Positions 1-64,000 are shown, counted from the first letter of the stretch. The stretch is 64,000 nt of DNA from a virus (IMGVR_UViG_3300047564_006189:125-64124), one strand, 5' to 3'. The notes: a model not told the origin generated them from the letters alone. A program made the numbers and translations.

Positions 1-1662
1 AAATGTTTTATAATTTGACTGAAATTGATTGTTTAAAACTGTTACATAACTGCTGCCTTGACCATTTAGGTATATGCTTGATGTGCCATTCTTTTTGACT
101 GATGTTACAATTCCACCGGCGTTTGTGGTAGTTGCCTCTAAATAAACAGGATACATGCCGCCAGTTTTGTCAGTAACTGACAAATTATTGAATTTTAACA
201 AAAGGCTCGTTCCGGTTAGTGCAGAAAGTGGGGAATTTGGTGGGGTGAAATCCCCATTATAAACTGCGGTCCCCTTAACAATACGAAAATCTGAAATGTA
301 ACCTTGATATGGCGCGAGGGCAGCATTATCTCTTCGACCTATAAAATACTCAGTTGTTGTGGAGGCAAAATTGATGCTGTGGCTTGTAGTTGTTGTGGCT
401 TTACCATTTACATAAATTTTAAAGACATTGCTACTTCTAACCCATGCAACATGTGACCAGTGGAAGTTTTCTACATTCTGCGATGAAGTTCGTTTTGCGG
501 TACCATCCCACAAAGCTGGTTTAGCGGCATCTAGCAAAAAACCAATTTGCGGAACACTATTATATGAATTAAAAAGAACATTTTCGCCAGAAAGGAACGG
601 ATAAACCCAACACTCAACAGTAAAATCTCCGGTTCCAAAAACAAATGCGTCGTTTGGCTGGAGTCTTAATGCTTGTGGGTTACCAGAAAAGGTTCGAAAA
701 TAGGCAGAACCAACTGTTGATGAAGTTTGTACTGGCACTCCAAACGGACTAAATCTGGCTGCTTGCGCACCAGAGACTTGTAATTTGTAGTTATTTGGAC
801 TGCTATCTTTAAGGACACCATCTTGGAAAACAAGTAACTGAGTTCCAGAAATTGCGGTCAGTGCTGTAGTTGAAGGTGTAAAATTCGTATCATAAACAAC
901 TGAATTACAAATTCTAAGATTTGATATATAGCCTGGAGAAAACCGTCTAGTTCTACCAGTATTATTTCCGATATACAAAACTGAAGATGCATTAGTTGTT
1001 GTGGCGGAAGCCGCAGATTTACTTGTGGTGGAATCTAAAACACCGTCAATATAAATTTTAGCATTATCAGTTGCTGTTGTCTGATCATAAGTAACAGCAA
1101 TATGCGTCCATCTTAATGGGATGTCAGAAATAGATTGAGCCGTGCAAACTGTCGCCCCACCATTGCCGATAGTTAATTTTAATTTATTCGCTAAGATTGA
1201 CAGAGTAATCCCAAGTCCAGTGTCTGAGTTATTTTTATCATCAAGAATTACTTGTGCCGTGGATGCGTTTGCTCCTCTAACTAGTGGGAATATCCAGCCC
1301 TCAATTGTGAATTTAGCGGTTGGTGTGTGGAGGAATGTAAATCCAGACGAAGTTGTAAAAGGCGACACATAATCTGCTGCCTCTTCAAAATATTCCGACC
1401 AAAGACCAACTTGTCCATATGGATTAAATGAAGTCTGTACCACACGGCGTACTCCGCCAACGCTGTTAGTAACTGTGAAATTATTATCAGACGAATCAAA
1501 AAAGATTCTACTATCTGCAGTGCTTGAAAATGTTTCACCATCCAAAAATAGAGACAAATAAGCAGAATTAGATAAAATTTCTGAAGTCACTGGGGCTTGC
1601 GCTTGACTTGACAATATCAAGATTCTTCCTGCGGCGGCCACTGTTAGTTGTAATGCAAGCAT
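1..1662 (-). CDS. LamG/concanavalin-like domain virion (tail) protein, runs off the window start
   Basis: ATG at 1662 after an AAGGGA RBS; frame spot-checked as open at the window edge; LamG-type motifs FTIEGWIFP, WTHIAVT, GYISNLRI, FTVECWVYP; absent from the ORF track because it has no stop in the window. Confidence 0.75.
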   Translation of the reverse strand, partial: MLALQLTVAAAGRILILSSQAQAPVTSEILSNSAYLSLFLDGETFSSTADSRIFFDSSDNNFTVTNSVGGVRRVVQTSFNPYGQVGLWSEYFEEAADYVSPFTTSSGFTFLHTPTAKFTIEGWIFPLVRGANASTAQVILDDKNNSDTGLGITLSILANKLKLTIGNGGATVCTAQSISDIPLRWTHIAVTYDQTTATDNAKIYIDGVLDSTTSKSAASATTTNASSVLYIGNNTGRTRRFSPGYISNLRICNSVVYDTNFTPSTTALTAISGTQLLVFQDGVLKDSSPNNYKLQVSGAQAARFSPFGVPVQTSSTVGSAYFRTFSGNPQALRLQPNDAFVFGTGDFTVECWVYPFLSGENVLFNSYNSVPQIGFLLDAAKPALWDGTAKRTSSQNVENFHWSHVAWVRSSNVFKIYVNGKATTTTSHSINFASTTTEYFIGRRDNAALAPYQGYISDFRIVKGTAVYNGDFTPPNSPLSALTGTSLLLKFNNLSVTDKTGGMYPVYLEATTTNAGGIVTSVKKNGTSSIYLNGQGSSYVTVLNNQFQSNYKTF

Positions 1663-1696
1663 TTTTAATCCCTTTTAGTGTTGTTTTAATTATTTA

Positions 1697-2503
1697 TCAA
1701 GCATAATTCTGGCCGGAAATAAAACCGAACCAAGAAGTACCACTGTTATAAGTAACTAAAGTAACAACATCTACTCTGGTAGCAGTTGTTGATAGAGTCG
1801 GCGCGGCCGCATTTGCCCATTTAACTGCATTAGGCCAAGTTATAGTCTTACTGCCGCCACCAGCTTGCTCAATAAACATGTTCAGGGAAGCAACTTTTGG
1901 TGCTGACGGAACATTACTAAATGTTAGTGTGTTAATACTTGAACTAAGTGTTAAAAGCACCATTGAGCCTGATGAAACATCAATGTTTGTTGTTGAGGCC
2001 CCAGTCACAGAGAAATATGATTCAGTGTATGATTTCAACTCTGCTGGACCAGTTAACACCAAGTTAGTAACTGTTGTGGTACCGGTTACAGTATCACCAG
2101 TTTTTAACATATATGTGTCAGCTAATGAGGGGATATCAGCTGCGGTTAATGTTGTTGCTGAGGTTACTCGACCTTTAGCATCAACCGTAACTTTTGTATA
2201 TGTTCCAGCAGCTACTCCAGAATTATTAAGTGATAATGTTAAGGAGCCAGTTGTTGTAATTGGGCCACCACTTACAGTAATATCTGTTGATGTAGCATTA
2301 ACTGAAGTTACAGTGCCTGATCCACCACCGCCACCACCAGCTACTTCTACCCAGGCAGAACCATTATAAACAACAATAGCCTGACTATCTGATCTGTAAA
2401 ATAATTCACCAACATTAGGATTTGATGGATTTGATGTTCCTGAAGCTAAAACCAAATTTGTAGCGGTGGAGCCTTCCACCAGATTAAGGCCGTCGAGTAA
2501 CAT
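1697..2503 (-). CDS. short tail-fibre-like protein
   Basis: N-terminus MLLDGL.LVEGSTA.NLV shared with the 1514-aa fibre; TYTKVTVDAKGRVT fibre repeat; C-terminal ITWPNAVKWA motif. Confidence 0.75.
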   Translation of the reverse strand: MLLDGLNLVEGSTATNLVLASGTSNPSNPNVGELFYRSDSQAIVVYNGSAWVEVAGGGGGGSGTVTSVNATSTDITVSGGPITTTGSLTLSLNNSGVAAGTYTKVTVDAKGRVTSATTLTAADIPSLADTYMLKTGDTVTGTTTVTNLVLTGPAELKSYTESYFSVTGASTTNIDVSSGSMVLLTLSSSINTLTFSNVPSAPKVASLNMFIEQAGGGSKTITWPNAVKWANAAAPTLSTTATRVDVVTLVTYNSGTSWFGFISGQNYA

Positions 2504-2585
2504 AATTAGATTCCCCTAAGATTGTATTAGGTAAAAGGTACTTGTTATTTATTAGAACGAAAAAATAATGCGTAAAATAAGATAA

Positions 2586-2620
2586 AATGACGGTCTGAAT
2601 TTTTCATTCAGACCGTCATT
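2586..2620 (-). terminator. intrinsic terminator after the long tail fibre
   Basis: 15-bp perfect stem AATGACGGTCTGAAT/ATTCAGACCGTCATT followed by T-rich sequence on the minus strand. Confidence 0.75.
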
Positions 2621-2642
2621 CCCATTTCTGCTTCTTTAATTA

Positions 2643-5600
2643 TTATTCTTTATTATCAATCTTAGCCTTAAGAATTTCAATCTCCGTAGATAGCTCTTTA
2701 ACTGCTTTAAATAACACCGCAATTAAATCCTGAGAATTGAATTTCAACAGATTTGCATCTGAGGCATCAATAATTGTTGCATCGCCTTGGAGCGGTAATA
2801 GCTCTTGAGCGGAGAAGCCGAGAATCTTACGACCAACTGCCTCTTCTGAGTCACGTGATTTCTTAAAGCGATAAGAAATCGGATTCACTGAATTGACGAA
2901 GCCAAGACCAAGCGTTACAGGTGCAATTTCTGTCTTATCACGGATGTCTGATGGGACAGTGATTGCGACTTTGGCAGTGATGTTGGTGGTGCTGTTGTTA
3001 CCGATTACACCTTGATTGCTTTCGGTTGTAATATTCAACAATGCATCTGCACCAGAAAGATAACCTATGCCGAAGTTATTGGTTCCGGATGAGTAATACA
3101 GGGCATCTTGACCAATTGCTACATTCCATGACCCAGAAGCATTAGCATATAATGAACCACGACCAATACTAACATTTTGTTCGCCAGTTAGATTGTTGTA
3201 TTGTGAAGCATAACCTACGGCTACGCTGCTATGGCCAGTCGTGTTTTTATTCATGGCATCTGTGCCAAGAACAGTGAGTCTATAACCAGAGGTGTTAGTT
3301 TGAAGACTTCTAGTGCCAACTGCTACGTTATGATAACCGATAGTATTAGCAAGCAACGCTGCAAAACCGAGTGCACTATTTTCATAACCTGAAGTGTTAG
3401 CATATAACGCGCTTCGGCCGATTGCACTGTTATATGAACCTCCAGTGTTAGCGTACATTGACAGATGGCCTATAGCTACGTTATTTGAGCCGGTTGTATT
3501 GGCCTGCATTGCATTTGCGCCAACCGCAGTGTTTGCCCAACCAGCTTTATTAAGCAGCAGAGTAAATGGTCCGACTGCTACGTTATTGGTGCCGGAGGTG
3601 TTAGATTTCAGCGAGTCATAACCAACAGCAGTATTATACGTGCCAGTGGTATTTGCCATTAAAACTGCACGACCTACAGCAACGTTACCAATACCGGTTG
3701 TATTAGCTGCTAAAGCTGAAGTACCGAGAGCAATATTATCTTGGCCGCCTACGCCTCTGCCAACAGTGACTCCATTAATTAACGCATCACCACCATAAAC
3801 GTCAAGCCTAGCATTAACTGTACTAGTTCCAATACCAACATTACTATTTGTTTCTATTGTTAAAGCGACACCAGTTGTTGAATCACCCCACGTGTTAGTT
3901 GCAAATCTTAGTGGTCGAACTGTACCTGTTCCGCCACGATAAGGAGAAAACATCCACGTGTCTTCCAAATTTCTTAAACCAAAACCAGAAGCATTAGCAC
4001 CGCCGTTGTCTGAATACGCAACAATAAATGTTGATGATGATTTATTTGCTGATATTCTTGATGTACCTGTCATTTCTAAGTTATACTGTGGGCCATGACC
4101 GAATGTAAATGATGCTATTCCTGGTGATGGATTAGACCCGTACCCTACTGAAATTGCAGACATGGTGGCAGTGCCAATCACATGTAATCTTTGCGTAGGT
4201 GCTGTGGTGCCGATGCCAACGAAGCCCGAAGAATCAATTCGCATTCTTTCACCACCATTAGTTGAGAAACCTAATGTTGTTGTGGTTGGTTTGAAGATAC
4301 CAGTTGCAAAATCATCAAGGAACGACAATGATGGTGAAGATGTACTGCCACTTCCTATTCTTAGAGCTGTAGTTGTTGCAGTTCCCGCAACAGTTAATCT
4401 GTTACCACCATGGGCTGTAGTACCAACCATCATGTTACCATCTGTAACGGCCATATGCAACGTTGCAGAGGATGAGCCATAAAGCATCAACCATGCTTCT
4501 GAGCCATCATTTGGTGTAGGGAAATAACCAAGATGGAATTCATTGCCCTTTCCGAAATCCGTGCCGTTTTTAAGAACAAGATGACCAGAGGAAGTAGTCC
4601 AGGCATTTGGCAAATAAATTTGGCCAGACGATGAAACAGAAAGAGTTGTCGCAGCAAAAACTGAAGTTGCGCTGACATGGCCACCTACATGGAGTTTTGC
4701 TGAAGGCGATGATGTACCAACACCAACATTACCAGAAGAATCAATTCGCATTGCTTCATTGACACCAATACCAAATAGTAATGGTGTTGCACCTGAGACG
4801 GCGATTGTGTTTTGATTAAAACCAAGATATGAAGCTGTTGCTGTTGACTTGACTGCAAATAAGTAATCCACGCCCTGTGTCGCAATCCCACCAGGCGATG
4901 CACCATAAACCATAAGGCGATGGCCTAATGAATTAGTTGAGGTGCCGATTGCAACATTACCGGCAGAATCAATTCGCATTGATTCAACGCCGCCTTCTAC
5001 GAAGGCAAGTGTATCTGCAGCAGGATTGTAGATACCAGTATTAGTATCTGCTGAGAACGAGATTGACGGTGAAGATGTGGTTCCTGCACCAGCATGGAAG
5101 TTAGTACCAGTTAAGGTCCCAGTCACAGTATCACCAGCTTTTAACACATATGTGCTTGCTAATGAAGGAATATCACCAGCGGTTATTGAAGTGGCTGTGG
5201 TAACACGGCCTTTGGCGTCAACTGTAACTTTTGTATAAGACCCAGCAACTACGCCAGAGTTAGCCAACGTTAATGCAATTGAAGTTGACCCAGAACCTGT
5301 GGCATCACCGCTTACGGAAATTGATTCATTTCCTGTCAAATACGTGCTGGTATCAAGCGACCAAGAATCGACGCCGGTTTTCTTAAGAAGACCAGAAGTA
5401 CCAGCCAGACCAGCAATTGCGGTAAGATCGGCATCTAACGGTTGGTATGTACTTGAAAGTGATGGGATGTCACCAGCAGATAATGCGCCGCCAGAAACCA
5501 CTCGACCATATGCATCTGTGGTGACTTTTGCATATGTGCCGGCAGTTCCAGTTGTAGCTAAATCAATGCTATCGGCATTAACAATAACTCTATCAGCTGA

Positions 5601-7187
5601 AGCAGAAACAACATTCACGGTGTTTCCAGTTTTTGTTAAACCTGCACCAGCTGTGACTTGACCTAAGCCGTTGAATTGAACAAATGTTAAAGTTGTGATG
5701 CCGAGTGAAATTGGGTTATTTGTGCTTAGTACCCACCCAGAATCGGCATTTGTGGTGCCTTCTTCTACGAAAGCGTACATGCCAGAAGTAACTTCTCCAT
5801 CTGGTGTATTATCTGCATCGCTTGCTCTAGACCAAGAACCTGCAGCCACGACATAAATTCCATTGTCGGCAGCTACAGTCTGATCTTTAACTAAAACGCG
5901 ATTACCAGCAACTACAGCAACGCCATCAATTGTTTGGGTTCCAGATAATGTGATATTGCCTGTGGTGGCAACTCGAACTGATGCCTTCATATCAAGGCCA
6001 GTTATTGTGTTATCAACATAATCCTTAGTTGCGGCATGGCTGCCTGAAACAGGTGTTCCAACCGTTACTGGGCTATTGAATGTCCAGGTACCAGAAATTG
6101 TTTCAGATGAACCAACACGAGCTAATAAGGCACCATCAGTTATTTGTGTTTCAGCTATTGTCAATGAGGCTTGGTGTTGTGTAACGTTAGAAGAAGCAAC
6201 GATAGAATCACTCAACGTCCCTGAAGTTATTTGAGATGCCGCAATTGCAATATTTGTGGCTGTGGCGCTAGTCAAACGGCCTTTCGCATCAACAGTTACA
6301 GTTGGTACGGCTGAGGCAGTGCCATATGTGCCAGCCGCTACACCTGAATTAGCTAAGGTTAATGAAATTGATGTTGAACCGGAACCGGTCGCATCGCCTG
6401 ATAAAGAAATTGTTTCATTCCCAGTTAAGTAGGTTCCAGCTAATGAGGGGATATCACCAGCATCTAATGTAGTAGCTGTGGTAACACGACCCTTTTCATC
6501 AACAGTAACTTTTGTGTATGTGCCAGCTACTACACCAGAAGTAGCCAAAGTCAATGTTGCAGTATCACCACCAACTATGGTTCCGGTAACATCACCTTCA
6601 ACATCTGCTGTGAATAAGCCAGATGGAATTGAACCTGCGCCAGTTACTTGAATCCAATTGCCGCCGCTGTAAACGTGCAAGCCTTCCGCGGAATCTCCAG
6701 TGCCATCAGCGTAGAATGCATTACCTTCTACGGCAGACACATCACCAGTAGATGTTCCAACGTACACCGTCGCTGTTGTTACCACGCCCCATGAGACATT
6801 GGTACCATCAGTTTTAAGGAATTTTTGTGAGTTTGCCGTTTGTGCAGGCAGAAGATTGTTGATAGCGGTTGCTGTGGTTGTTGCACCAGTACCGCCTTTG
6901 CTTATTGGGATTGTGTTAAGTGACAGCGTAATTGTACCACTTGAGGTCACTGGGCTGCCGCTAACAGCTAAATCTGAAGATGAAATTCCTAGCGATGTGA
7001 CTGTTCCAAGTCCACCAACTGAAGAAACGTTTGTCCAAGTTGAGCCATTGTAGATGCTAAGTTGAGACAAATCTGATCTATAAAAAAGTTCTCCAAGATC
7101 TGCACTGCTTGGGAAACTTGAACCAGAGGCAATTACCAAATTACTTGCAGTGGAACCCTCTACTAGGATTAGGCCGTCGAGCAGCAT
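2643..7187 (-). CDS. long tail fibre / receptor-binding protein with C-terminal intramolecular chaperone (peptidase S74-like)
   Basis: 1514 aa, Gly/Ser/Thr-rich; KVTVD.KGRVT, AATKDYVD, MRIDSSGNVGIGT and NTAVG.(S/A)L..NT.G repeats; ends SDIRDKTEI...LIAVLFKAVKEL coiled coil. Confidence 0.9.
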   Translation of the reverse strand: MLLDGLILVEGSTASNLVIASGSSFPSSADLGELFYRSDLSQLSIYNGSTWTNVSSVGGLGTVTSLGISSSDLAVSGSPVTSSGTITLSLNTIPISKGGTGATTTATAINNLLPAQTANSQKFLKTDGTNVSWGVVTTATVYVGTSTGDVSAVEGNAFYADGTGDSAEGLHVYSGGNWIQVTGAGSIPSGLFTADVEGDVTGTIVGGDTATLTLATSGVVAGTYTKVTVDEKGRVTTATTLDAGDIPSLAGTYLTGNETISLSGDATGSGSTSISLTLANSGVAAGTYGTASAVPTVTVDAKGRLTSATATNIAIAASQITSGTLSDSIVASSNVTQHQASLTIAETQITDGALLARVGSSETISGTWTFNSPVTVGTPVSGSHAATKDYVDNTITGLDMKASVRVATTGNITLSGTQTIDGVAVVAGNRVLVKDQTVAADNGIYVVAAGSWSRASDADNTPDGEVTSGMYAFVEEGTTNADSGWVLSTNNPISLGITTLTFVQFNGLGQVTAGAGLTKTGNTVNVVSASADRVIVNADSIDLATTGTAGTYAKVTTDAYGRVVSGGALSAGDIPSLSSTYQPLDADLTAIAGLAGTSGLLKKTGVDSWSLDTSTYLTGNESISVSGDATGSGSTSIALTLANSGVVAGSYTKVTVDAKGRVTTATSITAGDIPSLASTYVLKAGDTVTGTLTGTNFHAGAGTTSSPSISFSADTNTGIYNPAADTLAFVEGGVESMRIDSAGNVAIGTSTNSLGHRLMVYGASPGGIATQGVDYLFAVKSTATASYLGFNQNTIAVSGATPLLFGIGVNEAMRIDSSGNVGVGTSSPSAKLHVGGHVSATSVFAATTLSVSSSGQIYLPNAWTTSSGHLVLKNGTDFGKGNEFHLGYFPTPNDGSEAWLMLYGSSSATLHMAVTDGNMMVGTTAHGGNRLTVAGTATTTALRIGSGSTSSPSLSFLDDFATGIFKPTTTTLGFSTNGGERMRIDSSGFVGIGTTAPTQRLHVIGTATMSAISVGYGSNPSPGIASFTFGHGPQYNLEMTGTSRISANKSSSTFIVAYSDNGGANASGFGLRNLEDTWMFSPYRGGTGTVRPLRFATNTWGDSTTGVALTIETNSNVGIGTSTVNARLDVYGGDALINGVTVGRGVGGQDNIALGTSALAANTTGIGNVAVGRAVLMANTTGTYNTAVGYDSLKSNTSGTNNVAVGPFTLLLNKAGWANTAVGANAMQANTTGSNNVAIGHLSMYANTGGSYNSAIGRSALYANTSGYENSALGFAALLANTIGYHNVAVGTRSLQTNTSGYRLTVLGTDAMNKNTTGHSSVAVGYASQYNNLTGEQNVSIGRGSLYANASGSWNVAIGQDALYYSSGTNNFGIGYLSGADALLNITTESNQGVIGNNSTTNITAKVAITVPSDIRDKTEIAPVTLGLGFVNSVNPISYRFKKSRDSEEAVGRKILGFSAQELLPLQGDATIIDASDANLLKFNSQDLIAVLFKAVKELSTEIEILKAKIDNKE

Positions 7188-7322
7188 AAGTGAACCCCCA
7201 ATAATATTAAGAAATAAAATATACGATTTATTTATTAATACGTGTGGGATTTAGCGGAGAATCATCGAGCTTGCGCAAAATAGCCGTATACACAGTTCAA
7301 ATATTGATTATGACCAAATTAT

Positions 7323-7889
7323 TTAAAATGTAAATGTCGTCGGAATTGAAAATCTCAGATTGTATATTCTCAATAATTGTCCAGTCGTAACATTTACGTT
7401 TGCGATTTCCAAATCTGCACCTGAACCAACCACACCAACGCTACCAACTATTTGGTGAAATAGTGGGGCAGAATTATAATAATCGACATTGCTATTAGGT
7501 GGTATTATGGTTGATAGAAGCAAAAACCAGGTAGCAGTGCCCGACGACGTAGCAGGTTTATATGCACTAGTCAGAACTGATGGGGAAGCATAAAATGATG
7601 CGGAAGACGCAGTAGTGAATTCTGCGCCTTCAAAGGCACATAAAACTGTTGAAGTATAAGAAGAAAATGAGGTGACCGTGGAAATAACAGCTGGAGGCGT
7701 ACCTTGCATAACTATTAATCTGCCCGCTGGGTACGGCGTCGATGTCACTGGTTTATATCTTTCTGGTAATAGCGGTTGGGTGACAGCACCATTTGACACA
7801 AATCCTGAATCGCCAACTTCAAATATTCTTTTGGCTGCAGAAGTGTTATTGCCTGCTGCGAAATCAGGGCTTAGATAAATTGTCCCCAT
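7323..7889 (-). CDS. virion structural protein (paralog family with 7898, 12989, 13916)
   Basis: SGTATWF...GSVG..GSGADL.I motif; lies in the late structural cluster. Confidence 0.6.
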   Translation of the reverse strand: MGTIYLSPDFAAGNNTSAAKRIFEVGDSGFVSNGAVTQPLLPERYKPVTSTPYPAGRLIVMQGTPPAVISTVTSFSSYTSTVLCAFEGAEFTTASSASFYASPSVLTSAYKPATSSGTATWFLLLSTIIPPNSNVDYYNSAPLFHQIVGSVGVVGSGADLEIANVNVTTGQLLRIYNLRFSIPTTFTF

Positions 7890-7897
7890 TATTCACC

Positions 7898-8359
7898 TCA
7901 AATTATAGTTATTCCTGCATCGACAAATGTTATTGCTGACGCAGTTGTGAAATTAAGTGAAGAAAAACGAATCACACCGCTATTTGCGGTAGTTGTAACA
8001 TCTCCAATAATGAAACGTGTAGAAGGGATTGTGGCCGAACCTAATTGTCCACTTGATGCACCAGTGCTAATCGTCGAATTCCATAAAATACACCAAGCTG
8101 CAGTGCCAGCTCGCAGCGGGATAGCCGCAGTGGGAGGCGTAGAGGCATATACTGTTAGACTGTTTTGTAAACTCCAGACTATCCCGCTACTGTGCCAAAG
8201 ACAATTTGCCGCACTCTGGTTGTACGATGCCCAGCTGTTGAGTATAGTTTGCGGAGTTGGTTGTACTCCAGAATATACTGTGATAGAGCCACCCAAACCC
8301 TGCCGGATACCTCTTTCTGCAAAAACCCTTTTGATATTTGGATGATAAAGAAGAGCCAT
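7898..8359 (-). CDS. virion structural protein (paralog family)
   Basis: ITVYSGVQP...AGTAAWC...IIGDV motif. Confidence 0.6.
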   Translation of the reverse strand: MALLYHPNIKRVFAERGIRQGLGGSITVYSGVQPTPQTILNSWASYNQSAANCLWHSSGIVWSLQNSLTVYASTPPTAAIPLRAGTAAWCILWNSTISTGASSGQLGSATIPSTRFIIGDVTTTANSGVIRFSSLNFTTASAITFVDAGITII

Positions 8360-8398
8360 TGTTGATTTAATCCTTTAATTTATAGATTCTTTATTTAT

Positions 8399-11300
8399 TC
8401 AATTTGCTGGCGTCATAGAAATTGGTAGTTCATTTGCTGAAATTTCTTCCGGCGAATATAAAGTTGACACACTTAAAGTCCCAGTTGACGGCATTGAGCT
8501 AATGTTTATTGGTAGGCTGTCGGCAGAATTCTGGTCAGGTGAATACGCGGTAACAACAGAATTAATTCCAGAAGTTGACAGAGAAGTTAGATAAACATCA
8601 AACGAAGAAATTAATCTAGTAAAGAATGACTCGCCTATTTGACCAATCGCAAATACCGGAAATTCATTTATTGGTCCACCTTCAACAGTCAATAAATTCA
8701 AAGATGTACCAAAATCTGTTTCTGATACTGTGTAATTTCCAGTATATAGACATACATTTTTGAGCAATCTTGTTGAATCCATACGTCCGATTAACCCAAG
8801 TCTATTACTACCAACTTGCTTATAAAAATTACCAAGATGCCAAGATGAATTATAAAAATTAGTAGTAACTCCAGAAACAACAGCAAATGGGTTTCCATTT
8901 AGGAAGGCATACAGAGTACCACCGCTTCTTGTTATGGCGATATTGTTCCAGGTGTTTAGAGAGACTGAGGAGGTGCTTAGTACTGTTGTTAATGTGCCAT
9001 TATTTCTAACTGAAAATCTTGGCTTCCAAGACCCTGCATCCGACTCTAAGCTTATGGAGATATCGCTTGCATCAACAGCACCACTTGTTGGATCAGGACA
9101 AGCACAAACCAGATATTGAGATTGTGTACCCTCAAACCCTCTTTGTTTAAACCAAGTTTCAAAAGTAAAATCTGCAATTTCCAGCGGCTTCACGACTCCC
9201 TTTGCGAAAAATGCACCGGAAGAACTATCAGTCATGTCTAAACATGACAAACCAAATTTGAAATCAGTCGTGGTAACTGTAGCTGAACCAACAAAACTGG
9301 TTTGATAATTGTAAGCAGATCGATCAAAAAGATTTGGGGATTCTTCATAATCTAATTTTATCAACACCTCTGGTTTATAAAATCGATCCCTTTGTGCGTT
9401 GTAGTTCTGGACAATTTCATTATCAGACAAACCACGGTTATACATTCTAAGATTGCCGATATCTACTGAAGTTCCTGTTACGCGATTACCGAATTGGATA
9501 TTTTTTAGCATTGAGGCATCAGTTCCTGTACCCCACAAAATTGAATTTTTATAACCAGATATTATGCTACCACTTCGTGAGAGTACAATATGGTCCCAAA
9601 CATTAGGCTGTGCGGTAGGCGCTAAACTTGAAATTGTTGCGGGTAGTACTAAATTGGTTGAAGAATACGTGTATGTTGCGTTGGCGCCCTCAGCGACTTT
9701 TAACCACATCTCTATAGCAAATTCCCCAGTTGATTCTCCATCAATATTTTCAATTAATGCTGTTGTTGCAGTACTGTCTAATTCGGAACATGATAATGAA
9801 AACGCGTTTGAAGAAGCGTGATCTAATTTTTGCGTACCACCAGTTAACAGTTCTGTTCCATCATTATTAACATTTAATAAAACTCCTGGATTGTTTCTAT
9901 CAAATGAGAAAGAATTAGAAGGATCAAAGTATAGATCTAAATTCTTTGCGACAATATTTTCATCATTGATATTTTCAGTAAACGCCAGTGCTGGTAGATT
10001 GAAGTCTTCTGTGTACTTAGCAAAATTGGATATTCTTAATTCATCAATGTAACCATTAAATGACACGCTACTTGCAGTATATGCGCCGACATAAAGTGTT
10101 GAGGACGCAGTAGAAAATCTATTTCCGGACCCAACTGGTAAATGCTTTTTGCCGTTAATAAAAATTAAATGATTAGTATTTTCTCTCTGGATAACCAAGT
10201 GGTACCAGGCACCAGTTAGAAAATTTGTAGTTGTTGTTCTACTGCCATCATTGTGATATGATAATACCACCGAGTTGGCATTTACATATAAAGTGAATCC
10301 CGAAATTGTTACCAAATCCTGAGAAATAATAGTATTAATTGAACTAGTATTAAAAAGCTGTGGATTAATCCAAGCCTCAATTGTAAAATCTCCGGCTAAG
10401 ATATTTTTTGCTGGTGTGGTTTTTATTCCAGATCCACCAGCTACAGACAACCCGCCTGATCCAAATGCAGCTGCCAAAGATGTTATTGTTGCTGAACTTG
10501 CCGGAGAGCCAGCATTATAGTATGTCCAATTTGACTGCATTTGATCAATAAATTGCGTAGATGCGGTATCATCAAAATGCAACAAATGCAGTGGTAATAT
10601 TGGGGGTTCTGTTGATGTTTGTCTTGGCGGAATGAAATCATCATAATAGCGTGCAATGCCTTTGGTTATTCTAATGTCATCAAAATATCCATAGCTTGAC
10701 CTTGACCCGTCTGAAATTGTTGCAACTCTAAGTGGAAGTTCTGGTGCCTTTATTGTGCCAGTAAAAAATCCAGTAAAAGAACTAATATTTTTACCATTCA
10801 CAAACCCCTGAAGCATGTCATTACGTCTTACCACTGCCCAGTGATACCAACCTAATGATGAAAACGGGTCATGTTCATCATCATTTTTGATGCCTTCAAA
10901 ACGAACAGTTTTAGAACCATCAGACAGAGAAAATGCTAATTGTGAGGAATCAATTCCTTGAGAAACTAACCAGCTTGATGTTGCTGTTGTGTTAGACCAA
11001 ACACCAATTAGTGCACCATCACTTGATAATTTTAGCGGACTCCACCAACCCTCTATAGTAAAATCTTTATCAGATAAATCTAAGCTTTCAGTATCATCCT
11101 GTAAAACTAGCAGTCTAGTGTTAGCAACAATTGATAAATTATTTTTAGGAACAGCGAAATCTGTTGTGTAAACTTCTGTACCTTTTACTACCCTCAGGTT
11201 TGAAATATGTCCTCGAAAAAAATTGGCGGTAGCCGTTGCTCCACCATGCCTACCTATTAAGAATCTGTTATTACTAACAGCTGTTAAGCTTCCGGTTGAT

Positions 11301-12985
11301 GTCTGGGCAGCGAGAGTTCCATTTATAAAAATTTTAACATATGGCGCCGTGTTTTTTCTAACAATAGCCACGTGTGTCCAGGTATTATTTTGTATTGAAC
11401 CAGCTGATGATTGCACATTTATGCTTATGCCGGATCCTGTTTCTTCCACATAATTGATTGAATTGCCTGCTGTTGGGATTTGACAATAATGTCTATCATA
11501 TGAACCACCGATTGAATTGCTGAAAATTGCATCGGGGTATATAGAATCTATAATTTTCGGATATATCCAAAATTCGTATGTCATTGTGTCTATTGTAGAG
11601 ACATTAATTGCATTTAAAGACGTCTCTAAGTAATCGGTGGATCCATTAAAATAAACTGAATTGCCCAAATTCTGACTAAAAGGTCCAAAATCATAAATTG
11701 TTGGTGAACCATATACCGTAAGGGCGGTATTAGCACTTTTATCTTCAAATTGTGAACCATAGATTTCAGTTTCAATATATGAACCTTCATCTTCTGTCTT
11801 TGCGGCTTTTGTCTGCAAATTGTTTTGATCATTAATAAATCTAGTTGAATTAACTAGCATTATATTTGATGATGTAACTGCCTTATGTGTCAAGTCAGTC
11901 ACTGCTCTTTGACCAACAACACCTTCCATTTTAAGATGGACTAAATTTTTATAAAATAAAAGATCTGGTGATGAGGAAGATTTTGTTTCTGGGCCATTTA
12001 ATGGTGGTATTTCTACAAGGAATGGCGGAATCAAAAATCCTGCTGGGATTATCTGTTCATCATTCTGATGAACAAAAAGTGAATCTGATATTTGACCGCC
12101 AGAATTAAATCCTATTGCAATCGGAGTTAATGAATCATTGCTTAAAAATGTTTTAATTGCACCGGTGTTATCTGCAAAAAAGTTTGTAGGAACATCTGCA
12201 ATTTGACCAGTTACAAAACTGTCACCAACTGGATCTTTTGAAAAATTGAAAATTACAGATGCAGTAGAATTAAAAGGAACAAACTCATTTGAACTCTGTG
12301 CTATAAACTGCGTAAAAATCGTGCTAGTATAATTTGAGCTTATAAATTCATTTGAACTTTCTATGTTAACTGAAATTGGAGTTTTAACTAAAACATCAAG
12401 CGTTAAGAAATTAATTTGCTCATTTTTTTCAAAAACATAAAAATTATAAATGGATGATTTGAATTTCTCGGATGTGAATGTGTGAGTTTCTTCTTTTTGT
12501 AATAGGAATGGAATAGGACGAACATATTCTTCATCTATTAAGGAAAATGATTCATTTTTTGTAATTGCTGCCGGAATAGGACGAACATATTCTTCATCAA
12601 TAAATGTTGATATTTCGGCTTTAGCGAATCCTGTAGGTATAGCTCGAAGATATTCTTCATCAATAAATGTTGATATTTCGGCTTTAGCGAATCCTGTAGG
12701 TATAGCTCGAAGATATTCTTCGTCTGTTAAAGTTAATATTTCAGATTTCTGTAAAGTTATAGAAATTGGTTTTAGATAATCCTCTGAGAGGAATGTTATT
12801 ATTTCATTTTTTTCTAAATCAATTGGAAGTTGATTGTAATACTCTGCATCTAAAAAGGTGAATACTTCACTTTTGGCATATGCCGTTGGGATATTTAGAA
12901 AAAAATTAGTGGCCGTGAAATTTTCTGCACCCCAAAGCAGTTTATCCGACTTTGGGGGCCTCCAAATCAAAATGACCGGACGCAT
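8399..12985 (-). CDS. large multi-LamG-domain virion/adhesion protein
   Basis: 1528 aa; several FTIE.W...W.H.A.VR...GY.D..RI LamG-type units; N-terminal ~21-aa repeats. Confidence 0.8.
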   Translation of the reverse strand: MRPVILIWRPPKSDKLLWGAENFTATNFFLNIPTAYAKSEVFTFLDAEYYNQLPIDLEKNEIITFLSEDYLKPISITLQKSEILTLTDEEYLRAIPTGFAKAEISTFIDEEYLRAIPTGFAKAEISTFIDEEYVRPIPAAITKNESFSLIDEEYVRPIPFLLQKEETHTFTSEKFKSSIYNFYVFEKNEQINFLTLDVLVKTPISVNIESSNEFISSNYTSTIFTQFIAQSSNEFVPFNSTASVIFNFSKDPVGDSFVTGQIADVPTNFFADNTGAIKTFLSNDSLTPIAIGFNSGGQISDSLFVHQNDEQIIPAGFLIPPFLVEIPPLNGPETKSSSSPDLLFYKNLVHLKMEGVVGQRAVTDLTHKAVTSSNIMLVNSTRFINDQNNLQTKAAKTEDEGSYIETEIYGSQFEDKSANTALTVYGSPTIYDFGPFSQNLGNSVYFNGSTDYLETSLNAINVSTIDTMTYEFWIYPKIIDSIYPDAIFSNSIGGSYDRHYCQIPTAGNSINYVEETGSGISINVQSSAGSIQNNTWTHVAIVRKNTAPYVKIFINGTLAAQTSTGSLTAVSNNRFLIGRHGGATATANFFRGHISNLRVVKGTEVYTTDFAVPKNNLSIVANTRLLVLQDDTESLDLSDKDFTIEGWWSPLKLSSDGALIGVWSNTTATSSWLVSQGIDSSQLAFSLSDGSKTVRFEGIKNDDEHDPFSSLGWYHWAVVRRNDMLQGFVNGKNISSFTGFFTGTIKAPELPLRVATISDGSRSSYGYFDDIRITKGIARYYDDFIPPRQTSTEPPILPLHLLHFDDTASTQFIDQMQSNWTYYNAGSPASSATITSLAAAFGSGGLSVAGGSGIKTTPAKNILAGDFTIEAWINPQLFNTSSINTIISQDLVTISGFTLYVNANSVVLSYHNDGSRTTTTNFLTGAWYHLVIQRENTNHLIFINGKKHLPVGSGNRFSTASSTLYVGAYTASSVSFNGYIDELRISNFAKYTEDFNLPALAFTENINDENIVAKNLDLYFDPSNSFSFDRNNPGVLLNVNNDGTELLTGGTQKLDHASSNAFSLSCSELDSTATTALIENIDGESTGEFAIEMWLKVAEGANATYTYSSTNLVLPATISSLAPTAQPNVWDHIVLSRSGSIISGYKNSILWGTGTDASMLKNIQFGNRVTGTSVDIGNLRMYNRGLSDNEIVQNYNAQRDRFYKPEVLIKLDYEESPNLFDRSAYNYQTSFVGSATVTTTDFKFGLSCLDMTDSSSGAFFAKGVVKPLEIADFTFETWFKQRGFEGTQSQYLVCACPDPTSGAVDASDISISLESDAGSWKPRFSVRNNGTLTTVLSTSSVSLNTWNNIAITRSGGTLYAFLNGNPFAVVSGVTTNFYNSSWHLGNFYKQVGSNRLGLIGRMDSTRLLKNVCLYTGNYTVSETDFGTSLNLLTVEGGPINEFPVFAIGQIGESFFTRLISSFDVYLTSLSTSGINSVVTAYSPDQNSADSLPINISSMPSTGTLSVSTLYSPEEISANELPISMTPAN
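12587..12721 (-). repeat. 63-bp in-frame tandem repeat (EEYLRAIPTGFAKAEISTFID)
   Basis: two identical 63-nt units starting at 12587 and 12650, flanked by degenerate copies. Confidence 0.9.
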
Positions 12986-12988
12986 ATC

Positions 12989-13903
12989 TTATATTGTCCA
13001 TACCTGCGGGAAGTTTAAGAAAATGCCTGCGCAATTATATCGCTGTCCAGCAACAATGCTCGTTGTTAAAATTTGTAAATCAGCAGTAGAATACAACAAA
13101 CCAACTGTGCCTAACATTGCGCCACGACGATAATGGGAAAATCTAGCAGCTCCAGAGTAGTCATATGCATTTACCGCATTTGTGAAAGTTCCATATAAAA
13201 ATGAATCAGCAGGCACAGTACCTTTGAGTGGACTAACCGTGGCTTGACCGCCAAAACCACCACCAAAGAATGTAGCAGTAAATGAGGAAACTACAGTTCC
13301 AGTACACGGCGTGCTAAATTGAAACACTGCAGTGGAAGTTGTAACAGTTGAGCTTAATAAAGTTGATACTGTGCCAGTAATTGATGGAACAACATTTTTA
13401 ACGTCAAAATTTATTGGTTCATTGAATAGTTTATTTTCTGTTAAGGCTGAAAGTGAAATTGTCCACGTGGCAGAAGGTGTTGATTGATTCACAGTTTGAC
13501 TTGGCTCTTCATAATTTACTGCAGCAAACCACGTTGCCTCGCCAGATCTTAATGCATCAACAAAATTTAAATTACGGCCGCAAATATAACGGTGAGAATC
13601 GGTTTCTTCAATAAAACCCAAATATAAAATATGATCGCTGTGGCCGTACATTGGAAATGACAAAAGAAGATCGCTTTCTCTGTCTGCCAAATCTGTGAAC
13701 TGGGTGACAGTAGGTACTGTCCCTTTGTAAATGTTTAAAACACTATGAACTGTGCTAGTCCCAGCCGGCCCACCAAAAATTGCAGATGACGCAGTGGTAT
13801 CCCAAAGACCATAACCGTTATGAGTTTGTACGCCATAGGCCAACCAAGATTTACCTGCACCCATGAATTTAGCCGCTTCTTTAGAAAATTTTATTGTTGC
13901 CAT
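12989..13903 (-). CDS. virion structural protein (paralog family)
   Basis: IYKGTVP...SGEATWF...GTVG...TADLQI...GQ motif. Confidence 0.6.
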   Translation of the reverse strand: MATIKFSKEAAKFMGAGKSWLAYGVQTHNGYGLWDTTASSAIFGGPAGTSTVHSVLNIYKGTVPTVTQFTDLADRESDLLLSFPMYGHSDHILYLGFIEETDSHRYICGRNLNFVDALRSGEATWFAAVNYEEPSQTVNQSTPSATWTISLSALTENKLFNEPINFDVKNVVPSITGTVSTLLSSTVTTSTAVFQFSTPCTGTVVSSFTATFFGGGFGGQATVSPLKGTVPADSFLYGTFTNAVNAYDYSGAARFSHYRRGAMLGTVGLLYSTADLQILTTSIVAGQRYNCAGIFLNFPQVWTI

Positions 13904-13915
13904 AATTTTTCTCTC

Positions 13916-14434
13916 TTATATGATGGACAAATTAAACCAGCAAATGATAGCTTGGCCTGTCGTAACGGTGCTCGTTGAAACTGTTAACAAACTATTTGTT
14001 CCAGGAATTCCAACAGAATCTGAAATGGTAACTATGCCCTCTTCAGTACTAGACCGCGGATTAGATCTTATTGCGAACCAATCTATTTTTCCAGATGCGA
14101 CTGCCGAGTAAAGCACAGTGTTAAAATAAATTTTATCATCTGTGGCATTGCCTTTTGTTCCGCCATCATCGATGGTTATATTAGAATTAAGATCTTGCTC
14201 AAAGATAAAATTTGATAAAGAAGGATGCGGTTGACTGCCAGTATAGTACGTGCTGTCGATTGGATTTGCTGGATACGGCCTAATAGAACTATCAAAAAGA
14301 TATATAGTTTTTGACGTACCGAATGGAGCAACATTATCTCTGCCATCTGCGTTGTTTCTATCTCGTTGGTGTTTGAATGTTAAATTAAAATATAGAGCAT
14401 CTTTAATAAGATACTCGTTGAATGAAATTGCCAT
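13916..14434 (-). CDS. virion structural protein (paralog family)
   Basis: SGKIDWF...DSVG..GTNS.L.VS...TGQ motif; TATAAATA upstream. Confidence 0.55.
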   Translation of the reverse strand: MAISFNEYLIKDALYFNLTFKHQRDRNNADGRDNVAPFGTSKTIYLFDSSIRPYPANPIDSTYYTGSQPHPSLSNFIFEQDLNSNITIDDGGTKGNATDDKIYFNTVLYSAVASGKIDWFAIRSNPRSSTEEGIVTISDSVGIPGTNSLLTVSTSTVTTGQAIICWFNLSII

Positions 14435-14480
14435 TCTAGATCTCCAAAATTCCTAGGAAAATATCCTGCTTGTAGTAACT

Positions 14481-14488
14481 TATTTATA
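14481..14488 (-). promoter_or_regulatory. T4-type late promoter TATAAATA
   Basis: exact match upstream of the structural cluster; AATAAATA variants at 2546-2553, 7229-7236 and 8392-8399 upstream of other structural genes. Confidence 0.7.
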
Positions 14489-14565
14489 TTTTCTGCACAA
14501 ACACGAAATAATATTTAAGAAAAATATTTACAAACTATTATCCAAATTACGCCTGCATCAAAACA

Positions 14566-14588
14566 AAAACCGCCTTTTGGGCGGTTTT
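14566..14588 (-). terminator. intrinsic terminator (possibly bidirectional)
   Basis: AAAACCGCC-TTTTG-GGCGGTTTT hairpin. Confidence 0.8.
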
Positions 14589-14617
14589 CATGATAAGAGT
14601 AATATTGTTAAATCAAT

Positions 14618-14833
14618 TTATTCGGCTTTTGGCTCATTGTCTGATTTAACCACGGCAATAATTTCTGACGATAATTGACGAAGTGCAGCTTCCAATTTTG
14701 CAACTTCTAATCTCGCCGTAGCAAGTTCTCCACTCCATGTTTGATAAAATGAAATTAAGCTTCTCGCAGCTGGTGAGAGTTTCTCAACTTCGTATTCTAC
14801 ACCATCAATTGTGACTTTTGGAACTTGGCTCAT
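14618..14833 (-). CDS. small coiled-coil hypothetical protein
   Basis: VTIDGVEYEVEKLS motif then heptad repeats; AGGAGA RBS. Confidence 0.7.
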   Translation of the reverse strand: MSQVPKVTIDGVEYEVEKLSPAARSLISFYQTWSGELATARLEVAKLEAALRQLSSEIIAVVKSDNEPKAE

Positions 14834-14899
14834 ATTTTATTTCTCCTATATTTTATGATATAAACATATTGATTATGAGATATATTTATCATCTTTTAT

Positions 14900-16198
14900 C
14901 TAATTCTTCATTAGATCTAATAAACTTTTTGTTGATTTGATTTTTTCTTCTCTAGCCTGTTCAGGCGATAATTTTTTAGATACTCCATTTAACAGAGAAG
15001 TAACTCTTAAGGTTTTTGCGTCCCAACCAAGAGTTATTGTTTTGCCGACAGTTGGCGCATTTCGCGCTTTTGCAACTTGAATCACATATTCGCCAGCATC
15101 TCTCATCAGATTATCTTGAATGATTGCCAGCAAAAAGTCTGCGGTATTAACCTTTGAGATGCCGCCTTGGATGTGACCTTGATTAATTTCTTCAGCGTCA
15201 AGAGCCGCCCTGCCCATCTGCGAAGCTGATAACACTGCGCAGTTGAATTCTGCGCCAAGGGCTCGAGCTTCTTCAGTTAGGTACTTATCCTTGATGAAGA
15301 GATTATCTGCCGCAACCTTATTATTGGTGGCCATGATGTCAAGATAATCTATAATGATAACATCAGGATCCCAGCCGGCTTCAAGCTGCAGCTGTTTTAC
15401 GTAGGCACGAATCTGATTTGCGGAAGTTACGCTTTCAGGCATTCTTTTGATCTGTAGCTTGCCATAACTTTCACGCCGCTTTTCAATTTCGGCAATCACC
15501 ATCTGCTTATTTGTCTGCAGCTTAAACTGCTCGATACCAGTGATCATCGAGTCAAATCTTTTTGCGACAATTTTATCAGCAAGCTCAAGCGTGATATAAA
15601 CCACGTTCAAACCTTGGGCGACCAGGTAAGCGCCGATGTTGGCGAGAAATATCGACTTACCGACACCAGAGTTTGCCATGAACAGAATGATCTCTTGCCT
15701 CATTAGCCCGCCGTTGATAACAGCATCAAGCTCTGGTAGGCCAGTAGACATTGGTTTGAACGCCGACTCGGCCTCGGCCATCCGCTTTTCAGGATCGGCA
15801 AAGTAATCAACGCCAAGATCTTTTGTAAGGCCAAGAGCCACGGCTTCTTTTATCAGCTTCTCAATCGCGCCAGTATCTTGCTTTTCAAGCAGCTCAACCG
15901 ATTTAATGATCGCTGACGTGATGGCTTGATTTCTACACAGCGTTTCAACTTCAGCCGCGACATAATCAAGTTCAGCCTTGTGAACTTGTAAGCCTTCAAG
16001 TTCAACTGATGTCTCGGCCTTGATTGCTTGTAGCGAAGGCAAACCTTTGTGTTTTGTGAAAAATTCTTGCATGAACCTGACGGCTTTTCTCACTGACGCG
16101 TCAAAGTAATCTGGCTTTATGATTGAGTGACAGATTGCAAACAGCTCTGGGTTGCTAGCCAAACAGCTAACTAAGTGATGTTGTTTATTTGGTTCCAT
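14900..16198 (-). CDS. replicative DnaB-family helicase (T4 gp41-like)
   Basis: Walker A ANSGVGKS, YITLE, IIIDYLD, SASQMGR, KARN. Confidence 0.92.
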   Translation of the reverse strand: MEPNKQHHLVSCLASNPELFAICHSIIKPDYFDASVRKAVRFMQEFFTKHKGLPSLQAIKAETSVELEGLQVHKAELDYVAAEVETLCRNQAITSAIIKSVELLEKQDTGAIEKLIKEAVALGLTKDLGVDYFADPEKRMAEAESAFKPMSTGLPELDAVINGGLMRQEIILFMANSGVGKSIFLANIGAYLVAQGLNVVYITLELADKIVAKRFDSMITGIEQFKLQTNKQMVIAEIEKRRESYGKLQIKRMPESVTSANQIRAYVKQLQLEAGWDPDVIIIDYLDIMATNNKVAADNLFIKDKYLTEEARALGAEFNCAVLSASQMGRAALDAEEINQGHIQGGISKVNTADFLLAIIQDNLMRDAGEYVIQVAKARNAPTVGKTITLGWDAKTLRVTSLLNGVSKKLSPEQAREEKIKSTKSLLDLMKN

Positions 16199-17189
16199 TT
16201 GGAGAGAGTAGATTTAATTTTAGTCGTAGCAGTGCTTCGGTGGTAGATGGTGGAATACTTTTCATTATATTATATACAACCCAAGGCGCTCCAGTTTTTA
16301 CTAACGCTTCATTAGCGTCTCTGAACCCTGATGGGATGAATGATACTTCAAATCCAGCATTGATCGCCGCTTCACCGAGCAGGGTACCAGTTTTATCTCG
16401 ATCAACCACAAAAATTAAGCGGCGTTTAGCGTTTTTTAAAAGTTCTAATTTACTTTCACTGAGCTTACTGCCAAGCAGAGCAATTCCATTAAACGGGATC
16501 GCATCAAAAATACCCTCGAACACCAGTAGCGGCAGCGAGGTATTTCTATAGAGCTCATCCATCCCGAACATGACAGCTGAACTCGGTGCAGAACAAGAAA
16601 TGTACCTGAGTTTTTCGAAGCTGTCAAGTGCTCGCGCAGTCCAAAAAATTAATTTGTCACGATAATAACATGGAATCAACAACCTTCGTGCGAGCTTTCC
16701 TTCTTTGACAACGTAAAAAGACAAGTCTGGCCTGAGAGCTCGGCGCTGCTGCAAGTACTCGACTGCTAGGTGCTCAAGATCATCAAAAGGCTGCGTGAGG
16801 TTTAGTTTCTTGGCTTCTGCTGGTAGCTCAATCTCCCTCAGGAAGACACTCTGTTTTTTCTTGGTCAATGACTTTAGCGTTATCTCTGTTTCTTCCTTGG
16901 TTAGGAATTTTGCCGCGGTCACTGAATTTATATCTTCATCTGAACTGCCAAATGCCTTCAGCAGCTTCCTGAAGTTTGCTGAGACCTTGTTTGAGGTTTC
17001 ATCATGGATAACTTTAAATTGGCAGTTAAAGCAAGAATAACCAATTTTTCCAGCTTCAAATTTAAAGCCGCCACGATCCTTGTAGTCATGACAGACTGGA
17101 CATTTTGTTCGCTCAAATCCGGTGGCGCTTGGTCTGCCTAAAAAGGCCCTGGCCCGAATCAGCTGTTCAAAAGATGAAAAATCATTCAA
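16185..17189 (-). CDS. DNA primase (T4 gp61-like)
   Basis: Zn finger CPVC...CFNC; TOPRIM FEGIFDA and DRD; overlaps the helicase start. Confidence 0.88.
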   Translation of the reverse strand: MNDFSSFEQLIRARAFLGRPSATGFERTKCPVCHDYKDRGGFKFEAGKIGYSCFNCQFKVIHDETSNKVSANFRKLLKAFGSSDEDINSVTAAKFLTKEETEITLKSLTKKKQSVFLREIELPAEAKKLNLTQPFDDLEHLAVEYLQQRRALRPDLSFYVVKEGKLARRLLIPCYYRDKLIFWTARALDSFEKLRYISCSAPSSAVMFGMDELYRNTSLPLLVFEGIFDAIPFNGIALLGSKLSESKLELLKNAKRRLIFVVDRDKTGTLLGEAAINAGFEVSFIPSGFRDANEALVKTGAPWVVYNIMKSIPPSTTEALLRLKLNLLSPNGTK

Positions 17190-17277
17190 CTTAATTTTCC
17201 AATCAAATAAATTATCAGGTTTATTATATCACCTTCGGTAATAATAAAGATGTAAAATGTGCTATTTTAAAATCAAC

Positions 17278-19560
17278 TTATTGGCTTTGCCCGAGCAGCG
17301 CCTTAGATATTCGTACAATGAACGGATTATCCATCTGCACATATCGGTGAAGTACACACTTAGCTGAATCACTACTGATATTTAAGGCCTCCTTTCCAAA
17401 GACCTCCTTGATGTCCAATTCTTGTCCTTCTAACATGTTCCAGCCAATCACATTAAAATTGATTTCATTTCTGATTAATTTTTTCTTAATCAGCCTTAAA
17501 GCAATTTTTTTGATAAAGCCCGCAGGAGACATTTTATCAGTTATCACCACTATTTCCGCTTGTGACAACTGCCTATTGTCATAAGAAATATTAATTTTCC
17601 CGGCGATAAGATCTGAGATTAAAGATCTGGGCAAAGATGGGGTAATACTAAACAAGGGCGTTTTTTCTACAGATCTAGGGTTCAAAAAAGTATAGTTGCC
17701 TATTACCCCCGCAAAATTGGAATCCGAGCCATCCGAAAGCAGAATTATGTTTTTAATCTGGGCCGTATTATGCTGCAATATATTTTCAGCTAAGCTTAGT
17801 GCTTCGAAGATGGTGGTGCCGCTCATGCTTGTGAGCTTGACAATATTAACAAACATTTTCTTAAGTTCATCTTCAGGAAAGTCCTGAATTAATTTTTCGA
17901 AATGTTTGCGTGTATTCTGGAAATTGTTTCGGATCTTGTTTCTATTTAGGCTGATCGTGTTAAGAAGGCTAATATAATCAGTACTCAGCAGGGTTTTCCA
18001 GGAATATCTTCCGCCGCCATACGAGGCATGTAACGAACCAAACACGTTCGAAATTGCTAAATGCGACGAAATGTAAAGGTTTAATAACCTGTCATTTAAT
18101 TCATGTTTCTGTTTTTTCGTATTTAGAACTTTAATAAATTTAGGCTGTCTAAAAAGTAAACCTGAATAACGCTGCTGTTGTTCTGGTGGCATTTTTCGCA
18201 GCTTGTTCGTAAATGAAGCTTGTCTGGCTCCAGTGTCCGTGTATAGCCAGATTTCGAGTTCAACATCCGCCAGATTTGCGAAGTGAACTAGCTCGAGCGC
18301 GCGGTGAACAAGAGCTGCAAGGCTTTTACGCATTGAGCCACTCCAGTCTAACATAACAACATACGCGTGATTTTGTTGGTTCTGCTGAATGCACTTATTC
18401 CTAAAGATGTCATCTTGAATTTGAAATAGGCTCGCCCGGGTTGGATCGAGCGTGCCAGTTTTACGAAAACTCGTCATGCTGTAATTTCTGGCGTGAACCT
18501 GTTTAATGAACGCTGAAAAAAATTTCTGGCCGGCGGCTTTTGCGCTTCGATTTACAGTGTTAAAATTCTTTTTTAGCTCTTGAAATATCGGATGAGTATC
18601 TAATAATTTTGGATATCCATAGCTTGCATAGTTCTCCGGAGCTTCATTCCTGAAGTCGAGCACATCATAAATTTCCGCCAGCTCGGTTATTTCTTTATGC
18701 GTGCCAATTTTCAAGTTGCCAATATCGTCTTCTATCCAAAATTGCCCTGTCATTTTTTCATCAGGCTGCGTATTCTTATCTTTTAACTTGTCCGCAATGT
18801 TATCGTCGTTAAAGACATGTTTTTTATGTTTTTCTAGAAGTTCGTCAAGCTGGGCATTTGATAACTTCTGCAGACTGCTGCCACCCGCGCCACCTTCACC
18901 TGCTCCGTCAGCCTCGCCATCGCTGAACATAATATCACCATTTGGGTCTTGTTCAGCATCAGACTCCCCGTATTCTGCGATGGCGTCTTTCACCAGCCCA
19001 GAAAATGAAATCCTAGCTACGAGCTCTGGTTCGTTAATGAAGATGGCCCGATTGAACAGCTCAACGTGTTCAGGCTTTAAATACGTCGGCCAGTCAAAAA
19101 ATTTTCCGATCGGAAAACCCTTGCAGTTTGCTGTCAGCAGATTTAGCAGCTCAATTACCTTGCATTCGTTTTGTTCTTCCTTGGGCTCCTTTTCGAATAC
19201 TTCCACGAAGAGCTCAGTTCTATTTTGCTTGATCCCTGGATATTTTTTTCCAGTTTTACGGTCGACGTAGCCATCTTCGATCGCGTTCCAGACATTCTGC
19301 AAGAAGTTACAGCCACCAAAAATCTCTTCGGGCTTGGTGTCTTCAGGTAGGTTGGTGTACAACGCGTGACCTACCTCATGAACCAACAGCGCAGGCGTGT
19401 ACTGCTGCATGTCGTCATTCAGCTTTGAGATGTGAAGAACTCTTGATTTTAAATCAAAGGCCGCGAGCCCTGATATGTCAGAATTGAATCTGACGTAGAT
19501 ATTTTCTGCCGCGAGTAATTTTGCGAGGAGTTCGTTTGTTTGTAATTCTGATAGGATCAT
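17278..19560 (-). CDS. CobT-like protein: N-terminal HExxH metallopeptidase-like domain plus C-terminal vWA domain
   Basis: HEVGHALYT, WNAIEDGYVD, TGTLD, MIDAS LDWSGSM, GTT, ILLSDG. Confidence 0.8.
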   Translation of the reverse strand: MILSELQTNELLAKLLAAENIYVRFNSDISGLAAFDLKSRVLHISKLNDDMQQYTPALLVHEVGHALYTNLPEDTKPEEIFGGCNFLQNVWNAIEDGYVDRKTGKKYPGIKQNRTELFVEVFEKEPKEEQNECKVIELLNLLTANCKGFPIGKFFDWPTYLKPEHVELFNRAIFINEPELVARISFSGLVKDAIAEYGESDAEQDPNGDIMFSDGEADGAGEGGAGGSSLQKLSNAQLDELLEKHKKHVFNDDNIADKLKDKNTQPDEKMTGQFWIEDDIGNLKIGTHKEITELAEIYDVLDFRNEAPENYASYGYPKLLDTHPIFQELKKNFNTVNRSAKAAGQKFFSAFIKQVHARNYSMTSFRKTGTLDPTRASLFQIQDDIFRNKCIQQNQQNHAYVVMLDWSGSMRKSLAALVHRALELVHFANLADVELEIWLYTDTGARQASFTNKLRKMPPEQQQRYSGLLFRQPKFIKVLNTKKQKHELNDRLLNLYISSHLAISNVFGSLHASYGGGRYSWKTLLSTDYISLLNTISLNRNKIRNNFQNTRKHFEKLIQDFPEDELKKMFVNIVKLTSMSGTTIFEALSLAENILQHNTAQIKNIILLSDGSDSNFAGVIGNYTFLNPRSVEKTPLFSITPSLPRSLISDLIAGKINISYDNRQLSQAEIVVITDKMSPAGFIKKIALRLIKKKLIRNEINFNVIGWNMLEGQELDIKEVFGKEALNISSDSAKCVLHRYVQMDNPFIVRISKALLGQSQ

Positions 19561-19646
19561 TTTATTTCTTTAAGGATTAGGCTTCTACCCTTTTCACTGC
19601 CTTTTAGATGTCTGTTTCGATATTTGTAGGACTTGAGAATTTGCAT
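19557..19646 (-). other. 29-codon mini-ORF, possible IS605/TnpB remnant
   Basis: MQILKSYKYR resembles the TnpB N-terminus (K.YKYRLYP); stop overlaps the vWA gene start. Confidence 0.3.
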
Positions 19647-19673
19647 TTGGTTACTGATAAAAGTTATACGAAA

Positions 19674-20006
19674 TTATATCACACACGTTGAGCTATGTGT
19701 CCAAGCCAAATTTTTGTTGATCATTTTTGAAAGATGAACTGCGATTCCGACTGGGTCGAATCCTCTTTGTTTTTCTTTGCCATATTCCCTTGTTACGGAG
19801 AGCCAAAGTTCTTCACCGCCTTTACCGCCAAAGACGTTGCCATTTTCAAAATCTTCACACTCCAACATCATTTGTTCAACACACTGCTTTACTACTAATC
19901 TGCAAAATTCATTAACTGCTTCTACGTCTTTCGAATCTGGTTCATTGAGGTAAAGATGATAATCAAGACCTGCTTCACACGCAAGCTTCAAGATCAAATC
20001 ATTCAT
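19674..20006 (-). CDS. small protein, 'FAELIV.EC' family
   Basis: MNDLILKLACEAGL...EFCRLVVKQC. Confidence 0.7.
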   Translation of the reverse strand: MNDLILKLACEAGLDYHLYLNEPDSKDVEAVNEFCRLVVKQCVEQMMLECEDFENGNVFGGKGGEELWLSVTREYGKEKQRGFDPVGIAVHLSKMINKNLAWTHSSTCVI

Positions 20007-20239
20007 GGCAGTTTAATTCCTAGTGTGTCGGGGCTGTAATCAATCCAGCGTTTATCTCCATCCTCATAGAGATATGCATCGTCATCGCATATTTGGAACA
20101 TGAGAGCATAAAGCTCAATGTCATACTCTTTACACATTGAAAGCTTCACTTCATCATACACCCTAACTTTGAATTTTCCATCACCAGCATACACAAGGCT
20201 GCACCACCGGCCATTGGCATTTTCTGTCTTCAACTTCAT
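20003..20239 (-). CDS. hypothetical protein
   Basis: ATGA-coupled to neighbours, RBS present. Confidence 0.6.
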   Translation of the reverse strand: MKLKTENANGRWCSLVYAGDGKFKVRVYDEVKLSMCKEYDIELYALMFQICDDDAYLYEDGDKRWIDYSPDTLGIKLP

Positions 20240-20469
20240 TCTCCTTTATCAATAACGGCCGCAGACAATTGTGCCACACTGTTCCTAATTCCTAATATTG
20301 AATTTCGGTGCTCAATAACTTCTTCTGTTTCATTCAAGATATTATCGGCCACGCACCACGCACCAACGTATTCAATCTGGCCACGCCCTGCTTTTACGCC
20401 AAGCGCGACTGCTTGCGCAAGCAAATCCCTTAAAGAGATTTTATCGTCAATAATTCTATTTTCAATCAT
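20236..20469 (-). CDS. hypothetical protein
   Basis: GGAG RBS; directly downstream of the promoter at 20512-20540. Confidence 0.6.
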   Translation of the reverse strand: MIENRIIDDKISLRDLLAQAVALGVKAGRGQIEYVGAWCVADNILNETEEVIEHRNSILGIRNSVAQLSAAVIDKGE

Positions 20470-20511
20470 GGGCAGTCTCCATAATCAAGTTACATGACTT
20501 AACATATCATG

Positions 20512-20540
20512 ATTGTATATCAGAAACTAATTCTTGTACA
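20512..20540 (-). promoter_or_regulatory. sigma70/early-type promoter
   Basis: TGTACA-17 nt-TACAAT. Confidence 0.6.
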
Positions 20541-20586
20541 CTGCCTATTGTTTCGAATGTGGTAAAATCACACGTGTTGCGAGGCG

Positions 20587-20865
20587 TTACGCCCCTACGC
20601 CCAATGAATCACTGTCGTCGTGCCGATCATCATAGATTGTAAAAGAGAAGCCATAACCTGCTAAGGCCAGCCACACCGAAAGCCGTGGGGCATGATTGCC
20701 CTTGATTGCGGCTTCTACTTCAATCATAGATACAATTTCAGTGTCTTTGAATAGAACTAATTCCCAATGTTTGTGTGATACCGGCAGTGACCCGTTATAA
20801 TCACGCTGTTTGAAGTCATACTTATTTGAAAATGGATTCGTAATTGTTAAATTAAATTTTAACAT
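20587..20865 (-). CDS. hypothetical protein
   Basis: ORF in co-oriented array; ITNPFS...HKHWEL...IYDDRH. Confidence 0.6.
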   Translation of the reverse strand: MLKFNLTITNPFSNKYDFKQRDYNGSLPVSHKHWELVLFKDTEIVSMIEVEAAIKGNHAPRLSVWLALAGYGFSFTIYDDRHDDSDSLGVGA

Positions 20866-20914
20866 TATTTCGCCTTCGTTAAATAATGATATTTTTGGTT
20901 GTTTCTAACTGAGC

Positions 20915-21157
20915 TTAATACGGTCTAGGACCTGGCCAAGGTCCGGCCCGCCCTTTTGTGTAATAGTCCCATTCCTGCCTGTCCCACTGTTCATTGCGCA
21001 TTTTTACCCAATCTGTGAATTCAATGTAATCAACATCTGATTTTGGGTCTTTATAACAATATGGATCATAGCTGCCGCACGTTTTTGCGTCTAACGTATC
21101 ATGGTCTATCTCAAAAACCATGTTATTCGTGCAACATCTAACGAGCAATTTTCTCAT
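20915..21157 (-). CDS. hypothetical protein
   Basis: ATGA-coupled ORF. Confidence 0.6.
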   Translation of the reverse strand: MRKLLVRCCTNNMVFEIDHDTLDAKTCGSYDPYCYKDPKSDVDYIEFTDWVKMRNEQWDRQEWDYYTKGRAGPWPGPRPY

Positions 21158-21426
21158 TCTTCGCTATCTTTAAGACCAAAGTTTTTAATATGATATAGCG
21201 CATCTACTATGCCACCATTACAACCTTTAAGATATGCCTTGTTAACAGGATCTTGTTGTGCTTCAATCACCTCGTCATCAATTAATTCTTGTCTGACCTG
21301 ATTGTATATTTCAACAATCAGCAAATCAGCAATCCGTTCAGCAAAAGGCACGGGATTTCCAAATTCTGGGCTCACCATAGGATCATCCCAGGCCTGTTCT
21401 GCAATTTTTCTAATTCGTTCATTCAT
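21154..21426 (-). CDS. small protein, 'FAELIV.EC' family
   Basis: MNERIRKIAEQA...IADLLIVEI...IKNFGL. Confidence 0.75.
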   Translation of the reverse strand: MNERIRKIAEQAWDDPMVSPEFGNPVPFAERIADLLIVEIYNQVRQELIDDEVIEAQQDPVNKAYLKGCNGGIVDALYHIKNFGLKDSEE

Positions 21427-21662
21427 TTTTCAACTCCAAAATGTTTTTTAATCTTATCACCAGCAAATTTAAACTCATATCCACTGTAGCACTCACCGGC
21501 TGAGCAACGATAAACGATATCAGCGCATCGCTGAACGATCAATTCGGCAAACTTTTCCAAGTCAACGCCATCCTCGTTGTGTTTGTCTTTAGCAAAAAAC
21601 ATGCCAAACTTGTCATCAGTCATACCAGCCTGTTCTGCAAGTTCTTTAATTAATTCGTTCAT
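21423..21662 (-). CDS. small protein, 'FAELIV.EC' family
   Basis: MNELIKELAEQAG...EKFAELIVQRC...IKKHFGVEK. Confidence 0.8.
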   Translation of the reverse strand: MNELIKELAEQAGMTDDKFGMFFAKDKHNEDGVDLEKFAELIVQRCADIVYRCSAGECYSGYEFKFAGDKIKKHFGVEK

Positions 21663-21868
21663 TCTTCAACTCCAAGATAATCCTTCATGGCTTGATGAAT
21701 CATATAACTCCTATCGGCTTTTTCCAAATTATATTGTCTGGCAAATTCAGCACATTCGCCAACAATCAACTCAGTGAATTTTAGGATAAATTCGTCAGTC
21801 AGTAGACCAGTATCATAGTCAGTGTATTCACCTGCACAGTTAGCAAGTTCTCTAATTCGTTTGTTCAT
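21659..21868 (-). CDS. small protein, 'FAELIV.EC' family
   Basis: MNKRIRELANCAG...KFTELIVGEC...DYLGVEE; start moved to the ATG after GGAG. Confidence 0.8.
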   Translation of the reverse strand: MNKRIRELANCAGEYTDYDTGLLTDEFILKFTELIVGECAEFARQYNLEKADRSYMIHQAMKDYLGVEE

Positions 21869-22062
21869 TCGATGCTCCAAATATATGACGGCGGAAGCCC
21901 AGCAAGACTATTTCTAACCTGTTCGTAGGTGCCATATCGTTGAAAGTTATTGCTGGAATAACCATTCCAAACTCGCACAGTCCAATTTCTTTCATTCATT
22001 TTGATCTACCCGCCGCTATTGGTCGCTATTGCTATGGAACATCGCTGTAATCTCCTCATCTG

Positions 22063-22587
<525 letters not shown>

Positions 22588-22599
22588 ATGTTTTGATTT

Positions 22600-22968
22600 T
22601 CATTCCAGTCCCTCCGGTACATCTACTTCATCACCCAACTTTGATGCCACATAGCAGCGCATGGCGGCAATCAGTGGCGTCGGACCCCAATATTCGTAAC
22701 CTGGCCCTTTGTATTGAATTGCCCACCACTTGCTGTTTAATACGTATCCAGGATCCGAACCAAGCTCCATGAACTCACGCTCAATGATCGGTCCACCTTG
22801 AGACCAGTCGGTGGTGTAGTTGAAATCGCATAGACCAATCAAGCCGTACCCGCCTTTGCGGGGTGGCAGCATCTTCTCAGTGCGCGGGTCGTAGTCTGTG
22901 AACCCTTCACACGTTGCCACCAACCAGTTGATCTGGATGGAGGTTGCTTCACTTACTTTGATCTTCAT
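22600..22968 (-). CDS. NinX/DUF2591-like phage protein
   Basis: YTTDWSQGGPIIERE...GPTPLIAAMRCYVASKLGDEV. Confidence 0.75.
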   Translation of the reverse strand: MKIKVSEATSIQINWLVATCEGFTDYDPRTEKMLPPRKGGYGLIGLCDFNYTTDWSQGGPIIEREFMELGSDPGYVLNSKWWAIQYKGPGYEYWGPTPLIAAMRCYVASKLGDEVDVPEGLE

Positions 22969-23343
22969 GCTTACCTCATTCGTTTCTGTTTGAGACAGTT
23001 CTCTGTTTCAAGTTTTTAAACGCGTTCGTTCATTCATGAACTCCAAAATGTTCTTCCACTTTAGCATCCAACACTAATAAACACTTCACAGCTTGATCAA
23101 GACATCCGGCCTGGCCGTTGCACAAGTTCGTTCAACCCGACCTTCATACAAGTAAGGAACACGTTCGCAATAGCGTTTTGCCAGGATTCGAACGATAAAC
23201 AATGGCAAAATTTCGGTCCACTTACTCAGCATAGATAACTCCTAGTTAGCACAAGTGCTGGGTTGATCTTGAATAGGTCCTTAAGACGCCATGCATACCA
23301 TTCACGTGCAACTGACATCTTCAGACAATTATTCAACAAGGCT

Positions 23344-23372
23344 ATTGTAATACAAACGTGGCATATTGTATA
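23344..23372 (-). promoter_or_regulatory. sigma70/early-type promoter
   Basis: TATACA-17 nt-TACAAT. Confidence 0.5.
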
Positions 23373-23496
23373 CAACTTATTACAATTAATTAATGACAGA
23401 CATTTCAAGTCATGAAACTAGCCTTGTTCTACCATTCAGCCCGCCTGCTTTAATAAATAGATCAACTTCTGAATTGATTGGGGCATAAGCATAAAA

Positions 23497-24039
23497 ATGT
23501 TGTTATGTGAATTATTCGAAAGCAGTGAAACATGGTACCATGGTTCATCAGCGGAAATACAACAGTTCAATCTTGATAGTGTTGGTAAACCTGGTGCGAC
23601 AGATCAAGAAGGTCCTGGGATTTATCTGACAAGCTCAATCGAGGATGCGCTGCATTATGGCAAATTTATTCACGCCGTGAAAACAGTTAGAGCACCACGA
23701 CTGGTTCCAGAGAAAAAATCTTTCACAACAGCAACAATTAAAAAGCTAATCGAGCTATCTCCAGATAAAGAAGAGGCGCTCCTGGGCTGGGATGAGAATC
23801 CAGTAACTGCTGCTTCTAAAGCATCAAGCGCGATCTACGATAGGTGGGGTCCTAATAACTTTCGTGAAATGCTTGAACAAGTATGGTACGACTTTTACCT
23901 AGAAAGCCCAAAGGCATGGTTAGATATTTTAAGCAAAAATCTCAACTATGATGGTTTTGTTCTGCAAAGGACTGGAGTTAAACATTTCATCTGTTTTAAT
24001 CCTGAGATTTTAGAAATTACTGAAGTGATTCAGTACTAA
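23497..24039 (+). CDS. ADP-ribosyltransferase-fold protein (ART-PolyVal-like), possibly virion-packaged
   Basis: WYHGS...GPGIYLTSS...ALHYG...YDG; opposite strand, AATAAATA at 23452-23459. Confidence 0.6.
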   Translation: MLLCELFESSETWYHGSSAEIQQFNLDSVGKPGATDQEGPGIYLTSSIEDALHYGKFIHAVKTVRAPRLVPEKKSFTTATIKKLIELSPDKEEALLGWDENPVTAASKASSAIYDRWGPNNFREMLEQVWYDFYLESPKAWLDILSKNLNYDGFVLQRTGVKHFICFNPEILEITEVIQY

Positions 24040-24069
24040 CTTCAGCATCCAGTTATCTCAGGAATCTTG

Positions 24070-24351
24070 TCATTTATCATCACTCAACGCAAGTAAAACT
24101 TTCCCGTTGAGACGGGCCCTGGCAGACCTGGCATATTCTGAGATGTTGCCGCATTTGTCTTCCCAGCGAAGCAAGCTGCGAGCGGTATAACCAATATCAA
24201 GTTTATTTTCGCAAGTGGCTTCTTGATTCAGAACACCATTCAGAAACACGCGAACATGATAAACGCCGTTGATGCAACGAACAGTAACTTCATGCTCGCA
24301 CTCGCCAACAATGCAACGTTGGATTCGGAGAATTTGTTTGTAGCGTTCCAT
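24070..24351 (-). CDS. hypothetical early protein
   Basis: has its own promoter and leader. Confidence 0.65.
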   Translation of the reverse strand: MERYKQILRIQRCIVGECEHEVTVRCINGVYHVRVFLNGVLNQEATCENKLDIGYTARSLLRWEDKCGNISEYARSARARLNGKVLLALSDDK

Positions 24352-24384
24352 GATATCACCTGCAGCATGTCTTACGATAGGATG

Positions 24385-24413
24385 ATTATATCAACAGCAT
24401 GCTAATTTGTACA
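24385..24413 (-). promoter_or_regulatory. early promoter
   Basis: TGTACA-17-TATAAT with TG extension; shares a 26-bp block with the promoter at 24815. Confidence 0.75.
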
Positions 24414-24427
24414 ATACTTTCAAAAAT

Positions 24428-24778
24428 TTAGATCATCTCAAATTTGATCTGGAAACCAGCCTCTTCCAGAGCCTCCATCCAATCGTTGAGCTTGGCGATA
24501 TGTTCATCCGCTTCACATACGGTTTCAAATCCTACAGGTTCACCTTCACCGAAGATATCATCACCCGCAAAAACTGGTTCAACACGCTCTACGCGTCGAT
24601 CTTGAATCCACTCGATGTACGCCTGCGCAGGGCAGGCTGCTGCAAGAATGCGCTCAGTTGTTTCGGTTGGAGTTTGCCAGGCATCGAACTTGCGGCGCTG
24701 AATCTCATTACCACGGCTACCATCTTTCTTGATGAATGCAATCTCGCGTTCTGCCACGATGAAGACGTTCATGCTCAT
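24428..24778 (-). CDS. hypothetical early protein
   Basis: WQTPT..T..I motif; GGAG RBS; own promoter. Confidence 0.65.
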   Translation of the reverse strand: MSMNVFIVAEREIAFIKKDGSRGNEIQRRKFDAWQTPTETTERILAAACPAQAYIEWIQDRRVERVEPVFAGDDIFGEGEPVGFETVCEADEHIAKLNDWMEALEEAGFQIKFEMI

Positions 24779-24814
24779 GATATCAACTCCTACAGAATTT
24801 CTTACGATAGGATG

Positions 24815-24843
24815 ATTATATCAACTTGTGCTGAGGTTGTAAA
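24815..24843 (-). promoter_or_regulatory. T4-early-like promoter
   Basis: (G)TTTACA-17-TATAAT with TG extension. Confidence 0.8.
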
Positions 24844-24849
24844 CTAGTT

Positions 24850-25062
24850 TTATTCTTCAACGCCAAAATATCTTTCAATCTGTTCAATCAATTTAGGTCG
24901 ACTAACAAACTCACCGCCAGCACCGACAATATCAATACATTTCTCAACAATCAATTCTGCAAATTTTTCTGCCACCTGCAAGTTGGTTGTTGAGAAGCCA
25001 TACTCTTGTCCTGCGTTCAGCAGCGCAGCTTCATACATCTCCTGGAGTTCTTGCTTCTTCAT
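24850..25062 (-). CDS. small protein, 'FAELIV.EC' family
   Basis: EKFAELIVEKC...IERYFGVEE. Confidence 0.8.
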   Translation of the reverse strand: MKKQELQEMYEAALLNAGQEYGFSTTNLQVAEKFAELIVEKCIDIVGAGGEFVSRPKLIEQIERYFGVEE

Positions 25063-25238
25063 TCAATATTCCCTTTTAGATCTAGCAATTTATTTAAAAT
25101 TGCAGCATCCCACGGATTGCCCTTACATATGGCGTAAATTTGTTCAATACGCTCGGTCGAAACATTAGGATCCAATTCTCTAATTAGCTCTTCCGCAATC
25201 GCAAAGTTGAATGCTTCTTGCAGCTCATCATTCAACAT
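25059..25238 (-). CDS. hypothetical protein (59 aa, below the ORF-track cutoff)
   Basis: MLNDELQEAFNFAIAEE...KGNIE; fills the gap and overlaps both neighbours. Confidence 0.55.
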   Translation of the reverse strand: MLNDELQEAFNFAIAEELIRELDPNVSTERIEQIYAICKGNPWDAAILNKLLDLKGNIE

Positions 25239-25560
25239 ATTTTGGCTTCCAAAGTTTGGCGTATTTTAATACATTAGGTTGTTCGCCCTCAATTGGGCAG
25301 ATTACTGCGCAACTCTTTTTGGCATCTAATGTTTTATTTTCATGTCCAAGATAAACATTAGGTAATGCTGCAATTTTATCAAATTCTTTTTGATTTACTC
25401 GCACTACACATTTACGAAAAGATTCTGTCAGCCAGCGTTGATAAATTTCAATGTGCTCAAATGCTAGATGGGCACCTAACATAGTATGCGCCACCAGCGT
25501 CGGTGTCATATAATCTGGGAACTCGTCAAGAACTGCAATATACAAACGCATACATGTCAC
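25228..25560 (-). CDS. peptidyl-tRNA hydrolase 2 (Pth2)-like protein
   Basis: MRLYIAVLD...LVAH...W....FRKCVVRV pattern matches PTH2-fold proteins. Confidence 0.6.
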   Translation of the reverse strand: MTCMRLYIAVLDEFPDYMTPTLVAHTMLGAHLAFEHIEIYQRWLTESFRKCVVRVNQKEFDKIAALPNVYLGHENKTLDAKKSCAVICPIEGEQPNVLKYAKLWKPKYVE

Positions 25561-25606
25561 CCTAAAAAGATTTCAAAACAGTTATTTGATTATCAAAAAT
25601 CCGCAA

Positions 25607-26137
25607 TCAATCAACTTGTTTGTTGGTCTTATTTTTAATTCTATCTACTTCTTCTTGAAGAATTTTTTCAACGTACTGATTCAGAGTCATATCGCTCTCA
25701 TGTGCCAACGTCATAAGTTTAAAAATTTCATCATCTTCTAATTCAAGCGGAAGTTTAACCCGAGTATCATATTTTTCACCAGAAATAATGGCCCGAGTCT
25801 TTTCTAAAAAATCCTCTTCTACTTCCAGCTCAATGTAGTCAACGCCATCCCATGCTTCATGCATATTAACAGCATGGTGTTCAGCTTCAGCTTGATGAGC
25901 AGTTAAGTATGCTGGATTGATTAGCCGGTATGCTCTTTCTTCTTTATAATCATGTATTGCCGCTTCATAAATTTCTTGCGTGACAGTGTCAAATACGACA
26001 CACGCTGAATGGCCGTCTTGCTCATTATTCCAATAGTCAAGATAATGCGCATTTCCACCATAACATGCCCATTGATATGGGCCGGCTTCTGTGATTTTAT
26101 AGCCGATAGCTTCCATGAAATCTTTCATTGTGATCAT
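25607..26137 (-). CDS. hypothetical protein with a possible C-terminal ribbon-helix-helix
   Basis: C-terminal LMTLAHESDMTLNQYVEKIL. Confidence 0.6.
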   Translation of the reverse strand: MITMKDFMEAIGYKITEAGPYQWACYGGNAHYLDYWNNEQDGHSACVVFDTVTQEIYEAAIHDYKEERAYRLINPAYLTAHQAEAEHHAVNMHEAWDGVDYIELEVEEDFLEKTRAIISGEKYDTRVKLPLELEDDEIFKLMTLAHESDMTLNQYVEKILQEEVDRIKNKTNKQVD

Positions 26138-26376
26138 AATATAGCTCCACCATTATTTGCAAATTCAACAATATTTTTGACTTTTCGATCTGACCAACCA
26201 GCACCAACTGATGCCCATTTACCTTTTTCCCAAAGTTGCCAACTATCACGTTTTTGCCAACATTCTTCTGGGTGATCAACTGCTTTATTATAATACAAAT
26301 CTGTTGAGAGTTTATAAAATAACGTATTGCCGTAAAACTCGGCAAAATGTGTTGCATCTTCTGGCGCTTTTGTCAT
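26134..26376 (-). CDS. hypothetical protein
   Basis: APEDATHF N-terminus; ATGA-coupled. Confidence 0.6.
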   Translation of the reverse strand: MTKAPEDATHFAEFYGNTLFYKLSTDLYYNKAVDHPEECWQKRDSWQLWEKGKWASVGAGWSDRKVKNIVEFANNGGAIL

Positions 26377-26591
26377 AATTTGAAATGATCTTTTATATTG
26401 TTCACTACATTTTTAACAACTTGCTCTTGGCTTGGCGCCACAGCCCAACGTGTTTCTTTAGCTTCTTCGGCAAGCCCAATACACTTCATAATAATCAGCT
26501 CTGCGAATTTTTGAAAGTCACCATGACTATTTGGCCAACCAGTCAGCAATCTGGCTTCAGTTGCAAGTTGTTTAATTTCCTGATTCATCAT
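26373..26591 (-). CDS. small protein, 'FAELIV.EC' family
   Basis: MNQEIKQLATEA...QKFAELIIMKC...IKDHFKL; start moved to the ATG after GGAG. Confidence 0.8.
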   Translation of the reverse strand: MMNQEIKQLATEARLLTGWPNSHGDFQKFAELIIMKCIGLAEEAKETRWAVAPSQEQVVKNVVNNIKDHFKL

Positions 26592-26745
26592 GGTCTCCAT
26601 TCCAGTTTGATACAACCATAACCTTGTCGTTTTGCCCGCCACATCTTGTACATGGCTTTAATCATACTCTCACCACAATAGACTTGCAACCAATGATAGC
26701 CATCATCGGAATGATTCCACACGTTTACTTCGAATCGCCAACCCA

Positions 26746-26943
26746 TTATTCAACTCCAAAATAACTTTTTAAGTAATATATTACGTAATCAATATCATCA
26801 CCTTCACGATAGGCGATATCTACACAATGCTGAACGATTAATTGCACAAATTCTTGGACTTCAGCGCGTTGCGCTTCCCCAGCTGTGTAAAAATTCCAAA
26901 TAAGTGGTTTTTGCTGAACGAGCTGTTCAATTCTGTCGTTCAT
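26746..26943 (-). CDS. small protein, 'FAELIV.EC' family
   Basis: MNDRIEQLVQQ...EFVQLIVQHC...KSYFGVE. Confidence 0.8.
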   Translation of the reverse strand: MNDRIEQLVQQKPLIWNFYTAGEAQRAEVQEFVQLIVQHCVDIAYREGDDIDYVIYYLKSYFGVE

Positions 26944-27066
26944 TTTTTAATTCCTGACTTAATTCTTCAATTCTTTCAGCGGCCATAAGCAATAACATTG
27001 AAAGCGCAATATTATCCCCAACGCTTTCTTTTGCGATCTTTAATGTGCGGATAAGATCTTCATCAC

Positions 27067-27276
27067 TCATTTTATGCCCATTGCCATTTTATATAATTGC
27101 AATTCACTAGTAGGGACCCATTCTTCATATGTGCCAAAGCTTCGCAAAAATGAGTGATTAGATAAATCAGTTTCAGGAGTGACTTTCACCATAGAAACTT
27201 GTACAGCAATACCATTCCCATTTTCATCGGTCCTTGGACCTCTCAACAAGACATATTCGGTGCCATTCTTTTGCAT
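27067..27276 (-). CDS. hypothetical protein
   Basis: AGGAG RBS, co-oriented. Confidence 0.6.
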   Translation of the reverse strand: MQKNGTEYVLLRGPRTDENGNGIAVQVSMVKVTPETDLSNHSFLRSFGTYEEWVPTSELQLYKMAMGIK

Positions 27277-27278
27277 TT

Positions 27279-27476
27279 TTAACTCCTATCGTTGATTCCA
27301 AAATGTTCAAACATGGAATCCATCACTTCATATTCTCCATGTTTATCAGCAATGCTAATACATTGGCGAACTACCAGTTCGGTTAATTTTTCAATTAACT
27401 CTAAATTTCCGCCCATATAATTATACGGGTTTAATCCGGCTTCCTTAGCTAATTCCATAACAAGCTGTGAATTCAT
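27279..27476 (-). CDS. small protein, 'FAELIV.EC' family
   Basis: MELAKEAGL...EKLTELVVRQC...EHFGI. Confidence 0.8.
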   Translation of the reverse strand: MNSQLVMELAKEAGLNPYNYMGGNLELIEKLTELVVRQCISIADKHGEYEVMDSMFEHFGINDRS

Positions 27477-27479
27477 GCT

Positions 27480-27686
27480 TCACCTATCTTCAAGAATGTC
27501 TACAGATTTTACAAGCTGCTCACGTGAATCTTCTTGCTGGACATCTTGATATTCCTTTGAAATTGACCGAACTGGAATACCATTGTCCAATTGTTGCTTG
27601 ATGAATACACATGCATCAGAATAATTTAAAAATGCTTGGCGACTATAAGGAACATTTCCATAATGAACCATGTATTGTTTTTTCAT
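27480..27686 (-). CDS. hypothetical protein
   Basis: co-oriented ORF with RBS. Confidence 0.55.
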   Translation of the reverse strand: MKKQYMVHYGNVPYSRQAFLNYSDACVFIKQQLDNGIPVRSISKEYQDVQQEDSREQLVKSVDILEDR

Positions 27687-27695
27687 GTTGATCCC

Positions 27696-27884
27696 TTAAG
27701 TAAAAGATTTAGCAAGCGTAATTGCATCTTCTAATGAAGCACATGTTTTGCAGAACCTCTCTTCTCCACCATACTGAAGAATTTCATAAACCGCATATAG
27801 GCCATCTTCATTTTCGTAAACGAGCCCATATGATTCTTCACCATACGAGTATTCATAAACTAGTTTCATTTTAATTCCTATCAT
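27696..27884 (-). CDS. hypothetical protein
   Basis: co-oriented ORF. Confidence 0.55.
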   Translation of the reverse strand: MIGIKMKLVYEYSYGEESYGLVYENEDGLYAVYEILQYGGEERFCKTCASLEDAITLAKSFT

Positions 27885-28063
27885 TCTATATCAAAATGTG
27901 CTTTTAGGTAATCAACATTGTCGCCATTTCGGGCTGCAACATCGATGCATTCCTGCACGATTATTTCAATGACCGCGCGCACTGTAGCATCAGAAACCAC
28001 GCCAGGGTCAGCAAACCATGGCCTAACTTGGGCTTGCTTTATCAGATCGCTATAGTCAGTCAT
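27881..28063 (-). CDS. small protein, 'FAELIV.EC' family
   Basis: LIKQAQ...IEIIVQEC...KAHFDIE; first gene after the promoter at 28094. Confidence 0.75.
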   Translation of the reverse strand: MTDYSDLIKQAQVRPWFADPGVVSDATVRAVIEIIVQECIDVAARNGDNVDYLKAHFDIE

Positions 28064-28093
28064 GAAACTTCTCCAAAATATAGTATAACAAGG

Positions 28094-28122
28094 ATTATAA
28101 CATTAGATTAGCAAATTGTAAA
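28094..28122 (-). promoter_or_regulatory. T4-early-like promoter
   Basis: (G)TTTACA-17-TATAAT with TG extension. Confidence 0.8.
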
Positions 28123-28130
28123 CAACTGTG

Positions 28131-29510
28131 TCAACATAATTTATCAAGAAATTCACTGATCATGGGCAAAGGCCTGCCAGTGGAGCTCGATCCTGACCAG
28201 CTTGTTCCGGCAATATCCAAATGGCACCAACCAGTTTCTGGTGCAAACTTTTGCAAAAACACTGCTCCTTGCGTAGCACCTGCACCTCTACCTGGGGCCA
28301 AATTACAAACATCGGCAACATTGCTTTTTAGAAAATCCTTATGGCATTCTTCAAGCGGTAGTTGCCAAGCCCAATCTTTTGTGGCCTTGCTGGCAGCGAG
28401 CAACTTTGTCACGAGTTCATCATCTTTAGAGAACACGCCAGTATGGGTATAACCTAATGCGGTAATGCAGGCTCCAGTAAGAGTGGCCAGGTCAATTGTG
28501 TATTTTCCGTTGAATCGTTTTGAGTATGTTAATGCGTCAGCCAACACCAAGCGACCTTCAGCATCGGTGTCAATAACTTCAATTGTGGTGCCGTCCATCG
28601 CGGTTAATACGTCGCCTGGCTTGACGCTGCCCCCGCTTGGCATATTTTCACAGCAAGCAGCAATTGCAACCATGCTAATTGGCAGTCCTGCCTTAGCCGC
28701 ATAAATCACTGAACATAAAGCAGTTGCTGCTCCAGCCATGTCAGATTTCATTTCATGCATGCCACCACTTGGCTTGATGCTAATCCCACCACTGTCAAAC
28801 GTCAATCCCTTACCAACCATCACGATTGGGTTATCTACTTTTGGGCCATAGCGTAAGACGATAAGTTTAGGTTCTTCAACACTGCCCTTGGCCACCCCGT
28901 AAAATGATCCCATTTTTTGCTCAAGAATATAATCAACGCCAAACACTTCACATTTGATTTTCAGATTATTTTCCTGAATATATTCTTGCACCAATTCTGC
29001 AAATTTTGATGGTGTCAAATAGTTTGGTGGCATATTAACTAGTTGTCTAACGAATGCGCGAGCTTCAGCTAAGGCCTGCCCGCGCTTGGTACTAAACTTT
29101 TTTGGCTTATTAACTACAAATTCAATTGTCTTGCGCGCCGGTGATTCTTCTTTCTTCTTAAGATTCCAATCAACTTGCAGGTTTAAAAGAGTTCGGCTAA
29201 CAAGCGTTTTGTCATTAAACTTGTAAGCACCCAAGTTAACTGTAACTTCCAACACGGATTCTGGCATAGCCATGATTGCGCCGATAATTGATGTTTCAAC
29301 ATCACCCGCATCAACACAGACAAAAACCGTAAATTCTCCTTTAACCATACTCATGAATGTGCCGCCAACTTTTTTAGGCAGCAGCGAATGCCATTTTTTA
29401 TGGCTATCCAAAATAACTGAATCATCTTTAATCTGATAAGGAACAACTACCGCCCCGCTTAGACTTTGTTTATTGACAAACTTTACCATTGGAAAGTTAA
29501 AATCAAACAT
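28131..29510 (-). CDS. pepA: M17 leucyl aminopeptidase
   Basis: GKGLTFDSGG.SIKP, MKSDMAGAA, DTDAEGRLVLAD, DLATLTGA, HLDIAGT. Confidence 0.93.
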   Translation of the reverse strand: MFDFNFPMVKFVNKQSLSGAVVVPYQIKDDSVILDSHKKWHSLLPKKVGGTFMSMVKGEFTVFVCVDAGDVETSIIGAIMAMPESVLEVTVNLGAYKFNDKTLVSRTLLNLQVDWNLKKKEESPARKTIEFVVNKPKKFSTKRGQALAEARAFVRQLVNMPPNYLTPSKFAELVQEYIQENNLKIKCEVFGVDYILEQKMGSFYGVAKGSVEEPKLIVLRYGPKVDNPIVMVGKGLTFDSGGISIKPSGGMHEMKSDMAGAATALCSVIYAAKAGLPISMVAIAACCENMPSGGSVKPGDVLTAMDGTTIEVIDTDAEGRLVLADALTYSKRFNGKYTIDLATLTGACITALGYTHTGVFSKDDELVTKLLAASKATKDWAWQLPLEECHKDFLKSNVADVCNLAPGRGAGATQGAVFLQKFAPETGWCHLDIAGTSWSGSSSTGRPLPMISEFLDKLC

Positions 29511-29593
29511 TAGGCAATCTCCCTTGTTGTGTGTTTATTGTTCCAAAATATTCTTACATGTGAATTTCTAAAATTGATCGCCGTTAAAAGCAG

Positions 29594-30850
29594 TTAAAAT
29601 GGGTCAATCTCCATACCAGCACTAGCACCAGGCTGACATTGTTCTTCACCACTTGTTGGAGATTTAGCCATCATTTTCCAGAGTTGAATAAACGCCTCAC
29701 TGAGTTCATCATCTAGAATTGACAGGCTGTCTCGCAGCGCGTTGTAGGCCTTGCTGCTGGCTGCTTCCTTGACATTGTTGTTGGCGAATGTCTTTGCTAC
29801 CGTCAACACCTTCCGAGTCGAAATAACATCTGTGACTGCTCCAGCTTCATACGACGTTTGAATCTGCTTGTGCCAAGCTGCTAGACATTCAACCATAGTT
29901 GGCGCAAGCTCATAGCCAGAATTCTGAATAATGTTAACCAGCTCAGCTTCGGTTGGCGGATCAAACGAGATGGCAATTTCAAATCTGTCGAGCAAAGCAC
30001 TGTCGAGCAGCTGCGTGTTGTATTTTCCAGTTAGGTCGCCTTTGCCACGAGAATTTCCTGTTGCAAAGACACAGAACCCAGTCGTTGGGTAAACCATCTT
30101 ATTCAATTTCTTGATCAGGTAGCCGCGATGTTCTAGCACTGGAAATAGCTCAGTTGCCACCTGCGGGTTGATCCTGTCGAGCTCGTCAAGCAGCAGGATT
30201 GCACCTAGCTCCATTGCTAAGACCGCCGGGCCTTTGTTATAAACCATCGTCCCATTTACGAGCCGTAGTCCACCGAACAGGTCATCGACCTCAGTGAAAT
30301 ATGAAATTGGGACTCTGATCACGACCCGCCCAGCCTGCTTGGCTGCAGACAAGATTGAGGTGGTTTTACCCAATCCAGTTTCGCCGTACACGTACACGTT
30401 GACGGGATTCTTAACTTTAAGCTGTCTTTGTACATCTGCGAAAGATGATGTTTTTACATATGTTTTTAAATTTGGATCATTTGCTGCGTTGAGCGAGTCA
30501 ATGCATAACTCAGTAGCACCAGTTTGTTCTGATTGTGAAACATCGTTTTTGCTTGAAGTAGGTGCTGTGTCCAGTTTAACATTTTCTGGTGGCGAACTTT
30601 TAATTTTGCGCAAAGCAGCCAGCGCCTTATTGGCATCCAGAACAATTGGCCTCTTTGAGAGAAATGTTTTGGATAAATTATCAGTCACAAAATTTTTGAT
30701 GAGTGAAATATCTTTTAACGCACTTGAACGATTAACCGCAGAATCAAAATCATACTTATGAAGTAGAAAAGATAATTCAGCAGTGGTGTGAGCAAATGGC
30801 TCTAGCCTGTCGATTAAATAGTCGCAAATTTGAACTGTGGTAAGACTCAC
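29594..30850 (-). CDS. MoxR/CobS-like AAA+ ATPase
   Basis: GETGLGKT, LLLDELD, FATGN, ALLDRF; start moved to the GTG after GGAG. Confidence 0.85.
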   Translation of the reverse strand: MSLTTVQICDYLIDRLEPFAHTTAELSFLLHKYDFDSAVNRSSALKDISLIKNFVTDNLSKTFLSKRPIVLDANKALAALRKIKSSPPENVKLDTAPTSSKNDVSQSEQTGATELCIDSLNAANDPNLKTYVKTSSFADVQRQLKVKNPVNVYVYGETGLGKTTSILSAAKQAGRVVIRVPISYFTEVDDLFGGLRLVNGTMVYNKGPAVLAMELGAILLLDELDRINPQVATELFPVLEHRGYLIKKLNKMVYPTTGFCVFATGNSRGKGDLTGKYNTQLLDSALLDRFEIAISFDPPTEAELVNIIQNSGYELAPTMVECLAAWHKQIQTSYEAGAVTDVISTRKVLTVAKTFANNNVKEAASSKAYNALRDSLSILDDELSEAFIQLWKMMAKSPTSGEEQCQPGASAGMEIDPF

Positions 30851-30950
30851 TTTAGCATCTCCGTATAAAATCAGCTGATGGCAAATTATAACACGCGAAT
30901 TGAGTCTAACCAACTAAATTAGTAAATTTTCGCGCTAATATTATAAAGAC

Positions 30951-30974
30951 AAAAGGGACAAATTTGTCCCTTTT
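30951..30974. terminator. palindromic terminator downstream of aceA
   Basis: AAAAGGGACAAATTTGTCCCTTTT perfect inverted repeat. Confidence 0.75.
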
Positions 30975-31086
30975 ATCATATCACCACACCCAGCAGCACG
31001 ATCTGCAAGATTGATTTTTAAATTTTATTAATCAAATCAGCGCGTTAGCTGCATTTTTACTTCCTGTGTGCCAGATTTACTGCAAC

Positions 31087-32430
31087 TTAACGAGTATTTT
31101 TACTGCTGTCAAAGAATTGTTCATCTTCAGTGGAACCTTTCAGGGCAGCCGTTGAAGCTTCGCGTTCAATTGTAGTTGTTACTGCATCGAAGTAGCCAGT
31201 GCCAACTTCACGTTGGTGCTTGACCGCGGTGAAGCCTCTTTCAGCCGCCGCAAACTCTGCTTCTTGTAGCTCAACGAATGCCGTCATGTTTTGCCGAGCA
31301 TACCCATGAGCCAAGTTGAACATTGAGTAGTTCAGGCTGTGGAAGCCTGCCAACGTGATGAACTGGAACTTATAACCCATCGCACCAAGTTCGCGTTGGA
31401 ATTTTGCGATTGTTGCCTCGTCAAGATTTCGCTTCCAGTTAAATGATGGTGAGCAGTTGTAAGACAACATCTTGCCTGGGAACTGCCGTTGAATTGCTTC
31501 AGCGAATCGTTTTGCAAATTCAAGATCTGGCTTACCGGTTTCACACCAAATTAAATCAGCATATGGTGCGTAGGCGAGGCCACGAGAAATTGACTGCTCC
31601 AAGCCAGGGCGAGTTTTGAAGAACCCTTCAACAGTACGCTCACCTGTCACGAATGGTTTATCGTTGTCATCGACATCTGAAGTGACCAGATCAGCTGCTT
31701 CAGCATCAGTGCGCGCGATTAGGATGGTTGGCACGCCCATGACGTCAGCGGCCAGGCGAGCAGAAATCAACTTCGCAACAGCTTCACGAGTTGGAACCAG
31801 CACCTTACCGCCCATGTGCCCGCACTTCTTAACTGCGGCCAACTGATCTTCAAAGTGAACGCCCGAGGCGCCTGCTTCGATCATGGCCTTCATGAGTTCA
31901 AAAGCGTTAAGCACGCCGCCAAAACCAGCCTCGGCGTCGGCAACGATAGGTGCAAAATAATCTATATAATCAGCATCACCTGGATTTTTACCTTCCATCC
32001 ACTGAATTTGATCACAACGAGTCAGTGTGTTGTTGATGCGTTTAACAACAGCTGGTACTGAGTTAATCGGGTAGAGCGATTGATCAGGGTACATTTCGCC
32101 CGCGAGGTTTGCATCACCCGCGACTTGCCAGCCAGAAAGATAGATTGCCTTCAGTCCTGCTTTAACTTGTTGCATGGCTTGGTTGCCGGTTAAAGCGCCC
32201 AGGGCATTGACGAAGGGTTCAGTTGTAATTGAGTTCCAAAGACGTGTAGCACCTCTTTTGGCGAGAGTGTGCTCCACTTGAACCGAGCCACGAAGTTTTA
32301 CTACATCTTCAGCAGTGTAACCGCGTTTGATGCCGAGCCAGCGTTGATTTTCTGCCCACTCTCGTTGAAGTTGCTGTATTTCGCGCTCGCGACTTTCGCG
32401 CTCGCGCAGCTGCGCAAAAATATGTTCCAT
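31087..32430 (-). CDS. aceA: isocitrate lyase
   Basis: [30 protein letters not shown], catalytic [29 protein letters not shown]. Confidence 0.97.
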
Positions 32431-32475
32431 ATTAAAACTCCTACTAAATTATGGTGAAAGGTGAAATGTAAAAAT

Positions 32476-32505
32476 AAAAAACAGCCTAGAAATAATCCTA
32501 GGCTG
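32476..32505 (-). terminator. intrinsic terminator immediately upstream of aceA
   Basis: CAGCCTAG/CTAGGCTG stem plus T-run on the minus strand. Confidence 0.75.
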
Positions 32506-32525
32506 CCGTTATGAAGAAGCTTGAA

Positions 32526-32951
32526 TTATTTGAATTCTTTAGTTGCTCTGTCTAGGTTGGCCTCAGATGGGTTTACGAAATCAGAACCGATCATTGAATC
32601 TTCAACGATTCCAACTCCCAGAATTGATTGGCTGGTTGCTCTAGCTCCTGGAGGTCTTTTAACCTTAATGAAGTTTGAGTGAAAATAGTCTAGTGCATTT
32701 AGACCATTGCTGAGAGTTGCCTGTGACAGTAGTTCCCAAAGTGGGTACTTGTCAACGTGGGGTGACATCAGTACTTTTTTGAGGCGGCCCTTGTCAATGT
32801 TGGCTAGGCTGTCAATATCAACATAGTGCAGTGTGCCATCGCTGTCGCGCTTAACAACAGCAATTTCACGTAGAGTTCCAGTATCATCGATGTCCATAAG
32901 TTCGACGTGGTGCATTGAAGTTTTACGCCCCACTAATTGATTGTCTGCCAT
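32526..32951 (-). CDS. hypothetical protein, probably late-expressed
   Basis: AGGAG RBS; TATAAATA at 33022-33029. Confidence 0.7.
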   Translation of the reverse strand: MADNQLVGRKTSMHHVELMDIDDTGTLREIAVVKRDSDGTLHYVDIDSLANIDKGRLKKVLMSPHVDKYPLWELLSQATLSNGLNALDYFHSNFIKVKRPPGARATSQSILGVGIVEDSMIGSDFVNPSEANLDRATKEFK

Positions 32952-33021
32952 TTTTATCTCCTATGATATATTAGATTCATACCCCGATGTGATACTTTTA
33001 AGAGGTATAGAGCGGCAAAGT

Positions 33022-33029
33022 TATTTATA
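33022..33029 (-). promoter_or_regulatory. T4-type late promoter
   Basis: exact intergenic TATAAATA. Confidence 0.6.
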
Positions 33030-33056
33030 AAAACGAGAAGGTGCTTTTTTCAAATA

Positions 33057-34067
33057 TTAAAACTGTAGTAAAGATTTTGCAGCAGGCAGTGTTTTTTGCG
33101 ATTCTTCAGTTAGTAGCTTAGCTGCTGAACTCGACTTTTGATTTTGCATGCTAAGAATTTCAACATAGCTGCTGACATTCTCTGAAATTTTCTTGAGCTC
33201 ATACTTTCCGAGAAATTTCTGGAAGTGAAATAAGGAAAATTTAGATCTTGCGGCAATAGCGTCATCAACCATCTCTGGCATGATGTTTCGTATTTCTTCA
33301 GGCTGACACGTTAAATCCATCAGCAGTTTGTTTTCTTGCCACAGCTCGCCCACGTTGAAGACAGTTTTAATGCCTGGGTCTAGTTCTGCTTCCCACTCAT
33401 GACTAAACAGAGCTTGCCGGGCATATTCGTCGCGGTATGCTTCTTCTATTTTTGTTTTCCGTAACCTAGGATACGCGCTCATGACATTATCGCCAGAGTC
33501 ACCTCTAAAACACTTTTCAAAAATGAAATAATCTGGGTCAAGCGGCTTCTTTGATTTTTTATCAACACCTACATTTTTATCTAATTTTCCAACAAACTTC
33601 ACATTTGGTTGGCGATACAGCTGCAAGAAGTCATCATCACCCGAAACTATGTATAGTTCATCCTCAGCAGTGTTGAACCGCTGACAATACGCCGCAATGC
33701 TATCATCACCTTCGAGAGATGCATGACCCAAACAAACTAGGCTGGTGTGCTCGCGTGCCATCTCCTCAAAGTTCTTAATTAATTCAAAGAACAAGTTCAT
33801 TGATGGATCTTTTACACGATTTGCCTTGTACACCTGTTTGGAGATACATGCTTCAGATTTAGTATAATCTTTTCTCCAGTTGGCACGCCCCTCAAATGCC
33901 AACGCAATCTGTTGCGGTTTTAATTCTCTGGCGTATTTTGCTAGAACATTTAAAGTCATGTGCATGGCCAACCCTGCGGTGTCTTTTGGATCTGACGCAC
34001 GATTGTACGAATTGACTGCGGCCACACTAAAAAGCAAATTTGAGGTGTCTACTACAAGGCGTCTCAT
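33057..34067 (-). CDS. rnh: T4 RNase H-like 5'-3' exonuclease (FEN/PIN fold)
   Basis: LVVDTSN, YKANR, EGDDSI, IVSGDDDFLQL, RGDSGDNV. Confidence 0.88.
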   Translation of the reverse strand: MRRLVVDTSNLLFSVAAVNSYNRASDPKDTAGLAMHMTLNVLAKYARELKPQQIALAFEGRANWRKDYTKSEACISKQVYKANRVKDPSMNLFFELIKNFEEMAREHTSLVCLGHASLEGDDSIAAYCQRFNTAEDELYIVSGDDDFLQLYRQPNVKFVGKLDKNVGVDKKSKKPLDPDYFIFEKCFRGDSGDNVMSAYPRLRKTKIEEAYRDEYARQALFSHEWEAELDPGIKTVFNVGELWQENKLLMDLTCQPEEIRNIMPEMVDDAIAARSKFSLFHFQKFLGKYELKKISENVSSYVEILSMQNQKSSSAAKLLTEESQKTLPAAKSLLQF

Positions 34068-34076
34068 TGTATTTCC

Positions 34077-34376
34077 TTATGTGCGAAGTTGATTTTCTGT
34101 GGAAAGCAAAGGGTGGGCTTCCGAATTGACATTCTCCTCAGGGTCAGGAAATTCCGAAGGCCGAAGCTGAGACGCAACTAAAAATAACATAGCGGTTTCA
34201 TGATCATTTGCACCGTTGATCCCGTTTCTTTTCAGATTTTCAATCAGGCCTTTGTTCCAATACATCTCAAATTTGATTTGACCATCTTCACTAATTCCCG
34301 ACGTGATGTATGCGACATATGGTTGTTTGGTTCTCTCAACCAAAAAATTGATCAGCCAATTAAGAATTTTTCTCAT
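34077..34376 (-). CDS. hypothetical protein in the replication operon
   Basis: ATGA-coupled; FEMYWN motif. Confidence 0.65.
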   Translation of the reverse strand: MRKILNWLINFLVERTKQPYVAYITSGISEDGQIKFEMYWNKGLIENLKRNGINGANDHETAMLFLVASQLRPSEFPDPEENVNSEAHPLLSTENQLRT

Positions 34377-34840
34377 TGCGAACTCCTTACGACAACTGCG
34401 TTTTGAATAATAGATTTATTGAAATCACCTAATGCTTCTTTTAGTACTGGCACAAAAAGTTGTTCAGCGAAATGTGATGAAAGCATCTGCAGTAGCGTCT
34501 GCTGGTCAACACAAAACTCGGTAGCCATTTGGTCTAAAATCGCGTATGAACATGTTTTCGTGTTGCCCAAAGAATCTTCCATCCAGATGCTAAGTACTTG
34601 ATTGCTCGCATCGGCATTTTTATCGAGCACGATTCTTTTTGGCGTCCACTTATTTGCAAGATCAGCAAAAGAAGCAAAGTTCTTTAAAAGAAAAATAATA
34701 TTGTTTAACTCTGCTTCGGATACAACAACTGAGCCATCTTGCATTTTACTAGAATGCCAGCGCATTTGTAGCTTTTCAACAAGAGTATTTGCTACGTCAA
34801 TTTGTTTTTTTCCAATTGTTCCAATTACGCTCTTTGACAT
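34373..34840 (-). CDS. hypothetical protein
   Basis: abuts the clamp gene. Confidence 0.65.
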   Translation of the reverse strand: MSKSVIGTIGKKQIDVANTLVEKLQMRWHSSKMQDGSVVVSEAELNNIIFLLKNFASFADLANKWTPKRIVLDKNADASNQVLSIWMEDSLGNTKTCSYAILDQMATEFCVDQQTLLQMLSSHFAEQLFVPVLKEALGDFNKSIIQNAVVVRSSQ

Positions 34841-35563
34841 TTAATCCACCTTTGAAATAACTGTTAAGAAATGACCATTAATTTGTGTAGTCAGAGTTCC
34901 ACTTTCGCCAATAATCAATTCGCATGTTTGTTTTTGCTTCAGCAGCGAAAGCAAGATGTTAGCTGGATAGTAATACGCAAATGCTGGTTCTGGCGTATCT
35001 TTTTGTTCATTAACCCACTCCGCAGGTGTTTCAAGTGAAATTGAAAAAACATCGTTATTTGTGTCAGAACACTCAAATAAAAGCTGACTGCCTTTTTTCG
35101 CAACCACGAGCGTTTTAGCATTCATAACGCGAACGGCTGAAACTATCATTTCAGCTTGTTCCTTGCTGACCTCAACTCTCCAGCTTGGTGGATCATTTAT
35201 TGCTTTTGGCGCGCGAATTATACTTGGCGCGGCACAGCGGAATTCAACTTTGGCTCCGCCGCCAGAAAGACGTAAATGTGTAACTTCGTTTTTGGTTGGG
35301 TTGACTACGGCTTCAAGATCAAAATTCTTAGAGCTCTTTAATACATTCAAACGCGCAGACAGTACTGACATTCGAGCCAGCCCCAGCTTCGTTTCACCAA
35401 ACTCAGGGATGCCACTCGAAGATAGTATTACGCAACTTTTCTCATCATTAATTCCACGAATCATACCATCTTCGATAATAACATTTTCGATACCTACCGA
35501 TGAGCATACCGAAATAATATTTTCAAAAAAATTCAACAGCTGTTGAGTATTATCTTTCATCAT
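34841..35563 (-). CDS. DNA polymerase sliding clamp (gp45/PCNA-like)
   Basis: 240 aa alpha/beta pattern, ...PSIIRAPK linker, directly downstream of the polymerase; inferred from size and synteny. Confidence 0.6.
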   Translation of the reverse strand: MMKDNTQQLLNFFENIISVCSSVGIENVIIEDGMIRGINDEKSCVILSSSGIPEFGETKLGLARMSVLSARLNVLKSSKNFDLEAVVNPTKNEVTHLRLSGGGAKVEFRCAAPSIIRAPKAINDPPSWRVEVSKEQAEMIVSAVRVMNAKTLVVAKKGSQLLFECSDTNNDVFSISLETPAEWVNEQKDTPEPAFAYYYPANILLSLLKQKQTCELIIGESGTLTTQINGHFLTVISKVD

Positions 35564-35570
35564 TTTTCCT

Positions 35571-38252
35571 TTAGAAAACTAAAACACTTTTCAGATGCGT
35601 GCCATACGGAGTTGGTACTTCCTGCCCGAGCGCAGAAAAGATTCCTTCCAGTTTTGAATCAATCATTTTTTGTTCAGTTTTCTTAACATCAATTTTGAAC
35701 TTAGAAAACCATGGTGGAAACTTTGTCATTTCGGCAGGAATTGCGATGCTTTCTAGATTTCTATCATTTTTGACTAGATAATAGATTAAAACCTTATCAC
35801 CAGAATTTATCAATGACGCGCCAGCACCTTCGTATTCCAACGCCATCTCATTATAATTGACTGATGCCCTAACGTGACCTGGCAGTTTAGCCCGACCAAG
35901 GCCTGATTTTTCTTTGGCCTTCCATTCTTCATAAAATTTATCAAGGTTATTTACTGCCTTCGAAACCCCAATCGAGATCAAATCACTATCACTTACTGAA
36001 TTTCTAAGCAGGCCGTAACGAGATTCATTTATGAATTTTTCAAGCTCTTGATAAGATTTGCCATCTAGAATCTGCTGCAACACCTGTTTAAGGAAGTTCT
36101 GAATAACTTTTGGCGTGTCTGATTTTTTAACTTCAGAGCCCATCGATTTTAACTTGTTAACTGTGGCACCTTCTAGGTCGACAACTTTGATGACGTATTT
36201 TTTCTTCGCTTGGAATAATGCTCGTTCACCAACAAGTTCGCGTGCAGCTTTAATTAGATCATCATAACCTGGTGTGCACAGGAAAGCTTCACGCATAAAA
36301 TCCTTGAATGAATCATTAATTCCGTTTGCGACAGCATCTGCAATTTCTACTGCGCTTTCTTTATCTGTTGTGAATGTTTGATAATAACACGAATCCGTGT
36401 CAGAGTAGATGATCGCCATGGAGTCAATATGATAATCATGTTGAACTTTACCCTTTTTATCGACACTGGTTGTTTTTACGAGTTGCTGTCTGGCACCAGT
36501 TAAAATTTCACCGGCTGTTTCAATCATGTGAGTTGTAATTTGCCGGCCAGTTGCCGTCACGCTGGCACCCATTCTTTCATCAAAGAACGCAAAGAACGCG
36601 TTCAATAAAGCACCATAAGCTGAGTTCAGCGAAATCTTTTTGGTGTGTTGTAACAAATCATAATGCGCCACGTTCTTTTCGGCCTCGGCAATTTCTGCCT
36701 CAGGCGCATTTGATTTTATGAGTTCCTTAAGCTTGATGCTCCATTCTTTCTTCTTCTTCTGAAGATCTTTTCGAGCGGCGAACCATGCGGTCAACACCGC
36801 GGCCACGGCACCTTGGCCTGAACTCTGATCGAACACTGTGCCATACGCTGAAACTGCCCACTGCTTTTGTTTTAGCAGGTCATACCATTCAGCGCCAGTT
36901 GCCTCATACGTATCAAGATTTTCCATTTCAAGCAGGTGGATCTTATCATCTTTTTTCCAGATGCCGCGCCAGTCTTCTTCTTTATTTGTGAATTGGCCGA
37001 TAATTTTTTCGGATGAAATGTTCAATGATCTGATAACTGATGGGTATAGCGAGTTAATGTCAACTGAGCCAACCCACTCATGCAGCCCAACTTTTGGCGT
37101 CATAACAATCGCACCTTCAACCTTTCCAGTATTTGGGCGAGTGATTTTGTCAGGCATAACTTTATTCATCACGTTATGCACATAGTTGATGATGCCGGTC
37201 TCAACGTATTTCACCGTGCCAAGAACTGCCTCAACCGGCACGGTGTTTTCATGAGACATTTGATTTGCTAGCGCGATGAATTTAAATTTCTGATCGAGCC
37301 TCTTTAGAATTTCAGTGTCACGTACGTTGTACTTGATGAAGTGAATGAAATCATTTTTGTACAAGTCTTCAAGCGTGCCTTCATATTCCAACTTTGGGAT
37401 ATCCAATTCTTCTTCGGCGATCGCGCCAAGCGAAAAAGAAACTCGACCTTCGAAGGTAAATTTTTTAAATAGCGCCAGATAGTCAAGGTGGATTCGACCG
37501 CTTAGGCTTGCATTAATCTGTTCTTTGCCAAATCTTTCAACGGTATCGAATCGCGGTGGTAGGGCGCCGAGGAAACACCAGCGGTTCATGGCTTTTCGCC
37601 CGAGAACCATTTCTGTTCTTTTTAGCAAGTACGGCAAGTCAAAGAATTCTGAGTTCCAGCCTGAGATCAAATCGCTGTCGTCGATAAGATCAAGAGTTGA
37701 ATAAATTAATTCGGCTTCATCCTTGGCGATAATCAAGTTAGTCTTGATTTCTGGCATCATCTCGTCAAATTGCTTAACGATGTCGCCTTTCCAACCTTTC
37801 GGTGGAACAACTATCGTGACAAATTCGTCAAGCCACTGATGATACAACGTAATTGCGTTGATTGGTGCATACGGATTTTCTGGACTTGAGAAGCCAATGT
37901 TCCGGTCATAATCAACTTCGATATCAAGAAAAGTATAATTAAGACTTGGTGTCGGTGCCTGATAGTATTCATTCATCAGGACTTTTGCGGTTGGGTTGAT
38001 GTCAGATTCAAACCGTCTTTCGTGTTTGAACTTGGCGGCCTCAAATTCTGCCTTACAATCAAAATCCAATCGTGTCAGTGTGTGACCAAACAATGAAGTG
38101 TGTTTGCCTTTATCATCCTCAACATAAAAGTAATAGGGCGCGTCGTACCGAATCATTTTCCGCCCGGTAGGTCCACGCTCCCAGACCAGCACCTGCTCCG
38201 TTTCATAGTCGGCGCAGGCGCTGATGTAACCAAGTTTTTGTTTATCAGTCAT
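35571..38252 (-). CDS. family B DNA polymerase (T4 gp43-like)
   Basis: Exo DIEVD, GWNSEFFD, YNVRD; Pol DINSLYPS, KISLNSAYG, YSDTDS, KKKY. Confidence 0.96.
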   Translation of the reverse strand: MTDKQKLGYISACADYETEQVLVWERGPTGRKMIRYDAPYYFYVEDDKGKHTSLFGHTLTRLDFDCKAEFEAAKFKHERRFESDINPTAKVLMNEYYQAPTPSLNYTFLDIEVDYDRNIGFSSPENPYAPINAITLYHQWLDEFVTIVVPPKGWKGDIVKQFDEMMPEIKTNLIIAKDEAELIYSTLDLIDDSDLISGWNSEFFDLPYLLKRTEMVLGRKAMNRWCFLGALPPRFDTVERFGKEQINASLSGRIHLDYLALFKKFTFEGRVSFSLGAIAEEELDIPKLEYEGTLEDLYKNDFIHFIKYNVRDTEILKRLDQKFKFIALANQMSHENTVPVEAVLGTVKYVETGIINYVHNVMNKVMPDKITRPNTGKVEGAIVMTPKVGLHEWVGSVDINSLYPSVIRSLNISSEKIIGQFTNKEEDWRGIWKKDDKIHLLEMENLDTYEATGAEWYDLLKQKQWAVSAYGTVFDQSSGQGAVAAVLTAWFAARKDLQKKKKEWSIKLKELIKSNAPEAEIAEAEKNVAHYDLLQHTKKISLNSAYGALLNAFFAFFDERMGASVTATGRQITTHMIETAGEILTGARQQLVKTTSVDKKGKVQHDYHIDSMAIIYSDTDSCYYQTFTTDKESAVEIADAVANGINDSFKDFMREAFLCTPGYDDLIKAARELVGERALFQAKKKYVIKVVDLEGATVNKLKSMGSEVKKSDTPKVIQNFLKQVLQQILDGKSYQELEKFINESRYGLLRNSVSDSDLISIGVSKAVNNLDKFYEEWKAKEKSGLGRAKLPGHVRASVNYNEMALEYEGAGASLINSGDKVLIYYLVKNDRNLESIAIPAEMTKFPPWFSKFKIDVKKTEQKMIDSKLEGIFSALGQEVPTPYGTHLKSVLVF

Positions 38253-38571
38253 TAGTGCCAGTGCGACGGCTTGAACTTGAAAGGAGAAGAGTTAGAACTG
38301 CTTCCCATTTTTCAATTTCAGTTTGCGCTTCCGCGAAGTCATTGTTGAAGTACATTTTTACGAGCTTGTTGAAGTCTTTACCTGAGATGCCGATTTTTTC
38401 TTGGGCGTCATCACGAAGCGCCTTGATGCTTTCAGCTTCATCTGCCATCCGTGTTTTTGCTGCGACCGCTTCGTCAATAAAGACTTGCAGCTTTTCTTTT
38501 TCGCTTGGGTTATTCAGGATAGAAACAAGATCTTGAGCTTGCTTTTTTGCTGCTTTCTTTTGGCGGGCCAT
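38245..38571 (-). CDS. T4 DsbA-like dsDNA-binding protein
   Basis: IKALRDDAQEKIGISGKDFNKLVKMYF resembles T4 DsbA. Confidence 0.6.
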   Translation of the reverse strand: MARQKKAAKKQAQDLVSILNNPSEKEKLQVFIDEAVAAKTRMADEAESIKALRDDAQEKIGISGKDFNKLVKMYFNNDFAEAQTEIEKWEAVLTLLLSSSSRRTGTND

Positions 38572-38651
38572 AACGCTCTCCTTTATGAATATGAATATAC
38601 GAATTGGTCAATACCAACAGTTAGATTGTAATACATGAAAGACAATTATTG

Positions 38652-39089
38652 CTAATTTGCGTGATTTTTTTTGCTAAAACTTTTTTCGGCAAGTTCAAAC
38701 TTTAGCTCGCTTTGCAGTTTGACCACGCTGGCGCTAAAACACGTAGGTAAGTCCGCCGCTGGGTTCTTGCCTATGTAAGATTTGTCAACAAGATAAAATT
38801 TTGCAACTGAGACTTCCTTTGCACTGGAGTTTTTTAATTCACCCGGTTCTGCGGTATCCCAGAGAATTTTATATGAGTTATCTCCAATTTCATTAATTTC
38901 TGTCATTACTGCTTTTACTAAATTTGCGCATGTCAGCACACAATCTTCAGGATTTTTGTATATTTTAGAAACTACCGTAATATCATGAGAATCTACTATC
39001 TTTGAAAATAAACTAAGTTTTTTAAAATCAGATACTGTGTTAATTAGACAATAATAACGATAATACGGCGTGGTGCTAGTGGAGGACAT
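38652..39089 (-). CDS. hypothetical protein
   Basis: co-oriented, overlaps its neighbour. Confidence 0.6.
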   Translation of the reverse strand: MSSTSTTPYYRYYCLINTVSDFKKLSLFSKIVDSHDITVVSKIYKNPEDCVLTCANLVKAVMTEINEIGDNSYKILWDTAEPGELKNSSAKEVSVAKFYLVDKSYIGKNPAADLPTCFSASVVKLQSELKFELAEKSFSKKNHAN

Positions 39090-39489
39090 GATTTGAACTC
39101 TCCCTTAAAGAATCTTTCTCGGCGACATATTCATCGTGCGAAATAATTGAAAAAACTTTTCCGATTAAATTTGACGTGGAAACTACTTCACCGTCAGTTG
39201 CTAAAATCAGCAATTTTAAAAAATTGTCGCCGAGCTCAATAAAGCTGTTGTCCTCAAATTTATCTTCTTCTTCTCTGACTGGATATTCAGCAGAATTAAA
39301 TTTGTACATAACGTCTTCAGAATTTAAATTCTCGAGCGTTTTATTCAAGGCACCAACTGCCTCAATGTCTGAATAAAAACCGTCTGATGAAATTACTATT
39401 TGCTCCATTCCAAATTCATTAAGTTCTGCCGGAAGCTGATCTGCCGTGAGCGATAAAAGATAAAAATACTTTTCGTTTTGTTGTGTCAT
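39076..39489 (-). CDS. hypothetical acidic protein
   Basis: ATGA-coupled. Confidence 0.6.
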   Translation of the reverse strand: MTQQNEKYFYLLSLTADQLPAELNEFGMEQIVISSDGFYSDIEAVGALNKTLENLNSEDVMYKFNSAEYPVREEEDKFEDNSFIELGDNFLKLLILATDGEVVSTSNLIGKVFSIISHDEYVAEKDSLRESSNHVLH

Positions 39490-40565
39490 ACGGGTCCAAT
39501 AATATACGGGTTAATTGCTTTTTGCACGAGTTCAGAAGTTCCTGAAATTTGATTTTTTTCGGCAGTGCTGTTAACCAACACTGTTGGAAAAATTACTGGC
39601 CATACTGGTTTTTCTGTCCTGGCACTAAGAAGCAAATTTAATTTCTCACCCGCCGGGGCAAATAACCATTCTGCAGTAATTTCAGAAAATTTTACAACAG
39701 AAGACAGCTCTCTGTCAACTGGTGAATACGGAGAATATGCTAACATTATATAGGCCACGTCGGTCATTGGTGCTGTGTTAGCTGATAGTGACATGAGTTG
39801 CAATTCTTCACCTTGCTTAAGCAATGTGGACAGATTGCCGTACGTGAATAACTTATATGTTGACCCAAACATATTAACTTTTGTAACATTTGACCAGCTG
39901 CTACTGCCAGGCGTAACATTATTCGTAAGGGTTAAATTGAAGCTTGGGGCTGTTGTTGCTCGCGTGACATTTATTTTAATCTGCAGTGTTTCTGCAGTCA
40001 GCGCAGGAGAAAATGAAATCGTTTGAGATGCTAAGTCGGCAGTCCAACTAGTAGTGTTTAACTTGACGCTGTTAACAATAACTTCTACTGTGTCTGCGGC
40101 TTCAAAAAATAATGTTTTGCTTTCAGGACTATTGTCACGGCCAGAAATAAATGAAACAGTCCCGCCGCGATAAAAAATAAATGGTGTAAATGTAGAAGGA
40201 TCTACTTGACGTTTTTTAGCAACTGCGATTATTGAAGTTGCAGTCGTCGCGGCGTCAGGAATTGCAACAGTTAATTCTCCAGCAGCACCAGTTATTAAAG
40301 AAATTGGCGGCAGCTCGCGCTGAGATACTGCAGCTGCGCTTATTGCGACTTGCTCCCGTGGCAACCAATCTTCAGTTGTGCTATCTGCTGCCGGTGAAGT
40401 TGCAACGATATTTCTGGTGTTTTTACTGCCAATCGGATATAATTTTCCTTCGCATCCAAGAGTTATGTTGCACTTAGTAAATTTGACTGACGTGATTCTA
40501 TTTTCTTCGTCAATTGTTCTTTTACACAGATTGCACTTATACGTTATAAACCGAGTAGTTGTCAT
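39486..40565 (-). CDS. putative virion structural protein with an N-terminal Cys cluster
   Basis: CNLCKR...CNITLGCEG; beta-rich body; AATAAATA about 150 nt upstream. Confidence 0.55.
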   Translation of the reverse strand: MTTTRFITYKCNLCKRTIDEENRITSVKFTKCNITLGCEGKLYPIGSKNTRNIVATSPAADSTTEDWLPREQVAISAAAVSQRELPPISLITGAAGELTVAIPDAATTATSIIAVAKKRQVDPSTFTPFIFYRGGTVSFISGRDNSPESKTLFFEAADTVEVIVNSVKLNTTSWTADLASQTISFSPALTAETLQIKINVTRATTAPSFNLTLTNNVTPGSSSWSNVTKVNMFGSTYKLFTYGNLSTLLKQGEELQLMSLSANTAPMTDVAYIMLAYSPYSPVDRELSSVVKFSEITAEWLFAPAGEKLNLLLSARTEKPVWPVIFPTVLVNSTAEKNQISGTSELVQKAINPYIIGPV

Positions 40566-40798
40566 TTTATTTAAGCTCTTTACTGTATTTCAAACTGTAA
40601 ATTTATTCTCAGCTTGACGTGTTTAATATATTCAATTCAGCCAATTTGGGATTATATTGTCTGGGCAGCACCACGGTTAATCCGTAATTCAAATATGTTT
40701 GCTCGCCACGTTCTTATTTATTTTTATTTAGTTTGCTTTTAACCGTTAATGCGTAAACTGATATAAAGTTTAAAGTGCAAGTCAACTTAACAATAATT

Positions 40799-41002
40799 TT
40801 ATTCTTGAGCGTCGTCAGCCGAATCTTCACAAATTTCGTATAAATCTTCGCGCCTAACCCATTTTTTCCAGCCAATGTCTTTGTCTAATGGCGTAATTTC
40901 TAAAAGAGTAAACTGGCGATTGCTGACTTGTTTAACTGCACTTCGTCCAGTTAATACAATTTCTTGATTCTCATACACAAAAGTCTTCTTAGACATTACC
41001 AA
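40799..41002 (-). CDS. hypothetical protein
   Basis: EIVLTGRSA...WKKWV motif. Confidence 0.6.
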   Translation of the reverse strand: MVMSKKTFVYENQEIVLTGRSAVKQVSNRQFTLLEITPLDKDIGWKKWVRREDLYEICEDSADDAQE

Positions 41003-41621
41003 GCGCCTCGTTAACCAACAACCTGACAGACTTTACTACTTCAAGTGTGTACAGCGCGTCTTCAAGTGGATCATGATTGCCGCGTTTTTCTAAGCCAACT
41101 AGTTCAAAAAGGTGGTCTGATTTATACTTGCCGAATGCAATGAGCCCCATGCCAGACGTGTCAAGTAAAACATGATGAACATCAAACATCAGACCGTGCG
41201 GCTGAAGAAGCTGGCGGGTGAAGCTGATGTCAAAACCAACGTTGTGGCCGAGCACCATAATTTTTGGGCTTGGACCAAAGTATTTGATAATTAGCTCGGC
41301 CAAATCTGCGGCTGCCTCTTCTTGTGTTATTCCATTTTCTTCAAGAAATCCACGAGTCATGCCGTGGATTCTTTGCGCGTCGGCGCTCCACTTGTATTTT
41401 GCTGGTTCATATTTGACATATCGTTTTAATGTGTCAACTACTTCAAAATCAGACAGCCTAAAAATTACTGCACCAAAAGCAATCCCTTGGTACTCAAGAG
41501 AGCTATCTCCGCCAAAATTGGAACCGGTTGTTTCCCAGTCGATACACAAGGCCAAGTTCGGAATTGCTCCACCCTTAGTAATTTGCTGCTGTTTATTTTG
41601 CATGATGTAGGTCCTTTGCAA
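40989..41621 (-). CDS. DEDDh 3'-5' exonuclease (DnaQ-like)
   Basis: IDWETTG, GHNVGFD, HDPLEDA. Confidence 0.88.
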   Translation of the reverse strand: MQRTYIMQNKQQQITKGGAIPNLALCIDWETTGSNFGGDSSLEYQGIAFGAVIFRLSDFEVVDTLKRYVKYEPAKYKWSADAQRIHGMTRGFLEENGITQEEAAADLAELIIKYFGPSPKIMVLGHNVGFDISFTRQLLQPHGLMFDVHHVLLDTSGMGLIAFGKYKSDHLFELVGLEKRGNHDPLEDALYTLEVVKSVRLLVNEALGNV

Positions 41622-42237
41622 AATTCTTAATTTGCGTAACGCGGTACGCGCGTTCAGAATATGAGATCATTTTAATAGGAGGTCCCAAGAGCGAAGTGCT
41701 CAACATTAAAATTTCGTCTTGAATCCACTGCCGTGAATCGTATCCTGCTCTATTTGCGTCTTGTTCAAAAATAACACCGTCATTTATTAAAAATAAAGCG
41801 ACTCCACTGTAAAGCTGAGACTGCATGATTAGGCATTTTTTAGTAAATGCATCTGTCCAAAGTCGGAGTTCTTCTCGATACTCGGATGGCAGATGCCATG
41901 ATCTTTCACTCGACAAAACTTTTTTAACCCACAAGTGCGTGTACGCCGCAACATCAAATAGTGAACGCTCAACAATTATTGTTTTATTCTTTAATCTTGG
42001 GTTGTCTAGAAGCTCGCCGTCGTGGTCAACCTTTTGACCTAAAATTTCCATTTGGAACTCAATAAGTTGTTCAGGAGTTTCATATGCTTCTTCTAAAGTA
42101 GAATAACCAAACTTTTTTTGGACAGAACGACTGACTTTGAAATCGTCAACATAAAAATCTTGAACTGATTTTAAGTCATTGATTGTAGTACTTTTCCCGG
42201 TACTGTGAGTTCCGCTAAAAGCAATCATTTTTGCCAT
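41593..42237 (-). CDS. P-loop kinase/ATPase (AAA_28 / dNMP-kinase-like)
   Basis: FSGTHSTGKST, IVERSLFDVAAY. Confidence 0.75.
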   Translation of the reverse strand: MAKMIAFSGTHSTGKSTTINDLKSVQDFYVDDFKVSRSVQKKFGYSTLEEAYETPEQLIEFQMEILGQKVDHDGELLDNPRLKNKTIIVERSLFDVAAYTHLWVKKVLSSERSWHLPSEYREELRLWTDAFTKKCLIMQSQLYSGVALFLINDGVIFEQDANRAGYDSRQWIQDEILMLSTSLLGPPIKMISYSERAYRVTQIKNFAKDLHHAK

Positions 42238-42330
42238 TATTTGTCCCTGTAGATAATATACTTATGGTGCATTATATCACGAAATTTGAAAATAAACAGC
42301 TTTTTTGCTTATTTCTTACTTAAAGAAACA

Positions 42331-42369
42331 AGGGCAATTCAACAGAAGTCAAATCTGTCGAATTGCCCT
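42331..42369 (-). terminator. long hairpin/terminator
   Basis: AGGGCAATTC.ACAGA...TCTGT.GAATTGCCCT. Confidence 0.7.
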
Positions 42370-42383
42370 ATCTCATTAGGCTT

Positions 42384-44564
42384 TTACGTAAGTGCTATCA
42401 TTTCTATATTCGGCGTTGGGAAAGAAATTATCGGAGAATTTAGATAACTTGAATTTGGTTTTATAGCAGTTATTTGTAGTGATATTGACCCAATGATTGG
42501 GCCAACTCCCTGCTTTAGAGAATATTTGACAGCAATCTTAACATCCTTACCGTTAATGCCTTGTGTATTTGCTGAAATGTCGTATTTAATTGGTAGGGTA
42601 GCATCATTATTTTGGCAAACCATAGCTTCTATAATGGTGCTAGGCGAAGAGGTTAGCGCATAGTAGCCGCCGCGATTAGGCATATTCCTGGATTTGTTTA
42701 GATCAGTTACCACGATCGGGTCTTGCGCACCACCATAAGGGCTTGGTATTGAATTTTGAATAATTGGGCCGCCGTAGTCAACTAATTCATAGCCTGGGTA
42801 TGTTTTATAAGCGGCAAATGAATTATCAAATTGGTAAATGGATTTAAAAGAACCTCTTTCATATATTGTGTCTGTGTTAAACAAGCCAGTAATATACGTA
42901 TCACCAACTAAACCCAAAACATCTTTTAGTGCCGCATTAGCTGCAGCATTGGCACCGACCGGGTTTGGAGAAAAGCCACTAGAAATTTTAATTTTTCCAC
43001 CAGAATTAAAAAATACATGTGCTTGTTCAAGAGTTGAGAAGCTAAGATTGATTTCTGCCGATCTATATGAAAAAGGTGAAGATAAACCAAGCCATGCAAT
43101 ATTGTCTGTTGTAGAAAACATAACAGTAGATGAAGACGCAGCATGAGATAAAACTGCACTATTCTTAATTAGTGAATTTACTGCATGTTCTGTTTTATCA
43201 TACTCCCTCAGCAACGTTGTTAGGCCGCAATTAATTGCTGGAGAAGCATTCGGTTCAATTATAAATCCACGAGTTGAAATATTGTCAAGGGCATCATCAT
43301 TTCCCTGATGCATTGCAATGTTTCTAAATTTTCCTAAAAGGTTTAACCAACTAGAATTAGTTACCACGTCCAGTGTTGGCAATTCTGTTTGACCATACCC
43401 AAAAGCTTGTGGCGTAATCACTACATCGGTTACAGTAATAGATTTGCCAGTATTCTCTTCAAGCGTATTCATCCTCATTAAAAACTTAACATTCGCGGCC
43501 TGCGGATCATTAGCTAATAAAAATGTGTCATCAGACAACACCGTTGGATCAAAGTCTGCCGTGTAACGTACAACATCTTTAGTAATTCTGACATTATCCA
43601 TTAGTCCGTAGAAAGACCATAGATTAGTTGGGCGGCCCAGACCGGTCAAATTTTGACCAATGAAAATATCTCCTGTGGCATTTGGCGATACCCAACCAGA
43701 TTTTTCTAATATTAATTTACCGTTCAGGAAAATTGCTATATTTCCTGATCCAAACGTTACAGCAATATGATTCCATTCATCTAATTTAACTACATCTAAT
43801 TCTGAAGACTCTGCAGTAAAATCGGCATCATTATAATATCCCGTAATTACTGTGATCGTTCCTCTTTCAGTTATGTTTAATCTCCACGCGGTAAGTCCAG
43901 GGTCAGTAGCAGAAATTTGCTTAATTAAAGTCATCATGCTCATGGATTTCGGTAAAACCCACAGCTCAATCGTTCCAGAAGTATATGTGCTCAAATTAAA
44001 ATCAGCAGATCCAGACGCTTCGATCAGCGAAGTTTTCCCATTGAAGCTTGCGGCGCGATCAGATACATCTGTCGGGGCACCTGCGATCAGATTATAACTC
44101 GCAACCATTGTGTTGTATTCCTCAACACCAGCAACTGGTATTGACGTGCCTAATGATTTCCAAACGCCGCCCTGGTTAATCAAGATTGTTGAAGTGATAG
44201 TATTATACCACAACATTCCCTCAAAGGTCATGCTGCTAGCAGGCGCGCTTGAGTCTACGTATACATTATTGACTGGCTTCCAACTAGAACTCGCATCATA
44301 TACTTTTAGTAAGTTAGAGCCGCTGTCAAACCACAGTTGTCCTGAGGTTGGCGCGATCGGCGCCGTTGGACTTGAGAAATTTTCAAGCATTCTGATGAAG
44401 TTTTCTTGTTGGCCTTCACCATAGCGTGGTGCCCCTTTACCAAATAAAACTATTGAACACTGCGAGGTGCCTGTGGTGGTGCCTGGATCTAAAGCTACTT
44501 TTGGGGTAAGTGTGATTGTTTGCTTGGTGCTTGACGACCAATTCAAAATATAATCTTGCATCAT
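42384..44564 (-). CDS. tail/baseplate-associated virion protein with a LamG domain
   Basis: LFGKG...YGE..QENF..MLENF...P..GQLWFD N-terminal motif of large-myovirus tail proteins; TIELWV...WNHIAV LamG. Confidence 0.75.
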   Translation of the reverse strand: MMQDYILNWSSSTKQTITLTPKVALDPGTTTGTSQCSIVLFGKGAPRYGEGQQENFIRMLENFSSPTAPIAPTSGQLWFDSGSNLLKVYDASSSWKPVNNVYVDSSAPASSMTFEGMLWYNTITSTILINQGGVWKSLGTSIPVAGVEEYNTMVASYNLIAGAPTDVSDRAASFNGKTSLIEASGSADFNLSTYTSGTIELWVLPKSMSMMTLIKQISATDPGLTAWRLNITERGTITVITGYYNDADFTAESSELDVVKLDEWNHIAVTFGSGNIAIFLNGKLILEKSGWVSPNATGDIFIGQNLTGLGRPTNLWSFYGLMDNVRITKDVVRYTADFDPTVLSDDTFLLANDPQAANVKFLMRMNTLEENTGKSITVTDVVITPQAFGYGQTELPTLDVVTNSSWLNLLGKFRNIAMHQGNDDALDNISTRGFIIEPNASPAINCGLTTLLREYDKTEHAVNSLIKNSAVLSHAASSSTVMFSTTDNIAWLGLSSPFSYRSAEINLSFSTLEQAHVFFNSGGKIKISSGFSPNPVGANAAANAALKDVLGLVGDTYITGLFNTDTIYERGSFKSIYQFDNSFAAYKTYPGYELVDYGGPIIQNSIPSPYGGAQDPIVVTDLNKSRNMPNRGGYYALTSSPSTIIEAMVCQNNDATLPIKYDISANTQGINGKDVKIAVKYSLKQGVGPIIGSISLQITAIKPNSSYLNSPIISFPTPNIEMIALT

Positions 44565-44640
44565 ATCTCCTAGTGCCTGCTGGCTCGGGCAATTATAACA
44601 ACTTAGCGTGGTACCAGTATTTTCACGCCGTGCTTAAACG

Positions 44641-44675
44641 TATTTATAAAAAAAGCCCTAGTGTAATACTAGGGC
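44641..44675 (-). terminator. phoH terminator whose T-run runs into a late promoter (TATAAATA at 44641-44648)
   Basis: GCCCTAGT/ACTAGGGC stem, then TTTTTT-TATAAATA on the minus strand. Confidence 0.75.
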
Positions 44676-44712
44676 CCAAGCGTGATAAACACTAAGCGGT
44701 CAATAAATTATA

Positions 44713-45492
44713 CTACTCTACCCCTCCATATAAGGTTTTAAAACCCGCTTGTGGTCGCGCTGGTCCTGGGCCATCGAGGTGTGTCAGGATGGTTGTGATG
44801 ATTGGATTTCTAACAATGTCTGCCCGGTCGAAGGTACAGACCATAATGCTTGGGTCAATGCCTGTGAGCCTGTCTGAAAGCCATGATAGCGAATTTTCAT
44901 TCTTGTTTGATGGCAAATCAGATTGGGATGGGTCACCATTGATGGCAAAATGAGAATCATAACCAATGCGGGTGATGAACATGCGAAGCTGTTCGCGTGT
45001 TGCATTTTGCGCTTCATCAAGGATGACAAAACAGTTATTGAAACCACGACCACGCATATACGCGAGAGGCGCAATTTCGATCTTGCCACTATCCATTAAT
45101 TTTTTAGTCATGGTAGGGCCGATATGGTCTTGAATACTATCGATTAACGGGAGTAAGTAAGGGTGCAGTTTTTCTTCCATCGTGCCTGGAAGAAACCCGA
45201 GGTGTTCGCCGGCTTCGACGACTGGGCGGGACAAAACAATTTTGGAAACTTGATTTGAGAGGAGTTTTTCCAGAGCGAGCGCGGTAACAATAAAAGTTTT
45301 ACCAGAGCCAGCTGGACCTAAACATATTGTGATTGTCGACTCGCGGAGAGCGTCAATATAAAACTCCTGAGCGGCATTTTTTGGCTGTATTTTATGCTTT
45401 ATAAATATTTCTCTTTCTGCTAATGGCTGCGGATATTTTTGTTTTGGTGACCGCAGAGGTGTCGCTTTTGCCTTTGTTGCAGATCTTGCCAT
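44713..45492 (-). CDS. phoH: PhoH-family ATPase
   Basis: GPAGSGKT, RPVVEAGE.LGFLPG, AYMRGR, ILDEAQN, GDPSQSD; start moved to MARSA. Confidence 0.93.
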   Translation of the reverse strand: MARSATKAKATPLRSPKQKYPQPLAEREIFIKHKIQPKNAAQEFYIDALRESTITICLGPAGSGKTFIVTALALEKLLSNQVSKIVLSRPVVEAGEHLGFLPGTMEEKLHPYLLPLIDSIQDHIGPTMTKKLMDSGKIEIAPLAYMRGRGFNNCFVILDEAQNATREQLRMFITRIGYDSHFAINGDPSQSDLPSNKNENSLSWLSDRLTGIDPSIMVCTFDRADIVRNPIITTILTHLDGPGPARPQAGFKTLYGGVE

Positions 45493-45596
45493 TTGTAATG
45501 TCCTTCTCTTATAAAAGTTCAAAGGGAATTTGCTCTGAGAACTTAGACTATGATAAAACTTGGCGTACCTCCTTTCTAGAATTAATTTGAAAAGTC

Positions 45597-45959
45597 TTAG
45601 TCTTGTTTTCTTAGAACATACTTAATCCAATCCAGAACATTCATTTGCTCTTCATCCTTAGATAAAGTTGCAAAAGGTTCTCCTGCGTACAGGCTGGCAT
45701 AAAGCCATTGTACAAGTTCAGTTAATTCAGATTGGTTGAGTTCTTTGACAGCATTGAGAGTTTCTTCGGTTGGCGGATGTTCTCTCAATTCATGAATTGC
45801 GACAGCTGGGCGATATTTGAAAAAATGCACAAGGTTTGCAATGAGCTGTGTTTGGACTGTATTGGTTAATTTACCAGCGCTGATGACCTCTTTGAGAATC
45901 ATGTAAATCTCAATCGGGATAAGACTTTCGAAGACTGGTGTGATTTGAGATAATTTCAT
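45597..45959 (-). CDS. hypothetical late protein
   Basis: TATAAATA at 45996-46003. Confidence 0.65.
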   Translation of the reverse strand: MKLSQITPVFESLIPIEIYMILKEVISAGKLTNTVQTQLIANLVHFFKYRPAVAIHELREHPPTEETLNAVKELNQSELTELVQWLYASLYAGEPFATLSKDEEQMNVLDWIKYVLRKQD

Positions 45960-45995
45960 TTTGTGTTATATGGTTAGGTTAATCATGTATGAATC

Positions 45996-46067
45996 TATTT
46001 ATAGGATTTTTTTCAAAGACAATTTAAGTTTTACAACTTTTATTACACGAATTTTTCAATATAAATA
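45996..46067. promoter_or_regulatory. divergent pair of T4-type late promoters
   Basis: TATAAATA on the minus strand at 45996-46003 and on the plus strand at 46060-46067. Confidence 0.7.
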
Positions 46068-46087
46068 AACTAAGGAGGTAAATTAAT

Positions 46088-46285
46088 ATGGAAAATAATA
46101 CAGAATTCGATAAAATAGATTCCTCTCGGTGGGAAAGCATGTCTGTTACTGAATTGCTTGAACAAAAATCAATCATGTTGAACAGATATTTTTATCTTTC
46201 GGCGAGAGGAGTTCCATACGCGCAAAACTTAAATTCTGGTATCGCTCAATTAGATAATCTAATCAGCTCAAAAATCACCGGCTAG
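46088..46285 (+). CDS. hypothetical late protein
   Basis: TATAAATA plus AAGGAGG RBS. Confidence 0.7.
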   Translation: MENNTEFDKIDSSRWESMSVTELLEQKSIMLNRYFYLSARGVPYAQNLNSGIAQLDNLISSKITG

Positions 46286-46958
46286 TTTTCACCTTTCTCT
46301 GAACTTTTACTTCCTTTATTTCTTTCGTTTCTGGAGGAACAAAGTGTTCAGTGACAACATCACATAAGCCGTATTTCTTACATTCTTGTGGAGTTAACCA
46401 GCGATCAGATGGTGCGAGCAGAATATCTTTAATCTGTTTTTCAGTCATGTCGGAATGCGCCATAAAATATTTGATGAACTGCTGTTCAAGCTGGACGTGA
46501 CGTTTTTGTCCTGCGATAAGCTCATGGTGCTTGCCTTCGAGGTATGAATAAAATTGGTGTGCCATAATCGCAGAATTCTTAGTTAAGATCCTACGGCCCT
46601 TATGACCTGCCGCAAGAATCAATAACGCCATCGAAGCGATCAGCCCAACTCCTACTGTTTGAATTGGCAAGCGCGAGGTTTCCATAACATCGATTATGGC
46701 GAATCCATCTGTTACGTGGCCGCCTGGACTATTAATAAACAGATTTAATACGTATGAATCTGGAAGAAGCATGTTTGCTTTAAGCAAAAATTCTATCGTG
46801 TATAATGAAGATTCTTCTGAAATTTCGCCAAACAACATGTGCGAACCTAATGCCTGAATGGAAAAATTATCCATTGGCAGCAGGCTTAAGCCACTGGCTG
46901 AGCTTCCCTGATCATCTGAACCATCTGAAGTATTATTAATCTGTTTTAATGATTTCAT
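46275..46958 (-). CDS. clpP: ClpP-family protease subunit
   Basis: FINSPGG, GLIASMA (Ser), IMAHQ (His), DRWLT...YGLCD (Asp). Confidence 0.9.
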   Translation of the reverse strand: MKSLKQINNTSDGSDDQGSSASGLSLLPMDNFSIQALGSHMLFGEISEESSLYTIEFLLKANMLLPDSYVLNLFINSPGGHVTDGFAIIDVMETSRLPIQTVGVGLIASMALLILAAGHKGRRILTKNSAIMAHQFYSYLEGKHHELIAGQKRHVQLEQQFIKYFMAHSDMTEKQIKDILLAPSDRWLTPQECKKYGLCDVVTEHFVPPETKEIKEVKVQRKVKTSR

Positions 46959-47011
46959 ATTTTATGTCCAAAGATTATGGTGAATTTGAATGTTTGAGCT
47001 AGCTGTTTCTA

Positions 47012-47057
47012 GTTTCGCTCAAGTGTATTTACACTTTAAAATACGCATGAGCGAAAC
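47012..47057. terminator. long hairpin downstream of the RNA ligase
   Basis: GTTTCGCTCA.GTGTATTT...AAATACGC.TGAGCGAAAC. Confidence 0.6.
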
Positions 47058-47080
47058 GCACTTCAATTTAAGACAATGAT

Positions 47081-48214
47081 TTATTCAACCTCCCCGATGC
47101 TTTGTAGCAAGTTAAGTTGCCTTAAACTAAATTGGTCCTTCAGCAGATTTTTAATAAAGAAGCCTTTGAAATCTGGATCTTTCCCTGAAAATTTATTCAT
47201 CAGCAGCCCAAATTCTAGATGTTCTTTATTTTTAATCGCGAAATCTTTTCTTTCTAAATGCTTATCTTGCTCGAAGGCTAATTCTACTCGCGAAATTAAT
47301 TCTCTTAGAGAAGCTAGCACTCTTGCCTCGATGTTGATAATTTCATCGATGTTAACGCCTTCACCGGTTAATACTGATTTGATGTCGTCGAGTTGTTCGC
47401 TAATGGCAAGTTCAGCAATATCGCGTTCACGCAAGAATGTCATCGTGCGGTGTCTTTTTAGATACCACTCGGTTTTCAACTTGACCATCTCGCCATCTTC
47501 AAATTGAACAATCCAACCCTCGATGCCCTCAACAGTCTTGGCAAGTTCCACCAAATGTTGTCCAAGCTTTTCTTTTGGCACGTCAAATGCAGGTTCATCA
47601 ACCACGCCAATATTAAACTCAGCAGATAGCGATTTTATTGATTCACTGGAATAATATTCACCAGTAACATTGTGTCGAACATGTAGCAAGCGCAATTCTT
47701 CTTGTGGGTAATATAGCACGATCCTGGCGTCAGGAGCGGTCCACTCAAAAATCGCGGTGCAATTTTTATCCGCTAGATGTGAACACAGTGAGCGAACATT
47801 TGCGCCAGCCTCTGAATTAAACCAACGAGTAGCGGAGATGGCCACATCGGATGTTAATGATTTTTTTGATTTTAGTCTTACCCCATCTGGTGTAATAACG
47901 GTATGAATCATTGAGCCATCACGTTTATCCATCACGCGAACAACTTTTGTCCAATCCACTTTTGATAGTAGGGTTTCTTCTCTTTCATTTACATTAAAAA
48001 ATTTATGAAGTGGCCTACCAATAACAGCTCCAGATTTATTGTTAAAAACAATCCCGCGGCATTCTCTCGCCCAAGAAGTGTTGAATGTATCTTGAGCCGC
48101 AATCATGTAACAGAAAGAAATAATATCTTCTTCAAGAAGCATTTTTCGAATTTCTTCTTGTTCGCCAACTTCGTACTGCAGCTGTTCAACGTGTGTAATA
48201 TTTGGGAATTGCAT
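47081..48214 (-). CDS. RNA ligase 1 (T4 Rnl1-like)
   Basis: RECRG, KFFNVNE, motif I KRDGS, FEW, EGWIV, KLK. Confidence 0.9.
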   Translation of the reverse strand: MQFPNITHVEQLQYEVGEQEEIRKMLLEEDIISFCYMIAAQDTFNTSWARECRGIVFNNKSGAVIGRPLHKFFNVNEREETLLSKVDWTKVVRVMDKRDGSMIHTVITPDGVRLKSKKSLTSDVAISATRWFNSEAGANVRSLCSHLADKNCTAIFEWTAPDARIVLYYPQEELRLLHVRHNVTGEYYSSESIKSLSAEFNIGVVDEPAFDVPKEKLGQHLVELAKTVEGIEGWIVQFEDGEMVKLKTEWYLKRHRTMTFLRERDIAELAISEQLDDIKSVLTGEGVNIDEIINIEARVLASLRELISRVELAFEQDKHLERKDFAIKNKEHLEFGLLMNKFSGKDPDFKGFFIKNLLKDQFSLRQLNLLQSIGEVE

Positions 48215-48267
48215 TTTATCAGTGCAAACAGTAGATGTATTTTAAAATAATTTAATCGGGATTGATT

Positions 48268-48298
48268 TCTTCGGCGGGAATTAAATTCCCGCCGAAGA
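48268..48298 (-). terminator. hairpin terminator
   Basis: TCTTCGGCGGGAAT/ATTCCCGCCGAAGA perfect stem. Confidence 0.7.
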
Positions 48299-48305
48299 CG
48301 GTAGA

Positions 48306-48491
48306 TTACAGATATCCTAGAACCAAAGCTGCTGTTACTGCAACGTTTACGAGCAGAACGCCAGCTGTTGCGAGCAGTGTACGCTTGATAAGTGTAAGCT
48401 GCTTGTCTTGATCAAGATTTTTTTGATCATACGCCGAAACGAAACTTTTGAATTCGTCAGCAGTAAAAATATTAGAATTCATGATCTTCAT
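48306..48491 (-). CDS. small membrane protein
   Basis: C-terminal hydrophobic helix; AGGAG RBS. Confidence 0.6.
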   Translation of the reverse strand: MKIMNSNIFTADEFKSFVSAYDQKNLDQDKQLTLIKRTLLATAGVLLVNVAVTAALVLGYL

Positions 48492-48581
48492 TATGTGTTA
48501 TCTCCTATAGTGTTAGCAAAATATAATTTATATTATATTGTAATATTAATTTCTATTTATTATCTTAAATATTAGTATATT

Positions 48582-49085
48582 TTACGAAATACTTTTTAAA
48601 AAGCTTTCATATTCTTTTTTCTGCATTGGGTCCTTAGCAATTGCGGCTTCACCTGCTGGCCATGGTCCTTTGAGCACATGCTTTGCGTAAAAATAAGCGT
48701 AATTTGGATCTTTCGCAATTGCTTCTTCACCTGCTGGAAATGGGCCGTTGAGGACATCATATGCATACTCGATTGCCCAATCTGCGTCTTTCGCGATTGC
48801 AGGTTCACCGGCAGGCCAAGGTCTTTTAAGGACATTCCTTGCGTATAAATATGCCCATTTAGCATCTTTCGCAATTGCGTCTTCACCAGCCGGAAATGAT
48901 GTTTTAAGGATCTGTCTTGCATAATAATATGCCCATTTAGCATCTTTCGCAAGTGCGGCTTCTCTCTTCTTTAGTTCTTCGGGATTATTTTTATATACTT
49001 CCCAAAAAAAATTTGGCACTTCATTATGCAGTTTATCATAGTGATCGAGGGTTTCCGGGTTTGCATGTAATTTGTATAAGTTCAT
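48582..49085 (-). CDS. 26-aa helical repeat protein, paralog B (4 full repeats plus cap)
   Basis: AKD..WA..YA..VLK..(F/W)PAGE.AI repeats. Confidence 0.85.
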   Translation of the reverse strand: MNLYKLHANPETLDHYDKLHNEVPNFFWEVYKNNPEELKKREAALAKDAKWAYYYARQILKTSFPAGEDAIAKDAKWAYLYARNVLKRPWPAGEPAIAKDADWAIEYAYDVLNGPFPAGEEAIAKDPNYAYFYAKHVLKGPWPAGEAAIAKDPMQKKEYESFLKSIS

Positions 49086-49088
49086 GAT

Positions 49089-49766
49089 TTATTTCTTTAT
49101 TGACCAGGGTTTTCCTTTAAGGACATCTCTGGCGTATGCAAATGCGTACTCTGGAATTTTCGCAATCGCGGCTTCGCCTGCTGGCCATGGTTCTTTGAGG
49201 ACATTTCTGGCGTACGCAAATGCGTACCCTGGTTTTTTCGCAATTGCGGCTTCACCGGCGGGAAATGGTCCTTTAAGGACATCTTCTGCGTACCTGCGTG
49301 CAGATTCTGCATCTTTCGCAATTGCGGCTTCACCCGCTGGAAATGGACCTTTAAGGACCTTTTCTGCGTACGCGAGTGCGTACTCTGGATCTTTTGCAAT
49401 TGCGGCTTCACCCGCTGGAAATGGACCTTTAAGGACCTTTTCTGCGTACGCGAGTGCGTACTCTGGATCTTTTGCAATTGCGGCTTCACCCGCTGGAAAT
49501 GGACCTTTAAGGACCTTTTCTGCGTACGCGAGTGCGTACTCTGGATCTTTTGCAATTGCGGCTTCACCTGCTGGAAATGGTTCTTTGAGGACATCTCTGG
49601 CGTAATAATATGCGTACTTTGGATCTTTCGCAAGTGCGGCTTCTCTTTTCTTTAGCTCTTTAGGATTGTTTCCGTATTTGTGCCAAAATAAAGCTGGCAC
49701 CTTATCATAGGCTACATCGTAGTGATCGAGGGTTTCCGGTTTTGCGTGTAAGTTGTATAAGTTCAT
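49089..49766 (-). CDS. 26-aa helical repeat protein, paralog A (about 7 repeats)
   Basis: same repeat; N-terminus MNLY.LHA.PETLDHYD shared with paralog B. Confidence 0.85.
   Translation of the reverse strand: MNLYNLHAKPETLDHYDVAYDKVPALFWHKYGNNPKELKKREAALAKDPKYAYYYARDVLKEPFPAGEAAIAKDPEYALAYAEKVLKGPFPAGEAAIAKDPEYALAYAEKVLKGPFPAGEAAIAKDPEYALAYAEKVLKGPFPAGEAAIAKDAESARRYAEDVLKGPFPAGEAAIAKKPGYAFAYARNVLKEPWPAGEAAIAKIPEYAFAYARDVLKGKPWSIKK
49318..49551 (-). repeat. three identical 78-bp tandem units
   Basis: units start at 49318, 49396 and 49474. Confidence 0.92.
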
Positions 49767-49801
49767 GATTTATTTCTTTATTTTCATGGCGCAAGAATAA
49801 T

Positions 49802-50032
49802 CTATTTATTTTCATAATCATCATGCTCATCTTCAAAATCATCAAAATCATCTTCCAGCTCATCAGTTTTAAGCTGATTCAAATATCGCTTAAAATTGAT
49901 TTTTTGCTGACGTTTAGCTTGATGATCATCATATTCTGCGTACCCGCGCTTTTTGCCTTTCTTTTTTGAATGCTTTTCAACGCGTGAATTTTTGATGTAA
50001 AGATCCTCTTTTGACATAATCCTATTTCTCAA
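49802..50032 (-). CDS. small protein with basic N-terminus and acidic C-terminus
   Basis: KKKGKKR...EDDFDDFEDEHDDYE. Confidence 0.6.
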   Translation of the reverse strand: MRNRIMSKEDLYIKNSRVEKHSKKKGKKRGYAEYDDHQAKRQQKINFKRYLNQLKTDELEDDFDDFEDEHDDYENK

Positions 50033-50250
50033 TTAAAGTTGATAAAAGTTTTAAAGCTAAGTTTAATATCTTCAGTTATATTTAACATTTTCTTTAATGT
50101 ACCTGTTGCATACGCCCACTTACGTGAAGAATCTTTCTTCTTGGGAAATTTTTCTTCGGCTGCATCTTTTGCCCTGAGCCATAGCTCTTCTACTTCCTTT
50201 TCCGATTTATGTGCTTTTTCTGCAAAAGATTTTATTATAGCGGCTGGCAT
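50029..50250 (-). CDS. small ChaB-like helical protein
   Basis: MP...KS.AEK...EVE.LW..AK...WAY..G.LKKM. Confidence 0.55.
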   Translation of the reverse strand: MPAAIIKSFAEKAHKSEKEVEELWLRAKDAAEEKFPKKKDSSRKWAYATGTLKKMLNITEDIKLSFKTFINFN

Positions 50251-50254
50251 AATT

Positions 50255-51355
50255 TCACACTGGTGTTTTAACTATTTTAACCTTCATTTCTGTCGGTTTA
50301 ATCTCGCCTTTGGTATTTCTTATTTCAATAATATATGATGCAAATTCATTTGACAATTTTATTTTAAGCTGTTTAGAGGTAGTGTGTGGATAGCAGATTT
50401 CAGAGACACACAAATCCTTTAATAAAATGTCATGCACAAATTCCTTATCCATCTTTAGAACTTTAAAATTCGTACCGACGTTTCGAACATACAGATAATT
50501 AAAACCCCACGATTTGATCATAAAATCATAAAAGGCACTGTCTATTGGAATTTTTCTAACTGTGCTGTCTGTGATGGGCTTCATTACCTTTTCGTCTCTA
50601 TATGACTTAAGGCCTTTTGAGAATATTGAAAAATTGACGCCTATTTCACGCAGCATTTCATAAAGCGAATTAGACTTATTTACTGCTAGTTGCTCGGTGA
50701 ATAAACGCTTCATGCCAATATTTGCAAAAGTGTCGCCTGTTTGATTCTTAATGGAGAGGTAGAGACAGGTTTCATTTTGCAATTCTACTATAATATCGGC
50801 AACAACTTCACCAATTTTCTCGGCCGGAATATTTGCGCGTGACGTTTGCCCAGATCTTTTTCTTATTTCCTTAATTTGCGAGATGTCAAAATCTTGAATT
50901 GCATTTTTAATGGCGTTGAATAAATTTTTAGCTTCTTCAACTTTGGCATTCTTAATTGGGTCTTTAGCATACTTCTTAAGTTTTGAAAATAATTCTTTTT
51001 CAAAAATTTCGCCCTCATTAGCGCCTCTTACGATAACCACATCATATTTTTTATCATGCTTTTCAAATGAAACGCTAGTCGCTTTCTCAGAATTCAGATT
51101 AGTTTTTATATTTCCGATATCAAGTTTTTGAGCGGCCAACCTTAGTTGATTTTCTAGTATTTCTGCGGTCGGCAAATTTACACAGTCCTTGATTTTCTTA
51201 GGTCTTAACTTAATCTCAAATGATTTGTCTTCAGCAAGCTTACGCTTTTTTGAGATAACAAGGCCTAATGCATCTTCCATTTCCTTGGCGAAGTTATTAA
51301 CAAAAGCCGCGTCTGAAGTTAGGTGCTCATTCAAGGCAGGTTCTTCTAATCTCAT
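50255..51355 (-). CDS. putative PD-(D/E)xK nuclease-fold protein
   Basis: GEIFEKEL...VADIIV...YLSIK spacing; TATAAATA at 51384-51391. Confidence 0.5.
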   Translation of the reverse strand: MRLEEPALNEHLTSDAAFVNNFAKEMEDALGLVISKKRKLAEDKSFEIKLRPKKIKDCVNLPTAEILENQLRLAAQKLDIGNIKTNLNSEKATSVSFEKHDKKYDVVIVRGANEGEIFEKELFSKLKKYAKDPIKNAKVEEAKNLFNAIKNAIQDFDISQIKEIRKRSGQTSRANIPAEKIGEVVADIIVELQNETCLYLSIKNQTGDTFANIGMKRLFTEQLAVNKSNSLYEMLREIGVNFSIFSKGLKSYRDEKVMKPITDSTVRKIPIDSAFYDFMIKSWGFNYLYVRNVGTNFKVLKMDKEFVHDILLKDLCVSEICYPHTTSKQLKIKLSNEFASYIIEIRNTKGEIKPTEMKVKIVKTPV

Positions 51356-51416
51356 TATATTTAAAAGTTGAAAAAAGTCAATTTATTTATACTATTTTTA
51401 TAAAAATTAGTTAATT

Positions 51417-51713
51417 TTAGTGCTTTTTTAAATAATTTAACCAATTTTTTATTCTTTCGAGTTTATCTATTTTTGCTGAGTTTAACATTTCATCTGTCAA
51501 CCCTAACTCTGCCTGCTTTGTTAATTCTATTAGAGCCAGTACGTCTCCCAATTCTATTGCCAGCATTTCAAAATTCGTAGTGCCCTTATATTCAGTGTTG
51601 AGCCCAAAGCGTTTTATCTTTGAAATTGCCTGAATAACCTCGGCACATTCTTCGGCCAAGATTAATAGTATTTCTGTTTGGGTTGGAGTTAATTCATGCA
51701 TCAATAACCTCAT
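51417..51713 (-). CDS. MazG-like NTP pyrophosphohydrolase
   Basis: LAEECAEVIQAISK...ELGDVL. Confidence 0.8.
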   Translation of the reverse strand: MRLLMHELTPTQTEILLILAEECAEVIQAISKIKRFGLNTEYKGTTNFEMLAIELGDVLALIELTKQAELGLTDEMLNSAKIDKLERIKNWLNYLKKH

Positions 51714-52386
51714 TTAATAATTTTGGTTTGTAGCCAGTAATTTCTGCCGAAACATTAATGTGTTTATTAGAATCTGGGACTGACCTATGGTGGATGTGCC
51801 CATGAATATTAATAACATTTTCCGGAAGCATCTCAGTTCTTATTGGGTAATGAGTGACCCAATATTCTTTGCCGCCGTGAAAAAACACCTGGATGGCGTC
51901 AGCCCATGGAAATTTAAGATTTGAGCCCCAAACATCTTGGTCATGATTGCCTGCAATTAATCTGCATGGCTGAAATTTGGCCCATTGACTTTCCACGAAA
52001 TCCTTTTTGCCCATCGCAAAATCGCCAACAATTATTGCAAGATCTTCACGCGGAATGTTTTGCGCGGCAGCTATTAAAGCGGCATTCATTTCTGATGAAG
52101 AGTTAAACGGACGTGAGCAATACTTTATAATGTTTTGGTGATTTAAATGTAGATCTGACCAGAACCAGACGTTTTTATTTGCAACCAATGCGGCCTGCAG
52201 CCAAGCAGTCTGTTCTGCGGTTCCCTGCAGGGCGTTATGATTAATGTCAGATAACAACCTGACAAACTTGTCCTTAGCTGGCTTTGCAGGGCTGTCAGAG
52301 TGGGACATAACTATTGGCGAAGACAAGTGCTCAGCGTAAACACGAAACGCGTATTTTCTTCTTTCAACAGCTTTGTCAATCAACAT
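51694..52386 (-). CDS. calcineurin-like metallophosphoesterase
   Basis: SDLHLNH, VGD, GNHD, THYP, HGHIH. Confidence 0.88.
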   Translation of the reverse strand: MLIDKAVERRKYAFRVYAEHLSSPIVMSHSDSPAKPAKDKFVRLLSDINHNALQGTAEQTAWLQAALVANKNVWFWSDLHLNHQNIIKYCSRPFNSSSEMNAALIAAAQNIPREDLAIIVGDFAMGKKDFVESQWAKFQPCRLIAGNHDQDVWGSNLKFPWADAIQVFFHGGKEYWVTHYPIRTEMLPENVINIHGHIHHRSVPDSNKHINVSAEITGYKPKLLNEVIDA

Positions 52387-52389
52387 AAT

Positions 52390-52734
52390 TTAGGCATGTT
52401 GCAGTTTATTAAAACACTCGTGTTCAACATTCACAAATTTGTCAAGTCCATCATTAGCTTTTACCGAAAAATTATTCCAAGAAATATAGATTTGACTTGG
52501 TTGTTCAGAGTCTGCGTAGATGTCAATAATAGAATCTAACTTAATGCACGGCTCTTGTTTCCAATTTTCAGTTGGTTTTTTCCAGTGGAAATTGCCAACG
52601 TCTTTACTTTCTGGAATATGAGCTAAATCATCTACCTGCTGACACATGATGGCTGTTTTAAGAACCAATTTTTTGAATAGGTATTCTGTTAAGGCGTCTG
52701 CCGGTTCGTAAAGATTCATTGAATTTTCTTTCAT
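52390..52734 (-). CDS. hypothetical protein
   Basis: co-oriented ORF. Confidence 0.55.
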   Translation of the reverse strand: MKENSMNLYEPADALTEYLFKKLVLKTAIMCQQVDDLAHIPESKDVGNFHWKKPTENWKQEPCIKLDSIIDIYADSEQPSQIYISWNNFSVKANDGLDKFVNVEHECFNKLQHA

Positions 52735-52777
52735 TTTATTTTACCAATCTAAGTTATTTAAGAAATGACAGCGACCT

Positions 52778-53701
52778 TTAGACTGCCATTGCTAATTTGA
52801 TTGGGTTATGGTGAACATAGTCAACTAGCTCAATATCAGTCATTTTGAAATCATCAATCTTAGAGATGTTTTTATTCAGTCGCAATTTGGGCATCGCAAA
52901 TGGAGTACGCTCAAGCTGCTGCTTTACGCCTTCGATATGATTCTTGTAAATGTGAGCATCCCCCAGACTCATAACAAGTTCACCAACTTCGAGGTCACAA
53001 ACTTGTGCAATCAGGTGAGTCAGGAGGGCATAGCTCGCGATATTGAACGGCAACCCAATCGCTACGTCACATGACCGTTGAGTCATCAAACACGACAGCT
53101 CACGCCGCTTGTTAACGCTGAATTGCATTGCAAAGTGACATGGCGGTAGAGCCATTTGATCTAACTCGCCTGGGTTCCACGCGCTTAGCACGTGTCGTCG
53201 ACCGAATAGATCTTTTTTAATTCCTTCAATCAAATTAGCAAGCTGGTCAACTTTTCTAATTTGTACCTTGGCCCTGAAATAAGTGCGACTGCCATCATCA
53301 TGTTCTACGTAATCATTGCTGAATTCTTCAAATACGTGGGCATGTTTCCAGTCGCGCCACTGAGCGCCATAGACTCTCCCAAGATCGCCGTCATACTTGG
53401 CTTTTGGCTTCCAATATCCAGCCAAAGCATTTGGCGTCCAAATTGTGACGACGCCTTCACGGCTCCCGTGGGTGATCTCAGCCAGTCTCCGCTCATCTGT
53501 TGAGCCTTCAATAAACCAAAGCAACTCGCCGACTACAGCCTTCCACGCAAGCTTTTTAGTTGTTAGAGCGGGGAAGCCCTTCTGCAGGTCAAATCTCAGT
53601 TGTCTGCCAAATACTGCGACAGTGCCAACTTGGGTACGATCATCTCGCTCTTCACCATTTTCGAGAATGTCACACAGAAGATCTAAATATTGCTGTTCCA
53701 C
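52778..53701 (-). CDS. thyA: thymidylate synthase
   Basis: DRTQVGT, ELLWF, YGAQWR, ALPPCH, QRSCD, GLPFNIASY, GDAHIY. Confidence 0.96.
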   Translation of the reverse strand: MEQQYLDLLCDILENGEERDDRTQVGTVAVFGRQLRFDLQKGFPALTTKKLAWKAVVGELLWFIEGSTDERRLAEITHGSREGVVTIWTPNALAGYWKPKAKYDGDLGRVYGAQWRDWKHAHVFEEFSNDYVEHDDGSRTYFRAKVQIRKVDQLANLIEGIKKDLFGRRHVLSAWNPGELDQMALPPCHFAMQFSVNKRRELSCLMTQRSCDVAIGLPFNIASYALLTHLIAQVCDLEVGELVMSLGDAHIYKNHIEGVKQQLERTPFAMPKLRLNKNISKIDDFKMTDIELVDYVHHNPIKLAMAV

Positions 53702-54112
53702 TTATTTTGCTCCGTGCTCGGCTAGAACTTGAAGTTGCTCTTCAGTTGGACTTTTCCAGCCTTTTGGTTTGACAACATCAAGGCTTGTACCACGCTTAGA
53801 ATCTTTTGCACTCTTGGCCCGCACTTTTGACATGTTTGCTTTTTGAACAGGATCCCAAAGGTCTGACCAAAGATCATGATCTGCACCCATCATGTGTGAA
53901 GTACCGTACGCGACATATACCAAATCGAGCAGAGCGTCAAACGCTTCTTGCAAATTACCTTCTTCCGAGGCTTTTTTAAATTCATCCAATTCTTCCTGAA
54001 GAAACTTAACGCGAAAGTTAAGTGCTTCACCAGTCAGCAGTGTTGGCGTGCTTGAAACTGGGACTTCAAATTTGTCATGAAAATCCATTACATCATAATA
54101 TCCGGAATGCAT
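53702..54112 (-). CDS. all-alpha NTP pyrophosphatase (MazG/PRA-PH-like, possible dUTPase)
   Basis: LQEELDEF, DALLDLVYV, ANMSK, KPKGW. Confidence 0.8.
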   Translation of the reverse strand: MHSGYYDVMDFHDKFEVPVSSTPTLLTGEALNFRVKFLQEELDEFKKASEEGNLQEAFDALLDLVYVAYGTSHMMGADHDLWSDLWDPVQKANMSKVRAKSAKDSKRGTSLDVVKPKGWKSPTEEQLQVLAEHGAK

Positions 54113-54121
54113 AATTTCTCC

Positions 54122-55429
54122 TTAAAGGTCAAGCTCTTTTAATTCTGTTAGATATAATTTTTTGGCAGTGGTACTGTTCAACATTAGAATTTTTTCTTCA
54201 GAGTCGCCAATTTCTTTTCTGAGCTTCTCAATTTCATCATGCGTTAAAGTATATATTGGAAGCCGCAGCAGCCGGTCAACCTCTTTAAATTTGTTTTTCT
54301 CAAGTAAAGATAATAATTCTAGTTTTGGTTGACCAGCAAAATCTTTGGTGTGCTTAAGATAAAACATCACAAAGCGCATCTTTTCATTAAGCCAATCAAG
54401 CTGTTCGATTTCCAAATCAAGAAGTTTGAGACGACGATCTTCATAACGTTCAAGTCGCCAATTAACAAATTCTTCCAAAATTTGCTCTGGTATTTCATAC
54501 TCACGAATTTTGTTATTGGTGTCCCACAGCGTGAAGTTCTCAGTTTCACGAGAAATCAACTTGAATTTCTTCATCAGCACGTCGTTTGACAAAGACGTCG
54601 TAGTTCTTGGTGCGTTGATGACAAACTCAAAAGCTGTTTCAGTTGACATATCTTCAAAACCTTTTATTAGGCCTTCATCTTCAAGATCGTACAACACTTT
54701 CTTGAAGTCATCGAGATACATGCCAATTGGTAGCTCAGAAACCTTGATCGTAGTCGTGTTTACGATTTCTAATTTTCCCTCAATAATAACCTGTCTTTCC
54801 ACTTTACCAACTTTACCTGTGAAGCCTCTGAACCAAGGTAGTAGTTGTGAAGATGCCTTCTTACCATTAACAATCGCAATGGCATGTGTCTTAAGATCTT
54901 CTGGGTTGTAACTTAGAATGTTAGAAGCATAACCGGTGCCAACTCCTCGGCTACCATTAATTAACACGAGTGGTAACAGCGGAATGTAGTATTCAGGTTC
55001 TATTTCATCGCCATCTTCAACCATGTGTTTAAGAATAATGTCATCTTCTTTCTTAAACAGCTTACGAAAATTGGAAGAAAATTTCGTAAAGATGTAACGC
55101 GCTGACGCAGCAGTTGGGGAAAGTCGTGAACCAAATTGTCCAAGCGGTTCAAACAGATTAACATTATTTGAACCAGCAAAAGTTTGTGCTAGTCCAACTA
55201 AAGTTGATTCAAGCGAACCCGTGCCATGGTGATATTTGGTGTCTGCTGCGATTGAGGCTGCCAACCTTTCAATCTGAACTTCTCCAGCATTTTCACCACG
55301 CTGCTGAGTGCCATAGATACATTTGCGCTGTGCTGGTTTAAAACCATCACGCAGGCTTGGAATACTTCTCACATTATCATACCGTGAGAATTGAACAAAC
55401 TCTTGGTCAAAATATTGCTTCACACGCAT
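54122..55429 (-). CDS. type IIA topoisomerase, GyrA/T4 gp52-like subunit
   Basis: DGFKPAQRK, YHHG, GQFGSR, active-site ASARY, GVGTG. Confidence 0.93.
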   Translation of the reverse strand: MRVKQYFDQEFVQFSRYDNVRSIPSLRDGFKPAQRKCIYGTQQRGENAGEVQIERLAASIAADTKYHHGTGSLESTLVGLAQTFAGSNNVNLFEPLGQFGSRLSPTAASARYIFTKFSSNFRKLFKKEDDIILKHMVEDGDEIEPEYYIPLLPLVLINGSRGVGTGYASNILSYNPEDLKTHAIAIVNGKKASSQLLPWFRGFTGKVGKVERQVIIEGKLEIVNTTTIKVSELPIGMYLDDFKKVLYDLEDEGLIKGFEDMSTETAFEFVINAPRTTTSLSNDVLMKKFKLISRETENFTLWDTNNKIREYEIPEQILEEFVNWRLERYEDRRLKLLDLEIEQLDWLNEKMRFVMFYLKHTKDFAGQPKLELLSLLEKNKFKEVDRLLRLPIYTLTHDEIEKLRKEIGDSEEKILMLNSTTAKKLYLTELKELDL

Positions 55430-55492
55430 ACAGAGATATCCACTAGAAGTAGTTGTTTAATTATAACATAATTTGGACTGCGTGAATACATG

Positions 55493-55780
55493 TCATGAGT
55501 ATGTCGCAGTGTCGCTGATTCGAGTCACCGCAGCTTCAGTTACTGTGCCATAGAGAAGGGCTTGTGAAAATAAAACAGGGTGGCCAGCAACTTGACGATA
55601 TTCAGTCAACGTCAACATGCTGCAATTATCGCGCGAACTGTGATACATCGAAGTGACCTGAGCAACGGTGCCTGAGCTTTTAATTCTAACCAGGTCACCA
55701 ACTTTGATATCTGATTGTGAGAGAGTATTCATTTTAGTTACTGTGTCCTTAGGATTTTGGCTTGTTGAGAAAATTTTCAC
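55493..55780 (-). CDS. hypothetical protein (KOW/SH3-like start) between the topoisomerase subunits
   Basis: IKVGDLVRIKS; GAGGA RBS. Confidence 0.6.
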   Translation of the reverse strand: MKIFSTSQNPKDTVTKMNTLSQSDIKVGDLVRIKSSGTVAQVTSMYHSSRDNCSMLTLTEYRQVAGHPVLFSQALLYGTVTEAAVTRISDTATYS

Positions 55781-55790
55781 TTCAGTCCTC

Positions 55791-57683
55791 TTAAGTAAGA
55801 GCTACCCATTCTTTACGATCGTCAGCTCGGTTTTTATTAAATGCTAAGTCAACTGCATCACCATCTTTCATATCTTCGACCGTCAATTGAACTAGATGTT
55901 TATCCATGTTTTGGAGATATTCACCAAACTCTTTTGCGGTCGAGGTTCCAAGACCTTTGTACCAACGCATTTTATGTTTAACGTTTTCGTTCTTCTGCTG
56001 CCACTGCGCATATTCTGCCTCAGTGTAAAACCAATGCTCTTCCTTCTTCTTGCCTTCAGTCCAAATTTTGATAAGTGGAGTTTTGAAATAATGAACGATG
56101 CCTAGCTCAAAAAGTTCTGGCCAAAAGGTGAAGAACAAATTTGTTAACAGGCCAGTGATGTGGGCACCATCTAAGTCAGCATCGCAGGTTGCAACAATTT
56201 TGCCAAATCTGAGTGAGCCAACACTGACAACCTTCTCACCAAGCTTTAAGCCGGTGATTGTCAGAATTTTTTTGATCTCTTCGTTCTCTAGGATTTTTTT
56301 CGTGTCAATGTCGCGCACATTCAGCGGCTTGCCTCGAAGAGGAAAGCTGCCGATGTAAGGATTTTTCCCACGCCCGGCTTGAACTGACTTTGCAGAACTA
56401 TCGCCCTCAGTCAAAAACAAGATACATTTACTTCGTTCTTTCTTTTCGCCGGCATCTGAAAATTTCTCAACTCGACGCGGATCAGTTTTGTCAGCCTCTT
56501 TATTCAACTTCCTGAGTTCGGCGAGCTGCTGCGCTTGTGCTTTGGCATTGACCCAATCTAACACAGACTGAATGATCGGAGATTGCGTCAGGCGTTTAAT
56601 AAACTTTTCAGACACAGAAGCCTGAGTTCTTACTTCCCTCGGAAGTTCAGAAATCAATTTTTCTTTTGTCTGACTGTCATATTTTGGATTGACAATCGTT
56701 GAGTCTAAGAAAAGCAACAGGTGACCTTTAATATCCGCTGGTTTAACTTCAACTTTATGCTTTTTCTTAAAGAATGTGCGAAGATTTTCAACGATGTCAG
56801 TTGCTACGTGTTCAACGTGAGAGCCACCAACAATTGTTTCAGAACCATTAACGAACGAAACATGTTGGAACCCGTCATCTGACGGCGCAACCGCTAGTCT
56901 CCACCCGCATTCCAATTCTTCATACTCAAGCTCAGACGTGTAAAGAGAAACATAATCCTTAAAGGTCTTAAGCTGAATTCTAGTTCCGTTCAGGTGAACT
57001 TTGAGCGTTGGATTGCAGGCAGCTACATCAACTACACGCTTAACTAGCTTGGCATAGTTGTCATCATCGAGCGTGCAGCCAAGTCTTTCATAATCTGGCA
57101 GAAACGTGATCTTAGTGTGATTCTTGTCGCTTTCACGAATCTTTGGCTCTTTCCTGACGTGGTTGTTGTCCAAAAATTCTTGTTTAAAGGCCTTGACACC
57201 GTCACAAGTTTCAACTATGAACTTTTTCGAAAAGATATTAACTAGCGAGGCGCCAACTCCATTAGTGCCGACCCAAGTTCTTTCGTCATCGTCATTGAAG
57301 TTTGACCCAGCCTTAAGCTCTGCAAACACCATCGTCGGCACGTACATATTGTGTTCTGGGTGCAGCTGAACTGGAATTCCGCCGTTATCATAAACTGAGA
57401 TTTCACCAGTTTGCCGGTCGACTTCAACTTTGATTACGTCAAGCTTCGAGCCAGCTCGCTTGCTTTCATCGACTGAGTTTGAAATAACCTCATCAAATAA
57501 TTTTTGCAGGCCAGGATTCCATGTTAATTCTTTTTTGATCATCTTAGCATCAGCTTCATCATATGCCCAAGTGACAGCAGTATGTGGCTGAGTTGAACCA
57601 ATGTACATGCCTGGCCGTAACAGCACGTGCTCGATGTCAGTGAGCTTTTTATATTTCTGTGCTATATCAACTTGCTTCGCCAT
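55791..57683 (-). CDS. type IIA topoisomerase, GyrB-like subunit (T4 gp39+gp60 equivalent in one chain)
   Basis: RPGMYIG, EVISNSVDE, GTNGVG, TEGDSS, PLRGK, DADLDG, YKGLG. Confidence 0.95.
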   Translation of the reverse strand: MAKQVDIAQKYKKLTDIEHVLLRPGMYIGSTQPHTAVTWAYDEADAKMIKKELTWNPGLQKLFDEVISNSVDESKRAGSKLDVIKVEVDRQTGEISVYDNGGIPVQLHPEHNMYVPTMVFAELKAGSNFNDDDERTWVGTNGVGASLVNIFSKKFIVETCDGVKAFKQEFLDNNHVRKEPKIRESDKNHTKITFLPDYERLGCTLDDDNYAKLVKRVVDVAACNPTLKVHLNGTRIQLKTFKDYVSLYTSELEYEELECGWRLAVAPSDDGFQHVSFVNGSETIVGGSHVEHVATDIVENLRTFFKKKHKVEVKPADIKGHLLLFLDSTIVNPKYDSQTKEKLISELPREVRTQASVSEKFIKRLTQSPIIQSVLDWVNAKAQAQQLAELRKLNKEADKTDPRRVEKFSDAGEKKERSKCILFLTEGDSSAKSVQAGRGKNPYIGSFPLRGKPLNVRDIDTKKILENEEIKKILTITGLKLGEKVVSVGSLRFGKIVATCDADLDGAHITGLLTNLFFTFWPELFELGIVHYFKTPLIKIWTEGKKKEEHWFYTEAEYAQWQQKNENVKHKMRWYKGLGTSTAKEFGEYLQNMDKHLVQLTVEDMKDGDAVDLAFNKNRADDRKEWVALT

Positions 57684-57776
57684 TCAAGATTCTCCAATTC
57701 TGAGGCAGGATTACGTATCTACTCGTGTCATTATAACACAAATTCAAGCTGCGTGTTTAGAATTTTACTTACGTGT

Positions 57777-58061
57777 TTATTCAGACAAGTCGTCATCTGT
57801 ACCCAGAAACGCCTTCAAGAGATGCTTGCCAACTTCTTGATTACCTGAAACCGCTGCGGCGTATATGGCGCATTCGCGCACTAGTACTTCAGCTAAAGTT
57901 TCGAGTCGTTTGTCCATGACATCCATCGGCATCACATACATTCTGGTTATTTTTTCCGTTTCTGTGGCGTTAAGAGGTTCGCCGCTGGCAAGTTTACTTG
58001 AGGCGCCATATTCTACGAAGCCCGCGCCATGAATAATTGCAGTAACTATTTGATTCTTCAT
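57777..58061 (-). CDS. small protein, divergent 'FAELIV.EC' family
   Basis: LETLAEVLVREC...LLKAFLG. Confidence 0.6.
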   Translation of the reverse strand: MKNQIVTAIIHGAGFVEYGASSKLASGEPLNATETEKITRMYVMPMDVMDKRLETLAEVLVRECAIYAAAVSGNQEVGKHLLKAFLGTDDDLSE

Positions 58062-58096
58062 GTTCTCATATCCCGGTAAAATTATAATTTATCTTA

Positions 58097-58348
58097 TTAA
58101 CACCTAGTTGCCAGTTTAATTGCTAATTCTAAATCTTCCAAATCTTTTCTATGCTGCCATGTTCCATATCTGATTATAGAATCTTTATTAAGACTTAGGC
58201 CACGCAAAGTATCAACACTTAAGATATAACGATACGGCGCGCCGTTTGGATTACGGATACCATGCTCATATAAAAAGTTTTTAAACTGATCATAGTTATA
58301 ACACAGCACGTACTTGTAATTCATGTTCATGACTATTCCTTTTAACAA
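58097..58348 (-). CDS. hypothetical protein
   Basis: DTLRG...YGTW motif. Confidence 0.6.
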   Translation of the reverse strand: MLKGIVMNMNYKYVLCYNYDQFKNFLYEHGIRNPNGAPYRYILSVDTLRGLSLNKDSIIRYGTWQHRKDLEDLELAIKLATRC

Positions 58349-58740
58349 AAATCTTCATCATCAAAATGAAGTTCTGGGACATTCGGAAAAATTCCCATTA
58401 CCCTTTCAATTTCGCACATTAAATTCTGACACAATGCCATAGGATCAAAATTGCCTTTTAGTTCATAGAGATCATTTTGACAAATTACAGCATGTTCACC
58501 TTTTTCGGCTTCATTATAAAGACTAAGATTTGGCTGAATTTCATTCATCTGTTCATCAAATGTTGGGTGACTTTGAACAAATGCGCGAACAAAACAATCA
58601 CGTATATCTCGCACCGTAAGACCTTGCACTAATTGTGAGCCACGCGTTCCGTCACAGCAGTGGGGTTGACCAGAGTATTCACGATCTCGACGCATGTTGT
58701 GGTCTGAACCAAGATGGTCTATGATAGAAGCGATGTCCAT
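58342..58740 (-). CDS. hypothetical protein
   Basis: AGGAG RBS; GLTVRDIRDC...D..A..QNL.CEIE..MGIFPN. Confidence 0.7.
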   Translation of the reverse strand: MDIASIIDHLGSDHNMRRDREYSGQPHCCDGTRGSQLVQGLTVRDIRDCFVRAFVQSHPTFDEQMNEIQPNLSLYNEAEKGEHAVICQNDLYELKGNFDPMALCQNLMCEIERVMGIFPNVPELHFDDEDFC

Positions 58741-58759
58741 TTCAATCTCCTGCTAATTT

Positions 58760-59023
58760 TTATGGCCTAAAAAATAATACGACAAATAAACATACAAAGA
58801 TAAAAGCAATGCAGGCCAGAAAACAACGATGCGTCAAACGTGCATCGTTGTCATAAGCGTCTTGATACAATTTCATATCTTGCCAGAGTTTACCAGATGG
58901 ATCAATTTCTAAATAAATCTCTGATAAACTTTTATTAGCAATGTCAATTACTTTGACTTGTCTTTTTGGTTGAACATGGCCTTCATTATTTTGATCAAGT
59001 TCACCAACTTTTTCATGCGTCAT
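58760..59023 (-). CDS. small membrane protein
   Basis: C-terminal TM helix. Confidence 0.55.
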   Translation of the reverse strand: MTHEKVGELDQNNEGHVQPKRQVKVIDIANKSLSEIYLEIDPSGKLWQDMKLYQDAYDNDARLTHRCFLACIAFIFVCLFVVLFFRP

Positions 59024-59243
59024 TGTTGCACTCCTTCTTAGCTGCCCTAATCACTTCTCGTGCAAATTTAATATGCCACGTAGTTTCATGCACATGCAGT
59101 TCATCTACTGGAATCGAATCAGCAATCTTTGAAATCTGCTCATCTGACAGTTCTTTTTGATTTGATGTCACAGATGGTTCATCCCAATACAACCAAAAAC
59201 CAACGCCAGAATTTGAATTGTTATCATTACGATGTGCTGTCAT
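59013..59243 (-). CDS. hypothetical protein
   Basis: LSDEQI...FAREV motif. Confidence 0.6.
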   Translation of the reverse strand: MTAHRNDNNSNSGVGFWLYWDEPSVTSNQKELSDEQISKIADSIPVDELHVHETTWHIKFAREVIRAAKKECNNDA

Positions 59244-59255
59244 AGATTATTCCTC

Positions 59256-59708
59256 TTATTCAAACACTGAAGTTGATTTATTAAATTTTTCGAAAGTTGC
59301 TCGTGCATATCCAATTAAATCCTTAACCGATGCGGTGTGGCCCCATGCCCCGTGCGGCCAACCAGGGTCGCCATGCACATACAACTGCAGCGGTGCCAAA
59401 AAACCATTTCGCGGTTTCTTAATATAACAGACTTTATAGCCTGGTTCTTTACTACATTGCCAATGCTCAATAATAATCCCAGTATTTGATGTCATATTTT
59501 GCAAGATTAATTTTTCATCCTCAGATAAGTTTTTAGTAACTGAGAATTCTCCACTAGCTACAGTGAGCACATCAAATAAATTGCTGCCGTTTTGAAGCAT
59601 TTCATTTGCGCGTTCCACATTTGCACAGGCTTGCTCATGCTCTAGACATTCGCGCTCAGTGCTGAATTGTAGGCCGTCATGGGCTTCGTACAGCGTAACA
59701 ATTTTCAT
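59256..59708 (-). CDS. hypothetical protein
   Basis: YEAHDG..F.TE.EC..HE N-terminus. Confidence 0.65.
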   Translation of the reverse strand: MKIVTLYEAHDGLQFSTERECLEHEQACANVERANEMLQNGSNLFDVLTVASGEFSVTKNLSEDEKLILQNMTSNTGIIIEHWQCSKEPGYKVCYIKKPRNGFLAPLQLYVHGDPGWPHGAWGHTASVKDLIGYARATFEKFNKSTSVFE

Positions 59709-59738
59709 CTCTAATTCCTTTCTTTAAGATTATCAATT

Positions 59739-59924
59739 TCATTTACGAGCTGCTTCCTGCAATCTTTTTATTTCTGCTGCAGCTTCTTCAAGCAAATCGG
59801 ACAACCGATCGGGCTTACCTTCTTGTACGCTTTTACGCGTGTTGATTTGTCTACGGATTTCGGCACGTTTCAGTAATCTATAAACTAAGCTTTGCTGCTC
59901 ATACGGTAAGTGGCTTTCGTCCAT
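59739..59924 (-). CDS. hypothetical phage protein
   Basis: LVYRL.KRAEIRRQI..RKSVQEG.PDR..DLLEEAA; start moved to MDESH. Confidence 0.65.
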   Translation of the reverse strand: MDESHLPYEQQSLVYRLLKRAEIRRQINTRKSVQEGKPDRLSDLLEEAAAEIKRLQEAARK

Positions 59925-59931
59925 GTTTTTC

Positions 59932-60597
59932 TCAATCAACGTATAGTTGTAATTGTTCAGCTGAAAATTTTCTGCCATCAGAAATCTGAGCAACAAGATC
60001 AACGAGGGTCTTTTCTGAGATTGTATATCCTTTTTGTTTGTATTTGAATAGCCTGTTGATTGATGCTACGGGGTATGTTATTTGGTTGATGTATAAGCTT
60101 TTGCGTTTCACTGATTCAATCATCTTCTTCGCAACAGTGATTGAAGTGCCATCATATGCAGCCTGGCATATCGTAAAATCAAAACTGTCAAGTAGGTGTG
60201 TATTATTCAAATAAAAGTGTTTTGCAATGCACTGCACTTTCAGATCACGTTTTTTGTACGTAAACAATTCGCCTTTTGGACAAGCGAATACTTCAACAAA
60301 CCCATCAGCTAGCAACTCAGCCCGTGTTACTGATAGATGATCAGCTGATTTGAAAAATAAATCAAAATCTGAAATCTGCTGCGTATGTTCGATTAGTGTA
60401 CGAAGTGCACCGCCCGCCAGCCAAACCGAGTTGGCGCGCAAATATTTTTTCATAATCTCAAAACGTGAAATTCGCCAGGCATGAAGGCGATTAGCTTTTA
60501 TCTTAAGATATGCGAGCGGATTTTCAGCAATATACAGCTCAGCATTCTTGTTAGCTTCTTCAGCTGTAAAATCAAAGAGATCGGCCAATGACAACAT
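59932..60597 (-). CDS. Pol-beta-superfamily nucleotidyltransferase (CCA/poly(A)-polymerase head-like)
   Basis: LAGGALR, DFDLFF, FDFTICQ, R..KY..KGY. Confidence 0.75.
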   Translation of the reverse strand: MLSLADLFDFTAEEANKNAELYIAENPLAYLKIKANRLHAWRISRFEIMKKYLRANSVWLAGGALRTLIEHTQQISDFDLFFKSADHLSVTRAELLADGFVEVFACPKGELFTYKKRDLKVQCIAKHFYLNNTHLLDSFDFTICQAAYDGTSITVAKKMIESVKRKSLYINQITYPVASINRLFKYKQKGYTISEKTLVDLVAQISDGRKFSAEQLQLYVD

Positions 60598-60616
60598 AAT
60601 AATTAACTCCCGCTAA

Positions 60617-60838
60617 TTACATTTTAAGATTAAAGGCCTTCGACAAATGTTCAGCTAAATGAATTCTATCCTGAACCACGTCAGAAGATTTTATAGGACA
60701 TTTGGTGAGCTCTTCCATGCATTCCAATATGATCAACTTAGCAAATTTAGTATGATCGAAATAGCTAGGTAACATTCTTCCATTTACCTCAACCACCTCG
60801 ATAGAATAACTGACTAGTTGATCAAGCCTTTCATTCAT
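60617..60838 (-). CDS. small protein, 'FAELIV.EC' family
   Basis: MNERLDQL...KFAKLIILEC...SKAFNL. Confidence 0.75.
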   Translation of the reverse strand: MNERLDQLVSYSIEVVEVNGRMLPSYFDHTKFAKLIILECMEELTKCPIKSSDVVQDRIHLAEHLSKAFNLKM

Positions 60839-61035
60839 ACTATCTCTATAACTAAGTTTGGATTGAGCCGTTGACGTTCTTTCCAATACGGAACAGCCCA
60901 AGTTAGATTGGTCTCAACACAAAGATATGTAGGCGGCCTATAATATGACGTCCGGTTGCTAATTTTTGGAACATATCTTTTGTCATAGACTCTAAGACAC
61001 GGCATAATAACTCCAGCTATCAGAATGATAGAGGC

Positions 61036-61064
61036 ATTATAACATGTGATGGGTTAAAAGTAAA
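61036..61064 (-). promoter_or_regulatory. T4-early-like promoter
   Basis: (G)TTTACT-17-TATAAT with TG extension. Confidence 0.75.
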
Positions 61065-61111
61065 CAGATATTAATTAAAAAAGAAGAAGTTGAGAACTTT
61101 TGCAGATTATT

Positions 61112-61372
61112 TTAAATTCCAAATCGCCTACGGATTTTAGTAATACACTCGTCAACAGCCGTGACGGCCTCATCATTAACGCCAAATGCCTCAATACCAA
61201 CTAGAGAACACTCTGTTAAACATTCATACGCTATGATCTTTGTGAACTCGTCAAGCTGTTGTTTTGTCAAACACAATTTTTGGCAATCATCTTTATGATA
61301 ATCTGCGCCAATGTTAATTGCAGTTTCCCAATTTTTTCGGTAGATCATAGAATTCTCTATTATAAAAGACAA
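61112..61372 (-). CDS. small protein, 'FAELIV.EC' family
   Basis: LDEFTKIIAYEC...IRRRFGI. Confidence 0.65.
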   Translation of the reverse strand: MSFIIENSMIYRKNWETAINIGADYHKDDCQKLCLTKQQLDEFTKIIAYECLTECSLVGIEAFGVNDEAVTAVDECITKIRRRFGI

Positions 61373-61524
61373 GTAATTTGTCCATCCTTAATTTGTCCAA
61401 CTAGCCTAATACATTCTTAAACATGTCAAGTTTGTATAACACGTATCCAATTAAAATGACCACGCCTATAAAGATTGATACATCTGCTTCTGATTTCATG
61501 ATTGCCCTAGTTGACTAAATGCAC

Positions 61525-61851
61525 TTAAGATTTTTTTGCCTTCTGAATAGCACCAATTGCCATCTTTTCAGCAACTGATTCATCAACTGCGTACTTCAGA
61601 TCAACCAGTGCATCTGATAGACTGAACATGGAGTCTGCCATCAGATAAGCAAGTTTTGATAGTCTTTCCATGGCGTCGAGTCCAACAAAATTACGTCGGA
61701 TTTTTTCATTGAATTCTTTAGCTTTTTCTTGTTTTTCTTGTGGAAGTTGAGAAATGTAGTTTTGCAAAATTCTTTCTTTTTCCTCTTCCAATCCAATTTC
61801 GCCTTTTTCAATGTAGATTTTACGAAGTCTTTCGAAGTTAAGTTCGTCCAT
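61525..61851 (-). CDS. helical hypothetical protein
   Basis: GAGGA RBS; first gene after the promoter at 61891. Confidence 0.65.
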   Translation of the reverse strand: MDELNFERLRKIYIEKGEIGLEEEKERILQNYISQLPQEKQEKAKEFNEKIRRNFVGLDAMERLSKLAYLMADSMFSLSDALVDLKYAVDESVAEKMAIGAIQKAKKS

Positions 61852-61890
61852 GACTAGTCCTCAGTAACAAACAAGATTAACGTAGGGTTA

Positions 61891-61919
61891 ATTATAAACA
61901 ACAAACGCGTAAAAGTAAA
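61891..61919 (-). promoter_or_regulatory. T4-early-like promoter
   Basis: (G)TTTACT-17-TATAAT. Confidence 0.75.
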
Positions 61920-61970
61920 CAATAAACTGAAAAGAAGTATCAACATTAAGCTGTTGTTGTTATTGTACTA

Positions 61971-62210
61971 CTATTGCTCTTCTTCAGTTGCACTCACTTG
62001 CTCGACTAGATCTAAAATCGATAGCAGGTGCTCTCGTCGTGATCTTAGCACGCTACGTTGAAGAGTCCTAGATGTGCTAGTATACATGTCACACGATGGC
62101 GTGTTTGGAATTAGCGCTTGCTCTTCTTGACGTAGAATATAATCGTAGCGATGCAGTGCCGTAAGAAGAACTTCAACCTCGGCATCAGTTAAATGAATAG
62201 TCTTCATCAT
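61971..62210 (-). CDS. hypothetical protein
   Basis: AAGGA RBS. Confidence 0.55.
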   Translation of the reverse strand: MMKTIHLTDAEVEVLLTALHRYDYILRQEEQALIPNTPSCDMYTSTSRTLQRSVLRSRREHLLSILDLVEQVSATEEEQ

Positions 62211-62230
62211 AGTTCCTTGTGTAAAGTGAC

Positions 62231-62473
62231 CTAGGCCATAAATTTTCGTCTAATTCGTGTTACCGTTTCAATGCTGGCACCACCTTTTGATGCCATCGAA
62301 GACGTTTCAAGAACAATTTGCTTTATAAGATTCATCAAACACTCGTCTGTAAATGTGTGTGTTAACGCCTTTGAACCATCTTGCATTGATTGGACGCTAT
62401 TATACAGTTCAGTTTGACTTACTAGTTTTTTGCAATATTCATTCATGTCGTTCTCCGCCGCGCTGATCGACAA
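62231..62473 (-). CDS. small protein, very divergent 'FAELIV.EC'-like
   Basis: MNEYCKKLV...LIKQIVLET...IRRKF. Confidence 0.45.
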   Translation of the reverse strand: MSISAAENDMNEYCKKLVSQTELYNSVQSMQDGSKALTHTFTDECLMNLIKQIVLETSSMASKGGASIETVTRIRRKFMA

Positions 62474-62656
62474 ATTTAATATTGCCTGTCATAGATTGGA
62501 CAGCCGATTTAACAGCTTGACTGAATTTATATTTTCTGCTTTGCGCTTGCACAGAATTAGTTGTGTTGAATTTATCCAGAATTGACGTGTGGATTTTTTC
62601 AAGCGGAGAAGTTTGACACATAATATATTACCCTCGTGAGTATTGAATAAAATTAT

Positions 62657-62965
62657 TTATTCGACTGCGCTTTGATAAAACCTACATACTGTAGTGTCAG
62701 GATAGTTTTGAATTAAGTCATTAAGTTTTTCTACCAAATCATCCTTGTCACAATCTGATAGATAAATGCCAGATGATGATTCAACACCATTTCGCAATAG
62801 CTTAATTGCGAAGCGACTTCCGGCATTTGATTTTACCATAACAATTTTTAGTAATTTCCTTGCAGCTTGAGCATGTTGATCTCCGAATTCTACTGCAGAT
62901 ATCTTATTACGAACAAGTGCGTCAAGTAGCGGATTCAATTCTTGACGAGTAATCTCTTTAATCAT
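62657..62965 (-). CDS. hypothetical protein
   Basis: GGAG RBS. Confidence 0.6.
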   Translation of the reverse strand: MIKEITRQELNPLLDALVRNKISAVEFGDQHAQAARKLLKIVMVKSNAGSRFAIKLLRNGVESSSGIYLSDCDKDDLVEKLNDLIQNYPDTTVCRFYQSAVE

Positions 62966-62984
62966 TTTTCATCTCCAAGACTTG

Positions 62985-63404
62985 TTAGCGTGAATATTGC
63001 TGCAACACGTAATCAACAACCCGCTGCGTGTCTTTCTTAAACATGATAGACGCAATTTCTCCGTTGAAGGCCTTATTGGGTGAACACCACCAACGAGAAA
63101 CTTGCTCTTTTGAGCCTAACATGCTTAATAGAATAGTGTCAATTGCGTTTTTTGTTTTTTGGTCTTTCACAGAAAGCGCTCTGGCCACTGGCGTGCTGAT
63201 GTCAAATACTTCTCTGATGTATTGCACTGCTGACTGTGTTTGCTCATCTTTTTTCTGCTCAAGGAGTATGTCACAGCAGTGATTAACAAGAAGCTGAGAA
63301 TACCTCGTAAGTGCATCTTCATCCCAACTGTCTGGTACTCCGTCGCACAATAGTCCTGCTTCATACGCATACAATTCTAGAATTTTATTCATGAACATCA
63401 CCAC
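62985..63404 (-). CDS. 'FAELIV.EC' domain fused to a possible Xre/MbcA/ParS C-terminal (DUF2384-like) domain
   Basis: N-terminal YEAGL...YSQLLVNHC...VFDI; C-terminal MLGS.E.V.RWW.SPNKAFNG. Confidence 0.5.
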   Translation of the reverse strand: MVMFMNKILELYAYEAGLLCDGVPDSWDEDALTRYSQLLVNHCCDILLEQKKDEQTQSAVQYIREVFDISTPVARALSVKDQKTKNAIDTILLSMLGSKEQVSRWWCSPNKAFNGEIASIMFKKDTQRVVDYVLQQYSR

Positions 63405-63625
63405 ATCGTAGTAACAATTTCGATTCTTTTTTCAAGCATCGCTTTAGCGTATTCATAATTAGCTTGAGCCCAAACTGCAAAAAAAGCCGCCCGATTTTGG
63501 TCATTTGTTAGATCTGGCTCGCCTCCAAAAATTTTACAGACCATGTCAAAATCAACTGGCGAACTCTTAGCAAATTCATCATGTTTAGTAATCGGCTCAT
63601 TTGACATTTTTATCTCCCAAACCAA
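63398..63625 (-). CDS. hypothetical protein
   Basis: HDEFA...YEYAKAML.KR motif. Confidence 0.6.
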   Translation of the reverse strand: MVWEIKMSNEPITKHDEFAKSSPVDFDMVCKIFGGEPDLTNDQNRAAFFAVWAQANYEYAKAMLEKRIEIVTTMW

Positions 63626-63914
63626 AATGGTTTTTAATTAAATCTGTGTATGTGCTAGCTGGTATTCGTTTAGCCACCGCGTCATCAATGACATCAATGC
63701 ATTGCTGAACAGTAAATTTCATAAATTTTTCCAACCCGGCGTTCGGCGGCAGCCATTCTCCATCCGGCGCTAGAGCAATTATAACATATTTGGTCTGATC
63801 TGGGAATTTAACTTGTGCCAATCCTGCCCTTTTTGCTAGGTCATCAACACCTTCAAATTTGTGCTCAATCAGCGTTGGATCTGCTTGAAATTTATCATTC
63901 AGAAATTTCATCAA
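63597..63914 (-). CDS. small protein, 'FAELIV.EC' family
   Basis: LAKRAGL...LEKFMKFTVQQC...IKNHFGL. Confidence 0.7.
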   Translation of the reverse strand: MMKFLNDKFQADPTLIEHKFEGVDDLAKRAGLAQVKFPDQTKYVIIALAPDGEWLPPNAGLEKFMKFTVQQCIDVIDDAVAKRIPASTYTDLIKNHFGLGDKNVK

Positions 63915-64000
63915 ACTAACTCCTTTGGATAAACAAACTAACGCGAAAACGGCATTTCAAACTTTGGAAATACGCCTATGTTGTTATTTTGGTTTTGAAG

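What the first reader, a model, noticed from the sequence alone, without database searches (positions are those of the whole stretch)
19674..63914. About 15 copies of one small-protein scaffold with fixed ends and hypervariable interiors: a possible diversified effector library
Seen in sequence: ORFs at 19674, 21154, 21423, 21659, 24850, 26373, 26746, 27279, 27881, 57777, 60617, 61112, 62231 (divergent), 62985 and 63597 share part or all of a three-part frame. The frame is MNERI.ELA.QAG / (E)KFAELIV.EC / IK.HFGVEE, and the segments between anchors differ in length and sequence. The copies cluster in the two accessory regions behind early-type promoters. Inference: a constant helical framework with swappable loops, expanded and expressed early, is what a repertoire of host-protein binders or anti-defence factors would look like. 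I have seen similar hypothetical proteins in aquatic phages but know of no assigned function.
Basis: partly seen in the sequence, partly recalled or inferred. Interest (0 to 1): 0.8.

Follow-up and report, generated by a model that had tools for sequence, protein, structure and literature searches.

The report
Shuffled two-cassette phage mini-protein arrays
A jumbo-phage fragment carries 15 copies of an unannotated small helical protein whose two variable halves are swapped between copies and between phages at three conserved sequence anchors, which builds a combinatorial repertoire of unknown function.

Summary
All 15 ORFs are the 15 best hits of a family profile among 989 six-frame fragments of the window: 14 at E<=4.5e-4 and one marginal. 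The family is large (3,765 clusters at 50% identity). It comes from viral contigs and has no Pfam, PHROG, PDB or fold match. It usually sits in arrays: 67 of 80 IMG/VR loci hold at least 2 copies.

Each gene is anchor A, segment 1, anchor B, segment 2, anchor C. The two segments reassort independently. In 91 of 95 pairs with similar segment 1, segment 2 is unrelated. In 27 of 29 pairs with similar segment 2, segment 1 is unrelated. DNA identity blocks stop at the gene ends and at anchor B (95 of 108 pairs). Anchors keep the same, often rare, codons (0.68 observed against 0.43 expected).

Syntenic orthologues show purifying selection, not hypermutation. Array 1 has turned over completely against a close relative.

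The "effector/anti-defence" role remains untested and has only weak hints.

The parts
19674..20006 (-). family copy (110 aa). Anchors A and B are present; the C-terminal part is divergent and extended.
   Evidence: profile E 1.9e-8, matching states 1-56
21154..21426 (-). family copy (90 aa). Anchor A and a degenerate anchor B are present; there is no anchor C. Its start overlaps the stop of copy 21423.
   Evidence: profile E 2.3e-6, states 1-57; upstream junction read
21423..21662 (-). archetypal family copy (79 aa): anchor A 21624-21662, segment 1 21561-21623, anchor B 21522-21560, segment 2 21456-21521, anchor C 21426-21455
   Evidence: profile E 1.2e-31. AlphaFold2 model has pLDDT 74.8. Contigs of two runs lack this unit (joint 21434>21659).
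   Evidence: profile E 7.4e-16. Its segment 2 is 63-68% identical to P0172, P0186 and P0131, whose segment 1 is only 14-23% identical.
24850..25062 (-). family copy (70 aa) with an atypical anchor A
   Evidence: profile E 5.7e-14
26373..26588 (-). family copy (71 aa from ATG 26588)
   Evidence: profile E 3.1e-14; start read
26746..26943 (-). family copy (65 aa)
   Evidence: profile E 8.3e-15; phmmer E 8.4e-9 to copy 27881
27279..27476 (-). family copy (65 aa)
   Evidence: profile E 9.3e-11
27881..28063 (-). family copy (60 aa), first gene of array 1, with a degenerate anchor A
   Evidence: profile E 1.9e-7; promoter-like site directly upstream
57777..58061 (-). divergent family copy (94 aa) with a long segment 1
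   Evidence: profile E 1.4e-4; syntenic orthologue in L082 at 46% identity
60617..60838 (-). family copy (73 aa from ATG 60838)
   Evidence: profile E 2.3e-7; orthologue in L082 at 71% identity
61112..61372 (-). divergent family copy (86 aa) without anchor A
   Evidence: profile E 4.5e-4, states 13-73; orthologue in L082 at 65% identity
62231..62446 (-). marginal family copy (71 aa from ATG 62446); anchor B lacks the Cys
   Evidence: profile E 3.7e-3; orthologue in L082 at 85% identity
62985..63392 (-). family domain (residues 1-~67) plus a ~65-aa C-terminal extension that resembles the Xre/MbcA/ParS toxin-binding domain below threshold
   Evidence: profile E 5.5e-9. PF09722 scores E 0.094 on this copy and E 2.6e-4, 21.3 bits against a cut-off of 24.5, on its orthologue P0141.
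63597..63914 (-). family copy (105 aa) with an N-terminal extension
   Evidence: profile E 8.6e-9; orthologue in L082 at 61% identity
22996..23066 (-). orphan junction scar: the end of an anchor C, an overlapping stop/start, and the start of an anchor A that stops after 9 codons
   Evidence: 70% identical to the 71-nt junction repeat D2; three-frame reading; weak profile hit E 0.1
28094..28122 (-). sigma-70-like promoter match (11 of 12, with TG) in front of array 1
   Evidence: a consensus match only
24789..24825 (-). one of two copies of a 37-nt repeat (the other is at 24359-24395, 92% identical). Each overlaps a strong promoter-like site.
   Evidence: repeat D8; promoter-like sites at 24843-24815 and 24413-24385

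Best explanation
SHOWN. The 15 ORFs belong to one very large, unannotated family of 60-110-aa helical proteins found in viral contigs.
- Each gene is built as anchor A (MNERIKELAEQAG-like), variable segment 1, anchor B (EKFAELIVxEC-like), variable segment 2, anchor C (IKxHFGVEE-like).
- The half-gene modules [A-seg1-B] and [B-seg2-C] reassort almost freely between copies and between phages.
- Whole gene units are gained or lost at the C/A junction. There the stop and start overlap (ATGA), and a GGAG inside anchor C sits where the next gene's ribosome-binding site would be.
- The anchors are conserved at the codon level.
- Arrays turn over between related phages.
- Vertically inherited copies are under purifying selection.

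INFERRED.
- The three anchors fold together into a small conserved core. The two segments form exposed excursions, namely the loop after helix 1 and the tip of the helix-2/helix-3 hairpin.
- The anchors serve as homologous-recombination junctions.
- The outcome is a combinatorial repertoire of small specific binders, made from operons in the replication and accessory regions. Its most likely use is against variable host proteins such as defence or toxin components.
For: Membership and breadth.

Segment reassortment.
- Among 230 unique complete copies from IMG/VR loci there are 26,335 pairs.
- 95 pairs have segment 1 at least 60% identical; 91 of these have segment 2 below 30%.
- 29 pairs have segment 2 at least 60% identical; 27 of these have segment 1 below 30%.
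- Only 2 pairs are similar in both segments.
- In the wider set of 489 sequences, one segment-1 type of 104 sequences (it includes the protein of copy 21423) carries 91 segment-2 types. One segment-2 type of 10 sequences is joined to 10 segment-1 types.
- Examples with 100% identical segment 2 and unrelated segment 1 are listed.

DNA blocks.
- 78 of 89 segment-1-sharing pairs have a similarity block running from the gene start to the end of anchor B.
- 17 of 19 segment-2-sharing pairs have a block running from anchor B to the stop codon.
- Block identity is 71-97%.

Codons.
- Between loci, same codon given same residue is 0.684 in anchors (bootstrap 0.670-0.702) against 0.427 expected from each locus's codon usage.
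- In the segments it is 0.478 against 0.415.
- Rare codons dominate in anchors: CGA 82% against 13% background, GCC 69% against 20%, GGA 89% against 24%.

Junctions and local repeats.
- 51 of 214 consecutive copies overlap by ATGA.
- The GGAG is seen in front of copies 21154, 21423, 21659 and 27881.
- In this window, anchor and junction DNA repeats were found in array 1.

This lineage.
- Contigs of two runs from two studies join 21434 to 21659, removing one gene unit.
- The close relative G001 (topoisomerase 96% and peptidase 80% identical) has 26 copies. The best matches to array-1 copies there are only 35-48% identical.

Selection and diversity.
- Six syntenic orthologue pairs give dN 0.18 in anchors and 0.29 in segments, with pS 0.66-0.76.
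- Within a locus, only 1 of 462 pairs shares a segment.

Fold: helices at residues 3-11, 16-22, 35-57 and 61-75, mean pLDDT 74.8.
Against: - No result bears directly on what the proteins bind or do. The binder and anti-defence reading is inference.
- dS is saturated in the only orthologue comparison, so dN/dS values are rough.
- In array 2, anchors show no excess synonymous conservation (pS 0.74-0.84) and no DNA repeats. DNA-level anchor conservation is therefore not universal.
- Window copies follow the pool's consensus codons only in part.
- Part of the codon conservation in anchor C may reflect the embedded ribosome-binding site rather than recombination.
- Sampling is biased. The 80 loci and 120 of the database proteins were retrieved through similarity to copy 21423, which inflates pairs that share segment 1. 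Identical copies were collapsed before counting, which lowers the count of pairs similar in both segments.
- The family is dispensable. There were 0 matches in a 184-kb relative (52% complete) and 0 in the cultured relatives RsoM2USA and XacN1.
- The population evidence comes from metagenome contigs. Joint sides are only 35 nt at a likeness of at least 90%, and other copies with similar anchors could mimic such joints.
Confidence: 0.55

Rival explanations
1. Selfish or near-neutral recombination-linker genes. The anchors persist because they promote their own copying and exchange by gene conversion and unequal crossover in recombination-prone phage genomes. The proteins contribute little to the phage.
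For: Anchors are conserved at the codon level with rare codons. Exchange units coincide with the gene and half-gene boundaries. An orphan junction scar lies at 22996-23066. Array 1 has turned over completely against a close relative. The family is absent from some relatives.
Against: All 15 frames are open. Segments of syntenic orthologues have dN 0.29 against pS 0.66, which indicates constraint on the protein. Copies within a genome almost never share a segment (1 of 462 pairs), as expected if diversity is selected. Stop/start overlaps and an embedded GGAG suggest the genes are translated.
Confidence: 0.17
2. An ordinary old paralogue family. The helices are conserved because they form the fold, the loops drift freely, and no special exchange mechanism operates.
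For: Window copies are only 12-30% identical to one another. Array-2 copies behave like ordinary vertically inherited genes with dN/dS of 0.08-0.25, the same range as neighbouring non-family ORFs.
Against: This cannot explain identical or 75-97% identical half-genes joined to unrelated halves. It also cannot explain the near absence of pairs similar in both segments (2 against 118 similar in one only), or the excess codon identity in anchors.
Confidence: 0.08
3. Packaged internal or injected proteins. The strictly N-terminal anchor A would act as a capsid-targeting and cleavage signal, as in the internal proteins of T4 (recalled from memory, not from a call), with a variable payload delivered into the host.
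For: M1 and N2 are at least 90% conserved. Anchor A is about 10-13 residues and ends in L-A-E; I recall this as resembling the T4 prohead-protease site. The window has T4-like replication genes and a ClpP-family protease. The genes are multi-copy and variable.
Against: Anchors B and C are as conserved as A. Anchor A is internal in tandem double-domain proteins and in proteins with 80-157-aa N-terminal extensions. The conservation of N2 is partly explained by the ATGA stop/start overlap. The family also occurs in a 33.6-kb circular genome next to erf, SSB and RusA-like genes.
Confidence: 0.06
4. Targeted hypermutation (a diversity-generating retroelement or similar) creates the variable interiors.
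For: The pattern is variable segments between constant flanks.
Against: Segment lengths vary (8-33 and 9-48 aa), which template-driven mutagenesis does not produce. Identical segments recur in different genes. Of the 97 ORFs of at least 45 aa picked for the window, 89 were scanned against Pfam and none matched a reverse transcriptase. Orthologues show purifying selection.
Confidence: 0.01

Closest known systems
gp38 tail-fibre adhesins of T2/T6-type phages (PMC3157838; abstract read)
   Same: Hypervariable segments are separated by short, highly conserved motifs. According to the abstract these motifs form the structural core and allow 'easily interchanged specificity determinants'.
   Different: There is no sequence or fold relationship. 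gp38 is a single-copy virion adhesin with glycine-rich motifs. Here the genes are 65-110-aa helical proteins in arrays of up to 14 per 16 kb, in non-structural regions, with unknown targets.
Type I restriction-modification specificity subunits (HsdS): reassortment of target-recognition domains at flanking repeats (PMC3077401; abstract read)
   Same: The architecture is conserved / variable domain 1 / conserved / variable domain 2 / conserved. Recombination at the conserved DNA reassorts the two variable parts and changes their number.
   Different: No homology was found: no Pfam hit for any copy. The segments here are about 20 aa, not about 150-aa DNA-binding domains. The genes are phage-borne and multi-copy.
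PeSL promoter/stem-loop cassettes of T4-like phages (PMC4122927; abstract read. PMC2839356; search listing only)
   Same: Short conserved DNA motifs in hyperplastic regions serve as points of exchange between otherwise unrelated sequences. The window also has a duplicated 37-nt promoter-like repeat inside array 1.
   Different: PeSLs are intergenic regulatory elements. Here the exchange points are coding anchors inside and at the ends of one protein family.
Polymorphic toxin and Rhs systems with displaced C-terminal tips (PMC3482391 and PMC2935791; search listings only)
   Same: A conserved part is joined to many alternative variable parts by recombination with cassettes.
   Different: Those are large bacterial toxins paired with immunity genes. 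No toxin domain or immunity pairing is seen here.

Membership tests
Any curated protein family (Pfam-A, PHROGs v4) | a profile match at or above the curated or significance threshold | tested here: not met
   0 of 15 window copies matched Pfam at E<0.01. PHROGs gave hits for only one copy, 57777, at E 0.0025-0.0033 to families of unknown function. Of 120 family members, none matched any PHROG and only 2 gave single stray Pfam hits.
Solved structures and known folds | sequence or fold similarity to a PDB entry | tested here: inconclusive
   The profile against PDB sequences gave a best E of 0.22. Foldseek against PDB gave no hit at E<=0.001. VIA-align over about 48,000 chains gave a best Z of 5.2, in the range common for helical models. 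BFVD returned only uncharacterised proteins of uncultured phages.
Xre/MbcA/ParS antitoxin C-terminal toxin-binding domain (PF09722), for the C-terminal extension of copy 62985 | a profile score at or above the gathering cut-off of 24.5 bits | tested here: not met
   13.2 bits (E 0.094) on the window copy. 21.3 bits (E 2.6e-4) on the orthologue P0141.
Xre/MbcA/ParS antitoxin C-terminal toxin-binding domain (PF09722) | an adjacent cognate toxin gene (RES, ParT or MbcT type) | tested here: not met
   The neighbouring ORFs 62657-62965 and 63398-63625 have no Pfam hit at E<=1e-3.
Xre/MbcA/ParS antitoxin C-terminal toxin-binding domain (PF09722) | the fold of the domain | tested here: inconclusive
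   The AlphaFold2 model from 3 sequences has pLDDT 52.1, too low to search with. The profile against PDB sequences found no antitoxin.
Diversity-generating retroelement targets | a reverse transcriptase and a template repeat, with variable regions of equal length | tested here: not met
   Of the 97 ORFs of at least 45 aa picked for the window, 89 were scanned against Pfam and none matched a reverse transcriptase. Segment lengths vary from 8-33 and 9-48 aa.
T4-type internal proteins with a capsid-targeting sequence | N-terminal signal cleaved by the prohead protease; protein present in virions | not testable with these tools
   The resemblance rests only on recall. Anchor A is internal in several fused forms.
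PeSL cassettes | an intergenic early promoter plus a stem-loop at indel boundaries | tested here: inconclusive
   Promoter-like sites are enriched in array 1 only (38 against 24.0 +/- 4.2; array 2 has 16 against 20.9). One 37-nt promoter-like repeat is duplicated. The exchange boundaries measured here lie in coding anchors, not between genes.

The most novel reading that the evidence does not exclude
Many uncultured aquatic phages maintain a natural combinatorial library. It consists of arrays of mini-proteins whose two specificity segments are reassorted through DNA-level-conserved coding linkers. This lets a phage population sample binder combinations against fast-changing host targets such as defence or toxin proteins. 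It would be a phage-side counterpart of the reassortment seen in restriction specificity subunits or tail-fibre adhesins, but applied to intracellular early proteins.
Probability: 0.3. Interest if true: 0.9.

Novelty: new variant of a known kind. Interest (0 to 1): 0.72.

Why it matters
Small unannotated genes fill the variable regions of phage genomes and are usually treated as unrelated orphans. Here thousands of them form one family with a simple grammar: three anchors and two cassettes. There is clear evidence that the cassettes are exchanged at the anchors.

- This gives a handle for annotating a large share of 'hypothetical' genes in freshwater viromes.
- It is a tractable natural system for studying how phages generate protein diversity without mutagenic enzymes.
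- If the segments prove to set binding specificity, it offers a ready-made small scaffold and a map of which positions tolerate replacement.
- It gives a concrete test of whether coding sequences are kept identical at the DNA level in order to act as recombination sites.

Tried and rejected
- Homodimer prediction for copy 21423 (alignment A3, two copies): verdict 'no answer', scores 0.30, 0.42 and 0.31 against a mark of 0.42. It is evidence for neither side.
- Structure of copy 62985 with its C-terminal extension: pLDDT 52.1, unusable.
- Search for relatives of that extension: only the protein itself was found.
- tblastn of copy 21423 and of P0192 against 50,697 GenBank phage records: no hit at E<=1e-3. 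One uncultured spring phage appeared at E 0.01-0.3.
- megablast of array 1 against the same records: no match.
- ESM Atlas: only unnamed viral clusters.
- Rfam at gathering thresholds and tRNA scans of the window: 0 hits each.
- Literature: a search for the motif strings 'FAELIV' and 'HFGVE' found 3 unrelated papers. Three concept searches found analogies but no description of this family. I therefore found no report of it in the library searched. Supplementary files were not consulted.
- Whole-gene positive selection: rejected. dN/dS is 0.08-0.25 in six orthologue pairs, with dS saturated.
- Read laying: parts of array 1 without RNA-contig cover, and the RNA joints 25077>25662 and 27345>28008, were not interpreted.

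Full report
WHAT THE WINDOW IS. The window is almost the whole of a 64,124-base viral contig with 40% G+C. Nearly all genes lie on the minus strand. Pfam finds the following:
- a T4-like replication and nucleotide-metabolism set: family B DNA polymerase, DsbA-like regulator, DnaB-like helicase, Toprim primase, both topoisomerase II subunits, thymidylate synthase, RNase H-like exonuclease, RNA ligase 1 and PhoH;
- a ClpP-family protease, an M17 aminopeptidase, an isocitrate lyase, and a VWA/AAA_5 pair;
- large lectin-domain fibre proteins.

The polymerase is closest to jumbo phages: 48.7% to Ralstonia phage RsoM2USA and about 38% to Xanthomonas phage XacN1. The array-1 stretch (19600-28200) occurs in freshwater, wastewater and aquaculture metagenomes from 13 studies.

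THE OBSERVATION. All 15 ORFs are present on the minus strand.
- Pairwise phmmer links 9 of them. An iterated in-window profile supports 11 of 15 at E<=1e-3.
- I then built a profile from 577 domain sequences taken from other contigs and databases. One of them, P0001, equals copy 21423. Fourteen have E from 1.2e-31 to 4.5e-4, ORF 62231 has E 3.7e-3, and the next fragment has E 0.1.
- The motif description is accurate. In 120 aligned members the Cys of the middle motif is invariant, and M1, N2, L8, A12, F-A-x-L-I and H-F-G are at least 90% conserved.
- Five copies most likely start at an internal ATG that opens the N-terminal motif.
- The only additional element is a decayed junction at 22996-23066.

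HOW BIG AND HOW KNOWN THE FAMILY IS.
- A profile of 11 window copies finds 3,765 clusters (50% identity representatives) at E<=1e-3, nearly all 60-110 aa.
- A single copy finds 253 proteins. Every source-given name among the 120 listed is 'hypothetical protein', apart from one stray 'peroxiredoxin' label, and none has a Pfam domain.
- No copy and no sampled member matches Pfam or PHROGs in a meaningful way.
- PDB sequence and fold searches give nothing above background. BFVD and the ESM Atlas return only unnamed proteins of uncultured phages.
- GenBank phage records hold essentially none. RsoM2USA and XacN1 have 0 profile matches.
Of the 80 loci fetched, 67 hold two or more copies within at most 20 kb, with up to 14 in 16 kb. 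There are 288 copies in all, always on one strand.
- Copy number differs widely between genomes: 26 in the 101-kb relative G001, 18 in a complete 374-kb genome, 10 in a complete 235-kb genome, 3 and 2 in two others, 0 in a 184-kb relative, and 1 in a 33.6-kb circular genome.

ANATOMY. Aligning all copies to the profile divides each gene into five parts:
- anchor A (13 residues);
- segment 1 (8-33 aa, median 20);
- anchor B (13 residues, ending in E-C-x);
- segment 2 (9-48 aa, median 20);
- anchor C (10 residues, I-K-x-H-F-G-V-E-E).

AlphaFold2 with 120 sequences gives a moderately confident model (pLDDT 74.8, pTM 0.61) with helices at 3-11, 16-22, 35-57 and 61-75. Confidence is lowest in residues 21-30, inside segment 1 (block mean 51). 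I infer, without having inspected coordinates, that the three anchors pack into one small core. Segment 1 would then be a loop excursion and segment 2 the distal tip of the helix-2/helix-3 hairpin.

THE MAIN RESULT: THE TWO SEGMENTS REASSORT.
- In 489 unique complete sequences, the pairwise identity of segment 1 is uncorrelated with that of segment 2 (r = -0.005). Of 157 pairs with segment 2 at least 70% identical, 138 have segment 1 below 30%. Of 5,406 pairs with segment 1 at least 70% identical, 5,301 have segment 2 below 30%. The second figure is inflated because many sequences were retrieved through copy 21423.
- Using only copies from the IMG/VR loci (230 unique, 26,335 pairs), r = 0.003. 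There are 95 pairs with segment 1 at least 60% identical, and 91 of them have segment 2 below 30%. There are 29 pairs with segment 2 at least 60% identical, and 27 of them have segment 1 below 30%. Only 2 pairs are alike in both.
- Many pairs have a 100% identical segment 2 of 17-34 residues next to an unrelated segment 1.
- One segment-1 type (104 sequences, including the protein of copy 21423) carries 91 segment-2 types. A segment-2 type of 10 sequences is joined to 10 segment-1 types.
- Window copies take part. Copy 21659 shares segment 2 (63-68%) but not segment 1 (14-23%) with three database proteins. Copies 62985 and 27279 share segment 1 but not segment 2 with others.
- As a control for the measure, the six syntenic orthologue pairs between the window and its relative keep both segments: 68% and 56% identity.

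BREAKPOINTS AND DNA-LEVEL ANCHORS.
- For 108 between-locus pairs that share one segment only, I located the best DNA similarity block. It runs from the gene start (median offset -1 nt) to the end of anchor B (median -1 nt) in 78 of 89 segment-1 pairs. It runs from the start of anchor B (median +7 nt) to the stop codon (median 0) in 17 of 19 segment-2 pairs. Block identities are 71-97% (examples). The exchanged units are therefore [A-seg1-B] and [B-seg2-C].
- The anchors themselves match between copies as 21-54-nt stretches at 82-100% identity.
- Across 325 copies, anchor codons are far more uniform than the amino acids require, and they are often rare codons. Arg-4 is CGA in 82% (background 13%), Ala-37 GCC 69% (20%), Leu-39 TTG 78% (21%), Arg-42 CGG 48% (6%) and Gly-72 GGA 89% (24%). 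Codons in the segments follow the background.
- In between-locus comparisons, the chance of the same codon given the same residue is 0.684 (bootstrap 0.670-0.702) in anchors against 0.427 expected. In segments it is 0.478 (0.451-0.509) against 0.415. This covers 80 loci and 289 copies with G+C from 33% to 56%.
- Part of this has a second explanation. In arrays the stop of one copy overlaps the start of the next (ATGA in 51 of 214 consecutive pairs; 73 pairs lie within -8 to +30 nt). The GGA-GTT codons of anchor C place a GGAG about 8 nt before that start. This is visible in front of copies 21154, 21423, 21659 and 27881. Anchor B has no such explanation.

THIS PHAGE'S OWN LINEAGE.
- Contig G001 (loci L081, L082) is a close relative: topoisomerase large subunit 96% and aminopeptidase 80% identical.
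- Array 2 is syntenic with it. Six copies have orthologues at 46-85% identity, in the same order. Their dN of 0.12-0.44 is like that of interspersed non-family ORFs (0.12-0.55) and higher than that of core genes (0.03-0.3). dS is saturated. dN/dS is 0.08-0.25 where it can be computed.
- Pooled over these pairs, anchors have dN 0.18 and segments 0.29, with synonymous differences of 0.66-0.76 per site. Both parts are under purifying selection, with no sign of hypermutation.
- Array 1 differs. The relative has 19 copies in the 10 kb downstream of the aminopeptidase, but the best match to any array-1 copy of the window is 35-48% identical. The content of the array has been replaced.
- Inside array 1 the anchors are still recognisable as DNA repeats. 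There are five copies of a 41-nt anchor-B repeat and three copies of a 71-nt C/A junction repeat, one of which is the scar at 22996-23066. Array 2 has none.
- Contigs of two DNA runs from two studies join 21434 to 21659. That removes exactly one gene unit (copy 21423) between two junction repeats. Other contigs diverge at 21454/21459, 21558 and 21624, which are the edges of anchors C, B and A of that copy. These are metagenome contigs with short matching sides (35 nt). I treat them as consistent with junction-mediated gain and loss, not as proof.

CONTEXT AND FUNCTIONAL HINTS.
- Array 1 follows an 11-of-12 sigma-70-like match. It holds more such sites than shuffles do (38 against 24.0 +/- 4.2). 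Array 2 does not.
- Contigs of one metatranscriptome run lie on parts of array 1, including all of copy 21423 with no differences. DNA in that library cannot be excluded.
- I scanned the nearest large ORFs flanking arrays in 72 non-redundant loci. Of 119 scanned, 49 had a Pfam hit at E<=1e-5. These are mostly replication, repair and nucleotide or NAD metabolism genes: 5'-3' exonuclease/RNase H, DNA and RNA ligase, ribonucleotide reductase, HD, NUDIX-NMNAT and NAMPT. Two are Tad3 Thoeris inhibitors and one is MazE-like.
- Longer family members are mostly tandem doubles. Others are fusions to zinc ribbons, one Lar-like restriction-alleviation domain, one BRCT domain, and a recurrent C-terminal module.
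- Copy 62985 and its orthologues carry a C-terminal extension that resembles the toxin-binding domain of Xre/MbcA/ParS antitoxins but stays below Pfam's cut-off. No toxin gene is adjacent.
- None of this shows what the proteins do.

MECHANISM I COMMIT TO.
- Shown: one family, with a three-anchor, two-segment grammar. Half-gene and whole-gene exchange occurs at the anchors. Anchors are conserved at the codon level. Arrays turn over. Vertically inherited copies are under purifying selection. Segments within a genome are almost never redundant.
- Inferred: homologous recombination at the anchors generates the combinations, which is plausible in phages with T4-like recombination-dependent replication. 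The anchors form the fold's core and the segments are the exposed specificity surfaces. The repertoire is used against variable host targets.
- Odds: I put the genetic part at about 0.85 and the binder or counter-defence part at about 0.35. The combined statement is at 0.55.

COMPARISON WITH WHAT IS KNOWN. The logic is that of gp38 adhesins, where conserved motifs separate interchangeable hypervariable segments (PMC3157838, abstract). It is also the logic of HsdS target-recognition-domain reassortment at flanking repeats (PMC3077401, abstract) and of PeSL-mediated exchange in T4-like hyperplastic regions (PMC4122927, abstract). The family is a member of none of these. No homology was detected, the exchange points are coding anchors of a small helical protein, and the genes form arrays in non-structural regions. 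I found no description of the family in the searched library.

LIMITS.
- Retrieval was seeded on one copy and on one peptide pattern.
- Some loci come from related phages. For example, L015 appears to be a fragment of the same or a very similar phage as G001, because the bit scores of their family matches coincide.
- Identical copies were collapsed before pair counts.
- dS is saturated.
- The structural inference rests on a medium-confidence model.
- Population evidence rests on contigs.
- The host is unknown.

Noticed in passing
window 24359-24395 and 24789-24825 (-): A 37-nt direct repeat (92% identical) overlaps the two strongest internal promoter-like sites of array 1 (24413-24385 and 24843-24815, 10 and 11 of 12 matches). 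This duplicated promoter cassette is reminiscent of PeSL elements. One DNA run has 412 extra letters between 24817 and 24859.
   Followed up: partly
window 23497-24039 (+): The only sizeable plus-strand ORF inside array 1 resembles ADP-ribosyltransferases of polyvalent proteins (PF18760, E 2.4e-5, 25.5 bits, below the 31.2 cut-off).
   Followed up: no
window 22063-22587 (-): A 174-aa ORF with an (EQ)n repeat and a C-terminal 'PVAW...PLYT' motif. A similar module (PVAW ... LTDEE ... IEAKLKEKN) is fused behind the family domain in several longer proteins from other contigs, for example P0267, P0270, P0278 and P0283. It may be another shuffled small module.
   Followed up: no
locus L012, 7955-11552: Three family copies (9893, 10123, 10329) lie between two ORFs that match the N-terminal part (model positions 2-337) and the C-terminal part (376-522) of the ribonucleotide reductase large-subunit barrel. 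The array appears to sit inside a split gene.
   Followed up: no
loci L056 4563-5069 and L061 10651-11130: Tad3 (type I Thoeris inhibitor, PF25185, E 9e-29 and 3e-33) is the first large ORF downstream of the family array in two loci.
   Followed up: no
window 28131-32430 and 17278-19560 (-): Host-like metabolic and accessory genes flank array 1: an M17 leucyl aminopeptidase, an AAA_5 ATPase, an isocitrate lyase (E 2.4e-102) and a 760-aa VWA-domain protein.
   Followed up: no
window 1697-2503 and 2643-7187 (-); 48582-49085 and 49089-49766 (-): There are two further local paralogue pairs. Two fibre-like proteins share their first ~40 residues. Two adjacent HTH_35 proteins both best match one ORF of the relative.
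   Followed up: no
window 21852-21995 (-): A 47-aa ORF directly upstream of copy 21659 ends in H-I-F-G-A, with a GGAG before the next start. It may be a remnant of an anchor C.
   Followed up: no
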